Positions 1 to 64,000 of a stretch of 64,000 nucleotides of DNA are shown here, one piece after another. How positions within the stretch are numbered: the first letter of the stretch is position 1; each line of letters starts with the position of its first letter. The notes below the pieces were generated by a model. It searched no databases. It worked only from the letters and a program-made list of their open reading frames with translations, and had not been told where the DNA came from. Location of the stretch: assembly GCA_051294905.1 (NCBI GenBank), contig CM119371.1:24368001-24432000 (forward strand), written 5' to 3'. The position numbers and the translations under genes were made by a program. The DNA comes from Botryllus schlosseri (taxonomy: Eukaryota).

Positions 1-3000
1 GCTTCACGCGGCAACATTAAGACAGTTTACGTTTTGAATTCCAAGCAACCTTTCGCGGGCCGCTCAGAATAGCTTTGCTTAAACATGGAACTAGGGTAAT
101 GCACTGCTACAGACATAATATGGCATTATGCTGGCTGTAGTTATACTATGCAACTGTGAGCATTGATTTGTTTATGTAGCTTACCCATGTTTGTTTACAG
201 TTGTTATATAATTACCCATGTCCGGTAAATACAGAGAATGCTATCACCAAGAGTGGAAATTACCGAGAAAGACATGACCGAAGATGGACAATACGGAGAA
301 TGCTATTACCGATTAAGGCACGGCCTGGAACGATCATTACCGGGAAAATAATAAAATATTCAATTGCATTTAAAATGATTATATTCAGATCGTTTAAGAG
401 ACGCGATGCATGGTCATCGGTCAGTGATGTCAGGCGTTGTTTCCCCACGTCGTTATTGCGCAAATATGATGGGAGCCTAATTCATTTGCCTGAATATTGG
501 AGCAGGTCGATCAGTAACAAAATATAAGTATCAGTAACGCCAAGCATCTGTTATTCTTCCAAACGAACTGATTCATCCCAATATTATCACGATATAACAT
601 ATTGCGCCTTAGATATATTATTAACCGTGAAATCGGGCTCGGACTAGTATGATATCTAGACGAGATCGATGAGATTTCATCCTTCGTTGTTTTTGTATGT
701 ATCCTTCGTTTTAAGTGCGGTCCGTATTTAAAGGCGCAAAACCAGTTACGTACGACACTGGACAAATATTTTTTTATTATAACTGGGTTATGTATATCCG
801 CACGCATCAGTTAATACGAGAAAACACTGACATCATGTCTGGGGTGTGTTCGGATTGTGTTGTCACTCGGACATCGCGTCTGGGATATGTTGGAGCTGCG
901 ACTGACGGTATTGTGAATATAAAGACTGTCTTATTGCGAACATGAGACTGTTCTTATTTTGAACAAAACTATCTTTAATTTGTGAAAATAGTCGAACCAA
1001 CCCTGTCGGCAAAAACTACGATCAAAAATAAATAAAAATAACCTACAGTTACAGAAATAAGTCTTATTATAATCGCAATTATAGAACGGTATATTCCTAT
1101 AGAGTCGTGTTAGGACGTTTACATGCTTCATTCAAAGATAGTAGTTCGAAACATGGGGCTCATTTGCGTTTATTCTGGGCTTCGAGAAGATGTTGAACGA
1201 AATCAGCTTCCAAAATAGTGCGTGATTAAGTCTGGGAAAAGGTTCCGACCTTTTATTAGTAATCAGCTTATCAGATTTTGAGCAGGGCTACGGAATACTT
1301 TCAAATTGGAAATGAAGATGCGACCATAAAACGTTGGAAAACACTGGATGCGCGGTGTTTATATAGCTCAGTGGTGCGCACCGGCATTAGACTGGTAAAT
1401 AATTTAATCAGTGTGACATGCTCATGACTTAACGATGTACATTGTACAATTATGCTCCCTGTATTTTCGACGTCTTCCTTCTCCACCAGCTCTACCGGTA
1501 ACTCTGATCATGTGGGAGAAGAGAGGATCAAAATTATATAGTGACGTCATATTGATCGACAATGCGCTCATACCTCATTTTGAAATCCGTTAGTGGGCGC
1601 TAAAGAGCGTCAGGAATTTGGGCCACAAAATATGGTAACCCTAACTTAGTAGAACATTGTGGTTCCGGAATTGTTATTTACGGGATGTGATAAGGAGGAA
1701 AATCATTGAAGATGTGCTGGACTTCAATTCAATCAATTATAGGGTCCATTTCTCCAGTGCATAGTATGCCATGGTATGGAAGTATACTATGGTATGAAAC
1801 GTAATTTATGTGTGGGATATGGCATCGTATGGTTTGGTATGGAGATTTTCAAGCATCGCCTTCCATAGTCATATACTTTGACCGGTTTTCCACGACCATG
1901 ACAAAGATCTTTATTTCGAACTTTTCAAATCCATTACATGCCTCACAAAGTCGTTAATGGTCAGGTTTCAAGTATTATATCACATTATTATTGCAATTAT
2001 CCCTCCGCGACGTGATATTTTTGAATACAACAAAGTTGTGCAACGCGAATTCAAAGGAAAACAATAATAAAGATACCGCTGGAGTTTGCTTATGATGCTA
2101 TCGCGTATGATCCTCACATGGTGGCGAGATAGCGTAGAGAATCCACAGCTGCAACATCTATGGATTATGAGTTCGAGTCCGACCACAATCGACTCCATAA
2201 TTCCTGGTTAAGTGTTTGCGGTTTACCTAGGTTTCCTCCTTGCCATATCATCCGTGTAAGCGGTGTCTTATAAAAGCCTAGAAGTTGGCCGAGCTAACAG
2301 TCGGCAGCTATGCGAATAAAAACAAAACAAATTGGCCTGGTGTAAATGACCATAGCTTTCGACAGTTGGTTAAACGCTGCAGTCACATCACCAATGGCTG
2401 CTAGTTCGAGTCTCGGCTCTGCTATGTTTTTATGTGTCGGAGGTTTGGGGTCCTCGTCGCCCATCCCGCTGTATATACATCGCCTTGAAAAGCCCAGAGT
2501 TAGAGAGAGCCCAACTCATGAAATATATCAGTAAAATGACCAGAAAAAGGAAGCAAGACAAGCTTATATACTTTATGAAATTTACTGTGCGGCGCGTATT
2601 ACTCAAGTTGTTGAAAGCGCCAATTATGCGTCAATAAAATAAACCACGAACAGCAACAACAGTATGACCCTCTCATAGGCGGGTAATTTGACAATTCACT
2701 GAAACTATAGTATTGTGAAAGTTCTATAATTCTTTGAAATTGAAATAGTTGTTTGACTGTAGCTTTCTTCGCTTGTCGCGTCACTAGACAGCACTCATAG
2801 AAGGGTGGGGTATCAAATTGTGTTACGTTGAATTTCTTGACTGATGACCATGAAAGGCTACCTTTTCATCCACAGCGCCCAGTTGCATTGAGGGCAAATA
2901 CTGTATCGGACTGTAATGGAAACTACTATGAGTGTTATCATGGAAGGTATCGAATAAATGTGGTAAAACAATGTCAATCATCACAAGCATTAGAGTTAAA

Positions 3001-3881
3001 TATTACATTCATATCTGATTTACCTTATCGCAAATTAATGTTCATTTGATTTGTTGTGTTAGGTGAATAGTACGTGTTGGATTGTCCGGAAACTCTGAAA
3101 TGGATGGCAGTTACTTCGATTTCGAGGATCGAGTAGGCCTATCTGGTTTTCAAGCTGACATTTAGTCGAATGTCGTTGTGTCAGTTGAGTAATTATCAGG
3201 TCGGTCATTTCGGTAGATTTATAACTTGTAAATTTATCTGCAGTTTAAAACCCCACAAATCGATCACCCGGTGTACGCCCATCGCCATATCTAAGTTTTC
3301 ACAATATGCGAAATGCATCTCTATTCGATTATATATGTTCCAAGTATAAGCTTGTGCCAAGAGAACAAATGCGATACAAAATTTATCCCTATGTGTGGCA
3401 TTAAGTACTAACGAAATGCATATTCGTTCTAAACAAACATAAAATGGTGAAGGAGAACATTCTTCCTCACATTTCAATTCTTGTGGCTAATACATGTAAC
3501 AATATAATTTCTCAAGACCGAACTAAAATGTTACAAACAGACGAAGCAGTGACACAATTCGTGGAAGAAATGATTGTAATCAAATAAGCATACGGACTGT
3601 TATAATATAAAAGGGGAATCAACTATAATATGCATGCTCTTTAGATATTGCCAGAGTAAACGTATTAAGAAGAGAGCATCTCAAGCTACGCGATATCGAT
3701 ATTACCGGGCAAAAGCACTTGATTTTTGCGTGCTGATTCCAACATGCATGGTATGAAGCTATTTAATCAGATGTTTTCGAACCAGCTTTCTTGAATGTTG
3801 GAATACATACAGGTATTTTGTGTCCGTTATAGGTATTTCAATAATTGAAATACTACTACTACTACTTACTACAATATAGAA

Positions 3882-4150
3882 CAGTGGTTCTCAACCTTTT
3901 TTTAGACACACTCTTCTTAGTGAAAAATGTCCCCCCCCCCCATCCTTATCGTCACATCACAAAATCCAACCAGGGTGCTAGCAACCCCAACAGATTGTTT
4001 GATGGCATGGAAGGTTATAACTGTTGATGGGAGAATTGAAAAACATGAAATTCGATCTATATGGAGAGAAACACGCGTGGATTGGACGTGAATCGCGAAA
4101 ACAAATTTCAGTTAACCGCTTCTTCGCGCCCTCCAGGTTGAGAACCACTG
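3882..4150. mobile_element. hAT (Charlie-like) MITE; same family at 10344-10653 and ~17467-17774
   Basis: TIR CAGTGGTTCTCAACC; shared internal CTTATCGTCA(C/T)ATCAC; the 10344 copy has TSD GTTTAGCC. Confidence 0.8.
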
Positions 4151-4532
4151 ATCTAAAAGGTATTGCAATATACTCCATCTTCTTCCTACTTCAATATTTC
4201 TTACTACTCTGAAATGGATATTGGATAACTGAACAATTTTCCTCTCATTTTGGCAATCAGACACTCCATGTAGAACAAACTTCATGAGGTTATTGAATAA
4301 CCGACCAAGTCGAATTTTTTGCCTTAACACTCACACAGAAGAATATGTGAAAGCTTTGATCATTGTACAGCAATCATGTATCCTTTACGCGAGGCGCCTG
4401 TCCACGAGTATTTACAGGCATTTATCCGAGTAATATAATTCTTGAGACGTCCAGGTATTGTAACTCGAAGATTCGGTTTTATTACGTGAATGGAGACCAT
4501 AAATGAAATCCGACATATATCAAAATGATAAT

Positions 4533-7500
4533 AGACGCTTACGTGACCTTTGACACGAACCAATCAGGTTGCAGCAGGATGTAAACAAAGAACAAGCCCG
4601 GGCAAGCTTACTATGAGCTCTTATGGAAAAAGGTTGAAAAATGAAGGTTTTAAGCAAGATTACGTTGAATTGGAGATGACTGGCCTTAATGAATAGTAAT
4701 AGCGTAGAGCTAGTATGTGGTTGCAGCTTTTAATCTAGGATGAACATGAATGGTGGCAGGTACGCACCAGCGTGCTGTGTCCAAATGCACGGGTTTTTGA
4801 CAACTTTTCTGATTAAGCGACGATTGTTGTATACTATACTATAGGATTGTGGTAATGCATATTTTGACGATTTCATAGGCTCCAGGTCTCGAGCAAAATT
4901 TTCAAGCATATCTCATGTTCAGAAATATATATACTATAAAATATAGCTGCTGCCACACATCACAATTTTTGTGTATTGATTATGAAACTTGAAAGCTATG
5001 GAGATTCTATCGAATTTATGGATTTGAGTGGAACAGCATCTTCTTCTAACACCGCGGAGAAAGCTACGAAGTATTTCATGGAGCGCTATGCACACGATTT
5101 AGGGATAAAGATTGAGGAGACAATCCACTCTTTTTAGAAGCAATATTCTAGTGAACAGCCAATGTTATCGCAACTTGCGGAAAAGTGAGATAACACACTC
5201 AATGGAAATACACGTTCTCGGAAAATCCATTATTGATCGGTCTTGCACTTGTAAGACAGGGTAAGTAAGGAAAAAGACATTTTTTCAGAGACTCCTTCAA
5301 TAGATATTTTAACCATGATTTATTTTCATATTAGGTTCCGATATATGCTCTCATGCATATGCATTGATTAAGACAATCCAGCACCTGAAGCTAAAAGGAC
5401 TACATTGTGATTTGCATCAGCATCAGTGAGCTCCATCGTGATTGACAAGCAATCTCTCCACCGTACTCGCAACCGATCAACTCCTGCCTCAAGGTAGATT
5501 TTGGTGTATCTGGTGTCTTCAGTTTTATAACATTCCATCAAACACAAATAATCCTAGAACATTTTCATCTGGAGAATTGTTCATTCAACAAATTGGGCAT
5601 CTAAATGAGCTTCAATAATGCACACCACTGGAATATCTAGACATGCACTGTTGGTACAGACTGACCATGGCACCGCGCAATTACGATCCGTAGCATGCTA
5701 TTAGGCATTACGATATTGACAATGGAACTGAATTTGCACAATTGCCGAATATGTTGCGTCATTCATTTTTAATTTTCAATCTTGAATTAGAGTATGCAAT
5801 TAGTCCATATATATTTGGTTAGTTGTGATACACAATGCTGCATAGTATGACACCAGACAAAATTTTATACTCCTTGATTCTTCCGATCAGCTGTTCAATA
5901 TGAATACGTTCTCTCGCCATCTTTCTTGTTGTGGAACAGTCTGGCTCAGGCATTTGACGGTGTGTAAATCACGTGCAGGAATATTTAAATCTAGATTCAA
6001 TTTCTTGATATCAGACTCAATGGTGAATCCCTTTTCTGCCATGATAGCATTGCCTGGCTCACCATAGCTGAACTCCATCATTTTCTTACATTTCTTGTCG
6101 AATCCACATATTTAACTAATATTTCGATCTGAAATGCTCCCTGTGAATAGTTCCTGCATAAAAGTAAGTGTACCACAATCCATCAATCCTTTCAAAGTTG
6201 TATGGGATTTATTGACAGTCAATAATCATTCTAGATTTGAGAAATCATGAATGAATGCAAATGGTGCATTTTTAAGAACCACATATCTACATGGCCAAAT
6301 CGCGATTTAATGAAGCAGTTACATATGGCTGACCCAATGGTTAAATACTATGCTTACAGCAATACTATAAATTTGACGTCAGTAGGATAAGTCGTGCAAT
6401 TCAGAAAGAATTTAATGTAGTCTAGCATAAAATTTCAGCTTCTCCGCATCTTTTGACATTATGATGCTCCTCTGAACTGAACTGAACTGAACTGAACTTC
6501 ACCAGCAATAATTGTCCGTCAATTTGTAATTTTCCTGGACAAGTTTACTGTTTTGTGCTTCTATACTTCTTCCAGAAATTTGATTTTCTTGCGTTTTATC
6601 CATCGACTTCCTCTTTCTGCAGCTTCATAAAAGATATCCATCAAGCCTGCACAAAATATATAATATGCTTATTTTACAGAGCAATACTGCTGTGCAGGCA
6701 CCTATCAAGGCGTACTCGTCCGACTCATACAACGTATCACCGCTACCAATTTCAACTATTCGTCTCATTATTGAATATATTGTTTTCAACAATTTCAATA
6801 CATTACACACCATCAAGCAACAAAACTGGAGTGGAATAAAACGAGACACACACCAAGTCGATTGTGGCATCAAGTGTGACTGCATTTCAGATTGGACTCA
6901 TTTTGAAACACAGAATTGTTTCATCTAGATCAGTGGTTCCCAACCTTTTTCGACCTATCGCCCCCTTTTCAAGGTCAATACCGATCATCGCCCCCCAAAT
7001 TTTGTGTACCGAAAATTGGGCATACAAACCTGTAATCACCGGCGGGTTGACTAAAAAAAAGGGTCAAATTTTCGGCTCGATGTCTAATTTGACACACTTT
7101 TGTAACTAAATTTCCATGGGTTGACTAAAAAAAAATGTCAGCCGTTTTGACGCGTCATCGCCCCCTTCGCTATTTTCGCCCCCCGTCGCCCCCTTTGTCC
7201 ATTTTCGCCCCCCTGTCGCCCCCTTCGTCATTTTCGCCCCCCTAGACCGCCAAATCGCCCACGTTGGGAACCACTGATCTAGATTCTAGATTATGTCACG
7301 ATTCAATATTTTTGGTACAGTAATAGATACGTCATTTTCTTAATAAAATGAGAATTCAGATGACTACAAGGAAGTCCACATGCCTTTATCCAGATTTTAC
7401 ATTCTTCTATGCATGTCATTGGCTCTGGGAAAGGTAAAAGCGCACACCAGGAACGGTCTGGGTAGCCATCTCCATGTTACACAGGCTATTAGCACAGTGT

Positions 7501-8105
7501 TTATCCGGCATTTATCCTGATAGATTCAATACACGAGCTAGAACAAAAAATGACGATTTCAGCTGGGAACGGATCATGTTGCCTAACATATATCATATTA
7601 ATATGATCATTGAATATGCAGACAAGTGTCCAGTGTAACAGTAATTTGCTAGATAATGATACGACTGTAGACTATATACAAATGTCGATTCCATAAATAG
7701 AACGCATATAACGCCACATAATGGATACCACACATATCCTGACTCACTATTCCTCTAATACATTCTATTCGGTACGACAATCCTATAGTATACGACTAAG
7801 GATAATACAGCAATAGTTGCTTCATCCGAAAAGTTGTCAGAAATTCATTCATTTGGACATACCATGCTGATGCGTGCTTGCCATCATTCATGCTTATTGT
7901 AGGTTATAACACTGCGTATACATACTAGCTCTATGTTATTACCATTCAACAAAGCCAGCTATTCCCAATTCAATGTAATTTTGCTAAAAACCTATATTTT
8001 TCAACCCTTTTTCATAAGAGCTCATAGTAAGCTTGCCCGGGCTTGTTCTTTGTTTACATCCTACTGCAACCTGATTGGTTCGTGTCAAAGGTCACGTAAG
8101 TGTCT
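4533..8105 (-). mobile_element. ISL2EU (PIF/Harbinger-related) DNA transposon, decayed
   Basis: ~330-bp TIRs beginning AGAC(G/A)CTTACGTGACCTTTGACACG, flanked by AT. Minus-strand DDE remnants KSHTTLKGL, LFTGSISD, GNAIMAEKGFTI...LNIP (5890-6210) and THAP-like remnant (~7340-7450). Plus-strand SWIM-like SCTCKTG/CSHAYAL (5240-5370). Confidence 0.8.
6931..7276. mobile_element. hAT (Charlie-like) MITE nested in ISL2EU
   Basis: TIR CAGTGGTTCCCAAC; perfect TSD ATCTAGAT; TCGCCCCC subterminal repeats. Confidence 0.9.
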
Positions 8106-8714
8106 ATTGGCTCGGCTGTGCCTACCAACTAAACAATTGTTCTTCTCGTCTGCTTCTTTGATAGTATATCCCACTCGTCTGCACTGTTTGGTTTAACGAG
8201 ATCTTTCGCATATTCCTCTATTCCTCTATTCCTCTATTATTACTCAATTCATCATACATATCGGTTACCCGCCATCATTAAACGATTCGTCTGTACACAA
8301 TGTAACGCGATGCGATCTCCCGCTGATATGATTACGAAATTAGGTCATTGATTGCCGTGCGCTCGGCAATCGTCGCCAGCCTGATTTATGGCGTCTCCAA
8401 CAAGCCTAGTTCCTTTGGCTCCTCGATCAATCTCGTCTGAATCAGGTCAAGTACACACTATCCATTGCTGGCCTACACAATCTTATCTGCTTTGCCTGGT
8501 GCGCACAATATGATCCTTGGCCTACACAATCGCATCTGTAATAGGCCTTGTACGAAAGAAATGGTCACTGGCCTAACTATCGCGTCTCTTTCTTAGCATG
8601 CTTTGGCTCCTATCTCGCGTAGGCTTGGAGACAATGCCGTCACGTGTATGCTGATTAGCGATTGTGAGTAAAGAGTGACATTGCGAAACTGATTGACATC
8701 GAATTTCCGCATAC

Positions 8715-8859
8715 TAGTGCAGAGCGGATCGACAAATTCTCATGGTCCGACTCCGAGTCTGTTTCTAAATTCTCAGCTCCGGCTCTGATCCGGCTGCAGC
8801 CAAAATTAAAAAAAGTCCGGCTGGATGTCGAATCCGGCTCTGGTCCATGCTCCGCGCTA
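8715..8859. mobile_element. Small hAT-type MITE
   Basis: TIR TAG(T/C)GC(A/G)GAGC; TSD CCGCATAC/CCGCATAT; TCCGGCT repeats. Confidence 0.65.
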
Positions 8860-9450
8860 CCGCATATATGTGTGTGCGGATATGCGTATTGCGTGATTGG
8901 TTTCCGCTAATACTTGAACATAACCATCAGAAGATGTGTGTCAAGGCTTGAGTTATAAAAGATGAAAAAAGTCTGAAATTGAACCACCTGAAATCTGTGC
9001 CATTATAGAACAGATTCCATAAAAACTCGGATATTTGGACTTGCACAAATCGACGCCGATTCCACGTAACACACGTTGATAAGCGCACGTATTTAATTGT
9101 TCACGAGGGATCAGGGACTTGCTAATTGACAACTCGTTGGTAAGCCTAGCATGCGCGTAAGTTCGATAACACATTTATACCTGTACTTATCCATAATGAA
9201 TTGATTCTATATTTGCATATTCAAAAAAAAAATCGAAAGCCCCCCTTTTATTTCAAACACCCCCGTCCGTATTTTTCGGCTGGATACTCACCTTGTTCAC
9301 TGCGTTACATATGGTGCACTACACACAGCTATAATCCCTTACCTTAGAGATCATATTAGATGTGACGGACATGCTGCTTAGCGCTTATGTTTCTTCGTGG
9401 GATATCGAAAGATATCAAGCGTATGGACGTCTTTGACGGCTATTGTGCAT

Positions 9451-11022
9451 CAGATGGATCAATTACAATAATTCAGTTCAATTACAATTACTCCCTTGCA
9501 TATTTCAATTACATTACAATTACAATTACTCAATGCTAAGAATATCGAATTACAATTTTAATTACAATTACTGTTATATATGTTATTTAGTACAACTATA
9601 ATTACAAGTTTAATTACTTTCAAACATATAATTGATTCGGCAGAGAGGTGTTCTTTGACAACCGTAGCGACGTAATTGCCAACAATCTGAAGATATTCAG
9701 TATTCATGTTTCATTCATGATACGTAGAATAACCATTAATTGAAAAAAATGAACGTATTCGAATTATTCCGAATCATGAGTATTAAAACTACAAACACAA
9801 AAAAATGTTTCAAGCGACTCCTAACAACTGAAAGTTTGAGCGACTAACAGCGAATAGTCTACAGGACATTCAATGAAATGTAATCAAACGACTATAGGCT
9901 ACTCAAAGCTGAGAGATGATAATGAAATGTAATTGGTAGGGCGTGAGCGATAAGCATGATACCGATAAGATATGTAAAATGCCAAAGAAAAGAAGCTCCT
10001 AACTACGAATTACAATATTTTGGTTCGAATTTACATTCTCACATGCTCGGAAACTGTTAGATTGCATTTGATGATTGGGTGCAATAATTTCTGGCCCCAG
10101 TAAATTTGGCCAAGATCAGAGGTAACATTCGGATTGCATCTCAACAAATGCGTGATCAAGTTTGATGAAGACTTGATTAGAAACTTGAATTTACTTTTGC
10201 AATTATTGCAGCAAGCCTGGGTACTGGCCAGAGACTAAAAAATAAAACTGTGACCGTGGTTTATAGGAAATGGTTCAGCAGGGGTTTCAGAATAGTTTAT
10301 TTGTAATTTATTCATTTTTTATAGAGTAGGATTTAGTTTAGCCTACTGGTTCTCTAACTTTTTTAGACACGCCCCACTTTATGACAGTGAAATATTTCGC
10401 GCCCGTCTTATCGTCATATCACACAATGAAACCAGAATGTTAGCAATCCTTACAGATAGTTTGATAGGTTATGACTGTTGATGAGAGAATTCTCCAATAT
10501 GAAATTCGGACTATACCCAGGGCAGTAATTATGAAATGGAGGTGAATCGCGTCAAGCGCGGAAAAAAAATTCAGTTTACTGGAGCTTCGCGTCCCCTATC
10601 AAATTCTTCCACGCAACCAAAGGTAGGCACGCCCCCCAATTTGAGAACCACTGGTTTAGCCTATGTTGTTATTCACAAAGTTTTCTGTTGCTACTGAAGT
10701 ATGAGAAACAGTTTGGCATGGCTGAATTATCTAGTGATAACGCGGCACGCATAGAACACCGATGTAAATAGGCTAATTTGTACAGGTGGCGACCATGCAC
10801 TAAGGCCTTAGAAGGCCTTAAACCCCCTCGTCGTCATGCTTGTACGATTAAATGATTGATCGATTGATTATTTTATATTGTGTTTGTCAGGTTTCCATAA
10901 AAATGTAATTGAAATTGTAAGTGAGCAAAATCTTTGTCAAATTATAATTACAATTACAATTACACGAAAAAACGTAATTATTACATTCAGCTCAAACACA
11001 GATTACAATTGATCCAACTCTG
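9451..11022. mobile_element. MITE with AATTAC subterminal repeats
   Basis: Ends CAGATGGATCAATT / AATTGATCCAACTCTG; AATTAC arrays at both ends. Confidence 0.65.
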
Positions 11023-11561
11023 CTGTACAGTACAGTACAATACAATCGTAAGTCACGAAGTACAGATTGAATGGATCTGTATATACTAATCCACCATCAC
11101 AGCAGCCATATTATGTTCTGATACCGATAGTGTAATCGTATCCATTTGCGTGTGTGACTCGAGAGTGTTTAGTTGCAAATTCCTCTCTCAATCCCCGATA
11201 GCGACGAAATGAACAATAGATGGCTGCCGCATCAAAGCCTGAGTCCAATTGTTATTGTATTTACACGCTTGTCATCATTCCTTCAATAGGAGGCGTGTAA
11301 AATGTTGTCATATTCGTATTCTGCGAAAGGTATATTAACTGGCGCAGGGCATATGTGCTATGGATATGAATATGGTAGATCTAGCATCTAGGTATATACC
11401 TACACCGCATATAGTAGAGATACGAACGGATAATAGTACTCAGTTACGTAAATCTCCAGGTTATTATTTTTGTGAAGCACCTTCACTGTGTTAGATGAAC
11501 CCCGCTTGTCAATTGGCATTGAGTCATGCTAGTTCTTAGGTGCCGAGTATACACGTTACTA

Positions 11562-13212
11562 TAGGGATGGTGTGAACGCGCGGTTCACGTTCCCGTTCTG
11601 TTTGTGAACATCTGAAATTTGGAGGTTCAAGTTCACAAACGAATCTTCGTAGGTTCTGCGCTGTGAACATATTTCATGTATTACGCTTTTTCGCGTCAAT
11701 TTCAACGTCCTCCTATGCATTTCAACTTTTGACCATTCTTCGCATGACACTGGCGAGATGATAAGAAGTTCAGCATTACACGAGCGTGTACCTTGTCTGT
11801 TTTAAAAAAAATATGATCGAAAGTTGGCTCGGAAAATTCAACTTTCCGTTTCTAAATCCATAGCAGGGTCTACCAACACGTGGCCCGCGACATAGTTCCT
11901 GAAATTAACCGTGGTATCATATAATAGATTAATTTATTGTAAATTTACAAGGCCAACCAAAAATCTGACTAGCTTGACCGCGAAATTTTGGTTGTTGGTG
12001 ACGACTCAATTACTATCAGTTCCGACGCATAGACGTAGCCAGTTCATAGCCACATTTTTCTCCGATCTTCGTTTATGACCATAAAGTATAATATTTTGCG
12101 GTAAATTCATTTGATTTGACATTTTTCTTGTCAATTAGCGTGATTTTTTGTCACTCAATTTCTTTCGTTCAGTACACCCACCTAAAATTTACCGAATTGA
12201 GTCTGACAATATTCGCAATTATGAGTAAACGGGTCATCCAACATCAGACTTCGTGTGTTCACTTCCAGAAAGATGGTCGACGTCTCGGCAATGAAACCTT
12301 AGCACAAAATGAAACACATATCTACGCTAAAATCTTCAATATCCATGTGTCCAACCGCCGAATAATCCTTTCCTCGCCAAATAAGCCCAGCGCTGTACAA
12401 AGGCGACCCGCAATATATTATGAAAGTGCCATTAGTATCGGCTGAGCTCATTCATTAATATTGAAAAAATTTCGCCCTTTGCGCGGTTAGGTCAATGGTG
12501 CACAATGCAATCTGACTTTTCATGACTTAATTGTTATCGATTTTGATGCGTAGTTTGTTGTGTAGTCTCGTTTTCTACTATCGGACAATTAAAGGAAGGT
12601 CATCAACATACAATATTCAAGTGGCCCGCGCATTGATTCACAAATATCATGTGGCCCTTTGGCCAAAAAGGTTGGACACCCATGAACTATATTAACTATC
12701 TCCTGCGAGCTTCGGCTGCAATGACACAATAGCAGGAACAAAACACACCACAGGTAGGAAGTCGGCGAGTTGGGCTTAGTCAACCAATTATTTATTTACA
12801 TTTACATATACGAAATTGACATAAAGAATGCATCGATGTCTAATGTAAAAATCTATCAGGCGTACGACATCTATCTTATATTTGACAACCTTACTGAATC
12901 AAAAATCGAATCAGTTAGCCAGGGGTGTTGGCTACTGTTAAACTTGTTTTGGAGATAATATCTGGTGCGAGTATAGAGACCGTTGTTCAACTCTTTAAAA
13001 TGCATTTCTCCGATGTAGCCGAGGCCTCGTCGAAATTGTTGGCAAAGCGACGGAAGATATAATATATCAGTTTACGGAAATGCAGAGTTAGAATCAGCTA
13101 TATGAAGGCACGTAACGTCATAGGTTCACGTTCGTGTTCACACAGAACCTTTCAGAAAGGTTCGCGTTCGGGTGAACCAGAACCTCTACCTCAAGGGTTC
13201 GACCCATCCCTA
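11562..13212. mobile_element. hAT-type MITE; related copies at ~42586-43568 (reverse) and ~57323-58120; nested MITE ~11863-12684
   Basis: TIR TAGGGATGG; GTTCAC/GAACC subterminal repeats; internal similarity among the three copies. Confidence 0.7.
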
Positions 13213-14566
13213 CCAAAAGGGTGGTCGTAGGTCATCCAAGTTGCTACACCTGTTGCTAACAAGCCTGGTGCTTATACTGTTTTCGTGGGATTTGCCGAGT
13301 GTTACTAAATATCATATTTGACTACAACTATCTTGTATAGGCAATGATCTTGAAGTGGCCTCAAAATAATTACGTAAAGGTGGATAATACGTAACTGTTA
13401 GGTACACCTGTTATTCACGTAGAAATAAAACCATCCGTTTCCCATCACCTGGAATAGAGGCAGAAAATCAGTGCTATGAGAAGAAAGGTAGCGAAGAAAA
13501 GAGGTTAAAAGAAGTATTGCTGTGATCGGTAAATCGCACTCTATATGTGAAGAAACTTGAATAAGATTTGCAGGTGTGTAGATAGGCAGCCGTCAATATG
13601 GCCTATTGATGTATATCTAATTTATGGATAGAACTATAGTCGTTTACAATCAGTTTACTATAGTAATCTGGGGAGTCAACTATAGCTGATGGTAACGCAC
13701 GATATGGCGTACACGCAGTTGAGTTGAGAATTGGTAATGATAGTAAGCTACATCACTTTCATAGCTCACAGTAACTTTGCGTTCATCATTTGAGAATAGG
13801 AAATCGGAACTGCAGCCCGTATAATCACGTCACTTCGAATTGGTCGATTTTCACGGTTGTCTCACAGTTTTCGAATGTTTTATTTTCATTTTGTTGGTGG
13901 TGAAAGTTAGCGAACCAAGGGAGGATAAATGACCTAAGTATGGAGTTTTTTTTGTCCTATCAATTTGACGCAATATGTGTTATGTAATAAAGGAGCCGGG
14001 ATCGGTACAACAACTCAAGTCATTCTGAAGACTGACCTGTATAGTCCGACTTGTAGGCGGCTGCGGAATATCATATTTTGCGAGGGAATGTTTCACACCG
14101 CTTGCGAAGCATGTTGATGCAATCAATATGAATATCCATGTAAATGTACGACGTCAATATTTTCGAGAAATATACGGACAGTTTTTATCCAGAAGCTAGA
14201 ATCAGCATGAACTTATAATCCGGCGCAGTTTGTTTGTTTTGTGGCATTGATGGTGTTTGTCGACTACTATGGTAATTTACAACAGGCCAATGTGCGTCAT
14301 TTTAATTCCGTAGCTGCCGACTCGTAGCACGGCCCAGGTCGGCCCACTTCTAAGCTTTTATAAGACACCGCTTACGCGGATGAGATGGCAAGTAGGACCT
14401 AGATACCCGGCTCAGCTACTCAAAAGACGATAATATCTGATATGTGTTCCACAGCTGAGAACAATGTATGATGTTACATTGGCCTCTCAGCAGATGTAAA
14501 GCTAAATATTTTGGTTAGTTTTAGCTTTATCACGAGACCTTTGGAGAAAAGAGATATTGCACTGCA

Positions 14567-14852
14567 ATGTCATCGGGAGGGAGCGCCGATAATTTTGCCG
14601 ATGTGTGCTACGAGGAAATAGCGAAAATCAAGAATGCAGATTGGCTTGAGTTTGCACGCCGGAAATTGGATGTCCCGAACATTGAAATCGACGATATAAC
14701 GACTAACTATAGGCATGACGTACGAGAACAAAAGTTTCAGATGCTGCAATTTTGGAAGTCGCATCTGAAGAATAAAGATTGCAAACCATCTGGTGCGCTT
14801 CGCAAGCTGGTATCGGATTTTCAAGTGTCAACATCCCAATTTGAATGTGCAG
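14567..14852 (+). CDS. NLR exon 1: N-terminal Death domain
   Basis: DWLEFARRKLDVPNIEIDDI...VREQKFQMLQFWK fits the Death-domain pattern W..LAR.L.....ID.I.....EQ..QML..W; donor GCAG|GTTTGT at 14853, phase 1. Confidence 0.85.
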
Positions 14853-17800
14853 GTTTGTTCGTTTATTTGGTTGGTGTATTCAAGATAGCGTAATGGTTAA
14901 GCGTCCGCCATCTTGATCGGTAGGTCGTGGGTTCGATTCCCGGCCGGGTCAGACCAAAGACCTGATTAGTAACACTAGCATCCATGGCTTCCCTGCTTGG
15001 CGCTCATGCATTACTGGGATAGCATGGATGGGTGGTGCATGACTTAGAAAGTCGTAAAGGCTATATATGCACTTCCTTGTCCAGCGGCATATGCACATCA
15101 CGCACTCATGGTATGGATATGCGCAGATCATGTGTATGTGTACCATGAGTCGGTGTATATGCCGCAAAAACATCAAGGACAAAAATAAACTACGTCCTTT
15201 CCTTTCCTATTCATGCGGATTGTCCGACTATTATGGACAATTACACGAAGTCGATTTTCTTCATTTTATTCCGTCGCTGCCGACTGATAGCACGACCCAC
15301 TTCTAGGCTATTTATAAGACACCGCTTTCGCGGCTGATATGACCAAGGCAAGCCTAGATAAACCGCTGACATTTCCGTTACAGTTTAGTTAAACTCAGTG
15401 ACACACGGTCAGACACTGGCGTGTGGTCGGGCACTGCCCCCTCTGACGTCAGGATGAGTAAAAGGAAATTGTTAAGACCTTTAATGAATGAAACACAAAC
15501 TATTATGTGCATTTCCTATCGATGTTCATCAATGACTAATTTTGAAGCATTTGTACAATCAAAGTCACGGAATTCACATATTTATAGTTCAATAACATAG
15601 CGCGAAAGAAGAAGTGAGGCGAAGACTGGTCAGGCCTCTCCTATGACAGCGCAACACCTCATAAACAGCTCAGAATTTGTAATACCTGATGATTTTAGAA
15701 TGCTATTGTCGCACTTATTCCGAAAATCTAAACAGTAATAACTTCAGAACACCAGAGCCCCCTGAAAATCACCAATGTATGTGAAATTAGGCATAGTTAC
15801 GATCCAATGCAGAGAAACAATGACCAAATGGCGCACATGTGGATTTGTCTCACTCACTGTTTTTTCTCGCGGCGTTGCTCGTCTTTGCACACGCGAAGGC
15901 TTAACGCAGAACTACTTAATATGCCCTAGTCCAGAGGTCTCAGACTCAAATGTCCTGGCGGGTCAATTCCCGAGTTTTTGATGACGTCATAGGCCGCAGC
16001 ATCAATATTAGGGATGTTTATTGTATAATTTCCAAGTAGGCCTTATTTGGCGGGTCTTTGCGGCCAGGCATTCCAGAAACATCGTGGAGATGTAACTTAC
16101 TATTTTATTATTCACGCTTGACACGGAAAAAATATTTGAATATTTAAATAAAACTGTTTTTGTGCCGGGCATGATTTTTTTAATTAATGAGTTATTGACA
16201 TCATACGTGAGGATGCATCATGACATCGTAAAACTGTTGGGTTATAATATTGCAGCCAGTGGAATTTTTAGGTGCCACAATTTTAAGCATATAATATTTT
16301 ATAATCTACTGAAGATTGATCTGATATCAGAGCAATTGAGCGGTACAGCCTAATCCTGGGTTTGATATATTCGTGATAAGTATAAGCTATGGTAACTGTC
16401 ATCGCCAAGAGATTGTTGTTTGTTGCGTCCGTTGGAGTACCAAGTCACCGTTCCGTGCTGCAAGTCCTCTGATTTTACCGTTTGGCCCGACTCAACTCGA
16501 CTCATTTTTATTTAATCACCCAGTCAATCCGAAATCGAGTATTTTTACGGGACGGTTGCATCAAACCAAAATCATAATTTTCAGTCACGAATCATCAACG
16601 GGTCATGTTTCGTCATCATGAACTAGAAATGTAACGTTATAGCTGATTTCTACCGCATGGTAGCTTTTGAAAGTGATGTGACAGTGCAGTTTTTTGAGAT
16701 TTCAGTGATGTTTATAGTAGTTTTATGGCGAAATGTAAGTTCCTATATCTAAAAAAGATATATGGCACTTGAAGTTATAGTTGAATACTTTAAATTCCAA
16801 AATGCTAAAATGCTCTCACGGGCGGCGGGTTTGATACCTCTGCCCTAGTCTCAACGAGGATATTGACTGCAAGAGAGCAGTGCGGCAGCGCAACTGATCA
16901 TGGAGACGCTAGTGTGAGTCCCTGTGAGTGAGAGTGTTATGTTCTTGGTAGGGGGCGGAAACCCTGCCGACTGGTATGAATGTCTAAGTGAAGAAATCCA
17001 ACTTTGCACGGATAAACGACTCAAGTAACTTGTAGCCGGTCGCATTATTCAGTTCACAAGAAGGAGCTCATGGTTTCGAAAAGGTTATTGCTGGGCCTGG
17101 TGTAGTATGAATCGTGGAGTCGGTGCGAATACATTTCCTTGCGGATATATCTGTTTTCCACTCTCCGTCTCGATTCATACCTATATCTTCAATTCTGGAT
17201 GGTATAGTACCTTCTTACGTAGCCTACGTGAGAAGAGTTCTGATGCGTTGAGAAAGAAGTCGATGATTAAATTACCCATAATCTTGGGTAGTATCTACTT
17301 TGGTAAATCCGACCGTAAAGGGACAGTGTCTTACCAACCATGAACCTCAGCGCACCTCAGTGGTTGTTGTTGTTGTTGTTTAATAAAATGAAAGATTTTA
17401 CGCTCATCACCTGTCGCACCAGAAATCAAATATGAAAAATATTATAGGAAGTATTTACCGTAGAAAAGTGGTTCTAGAACTTTTTAAGACATGCCCCTCC
17501 CCCCTTATGATGGTGAAAGATTTTGCGCCCCCTTATCGTCATATCACAAAACTTAACCAAACCTAACGAACAGTTTGGTGGCATGGGTGGTTACGACTAT
17601 TGATGAGAGGTTTTTAAATATGAAATTCATACAAAATATAGAGCAATAATTATGAACTGGAAGTAATTCGTGCGGAGCGCGAAAGATTTTTTCAGTTGAG
17701 CTCAGCTTCGCGATCCCCTTCAGATGCTTTCACGATCCCAAGGGGCACGCGTCCCCCAGATTGAGAACCAATGCCTTGGAATTATCATGGTGAAATATAC

Positions 17801-20800
17801 TAAAAAAAAGTTCAATCAGGTCCCTGCACTAAATCGATTTTTCGTACGCATTTTATCAATATTTTTAATAAGTTTCTTTAGACTTTCGCGGGCCGCACAG
17901 AACGTTGTTGCGGGCCACATGCGGCCCGGGGGCCATAGTTTGCCCACCCCTGCCCTATAGTGTGGGCTCAAAATCATTGTTTATTTGGGCGGGAGAGGGC
18001 TGAAATCATGTGCTTTCGGTCCCGGTTACACAACACAAAGTCACATGCTCCTGAACCGAATCGTGACCGTATCTGGTCTATGAGCAAAGCTTTGCTAGAG
18101 TGACGTCATGACTCACTTGGGAATCCACTACTGGGCGCTAATGAGTGTCCGGAATTTGGGTTGCTGAAATATGGTAACCCTGGCCTAGAACGTACATGCT
18201 TTGCGAGTATCGTACAAAAGCCAATATAGCTGAAACACGGTGATTACTGAAACAACCACGACACGTAAACACCAGATCATATAGAACAGAGATCCATATT
18301 GCAGCTGACGGTTCTGAAATCAAATCGGAACAAAAACAGCTGAGACTATAAGCACGTCAGTAACTCTAAAACATTTGAATGATTCACTTTATAATAGTTT
18401 ATTGTGAGTAAAATATATAATTCGTAGTAAACGATTCTGCATATGACTGTCTAAATTATTTGCTGAGTTTCTATGCTCTATAATTAAATTGAAGAAAACC
18501 GGGGAATATAAACGAGTCTGTCTTCCGCCATTAAACTATGTCAACAGGTCAATGCTCATACAGTACAGTCAATGTTATTTAATTGCACTATCACAGGCTA
18601 GGCTTGGCTTGTCTCCGACCTCTTTGTAAACGATTTTCAAAACAAGTCCTGCATTAAAGTCAAATGAGCCCTGACTATACAAATAATCGTGGAATGTGCT
18701 CATCATTATATTTTATTTCTCCGGAAACGGTCATGCACTGGATCCCTTACCTCGCTTGGCCCCACGTAGTTGCGTACTATAGTTCTTTCAAGCCGTTGAA
18801 TGATTGCTAGTAACTTTGTATGACATGTTACTCACACTCAGGACCGCGCAGAGTTACCTTGATAATAAACAGATATCACCCTCATTGCCCCTGTCATATC
18901 AATGAGTCGGTAAATTTTCTTGCCGCAATAGTTCCGAATTGAAGTCGACGTGCTGTGGGCCAACCCAAAATCCATTACACGAGCCATGATCAAATCAGTT
19001 AACTTCTTGATGTATTCTACTCACGACTGGCTTTGGAATCGAATCTATAATGTCGACCACTGAATCTAGCGATGTCAATATACGATCGACCTAATATAGG
19101 GTTATTATATTTTGTAAATCTGATTTTTCAGACTTAAATTACTGGAGTAAAATCCGGAACATAGTAATTTTATCCGACTACTCGGTTGGTTGACTAAAAA
19201 AGTCATCTCTCCGGCTCAGCTCCCAAAACAGCCGCAGGAGCGATACTTCCGCGCTAATTTACTGTATCTAAGTCGAATTTTACTCTGTATTCAAACAAAT
19301 TTCTCGAAAAAATAGGACATTCGGGCATATTCGGAGGACACTTTCAAAAAAGCCAAAAAATAGGACAAATCTATTTAAAAGCGGGACGTATTTTTCTTGT
19401 TTTAGTGCGATACCGAATTCATTACGTTGCATCGATGTTGATGCTGTTCCTGCACTGACCGATTACTTTAGTTTTTATTTTCGGGCAATGCCCATAGAAC
19501 GGTTTACGACTGTGTTTTTGTTTATATAGCATTCAAACAAAATGTGTCGATCCGACGCGATCATCTAATTTGTGAATATTTTCTTAGAAATGACATTTCT
19601 AGCAAAGACCAAACATCATCTTCGTAACGAAGTTGGAGAAATCAAAATGCCCGCTCGTCTCACAACAATGGTGATTGATATGCAGACTGCCAACGACGCC
19701 GATTTCAGAAATGCAGGTCATGGTGGTAGCCAAACTGTATTTGGTCGTGACGTTCAACCGATCTCTCATGTCCAATTTCATGATCCCATGAAAGGTAAAG
19801 CTCCCAGGCATGTTATGATACTCGGAGAAGCAGGGGCTGGAAAATCAACCATTTCAGGAATGTATTGCTTGGCAGTAGCTGATGGAAATGTTGAGACGCT
19901 TCGTAGTGTAGAACTTATTCATTACATCCAGGCAGCCCAACTTCATAACCATAGTGCTGCAAATGTCTTTGATCTCTTATTTACCGAACAAATGGCTTAT
20001 GATCCTATGACTGAATTGACTGTAAACGAGAGAAGTGCTGGAGCAAACTGGTTAAATGAGAATTCAGACAAGATATTACTGACAATTGACGGCCTTGATC
20101 AGTGCTTAGATAACATTGCTGTAAATACTCTCCAAAGTAACACCGAACAAACTAATTCGAGAGTCAGTAATATCATCGCTAGAATAATGGGCGGAAAAAT
20201 GTGGCATGGTGCACGCATATTGACCACGTCGCGGTGGAATATTTACTGGAACCTGACTGCCGAACAGAAACCAAACAAAGTAGTCGGCATGAGAGGATTT
20301 GACGACGAAAATCTTAGGTTGGCAGCACTTCGACACTCTGTTGACGGTGATATGATGATAGATCAACTCCTGAATACTTCACCTAAATTATTAAATTTAT
20401 GTAGAAATCCTATGTTTCTACAGTATACCACGAAAATATTCAAAACAAATTCCAAAAACTTGCCAGACTGCATTTCCGGCCTTATGTCAGCATTTTTTCG
20501 CAACCTGTTCCGTCTGTCCTCTGAAAAGTATGATGATATTACGAGACTCGCCTACCATGCAACATTGGACAATGTATTCGTGTTCTCGCGTCGTTACTTG
20601 GAAAACCTGGTAATCAACCCAAAAGATCTTACTGACTTCTTGTCTGCTGGAGCGAATCCGGAAAAAGATCAAGATATCGCCAACTCCTTTGACGATGTAT
20701 TTTCTTTCTCCCATCAAACGATGCAGGTTAGCGAAGTTGATTTATTTAGTTGTAACAAATCTAATTCATTAATCGTGCTTTTTAAGGTTAGCAACCAATA

Positions 20801-23800
20801 GACCTATTAGGGTAGGCATTTTCGAAAAAGAAGGACGGGTAGTTCCATTTCCAAATCATTTTGGGTGCATCAGGAAGAAGTTAGGCAGACGACTAACAAT
20901 TTTCCCATTAATATATGAAATAATAATACTCACTCTGATGTATACATATCGATGTCATAACTTTGTTTTGGGAAATTAGCGACAGCACTTATTATCAGCA
21001 ATCCCTCCAATGACCTAAGCCAAACAATCCTGTTCCAAAGCGTAAAAAACATGATTAGGCGTTATTCACTATCGGACAAAATGCACTCTCGAATTTCGAA
21101 AATAAAGCTTTACCAACTTGCATCCGATCAGCAATGAATTGGTCATCAATGTATATATACAGTATTCGCTATGCGTATTTTGACGACATGTGTTCAGGAA
21201 TTTTGCTGCGCGCTACATGTCCCGAATCTTGATCGAACGGACATGAAGAGATTTATTTCGAATCATTTGAACGAGAATGGAATGGAGTTAATGAGACAAC
21301 TTTTGTACGGATTGATTCTCAATGAGAAAGTCATGGAGTCAATGAAGAAATACCTGACGGGTAAGTTGATATATTCAATGCATCATAATAGGCATGTAGG
21401 CTACTGTTACCCATACTTTGTCTTATTTTTGTCCTGATAGCAGTGATGATGAAATGCACCACTCATATTCCAATATTTCTTGTGATGGGCATTAGCGGAT
21501 TGGTAGGATTCAATGATGTATCCTTATGATGATAAGACTTCCTGCAGCTTCCTAAATACTTGGAAATTATGTAGAATGCTGTTTTCAGCTGGTTAAAGGA
21601 AATTTATACTGCTACATTTGCAACTTTTGTCAATTGTTTCATGCAACGTTTTGCAACTTCTTCGATTTTTCATGAATTTTTTTTCGATTTTTCATGCAAC
21701 CAACTCTTTAATGGAAATATTTGGAAGTATATGTAAATAGATCACTTGATTCTGTCACTGTTTTTTGAGAATTTTGGTGAAATACACGACCAAATTCGAC
21801 TGAAATATCGTGAATCAGTAAATCAGCACTGAACTAACGCTCTAACGGGTATTTCGGGAGCTGAACCGGAAAGTTGACCTTATGGACAATGTGGATGGAA
21901 AACTGTATTTCGGAAGTGGAACTGGAAAGTTGACCATTTTTTTAGTCAAGCGACCAAAATGTGGTCGTCTAGTGCAACTTTTGTGATAAATTAAATGCAA
22001 CTTTTGTGAAAAACAAACGCAACTTTCCACGGATTTAACTGCAACAAAAACTTGCACTAGTAATGACTATTCAGTTCATTTCACATTATATGCGAATATA
22101 AATAATAAATGCCTAAATATTGTACGGCATCAGCAACCCTATCATAGGGACGAATTAAGTAAACTATGTTTTCGTTTTGAATTCGAACTGCGCTGCATTG
22201 TCGAGCGTTACTTTCATCAAAGAAGTATTAATAGTTTCCTGGCGTTGTATCGATCACAGGTCGCAGTACACCAATCGAGGAATGTCGTGAGATGATGTTC
22301 GAACAATTTCTTGACCTGGTAAAAGATGGCGCTATACTCGACATATCGACTGTACGTCTCCTGAGCGAGTGCGGAGACAATACTATTCAGAAAATGAAGG
22401 AACACGTTCAACGAATCAGAATCAATGCGGAAGACCTGTTGCACAGTGATCAACTCTTACTGACAATATTGATAAAACGGTTGTCACCCCTTGAAACAAC
22501 GTCCGTTCGGCAAATAACTCTTGATCCATCGATGATAACGTGCGTGAAAGATTGTCTCGGGTCTGTTGAAATATTCGAGGTAGCTCAAATATTAACGAAC
22601 TCACTTGTAGGCGTCGTAATTACTCAATGCCATCTGTTGCAAGGCTGGCTACGAGATCATGGATTCCGTGAAGGAAATTCATTTCGCTGATGTAATGACA
22701 ATCCTCAACCAATCGAAATTATTCTTCGTCCGCCTTCGGTGTAATGATGATGTGAAACTATTATTTCTCTCCAATTGGATACAAAGATCGGAGGTATCAC
22801 ATTTACATTTTTCGAAGTCAGCTACTTAATGGATCTTCGCCCCGATTCTATACTGGATATGCTTACATGATTTTCTAAATTTTAAGGGCGGAGATAATAA
22901 AGTTCGATAAGCAATAAAGTCGATTATCGCGTTCCCCGGGATTTAACAACCCAGGATTACCAAAAGCGCAGCGCATAAACTTAAAAATTGTTCTCGTGAT
23001 TTAGTAATCGGAACAAATTGCAGATAACTGCTTATCTATAAACAAACTGTACATTACTCGCAAATATTTCCGATAATGACCGTGACGATTGTCGCCTAGA
23101 GGTAATATGGCTTCACCCAACAATCAACCAATTATGCACGAACAGTTGTAGAACGATGTATCTATCATCTGTAATCCATTTCGTCGCTTTATACCGTATT
23201 GGTGCAAAAGATGTCATCGCATGCATCACTTGATTGTAACATCGGGATTCTCCTCACGCTTAACATTAAGAAACTTTATGCTTGCGGACCCTTTTAAAAT
23301 CGGATTCCGTATACGGATTCGGTCAATCGGTCAAGCGGTCACCTGGCTATATCTTTATTCGTGTACACGTCCTAGCGGCTTCATTTTGGTTTGTAGCGAA
23401 AGCTAGCAATATTCTCATTCATATGATACCAGGTTTATATGTATAAGTCGAATATTTATTCTAATACCAACGATTTTACACGAGACGGTCGGCCGAAAAT
23501 AGTTGAAATTATGACGCTACAGAATTCGTCTGCCAGCTTTATGTGTTAATTTCTTCATCGACATACGGCTATGTCCCAATCTGTGTATGTAGAGCACATG
23601 TCCCATGCAGAGATGCCACTGGGATATTTCGGAAAAACCCAGATGTGGACGCTAAATGAACCCAGAAAAACCCAGATCTTATATTTCACTCAAATTCCTA
23701 TGCGGAGGATGTGAAAATGGAAACTGACAGTCATATTGACATAGAACCAAGTTTTAGTCCTTGATATTGAGACTATAATAGTTCATACTATACGTTTTGC

Positions 23801-26800
23801 TCGGTTAACAATGCAAATATACAATATATATATTAGGGTTGTCCATAATTTGGAAAATCTCAAAAAATATGCGTATCCATTAGGGTTGTCCATAATTTGG
23901 AAAATCTCACAAATGCTGCGTATCCATTTCTCATTCTATAGATTATTGATAAAAAACGTCAATGAGCCTGCAATAAGGTCCCAGGAAAGTCGTTAAGGGG
24001 GTAAGGTACTGCTAGACTCACAAAATTTTCAAATTGCGATATTTCATGAACAGCTAATCCTGGATTCTCAAAAATTGGCATGTATACTATTTATACTCAA
24101 CTTCATACACTGTAAAAATTTTATCATTTTACAATAATTCCTTGGGCCCGAATTGGGGGGGAGATTGGCGAAGCGGACGGTTAGCACGGGGAAACGCCTG
24201 TCTCTTCGATGGTTGCCGCGAGATCCTTAACAATGCTTCATAAAGTGTCCTGAGGCCTCTAAGCACCTGCTGAAACGCTTGAAACTTCCGATTTTTCGGA
24301 AAATTTTACGAAATATGTGTTTGGTACTGGTACGGTGCCGAATTTTCGATTTTTTTTCTTCATAAAATTCAGATCATAAGTAGCAAAGTAAGTACACTAA
24401 AACTTTTATAGAAGAAACAATAGTTTCAGCAGGTAGAACAGTACTACTGCTTGTACTGAGCCAAGTTTGATCAGGATCGAAGGACTTCTGATATCAAAAT
24501 TCCCTGTCCCCGTGACACAATATTAACAAAAACTAGAAATAGGAGAAAATCAACTTTGAAAATTGAAAAATATTTTATTGAAAAAGTAGAGCAGTTATTT
24601 GAAATCTGTTGCTTTTAAATGGTACAGGCATGCTTTAATCAGTACATAACCAAATTTGAAGACAATTGAATGTGCCTAAATGCAAAATCAGTCATAAAAA
24701 GTATGAATGATTTGATGAGTTTTTACTCAAAACTACTATACCAGATTCGAAAAATTTACAAACCTTGAATTGGACATCAGTTAGATGTTGTAAAGATGAA
24801 ACAACATATCAAGAATACTGCGACATTGTCAAAATACCGATTTCAGGTGGTGTGAGGTGAGTGAAGAAACTACACCCATATTTCCCCCGTGATCTTTCAA
24901 ACATAGAGTTTTTAGCATCAATTTCATCATGACACTCCAATACTAATTAGAGTTGCATAACCCTTAGCATTCTGCATTTGCAAAGTCATGCACTTTACTC
25001 AATACTTGCAAGGTCCTTGAAGTCGGGTTTGACCGTTTGATACATTTTGGATGTCAGCGGATACTTGCGGATTGGATCGTAGCATCTTCAAGTTTTGCCT
25101 TCAAATAAAAGCACATCTTTTCATCAGAATTGCCGTGCATCGGTTCTTCTGGAGTTGAACTGTTTGGCATCAGTATTGCCCACACTTCCTCGAGGCTTCC
25201 TGTGCATCTGGTGCGCCATTTACGATGGGATTATGATAATATTGGCTACACTTTGGTGTTGATCTGGTGATGACAATGCTTTTTGCCTTCCTGTTCAACA
25301 TCTCTTTTGATGAGGTGAACCGACGAAAAGTTTCTTTCTTGCAGCACGACACTCCGATGCTAATCTCTGTGGCAAAGCCTTGCTGGATATTTTGCCAATA
25401 GCCCATGCCTGTTGAACCACAGTCAGGGCAAGTCACAATACACTGAATAACTGCATCATGCATGAATTGCTAGGATAAAGGTTTCCTCTGAATTCCATCC
25501 ACCACCATCAGACTTCAAAGCAGATAAAAGTTCCAAACTTTTCTCGAATGACTTTATCATAATATTTTCTCCTTCTCTGGTCAAATGCCTGTTTTGTTGT
25601 TATCTTTGTCCCACCCATTGTAAAATCACAACTAACTATCAGTTTTCTCACAATATTATCTTGATAAGTAAAATAATTCAAAAATCAGCCACTGACAACA
25701 GGATAGCTAATAACAGTGTCTTGTGAGTGCTTTACAGCTGCTTTGGCTGCCAGAGAATGTTATGATATTCATGCTTGAGTGATTACAGCTATGGCTCTTT
25801 ACAATAACTGTTTAAATTATAAGGATATGGTCTTTAGTGACAATTTTGAGCTGGTTAAAAATATGGGGGGGGGGTGTGGGTCTGGAATCTTTACGAAAAT
25901 GAGAGATTTTAAATGGACTTTTAATCTACTTATAGATTGAAATCATGCAAGATGATTACATTTTTGGAAAGAGCTAGTCTCATACTTTGTAATTCTGCAA
26001 TAAAAAAAAATTATGAAAAATTTTGATGATCTGGGAGTACCTTACCCCCTTAAGATTTGTCTAAATGCGTTTGAAAGTAGCTGCTGTAGAGTGGGCGTGC
26101 CAGCGACCATAGAACGGAGAGAAGACTAGAGTAGTATAGTAGATCTGTCGCATGTGGCTATTCGTTCTTATGGGCCCGCTGGTGACCTGCCGCGAAACTC
26201 GTGTTGGTGACCCCACCCTTTTGACCCCCCCTTCCGCTGGTGACCTGCCATGGGATCTCTGGTGACCCCACCCTTTCAGGTATAGGGTTCGCTCATGACC
26301 TGCCGTGAAAACTCGTATTGGTGACTCCACCCTTTTCGAGTCCCTATCGCTGATGACCTGCCGTATCGTCGGTGATACCACCCTATCAGTTATACGCTGT
26401 ATCGATGACCTGCCTGATAACGTTACGGGTATACAGATCTCTGGTGAAGTGGTGTTGAATATCAAGTATAGTAAACAGTGACGCCGTTACTTAGTATGTA
26501 TATTCAAAAATATTATATATGACCGATTCGAGTTATTCACAACGTTTTTCGGTGAGTGCAACAATGATATATCGTTATTCTTATGGGTGCGGCGATGATT
26601 CGTACTTTCGGGCATAGACCGCGGTGGCATGTTAACGTAGTTGATATAGACGCGACATGATAACGTTACAGGTATAGGGATCGCTCACACGAAGACACCG
26701 TAGTTCAGGCATGACAAATGACCGATCGTGTTCTAAGTCTTTTCTCGCTATTGATTCCTACGTAACCTGAATAATACTTTCAGATCGGATTATTCGCACC

Positions 26801-29800
26801 TTCCGCTGTTTCGCACCTACAGAATAGTCTGCTGTTCACAGTCGCAACTTCATCGCGATAGCACAATTTTCGCACCTCGAACAGTAGAACAACATCGCGC
26901 TAACTCAGTTGTCGAATCACATAGGCCAAGCATTTTACGCGAAATGAAATATTGTATTGTGGTATACAAATAAGCAAACTATTCTTTCAATTCGACAAGT
27001 CTAGTTAACTGATCGATTTTCAATCTTCCGACACAGTTTTTAACACGCGTGAGTTGATATTTCTTCCCAGATACGAGCGAGGCTTTGGTCCATTGATCCA
27101 GCACCACCTCTCCGGTATCGTCTTTTAATGCAAAACTGTATAATTTCAACTCCTTTCCGGTGCCAGAATTGACCATCTTCTCCTCTCGAGAAACACAAGT
27201 AGCGGCGATGGATACTTATTCATCTTTATTCCCGTATACCGATTCACAGGTCAATAATGGATACTCTTCAGTCGTATGTCTCGTTTTCCATGCGGGGTTA
27301 CTGACGAAGCTCGACACAGTAATACAGTAGGTTTTCCAGTGAATTTATCAATTTGGACCCAACCGGATTTGACCATGAGTTTTTTTCGTTTGGAGAATGC
27401 TTTCTCAATGTTCCCGAACAATTCACGATTGAAACACGTGAAAGATATCTCTTCGTTATTACCGTCGATGAATATACCTTTGAGATATTGACTAACACGA
27501 CCTCTTTTGGGCGATGAAACGAATTTGACGCCGACGTGAAAATTTGAAGTTGCTCCGACTTGCATACTGCTGACACTGTTCGATGCCATATCGGTCGGTA
27601 ATATGAAATTCATCAACAAATTCATCGACATTTATAGAATTAGGTGCGTGGTATTGAGCGAATTAACAGTCTTTGTATAACACTGATGATCCTTGTGAAT
27701 AGACTTGGTTTGAAATAAACTTTACAGGGATTCTGTAAGAAAGTATACCGTTCACAAGTGACAAATAATACGAATGAATTTTCTTCTTACCCAATCGCTA
27801 GTCAATGTACTGTAGTGAGTATTCAAGATGTCTGTTGTTAAATCTCTATACACTGCGACGGAATGAATGTCACTTTTCATCGCCGCAATGCTTATGAGAC
27901 TCAAAACGCCATTCCAATCGACGCCGTATGATCGAATCGTGTTAACCAACGCGGTAAAATCGCACTTTCGAACACGGTTCACGATTTCTCCATGTACATA
28001 GAAATCTAGTACTCCGTGGATGAATTTTTCCGTTTCGCTCAAGGTGGGAGTTGTTAAGTTATGATAGTACAGAAGGTAATTCTCAATAATCGCGCTAGTT
28101 GCCATAACAGATGTCTGTAACAATAACTGCGAAGAGAACCTCGATAAGGTGTGAAACCCCGCGCGGTATCGAGAGGGAAAGGGTTGTTACACAATAGCAA
28201 TAAAAAGCGAATCGCCTAAGCGCGTGAAAATGAACCCTATAAATAGATCTCGGCGAGTGCCGTACTTTATTGATTCAGACATAATCCACGGGTTGGAACA
28301 GCTGTATTGAGGTATAGTAACGACGTATTTGGTGAGCTGAGCGTATTCCAGAGCAAGTCTACGGTTAACTATTTAATAGGTAAGTTATTTGGTATGCCTA
28401 CTTTGATTTATGAATATGATTTGTTGTTCGTTTATCCACCAGACAAAACAAGCGCAGAATTAAAGAATTGTATCGGTTAGTTATTACTGTTCAGAACGAT
28501 AGGAGCACGATGTAACGATTTTTGTTGTTGAACAGACAAAGCAAACTCAAGGATTATTAACAACACGCAAACCTACTGGTGAGTTATCTGGTATAACACT
28601 ATGTTAGCGAACGTAGTTTGATGTGTAATTTGTTTTATTAAGCATAAAGTGGCGAAGACACCAGCGAATAAACTAGATTGTAAGTAAGACTAGTTTAATG
28701 TTTCGAAAAGTGCTGAATTTGACTGCGTGGTATCGCTTTTACAGATGAGTCGACGACGGAGAAATCGTGTTCGCGAAGAAGAGAATGCACCGCCAGAGAT
28801 CGGCGAACAATATCAAGAAGTTGTATCGCAGAACTGGCAAGCGATAAAATCGTATGTAGTGAATGAGAGTCGACGCGTGTATAATATTCGGGTCATCGAT
28901 CGTGAGATATCGGATGTTTTCCGCGATATCCAAGCTATATTTTCCTCAGAGTCGACCCGTTTAAAAGTGAATTTCGCGTATGCATTTATTTTACACCACA
29001 TCGAAACTATGAGATTTCGTTATTTCCACGCATCCCCAAACATCGATAGTGTATTAGAAACCCCTGCGGCGATTTCGTCACTAGCTAAATTCGATGAATT
29101 TGTGGGGTCTATACACTTGGAAACCGCGCTAGATTTCCTACAAGACTCTCGACCTGATACAAAATATCGGGCGATCTGTCTGACTAATGTACAGTTTTAT
29201 GTATATCCTACCGATGGCATGTTGATTGGCTGTGTTGGTATTAAACTACCGACATGGCTTGCAAAATCGAAATGTATCTTGACGATGTTACGTCGAAAAA
29301 ATTGGAAACTGTACAATGACAATCTTTGCGCTTTTCGTTGCATCGCCCACTCACTAGGAAAAGATACAACGGAAATTGCTCAACAATTCACTTCGGTATA
29401 TGGTACCAGTGTTGAAGCTGGCGTAACTCTTGACATGCTGGACGATATCGAGACCTTGTTTAATATCGCAATATTTGTATACACCAAGACCGAGGGCAAA
29501 GCTGTCACACTCCGGCGCAGTACGTTTGAGGCGAAACCTGTTTACCTACATTTAGAGGATCGCCATTTTTGCTTAATTACAAACGTGAACCGTTATGCGA
29601 AGAGATATCATTGTGATACTTGTGAAAAATTCTTTGATTTACAACATGAATTGGCCAGACACAAATGTGTAACGGGTTCTGTTGAAGTGTTCCCTGGCGG
29701 TGTGTATACACCTCCTCTGAACTTATTTGAAAAGCTCGATCTCGAAGGGGTATTCGTTCCCCTCCAACTTCGTTATTTTAAATACCGTATCGCGTTCAGT

Positions 29801-32800
29801 ATAGAGAGCTTGTATGATACCTACGATACCTCAAAAACTTTGCGAGAGCGCCAGAACATTCCCATCTCTGTTAGCATCTCGTCTAATTTGGAAGGTTACT
29901 TGGAGTCGCATGTAATTGTCTCGAGTGGTGATACAAACGATTTGTGCGCACAAATGGTTGACCATTTTCACGATATTCAAAGTGAATCATTCAGACTTTC
30001 ACTCACGGAATATCGACCCTATCTGGACATGCTCAAATCGGAAATTACCGAGATGAAAGCGCTCGATGCTTCAAAACACCCAATACCCCTTGAACGTTTA
30101 CAAGTGGAGTTTATGCGTTATTTACGTCAAATTCCTGTGTTATCAAAGCGTACTTGTTTGGTTTTCTCGTTGACGACAATCTTAGTGTACTGAAACGCGG
30201 TAACAAATTTCTCTCAATGACGACCAACAGACTTCAATTCTTGGATATTGTGAATTACTTGACACCTGATTTCTCGTATGATTTATATTTGGAAGCCTTC
30301 AAATGTAGCTCCGCTAAAGCTCACTTCCCGTACCAGTTTCTGACTAGTTTGGAAAAGTTGGGTAACTCGAGTCTTCCTAACCACGATGAGTTTTACAACC
30401 CGCTAAAAGGTCGCAATATATCAACATCAGAATATGAAAACTGTTTGAAGGTTTGGAATGACAACAAAATGACCTCTCTTCGTGATTATCTCAAATGGTG
30501 CAACGCGAACGATACTCACTACCTCATAGAAGTTTTAGAAAAACAATTCCAATCTTTCAAAAGTCAATTCAATGTTGATATATTCAAGGAAGCGGTCTGT
30601 CTGATCGGGGTTGTATCGAGACATCTTTTTAATAGCATCCCGCGTGATTTCACAATGTTGAACGACAAACATAAAGATCTGTTTTCGCTATTCAGAGACA
30701 ATTTAGGGGGTGGACCATCGATCATTTTCCATCGACACCCAAAACCAGGTGTAACTCGAATCAAAGAACATGTCTATAAGGAAAATGCACAGATTGCGCA
30801 ACATATAACAAGTTTGACTAGCGACTCACTCTATCTGTATGCATTAAGTCGACCAAGTCCAACCGGATTTGCGGTACGTTGGCAGCCAATTGGCGTCGAG
30901 TGTACTAAATTCAAACCTGTCAAGACCGCACCGAAATGCTCAGAGACTGTCACTCAGTGGATGAATTGGTATTCGATACGACTGATACCCCCGCGGCTTT
31001 TTCAGATCACAATATGAAAGATATTTACATCGCACAAAATACTCCACTTGATATTCACATACTATACTAAACTACGGAATGGTTGATCAGACTCTACAAA
31101 ATGTTTTGATATCGTTTTTTACACGAATGGCCACGTATCTAAATATTCAAATAATCCAACACACAACTATAGTACTTACAGAAATATCATAAAGCTGTTG
31201 TAACAAAGTTGTCTGAATATACTATTTAATTGAATATTGAAGTTTTGTATCTCGAAGAAGCTCTTCAAAGTTGTATGTGTACAATGTTTATCGTGAGTCC
31301 TACTACACATTCATGATATCCATCCGAGTGTGACTTTGAGAAAACATTATACCGACATCGCGACATCTTTCAAGATTAAAACCACGGTGACTGCTTGAGA
31401 GACCTACCAATGATATCACAGTAATACAGTTATTTCCACAAAAGAGTATGTATTCGACTTACTTTCCACAAATCTAACGCACAAAACAATTTACTTTGCC
31501 AACGAAAAGTGCTGAGTCATCATATGATTGACCTCATAACAATACAACTAAAACATACTGTCATACAAAATGTCCGCTATAGCCACCGACTGTAAATCAC
31601 ACAAGCAGTAAGTTTCAAGAATCCGGTTATTGAAAAAACGTTAAGGTGTTTCTCCTGCGTCAAGTCGTTATGTTGACGAAAGCGTATATTGTAATATCAT
31701 GATCGATTTGTATTCGTTGGTCACAAACTGTCACTACTCTAAATAATTATTTTTCACTCAAACACAAAAGCATACTTGTGACCATTCGTTTTCATCAAGT
31801 ACGAGTTCAAGAAACTTACTTACTACGACATGAATTATTATTTTTATGTTGTGTAAATAGGTAATAATTAATTTTAGTAACACTATATCAACGTCATCGA
31901 GTTGTGCGAATAGATTTACATGTGGTCTTGTGGTTGCATACAGCATGTTCTAATGTAGAGTCATCTCTATTGTACAGCTACTCGGTAATCGAAATGTATG
32001 CATTCGCATTTGAACAACGATCTTGTTTTGTCTTACCAAAAATATGTTCACTGTCGCGATACTCTACACAAGATGTGTAAATCCACACTCATAATAGTAT
32101 ACCGACGTCAAGCGATAACGTTTAACAACATCACTGACACTGAACATACGACAGTTACCAGAGTAAAAATACATTGTCCTTCGGATACATGACGTTTACC
32201 TGTGTAAAATTACCATTTTTTCACTTGGAGGTCTGCCGTAAAAATACCATTGTCCTTTGGAGATCTATCGTTTCCTAGAGTAACAAAACCATTTTCGTTT
32301 GGAAATATATTTTTTCCCTGAGTAACAACCCCTTTTCGTTTGGAAATATATTTTTCCCTGTATAACAAACCATGTTCACTTGGAAATATATTTTTTTTGC
32401 TGAGTAACAATACCGTTTGCCTTTGGAGATCTAGCGTTTACCCAGAGTATTAATACATTTTCACTTGGAAATCTGACATTTACCTGAGTAACAATACCGT
32501 TTTCACTTGGAAATATATTTTTTCCCTGAGTAACAAACCATTTTCACTAGGAAATATATTTTTTCCCTCAGCGACAAACCATTTTCACTTAGAGATGTGA
32601 TGTTTACCTGAGTAATAACACCATTTTCGTTTTGAAATCTGACAACTACACGCATCAATTTGGTGTTTGTTTTATTGGTGACAGTTTGAAATTGATTACA
32701 AGGAACAGTGATGAAAATATAAACGGACAACCGGTTTCAGAGTATACCCACGTCTGTCGTATCACATCAATATCATCGGTTAACCACATGAAATAACAAT

Positions 32801-35800
32801 ATGCTCTTGTATATCGAAATGTATGCTTTGGAAATCGACGAATATTATGTGTCCTGGTGTGTGTCTGTGGGTGTCCCGGTTCGTGCTTTAGCCTCCCACA
32901 GAGTCAATATGTTGAAATGAGCAACCTCCGACTTTGGTAACTGCTTGGTACATGGATAATGATTGAATTTATGTCCCCGTCGCGCTAACAAAGCCGGGTT
33001 ACTTGTGAGTTTTCTCACACATGTTTACTACATTGTGTCTTTATTGGTCGATACATGTCGCTCCAGTCAACTGAAACCGGATCACTAATATGAGAAAGTG
33101 TGTGGGCCGGATCCGGATATTCACTCATGAGCCAACGACCAATATTCAAGTAAACATGTTACAGACCGTGTTCTGGCTCCATGAAAAATACCAATGCATA
33201 CACCATCACACACATCAAGTACGTCACGATTGTTCACAAGTATTCGCTAACGAGGTGTACAAAAATGGGTCGGTGTGCAAACATCATGGGACACAAATTC
33301 ATGTTCTCAAGTCTCATCACGCGACGACTCTGTACATTCAATGTGGATATACATTGTTCTTGCTATGATGCATATTTTGCTGTGCACACTGTGTACACTG
33401 TGTATTGTATACCAGTACTATGCTTGGATGTTTACTGCTGATTTCCCATGATTTTTATCTTTTGTTATTTTTTATGACCACTGGTTAGTGGTTAACCGCC
33501 ATAATTGTTAGTTTTGATAGACTTACATCTTGCCATATTTACTCATTTGTAACTCCGCTGGGTGGCGACTGAATCTACGACCTTCCGGTCCCCCGTCGTC
33601 TCCCAATCCATACCAATTTACATGTTGTGTTTGTTGGTGAGATGAATAAAAGCATACTGACTGACTGACTGACTGACTGACTGACTGTCTACAAGCGAAC
33701 TGTAGTTTTGCTGACCCTACCAGTCTGTGCATACCTTTAGATCTCTTTCTTTGGTATGATTGAGGACTTTGACAGCACTTACGGGTAGATTCATTATGCT
33801 GTAAGAATCGCCGACAGGTGTCACGCATAAACGGACGATTCAGTCCATCCTTAGAGCATTCAAAACTTAAATTATATACCACGACCAGAGCCTAATGAGA
33901 TCAGACAAAGTATTATCACTGTCAAGATTTCTATTTGTAATAAATGATGGTACATCCCTTCTGAAACTAGAAATTCGTACGCTACTTGCATAAGTGCCAT
34001 TGCAATGTTTCTTTGTGTGTTTTCCCTCGATTAAAGCAAGGTACACAGATTGCAACGGTTACCTTCAAAATAAGCCAGTCGTGTTTCAAACGTTTTTGTG
34101 AAACAGCTGTCTTTTGTTCGTTATGTAATATGTTAAACATATCCCGAATCAATCTCAAATCATCATATGCGGACCAACCTACAATGCGCTTACAGATTCA
34201 CCGCCGTTAGCAAACTCCTCGAACATCTGATCAGCAAGCCGCCACTGTCGTAGTTATTCAGGCATAGCCGCTTACCCAATCAAGCGCCGTGATTTCATGA
34301 TTAGGGGAGATGTGGTACCGATGGATCACTGGGACCGAAAATACTTTGAAAATTCTCCATGATAATTCCATGATCACACTCCGTGAACTTGTCTACAATT
34401 GCATGCTGGCAAAATCTTTCCTCACATACAAAAAAATTCGACGTGCACGAGCTACGGGGTCTCTCACAGATGATTTTTGTTTTGGGGGTGTAAACTAAAT
34501 TTAGATCGACATATACATTTTTCTTTAAAACCTTCAACACGAACAAGCCAGCGATCATTTTTATTGTGAAGTATAGGGCTTGTATCAGGCTATATAATGG
34601 CACCTATTATTTTTTTCAGTACTTTCCTTGAGTGGACTTTTTTTCGATTCATGTATAAAATTCGTAGGGTGGGGACCGATGATACAATAGCCAAATCAAG
34701 CAAAATAATCAAGCATACTAATCATGAAAGAAATGAAACATGCCTACGTGCAGAAAATCTTTATGTAATAATTGCATATGATGTTTTATCGCTATAACGA
34801 GGTATTGGGAAGTCACACTGTCGATTTTCGGGCAATATGTATGTACCCACAAATTTATAAATCCGAGCCTAAATCGAAACGTGATTTTATGACAACATTT
34901 GAGTTAATATTTATTTTATTTTTTGACAGTTGCGACCAAACATTCTTCTTTGGCTTGCTGCAGCTTAGATTATAATACTGAACAAGAAAAGTAGGCACAT
35001 TTGAGTTTTTAGGGTATATGTGTGATAGATCTCCGGGTCGTGTGTCATTGGACCCACCGGGTGGGGACCTATGCCACGTTCGAGCAACAAATTTTAAACG
35101 TCCATAAATATTTTTTGAAAAGAAGGATATTCATGTATATGTGCGCGATACGTAGAGCTTGTATCAAAGTGCTGAGCCAGCAAAAGATCTGCTGTTTTCG
35201 GCTGAACATTTCGGGGCCAGCAATCATTTTCCAGTTTTTGATCCATCGGTACCACATCTCCCCTACTAGTCTTCTCGCCGTTCTATGGTCGCTGGTACGC
35301 CCACTCTGTAGCAGCCACTTTCAAACGCATTTAGACACATCTTAACGACTTTCCTGTGAACTTATTGCAGGGTCATCGACGTTTTTTTATCAATAATCTG
35401 TACAATGAGACATGGATACGCAGGATTTGTGAGATTTTCCAAATTATGGACAACCCTAGTATCCATGTCTCATTCTGTAGATTATTGATAAAAAACGTCA
35501 ATGAACCTGCAATAAGCTCATATTAAAGTCGGTAACAGTTGTCTAAATGCGTTTGAAAGTAGCTGCCGTAGTGGGCGTGTTAGCAACCATAGAACGGCGA
35601 GAAGACCAGTAATCACGAAATCACGTCTCTTGATTGGTTATTCAGCTATGCTTGAACGATCACGACCACAGCGGCTTGGTGATTATGTGCTTCTATTAGT
35701 CCAAGGAGATCGCTAACGGCAATAATTATGTAAGCGCATTGTACATTGGTGATTTAATAATAAAATGAGACATCTGGTCATTGAATGTTTTAGTGTTAAA

Positions 35801-38800
35801 ACTAGGTAACGATAGGTTTAGACTGTTTAGAGCAACAATAGCCTCTTACAGTCATGACAGAGGTGAAGCAGCGAATAATTGTGAACTTATAGAACTAAGT
35901 ATAGATCCAAGAAATACATATATTATATGCTTGAGATTACGCCAAGTGGTCCTGCTTTTCTGGGTTCAGGTAAGGCATATTAGACATCACCAAACTGGTG
36001 CAGCATAACATGTGAGATGGATGCTGGACACAATCATGTATGCTCAGAAGATATGTGGGCCGACCAGGTAGCTTACATTGGATTTCTCAAGAAGAGTGTA
36101 GGCCTAACTACCACACCGCTTCAATCTATCCGTTTTGTCCATGTCTGGATTGATTCAAGCATAAGTCGTTATGCAGCCGGTAATGATCTAACATTCATTA
36201 AGGACATGCTAAGCAATGCAAGCAAACTGTCTTTCTGCTGGTCCTACCAGCACAGTTTGTGCTTATCTTTAGACCTCTTTGCCCGGCATCATTGAGGACT
36301 ATGATATGTTGTTTTCCTTTTGACGCATTGCTCAGAAAATACTTGGTGCGCGTTGCTCTGAAAGCTCGTGTGATAAATAAAATTATTGCTTTGCAAGTGG
36401 ACGTTAAATAAGCTGTGAAAGCAACCAAGATCTTATTTTATTTATTGTTACTAGCAGTCAAGCCATGATTCGACTTAAATTGTAAGAACACTGTTCCGAA
36501 TACCAATGAGTTGCCCTATGAGCATGACATTCTGCGAGCTGGAAGTTGGCATACAATAAAGCTCAATCACATCATGGCCAAAGTTCCCTCTAAGCTGCGC
36601 ACGTGCGCAAATGCGCAGTGCTGAAACGGTCTCTGCGCACAGAAAATCTAAGTTGCGCACAAAAAATTCGAAGTGATGCTTTTTTTAGTCGTTGCGCACT
36701 GTTGTCCAATGGACCACGCTGGCGCGCTGACTCGTGACAAATTAGATGAAGCATTGCCACGGGCAAATAGTGTTATCACTGAAGTCTGAAACCGAGGTTC
36801 AAGTGCGGCCCGCAAAGGTAAATATTACGCTCCGTGAAGAAATGAGAATTTACAATCACGTGCGCCTCACGGAAGAGATATTTTAAAGTATGGTCTCGTA
36901 CGCGTGAGCGATACTGATATCATTTCAATAGCGAAGTATCTTCTGGGAATGGCGAAGTAACATGGTTTACCAAAGTTATAAATAACAATGGGCCAGCTCG
37001 AAGTTAATCTGCGAGAAACTAACGATCTCCGCGTGGTATGAACATTGCATAAGATTTACTCAGGACCGTAACTGCCGCACCCCAAACCCCCCATTTGGAG
37101 GGGCCGAGCTCGAAGGGGGCCCAAAATTATTTCGTGAATTAACATAAATCATAGTGTATTTTTTGAAATAATCCGTGAATGTTTTTCGCGCTGTGCGCGA
37201 TTTAATACTATCAGATATATTGAATATTGATTACACTTTCCCAACAAAAAATACGCATGCTTTATAGAAATGGGCACTTGGGCGTCGGCCATGACCGCAC
37301 CATGACGGGCCATGACATATGAAGTTACAGGCTATGTAACATGCGACTCTGAAAAGTGCGCCAGAACGATCAGCCACGAGAAAACCTTGGTCGAAAAGGA
37401 CTGCCCTTATGCTGACCGAAAACTTCGATATATATACATAGTTTAATATGTCCATAGGGGCCTAAATGAATGGCGGCGAATGTTCCTGTTCTGACGATCC
37501 GAGTCCCACAGCAAGACGAATGCCATATCGAAGGAACATTATTTTCCGATAAAGAAATGCCAATTTGAAATCGTGCACGTGTTTTAGTTTAGTACGTTTG
37601 GGCGATTTCAACATCTTTTGACACAGCAGATGGGAGGTCCCGAAATAGCATCATGTCATCATCAGTCATTAAACCAACGGGTAGGCCCAAATATATTATT
37701 ATTTGGAGTGCCAATCAATTCCAACACATCTCACTCGATCAGCTCTACCGGTAAATCTGATTATGTGAGCATGGAGAGGATAAAAATTGATAGCAATATA
37801 TATGCAATTCCTGATGATATTGGCCGATGCAATCAAGAATTATATAAATTTTTCACGCTTCGCGCGTTTAGGCGACCCAACCCCTAAACGGGAGCCAATG
37901 TAGATGATAATGACCGGTAAAAAGCCTAGGTGCCGAGGGGGGGGTCTGGGGTGGCGAAGCCCCCCAGAAGTTATGGAGGGGGGCTGGTTGCGCACTGTTG
38001 TCCAAGGGCCTGCGCAGTGAGTTGACGTGTTTGCGCAGACTCGTGAAAAATTAGAGGGAACATTGATCATGGCCTTTCATTTTAGTAGTGAAACCGTTTC
38101 TCAAGACTCTGCCGTTACAATATAACAAAATTCCTCGACAATACAGCAATCAAGCAGTCCGTCGACAACTGAAGCTCGTTCATTTATCGACATTACAATC
38201 ATTATCATACTAATATAATATAATTGATTTTCGAACATAAAATTGAGCCTGGCAAACATGATGTTGAAAACACCCAGATTTCTAGGACAAAAACCCTGAA
38301 ACCCCGGTGATGCTCGAAAAACCCAGATCTGGGTGGAAAAACCCAGGAGTGGCACGTCTGCTCCCATGGTAATATAATTATGGAAAGGCGTCGATCCACT
38401 GATTTATTTGTAACCAAAATTACAAATATACGTCGCAGACTGTATGAATACTATAGATTTTACTACAGGCGGTCGTCGAAGCAAGTTGTTAGGCCGGCTG
38501 GTATGTTGTTGCACAATTAAGTTGGCACGTAAGTAGCTTATATACAAGAGACACAATAGAGCATATTGCTTTGTTTCACAAGTACCATACTGCTTGATAG
38601 CTTATCCAACAGCAGTCGACAAATGCAAAAGACACAGCATATAGGCATTGTGTAATTACTAGGGCCATTTTTATATGACCTTAAAAAATCAATTATATGA
38701 CTTTATTTTTGGAAAAATATGACTTTATATGACTTTATGCGAAAATCGTGCATTTTTACATGCAACCAACGTCACTCATGGAACTGACGAGTTAAACATG

Positions 38801-41800
38801 AACAACATAACAGTAATACACATCCATTTTTATTTTAAACGACTTTTGTAGTACAGTTTCATGTAGTGTGGAATGTTGGAGTCTTTAAAGTTAAGATTTG
38901 GACGTAAAAATGACTTTAGTAAGGAAAATGAGCGCTCCACAGACGCTGATGTTGGTTGACACTTCTGCAATTTTGCATACAGCGCTGGTGAAATGTCTTG
39001 TCTTTGTAGCTCCATAATTTGTTTCACATCGTTTTTGTCCAATCGCTTCATAATGTAATTTTTGAGCTCAAGCGGATCTTTTCCGAAATCGAGGGAATTT
39101 AGATCAGCATGAGCCTCTTTGCTAGTGTACGCACAACTTTCCATTTTCAGTATCAAGTTTGAAATATTTTTGTAGTGGAGGCATATTTCTGTTAACTGAC
39201 TTGTCAACTTTGGATCGTTCACTGAATCTTTGACGCTCTTTACAACAACTCCTTCAGCTTCCCGTGCGTTGACTATTTCTTTCACTTGTGGAAGTCTCTG
39301 AACTTCAAATGACGTCCCACTTCAGTGCACAGAAGTAAAACAGATTGTGTAGCAACACAATGCAATGTGTGACCTCATAATGCAATGTGTGACCTCATAG
39401 GTCTGCGACTGTAATGTTATGTAGGCTAACCTTACAGTTTGCCTTCGTTCAATCAGAAATTGCCTTACTTTCTTAGTGCGTAATTGCTTCAATTGGCACT
39501 TTTTATTTAAAGTATACAACAATATGACTTTAAAACTCAAATATGACCTAACCAGGAAAATATGACTTTATATGACTTTATAACTTTCTTTATATACCCC
39601 ATATTGATGCGGTTTTTGCGTTAAAATTGATTTCACGACTTACTGATGCATAGAAAAAATATGACTGTAATGACTTTAAATGGCCCTAGTAATTACTATT
39701 ACAAGCGTGTTCACTCAGCCGTGAGAAGCCGGCATCGCCGTCCGCCTACCGAAATTCTGAACAGTCAGGTCAGCATTTCCTACGTAAAAACGAGATGAAT
39801 AATGCTAGAGCATTGAGTCATGTTTTGTTGAAATTAGAATATTTTAATCTTTGAAGTAGGTTATGGTCGAGAACGCAGAACGAGGCTACCAGAGTTCACA
39901 CCCGCTCATAAAAACAAAACTGCTGATCAAAACAGACACTTTTCGCCATTCAGCAGACCATGGCACTATGATGCGTCTTGCGGGTAGCTGTGTCATAGGC
40001 GTATAACGCCAAAGGGCAATATTCTCGTTATTATGATACCAAACAAGCCTGGATTAAGCGCATATATTTGATTTTATCGCAATCATCGTGAACCGATTCG
40101 AATTCCGGGAAAAGTACCGATTTTGAAGGGGTTAACAGTTTTTAATTACACAATCAACATTCTTCCCGATCAGCTAACTGTATTATCTCCGCCCAAAATG
40201 CGTCGCGATTCGCGGTTTTTAATCACACGATTAGCATTCTACGGGATCAAGCTACCTTTATTATCTCCACCCTAAGAGTGTCAGCTGCTAATCGAATGAC
40301 GCTGTTTCTAAAACAATGTTCCGAAAAGCGACTATACACACAATACTGAACAATGAACATTGAACATTGAATGAATAAAATTAGGACATTTATTGTGATG
40401 GAACTAATGACAGCCAGATAAAAATGTTGAAATGATGACAGAATATTTGCAGAATAGAGCAACATTAACTATTCATTCAGATTCAGATGGACGGTCTTGG
40501 CTTGTTAAAGATAGCTCGAGTTGACACTTTGAAAAATATGTTCAAGTTTCTGTCCATGCATTCAATAACGAATCTGCGTGTGAACATAAATCCCGTCATA
40601 CTTGGACCAAAGTTCACAGAGATTGTCACGTCTAGTGGACCGACAACACGGAAGGTGGGAAATTTGATTGTTCGATGTTACTGCAGAATTGAACTCTGTT
40701 GTCTGTTATACTACATAGAGTAAAAATACTTTGCAGCAGATTCGGCAACATCACATACTCCATATGACCCATGTCTTTGATGCTGCAATGCCTATAGCGC
40801 CCAAATGAAATCTAATAAACGAACCTATCGCTTATAAAACTGTAGAATGTAGTCTCTATTTGTCATTGATATTTACAAAAAAACGACTTAATAATATGCA
40901 ATGTCCACATGAATAAAGAAGCTCAAGTTGAAACGTTGAAACCCTATCTTCTGTGCCCGAGCATGGTGATAATGTTTAATTTTTAACCTAATTTCTGTAG
41001 TTCGAAGTGGATTAGAATCATTCAACTAACTTTTATATTTGTTCCAAGTGGGCGATTGGTCTCTTTGTATAACCCGTCTGGTAGTTGAGAATTACCTTTT
41101 GGAGTCTGCGAGATAATTTTGTAGCACCACGAAACACGTTCCAAAAAATCAAAGGATCAAGAGCGATGAAATTTTTGTGATAACAAAAATTCAAGGCAAC
41201 TTATTTTTAAACCTACCCCAATGGTGGTCAAACATAACGTTAATGAAGATGAGATATGAAATTTTGTTCGCACTTCGCGCGCTTTAGTGTCACTATGCTG
41301 TTCTTGATTATATTTTGCGTATACCCACTCATGAATAAAATACAACTGATTTCAAAGAAATCAGTCTTCATGTATTCGCAAATATAAGAACATCGCTTAA
41401 GACTGTTAGGAATGTAGCTTAGGGGTGCGCAACCTGCTGGTGCATCATCGACATTTCGGTGTTGACCATTTATGCGCCAGAACAGACTAAGGTTTGACCA
41501 ACATGCGATTTTACGAGAAGTACCCTGCCAAAGAGATTACCGTCGATTAAGCCGTGACCTTAAATAATTACCGCATGCTGGTTGGAACCTTAGAAACTTA
41601 TATGTTCAGCTGATCACGCACCGGAAAATCATGATCTAAGTCCTGCTTGCGAGAGACAAATGCGACTCGTGGAGAAACACAATGCTCCCATATCGAAATG
41701 CCAATTAAAAAGGGCTTTTCCTTTAGTTCAGTCGAGAATGTGTGAGCGATTTTAATGCTTACAGCACACTGATTTTCGTAACACTAGTCAATGCTTACTC

Positions 41801-44800
41801 AGCTCATAGCAAAAAATGACGAGTCATGCGTTTGCCATTAGGTAAATCGGCTCGTTCGTGTATTTGATGTATAAATGGTAGTGATGAACTTACCGGTAGC
41901 GTTAAGGCGGGTCAGAGTGATTCTCTCGCCAGAGGTTGATCGCGCTATGCTGCTCAAGGTCAAGTCAATCGGTTTCCGGGTTTGAATGTGAATTTGGACC
42001 GGTTACATGTAATTTACGATACTAGAGATGCGTTCTCGAAAACGCAACCAAACATAGCCAAGTTGGTCACAAATAATCAGCTACGCCGGTTACATTGTAG
42101 CAATAAATTCAATCGTGTGGTCTATTGTTTATTTTGTAAGGGACCATGAGCCATTTAAAATTACCAGGATTTATTTTACCATTTTTTATTTTAATATGAG
42201 AGCCACTTTCTATAATATACTATCTTCTACCAATAGTGACAGTTTTTCATATGTTGCATGCTTCGGCTTCGTTTCGTAATGTATCGTAAAAGTGGCTATC
42301 CTTTGCATTGTTGTGTAATTTCGAACATCGAGTCCACTCTCATGCGATTACTGCTGCAATGTTCTTAAACAATTTTTCAGGTCTCCATCATGACGATTGA
42401 AGACAAATCAATGACGTCTGAAAAATTTGAGGCATATTTGGATATTTTGCGGCACTGCAAATTCGACGGTCTGTCTCTAGCTAGTTGTGATCTCACCGAC
42501 AAAGATGTTGGCATGATTTTGCAGTGTTGTCGTACTCGGGGTATTGAGGTAATGACTATGGCATCTATAAGCTTATAGTTGCTATTAGGAATGCTTTCAA
42601 CCTCTGAAAGGTTCAGGTTCCTGTGAACGCGAACCTTTTTGAAAGGTTCGGTGCGAACGTGAACATCATGACATCACGTGACGTCAATTTGCTAATCCCA
42701 ACCCTACATTTCAGTGAAGTGATAGCCTATATTAATGTACAGTTGTACACGATACCTAACGATGACTAAGGCCACAAATTGTCTCAAGGCCACATAATGT
42801 CATAATGCTGAAGTACATATTACAGTTTTAAAAGTCGTCAAATGTATGAACTGGCTATCTTTGCTTGCTTTGCCAACAATTTCGCTTTGCAAGGGAATAT
42901 GAGCCTACGCCTTAACGGTCTAGGCCTGAACGGATAATGTATTCGGCGTCTGAGTATTGCTATGTAGATATTGAGCAGTGTGAAACGAGTTTCTATACTT
43001 GCCACCGATATTACCACATTAACAAAGTTATACAGCAGTAGCCAACAGGCGAATCACAAGGATTTGGTTTTTATGGTACATAAACATATGAAGTCAAAAT
43101 TGACCCCGTACGCCCGCTAGATTTATCACATCAGACAACGATGTCCATTTCTTGATTGGTTGAATAAGCATCATTCAATGCCCACCTACTACTTGTAGTG
43201 TATTTCTGTCTTGATGATGTTCTTTGATTGCGTTTCAAGCTCACAGCAGATTCACTAAATGTTCACAAATGGAAAACTGGATAATTCGTGCAAACTTTTG
43301 AAGCAAAGCAAGTAAAAATTTCCAGTTTGTCATGGTGCATGCTCGTTTAGTGTTGATTTTTATACTTCCAGGGCCATGAATAGAGTGGCCTGCAGTTGAA
43401 ATGCAATAAATTTCAACCAGAGATGCAATAATGAAGTGAGAATTGTAACATATGAAAAAGGCTTGCAGTGCCGAACCTACCAAGGTTTTTTTGTGAACGC
43501 GAAACTCTACATTTCTGAGGTTCGCAGACAGAACGCGAACGTGAAACTCACTTTCACACCATTCCTAGTCGCTATGTTAATTGGACATTGCGAAAATAAT
43601 GAAATCATAAATACCTTGGATGAATTTGTAATTTCGGAATCTGGAGTAGGCCTATTCAAGATATGAAAATATTCCAAATCGTGTACCTGATAATGACAGG
43701 TGGAGGTGGTGCATAAAAGATTTTAGAATTACTATATATTCCGCCCTGTGCTGGGATTCAAATTTTTCATATCACAGAAAATCATATTAGTTGGCAAATA
43801 AAATGAATTTTTCGTATATGTGTTACAACAAATTTAAAAGAAGAGAAGATAAATTGAAAGCGGTGCAATGGCAAAATCAACAGTGAGGCAAGTCAAGATA
43901 ATATCCTTACATGCAGCTATAAAAAACAGTCTGACTCACTCGAGGACTTTCTGACAACAGCTCCTCTCACTATCACACCATTCAAAATCAAATATGTGAC
44001 AACACACAGCTAGCGCTAGCGCTAGCGAGGTCGCTAGTGAAGTCGATTCCGGTGTGTTTCACTTGCAAGCTCGCTTGTGAATTTTGTCGTGACAGTATCA
44101 CATCACAGCCTTGAAAAAAATTATTGTGAAAAATGGATCAATTGTTCGGAGACTTCAGTTAACACATTGCAACATATAAAACTGAATGACATTTGTGACT
44201 ACAAAAACGAATCTCATGATATTTAAATAGGTGAAAATACAAGAACCACAAGAAATCAATGCTTAAATTACAGCACATTCTATGTAAAACGATAACGACA
44301 CTGGCCGTGTAATGATGGACGCAGAGATAACAAAATCTGATAAAAAACTATTAATGATACCCAACCGATTCTTGATATGAAAGATCATGACTGCTACTGG
44401 ATATTTTGTGGCGCCGATTTTACGATTTGATCATGGTGGTCACTTTATCCATCAAGTAGCTGTTGTGCCCTACAAAGCTCTCCGCAACTCTCTAACGTCA
44501 AGCCAATCGCAAATAAATATATCACTACGATCCCGCATTTGCCTGCTGAAAGATGCGTTAATTTATTGAATGACCGTGCCTATTAAAGCAGGGATGGGTA
44601 ATTATTTTCCTCCACGGGCCAAATGAGAATTAGAATATACGTTGGCGGGCCGAGTGGAAAGTCAATATTCTCCAGAGTATTTCATATCATTTCTAAATTA
44701 CATTGTTAAGAAATGCTGCTCAGTGAATATGTTGATGTTAGGTAGGCTTACCATATTTTGGAAATCTAAGAAGAGGACACTTTTTCATAAATTTGAGACT

Positions 44801-47800
44801 TGCAAAACCGGAGAAGAATTCTCAAAAATCGGTGAATTTTTCCCACTTTGTGATCAGTTGACTAAAAAAAAGGTCAACTTTGCGCTCAGAGTTCAAAATA
44901 CCGTTTTTCTCTCCACATTGCTAGGTGGATGACTAAAAAAAAGGTCAACTTTTCGCTCGGAGCTCAATTCACCGTTTTTCAATCAGAAATACCCGTCGGA
45001 TCGTCACTTCTGTGCTAATTTACGGCATATCACTCGCATTTTGCTCGTACCGTGAGGTTGCAATATCATTCAGCTTTCCGAAGTTATGATATGGGATGGA
45101 ACGATGACATCCGATGTCTATTGTGATGTCGCGGCTATTCTCGGTGTCACGGGATGTACGAAAGTAACTTTCGGAAATTGTGATCTGACGAAACAGAAGT
45201 TGGGGTGCTTCACGAGAAACTGCAAGAGAAATCAAATATCAGTGAGTTGGAAAATGTGTTGATAAAATTGTCAGTATGTAAATAATTCTTTTTTTTCGAA
45301 ATCATGCAGATAAAGAGAGGCGTATAGCAGAAATTGAGAGAGTTCTCGTAAAGCATTATGATTTCCAAATGCCAAATTTAGATGCGACAGTGGTTCTCAA
45401 ACTAGGGGTCGCCAGACAATATTGCAGGACCTAAAAGCACGTTCCAAACAATTCACACGATCCAGAACAAACAATTTCATAGAACTTGAAAAAATCAGCA
45501 ATTTAGTGTCCAAACCAACACTCGGAGGGCCCGAAGCTATAGCATAAAGCATATTGTTTTGTTGTTGAGGGATTCCATTAGAAATTTATTCGCGGTTCGC
45601 ACGATTCAGTGTCACTAAAATATTGTATTGTGCGTATATGCGAATAATTTTACAGAAATGGGATACTTGTGGTAATTGGCGTACTACCTGCAGTTGCATC
45701 ATTGGTATTTTGGTGCGGGTCTTTATTCCGCGCCAAGACATCCTGGAACATTCGAAGGCTCCGCCAGCATGCTACTCAACTAAAAGTGCCCTGCCAAAAA
45801 TATCACCAGCAATAGTGATCTCCACATTTAGGCCAAAATCTTGTACAGTACTATCTCCAGGCGATGAAATAGCCGGCACCGAATAGTCGAGTCGTTGCAA
45901 TTCAAGCAATGTCCTGTATTATTGCAAATTTGAAAGTGACTTTTTCCATCAATTCGGTCAGGCTTGTGTGAGTTATTACAATACACTGGTCTACACAAAA
46001 TTTCAGGTTTGGGTTTTGACAACTAATTTTGGCTAATTTTGCGGCGCTGAATCCGAAAATGACCTCAGATTTTCTCCATCACATCATGTTTTTGAGAAAT
46101 GAAATAGCCCCAATTTTTTTAGAAAGTTTATTTTGACCCCCCTCTGCTCACAAAAAAGGAATTCTGATGCAATAAACACCGTTTTTCCTGTAATCATCTA
46201 GCTTTAACTAGCAAACAAGCATTTTATATTAGATTCACACAAATTTGCGTTGTCTTTATTAAAATTTCATGCCCGGAATAAAAAACAGGCATGCAAAAGA
46301 GAAACCATAATAATATCAAAAGTTACATTATGCTGAAGAACATGTCGATAGAAAAGTAACAAAGTATAATCAGAATTATGGCCTAGAGTTCACACAATAT
46401 GCACATAGACATCCCAATGGAGTGCAGGAATTCTGAAGACAGGAACTTGGACAGGACGAGTTCAGAAACAGTCAAAAAATTGCTTTCATAAAATACGAAC
46501 TCTTCACTTATAAGCTTGAAAAGGCTCTTTTGGGGGACTTTATTTTACGAGCAGCATCTGGAATTTATCTTTTGCAACTCCAGCAATAGTCGGCTATTAT
46601 ATGAAATCCAGGTACAGGTTGCGACTGTGTCCTTGTCCTTGTACCGGATTTTCACTGGTGTGAGAAATAGATGAATCTATAAATCCCGCAAACCTTGATA
46701 ACGTGCTTCCATAAGTGTAATATATTGGCGGAAACGCTCACCCTGTTCTTCACTAACATTCCCAAGGTGTTCTGAAAACCCATCCGCATGGCTCTTCAAA
46801 TCGTTAACTTTGATGCTCATCCTGCATCTCAAATCTTCAAAACCAAGCAGTAGCTCCCTTAAGAGATATTTATAATTTTCTGCTTTTATGTTTCCCAAAC
46901 AACCGCACTGAAAGAATTCCAAGCTCTAGCCTCAAATGACAACATTGATTGTAGGTTATACAAGATTTTGATCCTTTAACGATTGCGTAATTTGTGGTCC
47001 ATTGAAAATCCCAGTTCTTTTTTGTTTTCACCGAGACCAGAAAAAGCATAACATATTACGTATTGTTTCATGAGACCACATTTGATGTGAAGAGGAGGCA
47101 AGAGGATATTTGTGATATCAACAAACTAATCAGTGATCACGTATTGAAGTTTTGTCTCCAGGCGTCAAGCTGAGCCTTGGAGGCCACTATTTTTTGTTCC
47201 ACTGCTGATCCTTAACCCTGCTGTCCCAATAGCATGGGAAACATGGGTATTCGGTGTAGCCACTTGGTTGCCCCAGCAAAAAGTTCACCATTTTAAAATC
47301 TACACAGATGAACCAGCTATGGTCATAGTGCTTCAACTTTTCGAGAACGATTTTGATGTTCTGATACTCTTCTTCATTGTTCATTGCAATAACAAGTCAC
47401 GTTTATACAAGCTTTGGGAGTTGTTCTTTTGCATGTCTTTTTTTTATTCCAAGGCATGAAATTTTAATAAAGACAACGCAATACAGTGTTTATCACATCA
47501 GGGTCAAAAATTGATTTTTTTTCAAAAATAGGGATATTTCATATCTCAAAAACGCGATGTGATAGAGAATATCCGAGGCCATTTTCGGATTCAGCGCCCC
47601 AAAATTACCCAAAATCAATTGTCAAAACCCAAACCTGAAAAAAGTTGAAATTTGTAGACCAGTGATATCAGTCGAGTAGCGACAATCATTACGTGAGTCC
47701 ACGAAATAACAACGTCAATCTACAAAGTAGGCTACTTATTAATATTGATAAAATATATTCCGTGACTGTAAAATTTTCGCGCCTACCGCGAGTAGAACAC

Positions 47801-50800
47801 GGCTGTATAATGATTTTTCATAAAACTGGTTGGTGCTTAGAAACGAAGAAATTTGGTGTTTTGCGTTTTTTATGCTTAAGGTTCAGGATTACCTATAGCT
47901 GGTTTATGAATCGGGTTGATTAAGGGTAGTGATGAAGTTAGCTGTAGAAGTAAGACAGGTCTGAACGATTCGTTACCCAGATATCAGGCTTATAAACCTT
48001 TGTTCGCAATAATTAATGAATATATGAATTTGAAACAGTTTAATGAGAGTCACTACATTAGGGCCGTGTAGCCAAAAACGTAACTAAACATGGCCCAGTT
48101 GATCGCACCTCGGCGTCATACAAATCCATCACATTGACCCCATAAAATATTATGTGTTGTATTGTTTTGATTATATAAGGGACCGAGATTCAGTTAAGAT
48201 ATTGCCAAGGAACCGTTTCTTGAATGATTTTGAAAGTTTGAGAACGACAGGTAATACACAATCACACCGCTATGTATATTTATAATTCATGTCTTCTGGC
48301 CTTTCGAATAAACAAAGAATTAAACTGAGCTTAACCTACACTGTATTTGTAAAAAAAAAACGTTTGTGTTATATATTTGTTGCTGCGTAGATCTCTCGTC
48401 TGCAAATATGGGATCATAAAATGCCAGTTGAAGTTTATCGCGAAATCGCAGTTACACTCAAGGCCACGAATAGCAAAGGAATGCTGTTCCAAAACTGCGA
48501 ATTGACAAGATCAAAGCTTTCGGAATTCTACACCGGATGTAAAGACAACGCTCTATCCGTAAGTCCCCTTATTGTATATGAAACTTGCATCGCAAAGGTT
48601 AGAGTGCTTACAAGGGTGATCGTCATCTACCACTAGATCATGAGGAGTTCTTGATAGACTTTGCGATACTACATGCAATATTAGAATCATACGACATCGT
48701 GAATGAAACGGATGATATTAACAGTAAATGCTGGTTATAATCGACCCTATATTTTCAATTCTACGTAATAAGGTGTCATCTACGTATGTCAGTCCACTGT
48801 GACACACTAATGAAAATACTTAATAAGTAGGGCGATTTTTTTTTGACATGTCAAAAAAAGTCAAAATAAGGTCAAAATTCTAGCGTTAGGTCAAAAAATG
48901 TCAAAATTGTTCACAAAGACAAGATTTTTTGCAACCTGCAATTCATTTGTATCGTAGAATTTGCACAATCGGTGAACGTATCGTTTGACATTTCACAGCT
49001 TGTAGCCTACTCTATAGGCCTACCGTTGCATACAGCGCAATTGTCTGCTCATTGTGAATCATAACAGTCAAATGAAATAAACAGGTTGACACGATGTTAT
49101 GCTCAACGTACCGCAATATCCTAAGTGAAGCAAGACTGCGAGGGCATTGCATGGTTCTTACATCTGTATGAAAAATTGAGATGTACACCATTGTCAGAAT
49201 GTAGCAACTCTGTGTGTCACCAGCAGTGTACGCACGCACAACTTCATTGCTGTCAGCCAACAGCTGCTACAGTTGAACGTTCTTTCTCCATTCTTGTTGT
49301 TGTTGTTTGTATATTCATGGTGTTTGTCGAATACAATGGTCATTTACACCAGGCCAATATTCCTTATTTTCGATTCCGTATCCGCCGAGTATCTGCCAAC
49401 TTGTAGCACGGCCCACTTCTATGCTTTTTGTAAGACACCGCTTACGCGGTGAGATGACGAGGAGCCTAGATAAACCTTCAACACTTGGGTAGTAATTCTG
49501 GAGTCGACCTCGGTTGGACTAGAATCCACAACCCATTGGTGCTGTAGCTGTGGATTATACCACTATACGCTATCTCGCCACATCTCCATTATTGACAAGC
49601 TATTTAGTAAATACTGACACTTTTTACCCGAGAATCAGGGATATCTGTAACTAGATATGTAGATATCCCTGCCGAGAATGTAGGAAAGTATCTTTCTTTG
49701 TACTACAACAATTTTTAATTGTTTTCCCTACAGTATGTCACGTACTGGAATTCATTATAGGGCCAGATTTTGTTAAAATAATATTTTGTTATGTAAAGAT
49801 TTGTCAGTTTTTGAGTCAAAAAAGTTTTTTCAGGACAAACTACTTCGTAAGGACAGACAGTTCAAACCAGAAATGAGGATAAGTAGTAAAATTCTAACAT
49901 TTTTCGGGAAAACACCTAATTTGCATACGTTAAGTCAAAATATGATCAAAATTTAGTTTTTTAAGGTCAAAAAATGTCAAAATTCAGATTTTTTAGGTCA
50001 AAATCTTTCGTTTTTTAGGTAAAAAAAAGTCAAAATAAGGTCAAAATTCTAGCGTTAGGTCAAAAAATGTCAAAATTGTTCACAAAGACAAGATTTTTTG
50101 CAACCTGCAATTCATTTGTATCGTAGAATTTGCACAATCGGTGAACTTATCGTTTGACATTTCACAGCTTGTAGCCTACTCTATAGGCCTACCGTTGCAT
50201 ACAGCGCAATTGTCTGCTCATTGTGAATCATAACAGTCAAATGAAATAAATAGGTTGACACGATGTTATGCTCAACGTACCGCAATATCCTAAGTGAAGC
50301 AAGACTGCGAGGGCATTGCATGGTTCTTACATCTGTATGAAAAATTGAGATGTACACCATTGTCAGAATGTAGCAACACGGTGTGTCACCAGCAGTGTAC
50401 GCACGCACAACTTCATTGTTGTCGGCCAACAGCTGCAACAGTTGAACGTTCTTTCTCCATTCTTGTTGTTGTTGTTTGTATATTCATGGTGTTTGTCGAA
50501 TACAATGGTCATTTACACCAGGCCAATTTTCCTTATTTTCGATTCCGTATCCGCCGAGTATCTGCCAACTTGTAGCACGGCCCACTTCTATGCTTTTTGT
50601 AAGACACCGCTCACGCGGTGAGATGACGAGGAGCCTAGATAAACCTTCAACACTTGGGTAGTAATTCTGGAGTCGACCTCGGTTGGACTAGAACCCACAA
50701 CCCATTGGTGCTGTAGCTGTGGATTATACCACTATACGCTATGTCGCCACATCTCCATTATTGACAAGCTATTTAGTAAATACTGACACTTTTTACCCGA

Positions 50801-53800
50801 GAATCAGGGATATCTGTAACTAGATATGTAGATATCTCTGCCGAGAATGTAGGAAAGTATCTTTCTTTGTACTACAACAATTTTTAATTGTTTCCCGATA
50901 GTATGTCACGTACTGGAATTCATTATAGGGCCAGATTTTGTTAAAATAATATTTTGTTATGTAAAGATTTGTCAGTTTTTGAGTCAAAAAAGTTTTTTCA
51001 GGGCAAACTACTTCGTAAGGACAGACAGTTCAAACCAGAAATGAGGATAAGTAGTAGAATTCCAACATTTTTTGGGAAAACACCTAATTTGCATACGTTA
51101 AGTCAAAATATGGTCAAAATTTAGTTTTTTAAGGTCAAAAAATGTCAAAATTCAGATTTTTTACGTCAAAATCTTTCGTTTTTTAGGTCAAAAAAAAATC
51201 GCCCTATAATAAGATAATAGGCTAATAGCACGTAATTCAAGGGATTCGTCGTATGCAACATATTTCTACGTTGAAATGTCATAGGATGGTCATACCATCC
51301 ATCTACATAAATTCATGTAGTCGGATTTCCTGCGATTTTTCGGTGCAGTACATACTCGGACCAGATGATTACTCATCAAATGTTTCTGCACGTCATTCTA
51401 AATCTTCTGTGGCCGATTATATGCACGAAAGTCTGTCCATTGTGTCCATGTTATCTACTGATGCTAATCGTTGTAATTCATAGCAGTTGTCATTTTATTT
51501 TCTGGTATTTAAGGTGTTAGTCGACTACTATGATCATAGTCATTTACGCCGGGTAAATTTTCTTCATATTTATTGCGTAGCTGCCGACTTGGAGCAAGGC
51601 CCACTACAAGGCTCTTATGAGACACAGCTTACACAGATGTGGTTTGTGGTTTATGACAGGAGTTCTCGATTATCGCCATTGTAACTGTTACTGTTACAAT
51701 GAAATCAAAAAAAACATACAATCTACAGCTTCGTCGGTTCCAAACAAGGGTCCAATCTACCGCATCCAACGTTTGTGCATCTTTGTTGGCAACTGTGACT
51801 CAAGCACCCGAGTGAATATGGTCCCTGGTGATATTATCCGGAGAGAGAACAATATGCTCTCCTTGCCATTACGCTGCCATCTTTACAACCTTCCTGAATG
51901 CGAGAGCCAAACGCTGCGACTTCTAGGCGAAAGGAGTATCCTGTAGAATGGACCAAGGCACTTCAATCGGGTGTATCGTACACCTTAGGGCAGAGCTCCT
52001 AACACAATTAGTCTGCAGCTAAAACTGAACCAACATAATGTAACTGAGCTTTCGAACCTTGAATCGGTTAACATAGATTGTTAAATCATCAAGAACGAAT
52101 TACGCATTCTCAGAGGTGGTCAGTAACGAAGTACTTCAACTTTTTCGAAGTACTTAAGTAGTTTCCGCTACGCCGGGTACTTACTCAAGTAAATCTGATT
52201 TTCGCTACTTCCACTTTGTAATATTTTTTGATCTACTTACTTACTTTTCGCTATTTTCAGTTTGTCAAGTAGCAGTAGTTTAATCCTCCAATCAGGAAGA
52301 TAGCCTGAGGAATTTCGGGGCTGTTTTCACGGAGCATCAATATTTAATTTTCGGAAAATTTGAATAAAGCTCAGAATTTTCGTCGCGCTTTGCGCGCAGT
52401 GGATACGAGGTAACCAATATGATTTCACTGAAGTTTCGGTGAATATAATTTAGGTAGCGGGTTAGCGTGGTTTCGTTCACACCGCATTGTCGCCCTTCGC
52501 AATATCAAATATTTCATCACAGTATATAATATTATGGCTCATCCTAACGTTTAAAACTGATGTTTCGCATTCTAGCATTTACTTATCATATCGTAATTTA
52601 GCAGTCCATGGCGTGTCCTAATCTGAAAAAGTGAACTCTGACTTTTTTTGTAATTTTAGAGCTGTTTTAGCATAGCAACCTTCGAAACTTTCTGGACTAA
52701 ATACATGTGATACATGAGTTCTTTGATTTCTTACTAATATCAGTTCTTTTGTCTTAATAACATAGATGTTGAAGTATAAAAGCAAGTGTGGTACTGCCTT
52801 CAACTTCCGGAAACATAGTTACACAGTAGGTCTATGGCATTTTTACGATCCATCATATTTTTTAATAATGTTTACTAATCGCGCAAAGTGTTTACACCGT
52901 ATGCTATAGAAGTTCTCCGTATTGCTCTTCGACTAAACTACAGGCTTTAGCATCGCATTTCAACATCAATACCATCATTTACATCCCATGATGCGGACGA
53001 AGGCTTATGCTGTCGAAACTTGGAAACCTCCTGGTAGGCATCAATAAGCTCTGCACCTTTGTCGTAGCTCAATTTGTACCTTTTTACAATCCGTGTGAAC
53101 GAATTACGATCGTTTCCACCATAGTATCTTATATGGTGTGGACACAGCCAGAGTGAACGTATCTCTGCATTCGGGTTACGTCATACTTTCCATTTGAGCA
53201 AAGGCAACTTTACGGCTATTTTTTCCGGCTTGCCGAGCTCCAAATTCACTAAAACGGGCATCAATGGAAAGCTGCTGCTATACTGATTATGAAAATATAA
53301 CTTTTATTCTGTTCGTGGTCCTGGAACCCTCCAAATCAGCGAAGAATTTGCATTGTTATCGTGTTTTGTCATTGCGACGCCACAGGACTGTCTGACTCTT
53401 TCTTCTCATCTTCACTTTCGTTTTTCCAGTCAGAATTGTTGCGTCACAATGCTAAAACACGATCAGGACACCATGGTTTTCACAACTACTTACTTACTTG
53501 AGTAGATTTGAAGTTAGTCAATTCTACTCCTACTTCAAGTAGTTTTAGGTCGCTCATGAACGAAATACTTCTACTCGTATTTGAGTAGATTTTTTCGTCA
53601 CTACTTTTACTTCTACTTGAGTAACTTTATTGACTATTTTGACCACCTCTGCGGCATTCTCCAATGTAGAGAACACTCAAAGGAAATATCCCATTGGAGA
53701 ATTGATTGTAGATTGGCGCATAATCATGTCTAAGGGATAAGGGGGTAGTAAAAAAATTGGCAGGTGAAAATCTGAAAAGGTAAAATACCTCCTTTCGAAG

Positions 53801-56800
53801 ATCTGAAAAGATAGTAATACAATACGGTATTGGGCTCTTGTTCGATGAGTAACATAACTTTCAGAATGATCTTTCCCACATTCATATTGGTATAGAAAAT
53901 CCGGGTGCCATACTGTCATTACATAATATATACAATAATCGTGTACTATTCTACGTATATAAGGAATCCATCGTAGTTAATGTAAACTTTAAGAATAAAT
54001 CATATAGACCCAAACAGTATCTAATGAATTTATTAATAATAGCTGTTGAAGGCAATCAGACATCTGTGGTCGGTCAAACTTGTCAACAAGTTCTTTGAAC
54101 TCTGGCTGCATATCGTACGTAGAACCCTCTTAGTAAAGACTGAACGTGAAAATCAGTTATTTTGGAGCGCAGCCTTGCTTCGTTATTATTCGATGTTCGT
54201 GGCCTAAAATGTATGTAGACCCGATAAGAGCAAGTAGTTTCATCTCAATATTTCTCTGGTTGGCAAACTTGGATTCATTCTGCGGCTAATACATTTTATC
54301 AATTATTTCAGAATAGAATTTAACTTTCAGGGTAGAAACTCTCAGCAAGACGGTCAAAATACTTTGGCGGGCGGGATATGGGACGCGGGCCGGGGCTATT
54401 GCTCCTTCGACTAAAACGGTTTCCAACCACTGTCATAAACTGACCAGGACTACATCATTATGCAGAGGTCTTCATCATCAGAACACCCATTACGCACCAA
54501 TGATTTATATCTAACTGCATGCTATAAATGTTAAACCGGCGACGATTTCGAGTGTTCCAGCCACCTCACATCGATTACATCGGCTGTATTGGGTGAAAAT
54601 CGTTCCATAGGCTCATACTTTTTGCTTTTTACGAAAGTATTCACACAATCATGGCATTCATCAAACAAAGCTTGAAAACTAAACTTGAAAAAGGATTTGT
54701 CAAAAGACTGTCTAACAAAAATGTAAATCGAGTGTTTTAATAGGCCTACACCATTTGTTTTAAATGTAACATTAGTGATATTACTTTATTACTTTCCATT
54801 GGAACCTCGATATTGCTCACTCCTACAAACAATGACACCGATATAGAAACGGTGGACTGTAAATCACTGCAACATCTTCCAGCAACACGACGAATAGTAT
54901 TCCACGATATTGGTTCTCAGTCGTACTGACTCGAGTCAAGATTTTCCGATGACTCGGCTTGACTCGAGTCATTTTCACTGAATACGGAATTGACTCAACT
55001 CGAATCGAGTCAATTTGAGTATTGACTCAACTTGGACTCGAGTCATTGCGCATGACTCGAACAAAGTCCTATGATTCGAGAATCAGACGGCCAAGACCGA
55101 CATTTCATAGCAATTTCGAAGAATAGTAAAGTAACCACACTATCGGGATTTCGTCTATTGCCACTGGTACTTGAAAATGAGGAAATTATGATATTATAAA
55201 TGCTAACCATTCGATATCACCAAAGAGAGTTCTAATAAGAGGAATTAACAAGACTTTAACTGGAAACTGAGCACTTAATACAATGACCGGGCCCGGGCTC
55301 GAGTCATAATACCTTGACTTGGACTCGACTCTCTGCTCGCTGACTTGAACTCGGACTTGACTCGGTGGTGAATTGAAAACAACTCGTCTTGGCTCGAGTC
55401 AAAACTATAAAAGTGAGATTGACTTGTGACTCGGAACCTTGTGACTTGGCTACAACCCTGATGAATCGCCTCATATTTAAAATCCCCGAATAATTGACCG
55501 TTACTGACTCATCTCATTCAATGGGCATGAGCCCACTTTCCGAGTAGTTTTCACTAATCGCTAATAGCTTTTTTGCTGGTGTAAGGCAAAATCGGTCGAA
55601 TACAGTTACACGGTCATCAAGTTATAGTCACGTGACAATGCAACGAATATAGATCTTGCTCATCTGAAAAAAAATACAGAATATTTCAACAGATTTCAAT
55701 TAATAATATTCTTGCCGCTTTAGTATTGCCAAATTCTATTACTCTGAGAGGGATTTGAAGTTGTACGGGAATAGAAATACTTAATGGGTTATATATGGGC
55801 AACGGGAAGGCTATGAGGGTGCTAATGAAAGATGGGGTACAAGGATACCTTAATAATTCTCATTACAAAATAACTATTCGCCAGAATAGTTTATTGTCGA
55901 CATTATTTGTAGCGCGATAAATCCTGACGATGAGCGTAATTTCACGAATGCAGGGGCCAGTAGTATTTCATGCATAATGTAACTTATAATCCTATTACGC
56001 ATATGTAACACCGCAATTCGTTACGTAAAGTAATCGAATTTTTATATTACTTTTATAGCTCTCGGCGTTAGATATAATCGATGTCAAAATGCCAGCCGAA
56101 TGTTATCGCGAAATGGCAATTATACTCAAGTCAATCAGCTGCAAAACGACAACATTCGGATATTGTGAATTGACGAGACAGAAGCTTTCTGAATTTTACA
56201 GCGGATGCAAAGACAGCGATCTTAGTGTAAGTGCATTTAATGTTCCAGAAAATTGCATTCTTTAGATCGGGGATGCTTACGAGGGCGATCGCGTATATAT
56301 ATCGTACACTTATATCGTGACGTATTCCGTAGCTTGACATAAGGCTAACGGTATATCGGGCCACAATGCGAATCAAAATTTTTAAAATTAGAAATGGGTG
56401 AAATTGACGGTAATCTTCCATCAGTCAGGAGATTGGTAGATCATGGATCCGTGCAGTATAGATACTCACCAAAATCGGATCACCCCTGGGCCAGATCATA
56501 TAAACACACAATTGTCAAAATTAATTAACATGACATCATATAAAGAATGAATCCCGGATTCTTTATCTGGTTTAGATTACTGTAAGCAATGACCACAAAT
56601 GGGAAATAGTTGCAAAATGTCATTGACTTCTGAATCACATAGGGTGCTGGTTTCCAGACAAGTGATAGTCTGACATCGTGTTGTTCCAATTGCTGTACAT
56701 CTTCTCGACTATCTCTATGATCTTGAAGGAGCTGCGCAATTGAAATTTGCAATACATAAGAGTGACATCAAGCAATCGAATAGGCATTTGAATATAAATG

Positions 56801-59800
56801 ACGTTCCAATTTTGCTTTTTCGTTGCATTTACCTGCCTTAAATACATTACGGGCTAACTTAAATTTTGAAGATTTACCAATCCCCTAAATTTGTCTTGGC
56901 GTACTGTTGATCTGCAAGCTCGAAAAGGTTAAGAACCACTGATTGATATCATCATCGCGATTCAAAGGTTAATCATTATTCAGCTTTCCAAACTGTCGAT
57001 ATGGGATGGTACGATGACGTCAGATGTCTACTGTGACGTTGCGAATATTACCAGTATCACAGGATGTCGAACGCTAATATTGGGACACTGCGATTTGACG
57101 AAAGAGAAGATGGGATGTTTCGCGACAACCGGGAAAGACAATCAGATGTCGGTTAGTTGTGAAATATGAATGAATTGCTGTTTTATAAATATTTCTCTTT
57201 CCGATATCAAGACAGAAAGATTGGTAACTTAGCAATAATAAGGTGATGGCGTGGCAAGAGTTGTCAAATAAATGTGGAAAATCGTAACCCCCGTCATGTC
57301 GAATGTAATGTATATTGTTATTAGGGATGGTATAGACGTGAGGTTCACTCTCGCGTTCTATGTGTGAACCTCAGATATTTTAAGGTTCACGTTCACAAAC
57401 GAAGTTAGTTAAGTTTTGCACTGCAAACATTTTTCATGTATTACAATTTTCGCGTCACTAGAACGTGTCTTTTCAATGCGCTGGCAGCATGCAAACAAAC
57501 TCAACAGTAATCGAATATGCATCTTTCAAATTTCAAAAAAAATCCTTGAAAGTTTGCTCGGAATATTCAGCTGTCCGTTTGTCAATATTTCTCCGCTGGG
57601 AGCTTTGCCAACAATTGAACATTATGGTGGACGAAACACATCACATGTAGGAAGTCGGTGAATCGCGTTTTCTCAACCAATGCATAGAAAATTATTGTGA
57701 AAATTATATCATGCGTACGGGAGCCATATTGATTTGAAATCCGTATTGAAAACCCGATTGGAGTGTTGGCTAATGCATAGCTTGTTTTCGAGACAATATC
57801 TGGCGCAAGTATATAAACCGGCGTTTCACTATTAACAAAACACCTTTCCGGTGGAAGTGGTTCCTCGTGAAATTGTTGCAAAGCAACAGAAGTTATTGAT
57901 TTTGCCGGATTATTATCACACGTGATTGTTTGAATTCATTGAGTGACGTTTCGGATATCAGCATATGCTTCAGGATTGTAACATAAGGTGACCGAGTCGT
58001 CTTTAGTTATCGTATACTTTACCGACACGTATGGTTAGAATTGAAAATTTGACGTCACGTGACGTCATTGGCTTACGTCCGCGTTGAAACAGATCCATTC
58101 AAAATGGTTCGAGTTCACACGATGCAGACTCAAAATATGATAAAATGATAACTCATGTTTCCCTTCTTTTCTCTCGAAAAAAAGTAAATCATACCCAATT
58201 TAATGTAAGTGACTTCTATACAGCAATCGGCTATTGTCATAAATTTTTGTTTTACAGCTCTCAGATCTGGAAATACGTGATGTCAAAATGCCAGCAGAAA
58301 GTTACCGCGAAATTCCAATTACACTCAAATCCGTTAAATGCAAAAATGTAAAATTCACTAAATGCGAATTGACGAGAATGAAGATCTCTGAATTCAAAAA
58401 TGGATGCAAAGACAACCATGTATCGGTAAGTTCTACTAATGTACCGGGACGTGCATCGTGTAGATTGGTAGTTGTTGTTGCTGTTGTTGTTTGTGGTGTT
58501 TATGGTTTTCATCGACTACGATCGTCATTTAGACCAAGCCGATATTCCCTATTTTTTCATTCCGAAACTGCCGACTTGTCGCATGGCCCAATTCTGGGCT
58601 TGTTAAGATACCACATACGCGGATGAGATGACCAAGGTCCAAGAATAATCTAGAGAGGGAATGCGCTCCAGGGTATTCCAGAGCGAACTGTAGATTTCGA
58701 GATAAAATCTAACCTTTCTACCGTGCACCAATATTAATCATAACGGCTCTTTGTATTCTGGCTACAGCTTACCTTCCATTTCACCAAAGTGAACTTTACG
58801 TCCATTTTTGACCAGCTTGCCGAGCGCTAAACTCGATAAAACGACCATTGATTGGAAGCTGCTGCCATACTAATTACGGAAATATGAAATTTATTCTGCT
58901 CGTGGACCTGGTACCCCCCAAAATCAGCCAGAAAAATTTACATTTAGATCGAGATTGGAATTGTGATGCAACAGTGCTGTCTGGCTCTTTGTTCTTACCT
59001 TCACTCTCGTTTTTCCACATATAATTGTTGCGTCAGAATGCCAAATCCGATCTCAATGCAAATTTCGAGGCAGATTTTGGGAGGTTCCATGTCTATGAGC
59101 ACATTAAAATTTATATTTTTATAATCAGTACAACAATAGCTCTTCATTGATACCCGTTTCCTGGAATTTAGCGGTTGGGAAGCAGGTCAAATATGACAGT
59201 AAAGTAGCCTTTGGTCATATCGAAAGTATGGAGTAACCCGAATGCAGTGAGCTATTGAGTTTCGCTGTGTCCACGCCGTATAGGACACTATTGTCAAACT
59301 GTCTGATAGTTGACATGCGTATATTTCATTACGAGAAGCAAACGTACCAGAGTTCTCCCATTCGTCAGACGCCTGCGATTTTAAGCTGGTTTCTTCATGG
59401 AACGCATCATTTTCATCGGCAGTTCGCATTTATACGGCGGGGGTCACATTGACATGGTACCAGACATGGGGTGATTACTTCATGAATGTAATCGATTGCG
59501 ATTACGATTACTTCTGAATCACGCGATTACGATTACGATTACGATTACAGCAAAATCGGGAAGTAGTCGATTACGATTACGATTATATTGTAAAAGTAAT
59601 CACGATTACTCACGATTACATTTATTTTGTATCGTAGTAGTTATATGGGAAGACAATACATGGATTGCGCCGGAAAGGCCCAATGATATAACAACTGTCT
59701 TTAAAAAAGATGGGACGGACATTTCCTTGTTACGTCATAATGTACCCATGGCCCATTTTATAGAGGACGGTTTATCGCACCCAATGATTTGCATTCTTGC

Positions 59801-62800
59801 AAGGTCCATAACTGCCGCACCCCTAATTCCCCAATAGGGTGGGGAGCGTGGTTGGAGGGGACTCAAAAGTATTTTGTAAACGAACATAAATTATAGAGTA
59901 TTTTCGAGAGATTTCATTAACTTGGAATTTCTCTTTGAGCTTTGCGATTTGAATGTCTCTAGATAGCTTGATTTTGAAATGCATACGTCTCCCCCTCAAG
60001 AAATAAAGCATGCATAATTAATTGTAATAGGCATTTAGGTGCCAGTCAATACCGCTCCTCAACACATCGAAAGACATATGCAGTTTTGGCCAACATGAGA
60101 CTCCACGAAGTGTGCTATTAAAGAAAGACATTGGCCAAAACTTAGGGTATGTGTCCATTGTTAATAGCCGCGCTGGGTGGGCGTGACTAACAGTCCATTC
60201 CTTCCAATCTGAGCCCACGATGCAAATGCCACCCGGGCACCCACAGAGCATTTGACATGTCAATTTGTGTGTGCGTCTCAGTGGTCTCACGCAAGTTTTT
60301 CTTTTAGTCTGCTGTTTGGGCCGCTACAATCAATATCTTTTGGCTATATAACAGACCGAAGGTCATGAATTAACAACATACAATAAAGTAATTATTGCAA
60401 GATACCATACGTTATAATTATGAATTACACCCCCCCTCTTCAGGTAAATCTGACCATCGGGCGCTGAGATAGGATTAAAAATGCAATATAATGCAATTAC
60501 CATTATTATTGACGAAATTAAATCTTCAACTTCAAAATTGACTACTCTATGGGGGCCCAAGACCAAAGTTTGGTTGGGGGACGCTTTTGCTGTTTTGATC
60601 CTGGTTCTAGCAACAACCCACGCTAACATGGTATATAAGCCGATGGCTATGGCTGCAGGTCCAAATGTTCAGTAAAGAATTGTGAAATAGCGATTGGCGC
60701 CCGTTTTGAGTAGAATAATAAGAGAATAACGGAAAGTGAACATAAAATTCTGCCTTCAACTTAATGTGATAATGTAATGCTGCAAGCTGCCATTACGAGA
60801 AACGGCAAAACAACGGCCTAGTTATGATCTATATCAGCAGCTGTTTATTTTAATGCTTCGTTGTGGAAACCGTAATGTTTTATATGACGAGTACAAAATT
60901 TTAAACCTTTGTCTGCTGTACGTTCGTACCATATAGGCCTACTGCTCACCAAGCAGCAACGGTGAAACTGGATTTAACTATAGAATTAGAACTATTACAT
61001 TCTATAGTTTAACTAAGCATAACCTAACATCAATACAAAAGTTGCTATTTTAACTTAGGCAGAGAGGTGATTATGATTAATTATCCTGATGCGAGGTAGT
61101 GGCGTCTGAAATGTATTGATAAACCGATATACAGCACGGTGGGTTTTCTTACAATCACACTAATGTACATCGAATGTCTATTTACTATGTGTGGACAGTG
61201 GACACTTTCTACGCAAAGACGAGCAAAGCTTATAGGCTACCTCTGACGTAATAATGAGCAGTGGCAATTGAAAATCAGACGTTTGTACTCTCAATAACTG
61301 GTATAATACCCTTTCCTTGTTCACGAGTGTTCACTGTTCAGTTTATGTCACAGTCCTTGTACAAATAAAAAGTAATCGTTCTTTTACAAAGTAATCGATT
61401 AAATATGGGAAGTAGTCGATTACGATTACGATTACTTCGGGATTTTTTCGAATGTAATCGATTGCGATTACGATTACTTAAAAATGCTGTAATCGTCGTA
61501 ATCGATTACGATTACTAATCGCGATTACCCCATGTCTGCATGGTACCATTATAATAAATACGAAAAGATTGTAAGAAATTTTTAGGTTTATTGAAAAACC
61601 CCAATGATATTTCAACGAATTCTTAAATTCAAATAGCATATTGACGCTAGCCAACAACCGCTAGTTTAATTATGTGTAGAAGACCGCATAATTATGGTTT
61701 TACGTCTGAATGCGCATCATTCAATTCATATTAGTTGGTTGCTAGTATCAACGATTCTTCTCAATCTCAATTACTCAGCATAGGCACAGCAAGCAAACTC
61801 AAATTCCTATTTGTTTTGTTCTGTAAATACACTATCCTGATGTGGATCTAGTGAGTTTAATCTCATCATAAATGAAATCAAAGTTCTGGATATTTTGTTA
61901 TGTTTGTGATTTATTTACCAATTTGACCAGTGACATGAAAAATACAGATTGAAATAAGGATAGGTTATAACTTAACTTCATAATAAAAATTGAAGATCAA
62001 GATAAAAGCTTCTCATTTCATGCTATCTGTGTAAAACGCCGATGAAATTATTATGGTTACCTAATAGGGAGTACCGGCATTCAATGTTGTATGCTATTGA
62101 AAGAGGCATTCCATTTGGTATGTGGAACGCGCCAATGAAATTTGTATGTTTGGCTAGGGAGATCGGCATTCACTGTCATATGCTAGGGTTACCATATTCC
62201 TGTGGTACAAATTCCTGACACTCAAGCCAACTAGCTTTACGAAATAAAGTGTGTCATTTTCCAAATCGGTATGGTACAATCCGATTCACTTGTACGAATT
62301 ACAAGCTAAATAATACAATATGTTAACACACGTTGACAACACAATACTTCAGTTTTCGATTTTAATGCAGTAGGGCCCTTCTTAATCGGCGCTGGAATTG
62401 GAATCGTCAAGAAATAACAATTCATTCGCGGCTCTGAACAATCTTCCTGCCCCGCGCATCAATATGCACCCACAGTAGCTATTCATAACATTGCCACTCG
62501 CGATTTCGGTGCGTACAATAGGCCGTTGCGAAAAGTAGAATGGTCCGGAGTTCACTGGAAATGGATATGTACCGTTTACCATATGCATTATGCGTCCATA
62601 TAGCTCACTGCGGCTAGGCCCTAGAATGCGGCCTTAGGTTACATAAATAATCGAAATGCGGCCATGATCAGCAAAAATGTTGCCCACCTCTGTATTAGAT
62701 GATGTGCTAGTTTTGACATAACGATAAATGCAAGGGGGGGGGGGGGGGGCAGGTGGCGCGATTGTATGACCATCGCCATAGGGGCCGAAGGTCATAAAAG

Positions 62801-63902
62801 GTTGAGAACCGCTGTGATAGACAAAAGTGCGAAACAGTAGATGCCAATTTCTAGGAATGCAATTTCACTAAATAGTTCGTATGTCATTATCTTAAAGATA
62901 TGTCGAAATACCGAAATTTCTGCGTTGGCCACACAAAGTCATGTCGTCGCGAAAATAAGTTGAGCCCTGCCTTTCGTATAGAATATGCAAGTACAGAATG
63001 GCGAAAATTTGATAATCACTAAGACTGTCCATTGGAGAGACCTGGCGAAATCAACGAATATTTTGAATGGCAACAGATAAATGTACCTAGGGAATGTATT
63101 TCGTACTCAAAATCTCCACATTTGTCAGAAATGTGCTGGATAATACGGCAATTTTTCAATAATCACTTCGCGGATTGGATGAAATCGTCAGGCGGGCCGT
63201 ATGTTTGAACCCACTGCTGTACATCGTCGACTCCAATACTACTTCAATATTAGCGAGACGTACAAATTAACAGCATCTCAGCAAATAAGAATTGATCATA
63301 TCTACGACAGCGTGTGCAAAATAAGGCAGCGTAATAATTACATAAACAGTGATTACTAACAGCACACTGTGTCATTGCGTTGATACAAAAGGGTGCTGGA
63401 TTTCGGTCAAGTGATAGTTTGACATCGTGTTGTTCCAATTGCTGTACATCTTCTCGACTATGTCCATGATTTGGAAGGAGCTGGGCAATTGAAATTTGCA
63501 ATACACAAGAGTGACTTCATGCAATCGCAGAGGCATTTGAATTCAAATGACGTTCCATTATTTGCTTGTTCGTTGCATTTACTTGCCGTAAATACATTGT
63601 GGGCTAACTTCAATTATAAAGATTTACCAGTTACCGATTTTTTTTTTAAACGTACTGATGGTCTTCAAGCTCGAAAAGGTTAAGAACCACTGATTTATAT
63701 CATCATCGCGATTCAAAGGTTAATTATTATTCAGCTTTCCAAACTGTCGATATGGGATGGTACGATGACATCAGAAATTTACTGTGACGTTGCGAATATT
63801 ACTAGTATGACGGGATGTCGAACGCTATTTTTGGGAGACTGCGATTTGACGGTAGAGAAGTTGAGATGTTTCGCGACAACCGGGAAAGAAAATCAGATGT
63901 CG
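14567..63902 (+). CDS. NLR (Death-NACHT-LRR) innate immune receptor, >=12 coding exons, 3' end beyond window
   Basis: Exons 14567-14852, 19588-20726, 21198-21360, 22260-22579, 40487-40654, 42381-42548, 45074-45241, 48391-48558, 56059-56226, 56984-57151, 58258-58425, 63735-63902 have GT..AG intron boundaries with matching phases (1,0,1,0,0...). Total 3252 nt = 1084 codons without a stop. Domain order Death, NACHT, HD1/WH, HD2, LRR. Confidence 0.88.
14880..15190 (+). mobile_element. Second tRNA-derived SINE just downstream of NLR exon 1
   Basis: A box TAGCGTAATGG and B box GGTTCGATTCC followed by a non-tRNA body; no acceptor stem; 3' end approximate. Confidence 0.6.
15932..16842. mobile_element. 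hAT (Charlie-like) MITE in NLR intron 1
   Basis: TIR CAGAGGT(C/A)TCA; perfect TSD CCCTAGTC. Confidence 0.82.
19588..20726 (+). CDS. NLR exon 2: NACHT NTPase, HD1 and start of winged helix
   Basis: Acceptor TTTTCTTAG, phase 1. Walker A GEAGAGKST (19824-19850), Walker B ILLTIDGLDQ, sensor 1 RILTTSR, MRGFD, LCRNPMFL, FSFSHQTMQ. Donor CAG|GTTAGC. Confidence 0.92.
21198..21360 (+). CDS. NLR exon 3: winged helix end / HD2
   Basis: TTCAG|GAA continues SHQTMQ-EFCCALH, matching the NLR FxHxxxQEFxAA motif; MRQLLYGL; donor G|GTAAGT, phase 1. Confidence 0.88.
22260..22579 (+). CDS. NLR exon 4: HD2 / LRR transition
   Basis: Acceptor CACAG, phase 1; open frame GRSTPIEECREMMFEQ...RLLSEC...VEIFE; donor GAG|GTAGCT, phase 0. 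Confidence 0.75.
23997..26049 (-). mobile_element. Kolobok DNA transposon, internally deleted
   Basis: TTAA TSD on both sides; TIR GGGGGTAAGGTACT; minus-strand remnant CPDC...GFATEISIGVSCC...FTSS (25170-25463) like the Kolobok transposase N-terminal zinc motif. Confidence 0.8.
26178..26450 (+). repeat. Subterminal degenerate ~55-bp tandem repeat of the Polinton end
   Basis: 4-5 units alternating TGACCTGCC and GGTGACCCCACCCT cores. Confidence 0.8.
26979..27589 (-). pseudogene. Tandem OB-fold ssDNA-binding (RPA/SSB-like) gene, disrupted
   Basis: OB1: VKFVSSPKR...YLKGIFIDGNNEEISFTCF. OB2: VSIAATCVSREEKMVNSGTGKELKLYSFALKDDTGEVVLDQW...GKKYQLT. The two ORFs join via one frameshift (~27275) and one in-frame TAA (27217-27219). 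TATAAAT at 27637-27631 lies upstream of MASNS. Confidence 0.65.
27752..28105 (-). CDS. Candidate viral Bcl-2-fold protein (~117 aa)
   Basis: Intact ORF from MATSAII. TSAIIENYLLY resembles BH4/alpha1, FTALVNTIRSYGVDWNGVLSLISIA resembles BH1, and LTSDWVRRK resembles BH2, with plausible spacing. Pattern recognition only. Confidence 0.5.
   Translation of the reverse strand: MATSAIIENYLLYYHNLTTPTLSETEKFIHGVLDFYVHGEIVNRVRKCDFTALVNTIRSYGVDWNGVLSLISIAAMKSDIHSVAVYRDLTTDILNTHYSTLTSDWVRRKFIRIICHL
28238..28744 (+). promoter_or_regulatory. TATA box and multi-exon non-coding 5' leader of pPolB
   Basis: TATAAATA at 28238; predicted introns 28380-28442, 28476-28535, 28579-28642, 28680-28744 (60-65 nt; GTAAGT/GTTAGT/GTGAGT/GTAAGT...AG). 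Confidence 0.6.
28745..31017 (+). pseudogene. polB: Protein-primed family B DNA polymerase (Polinton type), frameshifted near 30140 and 3'-truncated
   Basis: Motifs DNLCAFRCIA, HFCLITN, C2H2-like CDTCEKFF...LARHKC, LQFLDIVNYL, KAHFPYQFL, LPNHDEFY, SLRDYLKWCNAND, GGPSIIFHR, SLYLYAL, PTG. Probable start ATG at 28745 (MSRRRRNR) directly after TTTTACAG. Polymerase motifs B and C are absent. Confidence 0.88.
32190..32645 (+). repeat. ~42-bp minisatellite, about 10-11 units
   Basis: Recurrent CCTGAGTAACAA(T/A)ACC(A/G)TTTTCACTTGGAAATATATTTTTT units with two variants. Confidence 0.9.
33656..33688 (+). repeat. (CTGA)n microsatellite
   Basis: About 8 perfect units. Confidence 0.9.
34304..35263. mobile_element. 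MITE with TA TSD (Tc1/mariner-like)
   Basis: TIR GGGGAGATGTGGTACCGATGGATCA; TA duplicated; the empty site is visible in the related copy near 35600. Confidence 0.8.
36579..38065. mobile_element. hAT-type MITE
   Basis: TIR CAA(A/T)GTTCCCTCTAA; perfect 8-bp TSD ATCATGGC. Confidence 0.82.
38660..39688 (-). mobile_element. hAT deletion derivative retaining transposase C-terminus (38830-39285)
   Basis: TIR TAGGGCCATTT; TSD GTAATTAC; ATATGAC subterminal repeats; hATC motif CQPTSASVERSFSLLK. Confidence 0.88.
40487..40654 (+). CDS. NLR 168-nt LRR-like exon (divergent); in-frame alternative acceptor at 40481
   Basis: TTCAG|ATG GAC...CGG AAG|GTGGGA, 56 codons, phase 0/0, ITNLRV strand motif. Confidence 0.65.
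42381..42548 (+). CDS. NLR 168-nt LRR exon
   Basis: TTTTTCAG|VSIMTIEDKSM...FDGLSLASCDLTDKDVGMILQCC...GIE|GTAATG; ribonuclease-inhibitor-like LxLxxCxLT motif. Confidence 0.85.
45074..45241 (+). CDS. NLR 168-nt LRR exon, type A (missing from ORF track)
   Basis: TTCAG|LSEVMIWDGTMTSDVYCDVAAILGVTGCTKVTFGNCDLTKQKLGCFTRNCKRNQIS|GTGAGT. Confidence 0.87.
45984..47664 (-). mobile_element. Chapaev3-like (CMC) DNA transposon, decayed
   Basis: CAC...GTG termini; ~150-bp TIR beginning CACTGGTCTACA; 3-bp TSD ATA. Transposase remnants WFICVDFKMVNFLLGQPSGYTEYPCFPCYWDSR, LPPLHIK and VSEEQGERF...MEARYQG with stops/frameshifts. Confidence 0.8.
48391..48558 (+). CDS. NLR 168-nt LRR exon, type B
   Basis: CGTAG|ISRLQIWDHKMPVEVYREIAVTLKATNSKGMLFQNCELTRSKLSEFYTGCKDNALS|GTAAGT. 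Confidence 0.87.
48828..51206 (+). mobile_element. hAT derivative with 1169-bp internal tandem duplication
   Basis: TIR TAGGGCGATTTTTTTTTGAC, flanked by TAATAAG; GTCAAAA repeats; hATC remnant CQPTAATVERSFSI; near-identical units offset by 1169 bp. Confidence 0.85.
49293..49581 (-). mobile_element. tRNA-derived SINE with (CAA)n tail; other copies at 50462-50750 (-) and 2119-2362 (+), partials at ~14230-14410, 15215-15365, 51500-51630, 58470-58640
   Basis: Head GGCGAGATAGCGTA...(G/A)TTC(G/T)AGTCC with A/B-box-like motifs; shared core GTAAGCGGTGTCTTA...TTGGCCTGGTGTAAATGACC; TSD TCTCCATT. Confidence 0.75.
52111..53651. mobile_element. hAT-type MITE with TACTT subterminal repeats
   Basis: TIR CAGAGGTGGTCA; imperfect TSD CGCATTCT/CGGCATTCT. 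Confidence 0.75.
54919..55460. mobile_element. MITE with GACTCGAGTC subterminal repeats
   Basis: Arrays of GACTCG/CGAGTC at both ends; right end TACAACCCTG; left end approximate. Confidence 0.55.
56059..56226 (+). CDS. NLR 168-nt LRR exon, type B (missing from ORF track)
   Basis: TTTTATAG|LSALDIIDVKMPAECYREMAIILKSISCKTTTFGYCELTRQKLSEFYSGCKDSDLS|GTAAGT. Confidence 0.87.
56640..57250 (+). repeat. Segmental duplication (intron + type A LRR exon), paired with 63390-64000
   Basis: Colinear similarity from AGGGTGCTGG through the exon to TTAGCAATAATAAGGTGAT. Confidence 0.92.
56984..57151 (+). CDS. NLR 168-nt LRR exon, type A (missing from ORF track)
   Basis: TTCAG|LSKLSIWDGTMTSDVYCDVANITSITGCRTLILGHCDLTKEKMGCFATTGKDNQMS|GTTAGT. 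Confidence 0.87.
58258..58425 (+). CDS. NLR 168-nt LRR exon, type B
   Basis: TTTTACAG|LSDLEIRDVKMPAESYREIPITLKSVKCKNVKFTKCELTRMKISEFKNGCKDNHVS|GTAAGT. Confidence 0.87.
58700..59290. repeat. Old fold-back MITE (long degenerate inverted repeat); related copy ~53120-53470
   Basis: 58720-58950 is an imperfect reverse complement of 59045-59280. Confidence 0.55.
59461..61538. mobile_element. hAT-type MITE with GATTAC subterminal repeats
   Basis: TIR CAGACATGGGGT; perfect TSD CATGGTAC; (CGATTA)n arrays. Confidence 0.88.
63735..63902 (+). CDS. NLR 168-nt LRR exon, type A
   Basis: TTCAG|LSKLSIWDGTMTSEIYCDVANITSMTGCRTLFLGDCDLTVEKLRCFATTGKENQMS|GTTAGT. Confidence 0.87.
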
Positions 63903-64000
63903 GTTAGTTGTGAAATATGTATGAATTGCAGTAATATGAATATTTCTCTTTCCGATATCAAGACAGGAAGATTGGTCTTAGCAATAATAAGGTGATTGCG

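Follow-up and report, generated by a model that had tools for sequence, protein, structure and literature searches.

A conserved block of short introns before the polymerase gene of a Maverick/Polinton family in Botryllus schlosseri: a probable spliced non-coding leader

The Maverick copy in the window

The window is the whole 64,000-nucleotide stretch of Botryllus schlosseri DNA analysed here (GCA_051294905.1, contig CM119371.1, positions 24,368,001 to 24,432,000, forward strand), and all positions below count from its first letter. From 26130 to ~30980 it holds the left part of a Maverick/Polinton copy (Table 1). Sister copies, ~16 kb long, carry genes for a polymerase of 1280 aa, for an ATPase and for a chromodomain-containing rve integrase, and terminal inverted repeats of 614–782 bp that are 95–99% identical were found in five of the six sister regions fetched. 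Its polymerase, integrase and termini identify the element as a Maverick. Window positions 26423–26848 match both ends of another copy (C15). The polymerase profile PF03175 matches the window fragment under the cut-off (E 3.8e-4) and sister copy L048 over it (E 1.1e-7), and the ATPase of sister copies matches Pox_A32 weakly (E 0.008). No match was found for a 423-aa element ORF in Pfam and PDB sequence searches, for a 114-aa ORF at the element end in Pfam, or for window positions 26000–32000 in Rfam.

The polymerase gene in the window has a frameshift near 30094–30145 and stops at about residue 758 of 1280 (tblastn), so this copy is dead and unable to make polymerase. Its right end is missing, and the truncated copy has no rve integrase. 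In this genome the polymerases lack N-terminal C2H2 zinc fingers and begin with a basic M-S/A-R-R-R motif; most of the closest database polymerases carry such fingers at the N-terminus. Around the element, an 80-nt inverted repeat (93%) pairs 26050–26129 with 35266–35345, its left arm running precisely up to the Maverick terminus; an array of 42-nt tandem repeats occupies 32246–32638, and a host NLR-like gene with Death-domain and NACHT exons lies upstream of the element at 14525–22690.

Table 1. Features of the Maverick copy and of the predicted polymerase leader, in window coordinates
Feature	Position	Strand	Remarks
Left terminus (AGTAGT) and left terminal inverted repeat	26130..26850	+	Inner limit approximate; three other copies have an identical terminal motif
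Divergently transcribed element ORF, shortened to 126 aa	27251..27631	-	207–215 aa in other copies; without Pfam match
Divergent element ORF, 117 aa	27752..28105	-	Without Pfam match
TATA box, TATAAATA at 28238	28238..28245	+	Promoter of a 292-aa ORF in most sister copies; ORF absent here
Leader exon 1 (predicted)	28266..28379	+	Start inferred from TATA box
Intron 1, 63 nt, GTAAGT..CAG	28380..28442	+	GT 44/44, AG 43/44 by column; 63 nt in all 44
Exon 2, non-coding, 33 nt	28443..28475	+	33, 34 or 39 nt in sister copies
Intron 2, 60 nt, GTTAGT..CAG	28476..28535	+	GT 43/44, AG 44/44
Exon 3, non-coding, 43 nt	28536..28578	+	35, 36, 41, 42 or 43 nt in sister copies
Intron 3, 64 nt, GTGAGT..AAG	28579..28642	+	GT 44/44, AG 44/44
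Exon 4, non-coding, 37 nt	28643..28679	+	33–41 nt in sister copies; polymerase ATG preceded by a stop at codon −2
Intron 4, 65 nt, GTAAGT..CAG	28680..28744	+	Acceptor adjoins the polymerase ATG at 28745
Protein-primed family B DNA polymerase gene (pPolB)	28745..30975	+	PF03175, tblastn

A first-pass annotation of this DNA had proposed a leader of four 60–65-nt introns before the viral polymerase, ending in an AG that abuts the ATG, and both features are present in the sequence. It had also called the donors consensus, which holds for introns 1, 3 and 4; donor 2 deviates in the window at +3 and reads GTGAGT in most sister copies. Exon 1 is composite in the window, its 5′ part matching the 5′ UTR of the 292-aa ORF (ORF292) of sister copies and its 3′ part matching the end of an exon, exon A, that is found in those copies. 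From the TATA box to 28745 there are seven ATGs, every one of them intronic. The view that such regularity exceeds chance is borne out by a search of both strands of the window, in which the leader is the sole chain of at least three such introns, and by order-3 Markov simulations of 64 kb, none of which (0/60) exceeded a chain of two under criteria chosen after the feature had been seen.

Conservation of the splice sites

A DNA search gave 149 candidate loci, of which 40 were scored. Four of these (L005, L007, L008 and L010) carry a second, tandem four-intron block and polymerase start ~1.2 kb downstream, with splice sites intact, which brings the number of leader blocks to 44. Intron lengths across these copies are 57–67 nt. 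Counted by alignment column, the splice dinucleotides are canonical at 349 of 352 positions; two of the three exceptions are alignment shifts, the AG of intron 1 having moved by one base in the exception at that site, and one is a genuine GT-to-TT change. The check that the first-pass annotation had named, conservation of GT and AG in relatives, thus comes out in its favour: none of the 16 GT/AG columns is polymorphic, compared with 176 of 329 background columns from intron interiors and exons (53%). Variation is seen in 3 of the 24 donor columns and in a single one of the 12 acceptor columns. Fisher tests against the background give p = 7.5e-6 for GT/AG, 6.5e-5 for donor and 0.002 for acceptor columns, values to be read with the relatedness of the copies in mind. 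The same pattern is seen within each subfamily, where 1 of 36 splice columns is polymorphic against 109 of 329 background columns in one and 104 of 329 in the other. Splice columns that stay frozen among variable neighbours suggest that the splice signals have been maintained by selection.

The leader introns are not detectably members of one repeat family. An origin by tandem duplication was considered and finds little support: comparisons of introns 1 and 3 and of introns 2 and 3 give z values of 0.8–3.2 only, inflated by the mononucleotide shuffles used. Across families, introns 1 and 3 of family 1 against intron 2 of family 2 reach z 2.5–4.0 with the same shuffle inflation, and blastn between the intron blocks of families 1 and 2 found no significant match.

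Two layouts and related families

The 40 matches fall into two layouts, with 15 in group A (the window copy included), 24 in group B and one with foreign sequence before donor 1. Group A has a short first segment, with the motif TATAAA 139–143 nt before donor 1 in 14 of 15 copies, and the composite make-up of exon 1 described for the window copy is that of the group A first exon. In group B ~1.2 kb separates the TATA box from donor 1 and holds an ORF of 292–298 aa, ORF292, which is full length in 22 of the 24 copies and begins ~90 nt after the TATA box in all of them. ORF292 is followed by an acceptor that is invariant in 24/24 group B copies and lies ~61 nt past the ORF292 stop in L061; exon A (~175–181 nt) extends from this extra acceptor. 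The first-pass picture of a TATA box leading straight into the leader consequently does not generalize: the box promotes the 292-aa gene in 24 of 40 copies, and the subfamily with the deletion (15/40) is the only one in which it directly drives the leader.

No homologue of ORF292 was found outside this genome, nor any Pfam or usable Atlas match. Its product (L024:392–1270) has an acidic N-terminus, a basic middle and a helical-looking C-terminus. A metagenome search matched one distant contig, which starts inside the ORF. Group A elements have spread without ORF292.

An outgroup, family 2, is ~62% identical at the amino acid level in the polymerase N-terminus, and all six of its copies combine three introns of 69–75 nt with an ORF296, the extra acceptor and an exon homologous to exon A. 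Since family 2 shares the group B layout, we infer that group B is ancestral and that group A, an older subfamily, arose by deletion of ORF292 and the extra acceptor. In three more distant families (30–40%) the polymerase ATG is preceded by an ORF, by T-rich sequence and, close by, by an acceptor, without the intron block. Twenty of 169 such matches were examined, and the acceptor lies 0–17 nt before the polymerase ATG in 19 of them (L113 is not assessable).

Acceptors also precede other genes in some of these elements. Family 5 (L111 and L112) has an ORF of 430 or 414 aa, a small ORF and the polymerase, with an acceptor before each downstream gene. From L048:4348 onward, and likewise in L045, the polymerase is followed by a pair of small ORFs that look like paralogues, both of which have an acceptor at the start codon. 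A coding intron of 96–97 nt in phase 1, with 60 open codons beyond it, interrupts the second ORF in two of five loci; one of the others was cut by the locus end and two gave no find. The 110 nt upstream of the ATPase, of the integrase and of the putative virion genes were also inspected, and no acceptor adjoins the start codon there. In aligned copies of family 3 (L101–L108 and L114), the promoter region between divergent genes is tandemly duplicated (~180 nt).

Coding potential of the leader exons and upstream ATGs

The short exons could encode an N-terminal extension of the polymerase or be the recent relic of one, as might be thought from the zinc fingers that database homologues have at their N-termini and these polymerases lack, and from copy L004, in which an upstream ATG is open in frame into the polymerase. 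L004 is the one block in 44 with such a reading frame. Elsewhere the exons contain frame-breaking indels, with the summed length of exons 2–4 spread over all three frame classes (21, 16 and 7 of 44), and 35 of the 44 blocks have a stop at codon −2 relative to the polymerase ATG. There is no consistent third-position excess in exons 2–4, and the polymerases of all five families share the M-S/A-R-R-R start. We therefore regard an N-terminal extension or its relic as very improbable; a current coding role is largely refuted, and exons 2–4 are, judged from their sequence, non-coding. Exon A of families 1 and 2 also shows a conserved-looking peptide, which was tried as a current ORF and rejected, as it has no ATG and contains stops and indels within family 1.

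A makes up 45% of exons 2–4, which contain no ATG in 41 of 44 blocks; T makes up 39% of the introns, where ATGs occur at 26 distinct sites. Composition alone would give ATG-free exons 2–4 with a probability of ~0.18, so this property is weak evidence when taken by itself. The spliced leader of group B is free of ATGs in 23 of 24 copies, and the unspliced form has a mean of 7.9. In group A, the spliced leader is ATG-free in only 3 of 15 copies (the exon 1 start of L008 being mis-set). The first-pass description of the exons as ATG-free is thus accurate for the window copy and does not extend to most of its subfamily, and the ATGs in 12 of 15 group A leaders weaken ATG removal as the purpose of splicing there.

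RNA reads

RNA reads were mapped on the group B copy L061, from three raw runs with 6–13% of each sampled. Read depth over the leader is ~0–2 and the element is nearly silent. At that depth no junction reads spanning introns 1–4 were listed in the three runs, and there are no spliced-leader reads among the loose ends listed. A further run, X1, consists of contigs that are possibly DNA; all 30 bins are covered, and the run is uninformative because neither of its two joints is GT-AG.

Run X7 contains six reads with a loose 5′ part that stops exactly at the polymerase ATG, and the last nine letters of the loose parts equal the exon 4 tail of 21 of 44 blocks (chance ~9e-6). Another six-read loose end, 35 nt further on, matches polymerase starts of group A, with 0 mismatches to L004; we assume that both loose ends come from one set of reads. 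The remaining 21 loose letters are absent from the assembly, which leaves the source copy unplaced and makes a DNA rearrangement in another individual possible. A search of the assembly with exact degenerate patterns found no intron-less DNA copy of the exon 4/ATG or exon 2/3 junction. On the simplest interpretation, the X7 reads come from a rearranged copy in another individual and record the loss of intron 4 by splicing. The RNA check suggested by the first-pass annotation therefore yields six fitting reads for intron 4 and no read support for introns 1–3.

The missing joints at introns 1–3 would be expected if the block resembled splice sites by chance and were never spliced. We find that scarcely credible in view of the column conservation, the independent three-intron block of the sister family and the chain test. 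The same six reads bear on another reading, in which the micro-exons belong to a spliced 3′ tail of ORF292 transcripts or to some non-coding RNA, and separate trans-splicing at the ATG acceptor yields the polymerase mRNA. An acceptor can suffice for the polymerase, as families 3 and 4 have only that acceptor at the ATG and no introns. The reads link the exon 4 tail to the ATG, however, donor 4 is invariant and can pair only with the ATG acceptor, and the block is still conserved in the subfamily without ORF292, all of which makes a separate tail or RNA quite improbable.

A proposed route of polymerase expression

Taken together, the comparative evidence makes it likely that the four introns and three micro-exons are the parts of a non-coding leader, spliced in cis, at the 5′ end of the polymerase mRNA, the layout with ORF292 being ancestral. 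In that layout a single TATA promoter would drive ORF292, and transcription would continue into the polymerase gene. The acceptor past the ORF292 stop, which lacks a strong donor, would start the polymerase message, and host spliced-leader (SL) trans-splicing could act at that acceptor as it does in ascidian operons. Exon A and exons 2–4 would then be joined through removal of the four minimal introns. Splicing would strip 6–12 upstream ATGs and leave the polymerase ATG first, with a presumed effect on translation. In group A, loss of ORF292 and of the acceptor would have put the leader directly under the TATA box.

Use of the extra acceptor by host SL trans-splicing is, given the rest of the proposal, a somewhat better than even prospect that draws on analogy with Ciona. 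There, unpaired acceptors are trans-splicing targets (PMC1488885, in the text available), and operons consist of abutting genes with single-exon first genes (PMC1488885 and PMC2760879, likewise), which favours an SL route over one in cis. The host genome carries a cellulose synthase exon of animal type, and among animals cellulose synthase is a mark of tunicates. A genome search with the Ciona SL followed by GT gave a single match with one mismatch, which is not recognisable as an SL RNA gene.

In the cis route, a short 5′ exon from the TATA promoter would be spliced from a weak donor ahead of ORF292 to the acceptor that follows this ORF, placing ORF292 in a facultative intron and giving the leader five cis introns and no trans-splicing. 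A candidate donor, GTTAGA, does occur 69 nt after the TATA box in 24/24 group B copies, and family 3 has a GTAAGT ~35 nt before its upstream ORF. Adenovirus offers a precedent, pTP and AdPol being reached through alternative splicing of E2 transcripts according to the accessible part of PMC9499273. The donor at +69 is nevertheless far weaker than the element's other donors, nearly all of which are GTAAGT or GTGAGT; the 5′ UTR around it is conserved throughout, and the GTAAGT of family 3 overlaps a TATA-like sequence. We consider this route unlikely, with an appreciable chance of being right.

A broader view would combine the SL-resolved, cis-spliced leader with control of expression. These Mavericks might organise their replication genes into an operon of the host type, ATG-rich retained introns might switch the polymerase off outside permissive cells, and the number of leader introns (4, 3 or 0) might be tuned by lineage. 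This combination is decidedly speculative and we hold it to be improbable as a whole. Splicing of the P element is restricted to the germline, which provides a model for such a splicing gate.

Comparison with known systems

The family appears to depend on the host splicing machinery for its polymerase. A conserved spliced leader implies nuclear transcription, with processing by the host spliceosome under selection. Annotation from ORFs alone misses this gene structure of Mavericks, and exact junctions are now available to assay. In the literature available to us, animal Mavericks are described as intronless and their transcription is hardly covered. Among the papers that a literature search reached, no account of Polinton leader introns was found, and the accessible portions of 10.1101/2024.03.25.586562, PMC3691228 and PMC8363768 contain nothing on them.

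With other animal Maverick/Polinton elements (adintoviruses and eupolintoviruses; Barreat and Katzourakis 2021, PMC8097293, and Starrett et al. 2021, PMC8502044, as far as their available text goes) the family shares pPolB, an rve integrase with chromodomain, a P-loop ATPase, inverted repeats and a length of ~16 kb. It differs from what is described there by its four leader introns, by acceptors at several ATGs and by one coding intron. Spliceosomal introns are also known within polinton-like elements of dinoflagellates, where introners have inserted into proviruses (PMC12166617, in its accessible part). Introners are described there as parasitic transposon insertions, whereas the Maverick introns are fixed, conserved and placed in an untranslated leader.

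Operons of Ciona resolved through SL trans-splicing resemble group B in having a single-exon upstream gene and less than 100 nt to the unpaired acceptor of the next gene (24/24 group B copies), to judge from the portions of the Ciona sources at hand. The present case differs in that the element is viral and trans-splicing is a prediction, and the window's own subfamily has lost the unpaired acceptor.

Adenoviruses, to which the first-pass annotation compared the leader, likewise splice several short exons before a viral coding region, and AdPol is also reached via splicing. Their tripartite leader originates at the major late promoter and is used by many structural genes (both points from the available text of PMC9499273), whereas the Maverick leader precedes the polymerase only and has introns of 57–67 nt. 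Nothing shows that this leader is common to several downstream genes, so an adenovirus-like tripartite leader in the strict sense is not supported, and the likeness is probably one of function only. What stands of the multipartite leader first proposed for a Polinton-like element is a multi-exon, non-coding leader, predicted to be cis-spliced, 5′ of pPolB, identified by comparison and with reads at one junction. It bears on whether the spliced gene expression of adenoviruses has a counterpart among their Polinton relatives.

Follow-up and report, generated by a model that had tools for sequence, protein, structure and literature searches.

The 64,000-nucleotide stretch of Botryllus schlosseri DNA analyzed here (hereafter the window, to which all positions refer unless a chromosome is given) probably carries the beginning of a single large Death-NACHT-LRR sensor gene, whose arm of 23 repeat exons has grown by block duplication and would mostly be spliced consecutively, and whose head was likely swapped. 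Read past the window end, the gene model comprises 28 coding exons and 1,986 amino acids, with 0 internal stops over a span of 271 kb; the 1,084-aa model drawn earlier within the window was reproduced without stops. The Death-NACHT-LRR architecture proposed by this earlier, sequence-only reading was supported. The first exon matched Pfam Death (PF00531, E 2e-7, above cut-off) and is phase-compatible with the NACHT exon, in whose translation Walker A (GEAGAGKST) and Walker B (TIDGLDQ) are intact and the winged-helix motif FSHQTMQ is found. The top atlas match for the NACHT region was NACHT/WHD_NOD2 (0.96). The LRR part was recognized by its pattern and predicted fold.

Several observations concern the unity of this model. 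The terminal exon is conserved in the five cluster genes examined (5/5), no NACHT other than the gene's own precedes the conserved last module and terminal exon, the closest flanks of the late array exons are those of earlier exons of the same gene, and no N gap lies within the gene. Two introns of the model measure 71 and 82 kb and an exon close to its end is damaged, so that a shorter transcript would be conceivable. The idea that these two introns conceal a second gene was rejected, as no NACHT, exon-3, exon-4 or e0 match was found there. One very large gene is the likely reading, and its architecture suggests that it encodes an intracellular innate-immune sensor. By eye, long ORFs in the 22- and 82-kb introns resemble retroelement proteins. 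The Polinton-like element of intron 4 showed a DNA_pol_B_2 match (E 4e-4, under the curated cut-off), and the same intron holds a palindromic element of ~350 bp (35264-35611) and a degenerate tandem repeat (32158-32644). All features of the window are listed in Table 1.

Table 1. Coordinates of the features of the gene model and of its surroundings within the window.
Feature	Position	Strand	Remarks
Death-domain coding exon	14567..14852	+	from likely start ATG; ends in phase 1
NACHT exon	19588..20726	+	phase 1/0; Pfam NACHT PF05729, E 2e-12, above cut-off
Post-NACHT exon 3	21198..21360	+	phase 0/1; conserved in cluster paralogs and Styela models
Exon 4	22260..22579	+	helical domain to repeat-region start; phase 1/0
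Decayed mobile element, Polinton-like, outside gene model	27254..31014	.	both strands carry long ORFs; lies in intron 4 (18 kb)
e0, degenerate first module, 174 nt (168 nt from second AG, 40487)	40481..40654	+	paralog comparison
e1, position-specific second module, 168 nt, phase 0/0	42381..42548	+	
A1, two-LRR exon	45074..45241	+	
B1, two-LRR exon	48391..48558	+	sister to exon 3 of paralog g9 in exon tree
B2, two-LRR exon, predicted strand-helix-strand-helix fold	56059..56226	+	model; probable RNA contig match from first base
A2, two-LRR exon	56984..57151	+	
B3, two-LRR exon	58258..58425	+	54-55 of 56 residues same as B4-B8 beyond window
A3, two-LRR exon	63735..63902	+	protein identical to A4-A7 beyond window
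Start of 5.65-kb tandem A+B block	61539..64000	+	five copies; continues past window end

Within the window, the eight array exons were found at the starts claimed for them (40487 for the first one, the others as in Table 1), each of them open, AG/GT-bounded and of phase 0/0, and any subset is therefore frame-compatible, as had been claimed. The last six fall into two classes in the order A-B-B-A-B-A, also as described, with amino acid identities of 57-83% between A exons, 57-62% between B exons and 30-41% between the classes. Between 40 and 64 kb, 10 open frames of the form AG-168-GT were counted, vs a mean of 1.5 (max 5) in 50 mononucleotide shuffles; the similarity that the seven typical exons show to one another is stronger evidence than this count. 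For the first exon (e0), the two forms announced do exist, whereas 168 nt as the main form did not hold: the 174-nt form, with its acceptor before 40481, is conserved in 4/4 paralogs checked, and the 168-nt form needs a second AG present only in this gene. The e0 donor is GTGGGA here vs GTGAGA in these four paralogs. The ungapped identity of e0 to the other seven exons (3-8%) indicates a degenerate first module. In an intron of the array, 1.18 kb are duplicated head-to-tail with 98% identity and no exon inside (48850-51197).

The composition of each exon as 2 x 28 residues had to be corrected, since the predicted strands at residues 3-7 and 30-34 give two repeats spaced 27 and 29 residues. None of the eight window exons matched a Pfam LRR family (0/8). 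With a 13-exon profile the best PDB match was a designed LRR protein (E 0.005), and with a 59-exon profile the best PDB sequence match was ribonuclease inhibitor (E 0.002), the matches being spaced at ~57-residue multiples. Pentapeptide-repeat proteins scored nearly as high as ribonuclease inhibitor against the exon profile; this reading was rejected because the exon model has two long helices. The AlphaFold model of B2 alone reached a pLDDT of 91, and Foldseek with this 56-residue single-exon model, which is very short, returned no match at E<=0.001. The full model of a relative from Styela clava showed alternating strands and helices at its end and matched NOD2 and NLRP3 with E 1e-20 to 1e-22, NACHT included. 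The best reading of pattern and predicted fold is an atypical LRR of the ribonuclease inhibitor (RI) class.

The nearest named NACHTs are uncharacterized models of Styela clava, with 32-34% identity, and they point to a styelid-like ascidian. A word-indexed protein search for longer NACHT relatives gave none among 3,490 candidates, and an exhaustive protein search gave 172 NACHT relatives at E<=0.001. Three RefSeq models were compared with this gene: XP_039248824.1 (2,508 aa), XP_077976001.1 (1,650 aa) and XP_077966284.1 (1,118 aa). The first two contain the same repeat of 55-57 residues (32 and 12 profile matches, respectively, consecutive up to 32), and the last two carry Death domains like this gene, apparently as three Death repeats that are 29-32% identical to its own. 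As in this gene, no Pfam LRR match was obtained for the Styela models.

The array had been described as running off the window end, and 15 more open exons were indeed present beyond it. It consists of 23 phase-0 exons in the order E-ABBABABABABABABABABB-C after e0, with one damaged B exon before C, and all 22 exons after e0 are AG/GT-bounded. Five copies of a 5.65-kb A+B block share 99.1-99.97% identity over 3 kb, and A3-A7, identical in protein, are all located inside these blocks. These five copies above 99%, the 6-22 exons found among paralogs and the decayed intronic exons show growth by duplication of exon-plus-intron blocks; its likely means is unequal crossover, one of the two routes of diversification put forward by the sequence-only reading.

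A search with the NACHT core yielded 108 matches among 150 scored candidates, 29 of them with E <1e-30, and eight of these 29 form a tandem cluster at C1 23.45-24.82 Mb. Of the cluster genes, five were mapped completely, over 1.06 Mb, and contain 6, 13, 22, 11 and 13 open array exons, counts that leave out three upstream cluster genes fetched in part. Among these 65 open exons, 63 are of the AG..GT type, and four further exons, located in introns, are damaged. One g5 array exon has a GC donor (C1:24011402) and one g6 array exon a non-GT donor (C1:24247199); g6 also has a damaged e1. The search for paralogs of the A and B exons was fruitful, as one A exon matched at least 120 places and one B exon at least 91. 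In the exon tree, exons group by class, with gene-specific bursts, and exons common to different genes occur at different positions. The genomic order among paralogs includes AA, AB, BA and BB neighbours, A-to-B being the commonest.

Four raw RNA runs (X20, X22, X23, X24; 3-6% of each read) were compared with positions 40300-48800 at 88% likeness. The depth fell almost wholly on intronic repeats, with traces on e0 (X20) and B1 (X23), and no exon joint was present in these four runs, whose reads are too few to bear on skipping. No RNA run was listed by the run search. Run X12 was guessed to consist of RNA, and in one of its contigs (depth 2.1) an A-type exon is followed, in frame and without intron, by a B-type exon; the 35 letters across the join correspond to the 19 left in the A exon and the first 16 of the B exon, the predicted borders exactly. 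The match of a second X12 contig (512 nt) starts at the first base of B2, with 16 differences in 164 bases. As these contigs differ from the allele studied, they represent a relative or another allele, and they argue for splicing at the predicted borders at the family level. Among the few reads sampled, no read or contig joins exons of the exact allele, Death to NACHT, or NACHT to the array.

The second route proposed, alternative splicing, leads to the reading in which combinatorial splicing is the main diversifier, cells skipping varying subsets of cassettes so that one gene gives many sensors. It agrees with the free choice of subsets in frame; all four kinds of neighbours occurring among paralogs, the modules look mutually compatible; and several donors deviate from GTAAGT. 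Skipping of LRR exons is also on record for human NLRP3 (PMC6642158) and brown-algal ROCOs (PMC11378527). Nevertheless, the few reads and contigs held no skipped junction, and the sole junction is A-to-B, the commonest genomic neighbour. Eight Styela isoform models allowed five pairwise comparisons, none of which (0/5) lacked an internal module, with 1-3-residue indels or truncation only. Moreover, symmetric phase permits exon skipping and is equally a precondition for genomic duplication, and choosing among five identical A exons would add no variety. We consider combinatorial splicing unlikely as the main diversifier. In Dscam-like arrays, one exon is chosen per cluster, in a mutually exclusive manner. 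Such a choice was not found here, given the direct A-to-B join and the up to 32 consecutive repeats of the Styela model, which form a weak test.

On the preferred reading of an arm grown by block duplication, the exons would mostly be spliced consecutively into one long ribonuclease-inhibitor-like solenoid, and their symmetric phase would keep the frame upon germline gain or loss of modules, so that arm length and binding face would vary among paralogs and probably among alleles. The NACHT ATPase would then be activated by a bound ligand or guardee, and recruitment of a death-fold adaptor would fall to the Death domain. The swap of a phase-1 exon, by which Death would have replaced the short strand-motif head of the cluster, may have rerouted the output of one sensor.

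This swap can be followed in the upstream DNA. In seven of the eight cluster genes, a short phase-1 exon coding for a strand-prone motif of 33-36 residues precedes NACHT; this gene gave no match to it, and the Death exon is absent before the other cluster NACHTs examined. The NACHT of this gene is sister to that of g9 (100/99) within the eight-gene clade, and to either side of the site where g9 has its short-motif exon, the upstream DNA of this gene is colinear with g9. The Death exon has four close copies elsewhere (C16:1.83 and 1.96 Mb, C4:20.53 Mb, C8:5.18 Mb), with 76-86% amino acid and 87-92% nucleotide identity and with intron flanks in common, the shared segment with flanks being 13362-15931. 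A copy that precedes a distant NACHT gene is 92% identical to the Death exon of this gene. Downstream of one copy, at ~2 kb, stands a NACHT with just 24% identity to the one here; another such NACHT follows a second copy at ~26 kb. Around the remaining two copies, the 20 kb examined contained no NACHT. With its flanks, the Death exon is present in at least 5 places of the genome, ahead of unrelated NACHT subfamilies, and is likely a mobile head cassette. The simplest reading, with a direction taken from the tree, is that it was likely imported and the short head lost. Just after the Death exon, an insertion of ~330 bp (14881-15216) is 94% identical to dispersed copies in L103 and L112 and is absent from the C16 copies. 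The short head exon (C1:24808073-24808171 and six other cluster genes) is N/V-rich and RHIM-like by eye; tunicates appear to lack RHIMs, according to Kajava et al. (PMC4262963).

A broader scheme would regard the cytosolic receptors of ascidians, in the sister group of vertebrates, as two-ended cassettes, with phase-1 heads (Death or a short amyloid-like motif) swapped among distant NLRs, phase-0 LRR cassettes added or lost through recombination, and skipping that differs between single blood cells, so that each cell would contribute to an anticipatory repertoire. We hold this scheme to be quite unlikely.

Selection was counted pairwise, with ten strand positions chosen a priori. At the core positions of the repeat, dN/dS was 0.16-0.21, which shows purifying selection there. 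Over 20 disjoint pairs of exons, pN was 0.157 at the ten strand positions vs 0.076 elsewhere (p 7e-8). The pN/pS ratio at strand positions was 0.96 overall (B 1.22, p 0.18; A 0.75), which is not significantly above 1. An entropy test of variability found higher values at strand positions in class B (permutation p 0.001) and no significant effect in class A (p 0.13). Judging from strand alternation, the variable residues would face the ligand.

These results also bear on the reading of the gene as a weakly expressed or decaying copy, whose block expansion would be neutral slippage of a repeat array. RNA reads were almost lacking in four runs, which is in line with it, as are the weakened e0 donor, the damaged late exon, the large element-filled introns and the signs of birth and death in the neighbours (damaged e1 and non-GT donor in g6). 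However, only small fractions of runs from unspecified tissue were read, and the intact 1,986-aa frame, the 22 AG/GT array exons, the Walker motifs and the purifying selection on the core make this reading distinctly improbable. An assembly error as the source of the five almost identical blocks is scarcely credible: two copies do differ by only 1 base in 3,000, but the other copies differ by 0.4-0.9% with indels, the gene is free of N gaps, and for DNA run X1, which probably comes from the source sample, the depth is 37.5-41.9 in contigs departing from the window like downstream block copies vs 9.3-9.9 in contigs identical to single-copy flank, a ratio of ~4 that counts against an artefact, depth itself being no copy number.

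Modular LRR exons, exon shuffling and head shuffling are already in print for other groups. Human NLRP3 has two-LRR exons of 171 nt that undergo skipping (Hoss et al. 2019, PMC6642158). In vertebrate NLRP/NLRC and ribonuclease inhibitor as well as here, uniform, frame-preserving exons code for two RI-type repeats and stand after NACHT (PMC6642158). Vertebrate NLRP exons, however, measure 171 nt (28+29) and have their border within the strand, whereas the exons here measure 168 nt (27+29), their border lying two residues ahead of the predicted strand; these differences in length and border make an independent origin plausible. Also, the NLRP type has a pyrin head, whereas this gene has a Death head, and here the exon number ranges from 6 to 22 among close paralogs.

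In brown algae, LRR exon shuffling and splicing have been described (Zambounis et al., PMC3341825; Teng et al. 2024, PMC11378527). The algal receptors and the present genes share intra- and intergenic exon copying, variable exon number (13 vs 17 in recent algal duplicates) and dead intronic exons (PMC11378527). A variable binding face is reported for the algal receptors (PMC11378527); here, strand positions are twice as variable, with pN/pS not significantly above 1. The algal genes differ in that each exon encodes a single 72-nt repeat, in that the core is ROC-COR or NB-ARC, where NACHT is found here, and in that alternative splicing is reported for them (PMC11378527). They also include inverted exons, whereas no minus-strand array exon of at least 14 bits was found here in 1.06 Mb. 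Invertebrate expansions of Death-NACHT-LRR genes, with LRRs invisible to Pfam and N-terminal head shuffling, were reported by Yuen et al. (PMC3879445); these families share with ours the tripartite architecture, lineage-specific expansion and heads that do not follow NACHT phylogeny. What differs here is that a single recent swap is traceable in DNA with its intron flanks, and that a strand motif of 33 residues is the head that gave way. In the titles and abstract openings searched, no description of ascidian NLR exon arrays was found; counts of ascidian NLRs may be given in supplements of papers.

If its nearest named relatives place it correctly, the gene represents a large and rapidly changing family of NLRs that escapes the Pfam LRR models and belongs to the vertebrates' sister group. 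Two questions become directly approachable at this locus: is the symmetry of the LRR exons of use in germline expansion or in somatic splicing, and does a traceable swap of heads redirect a sensor from a short-motif pathway to a Death-domain one?

In runs from other samples of this organism, only 9-20% of the words of the NACHT exon (19587-20727) are present, vs 72-81% in one sample. High allelic divergence, the presence of paralogs only or partial cover could account for these low shares. In the contig runs X5, X6 and X12, the unique introns at 55.6-58.3 kb were uncovered at 85%; for X5 this would agree with an allele that is absent or strongly divergent, although such holes in contig sets prove nothing by themselves. 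More arrays of the same exons were seen at C7:28.47-28.66 Mb and C12:17.1-17.4 Mb, and the C7 array contains several equally scoring copies at a spacing of 6.3-6.6 kb, which suggests another recent block expansion.
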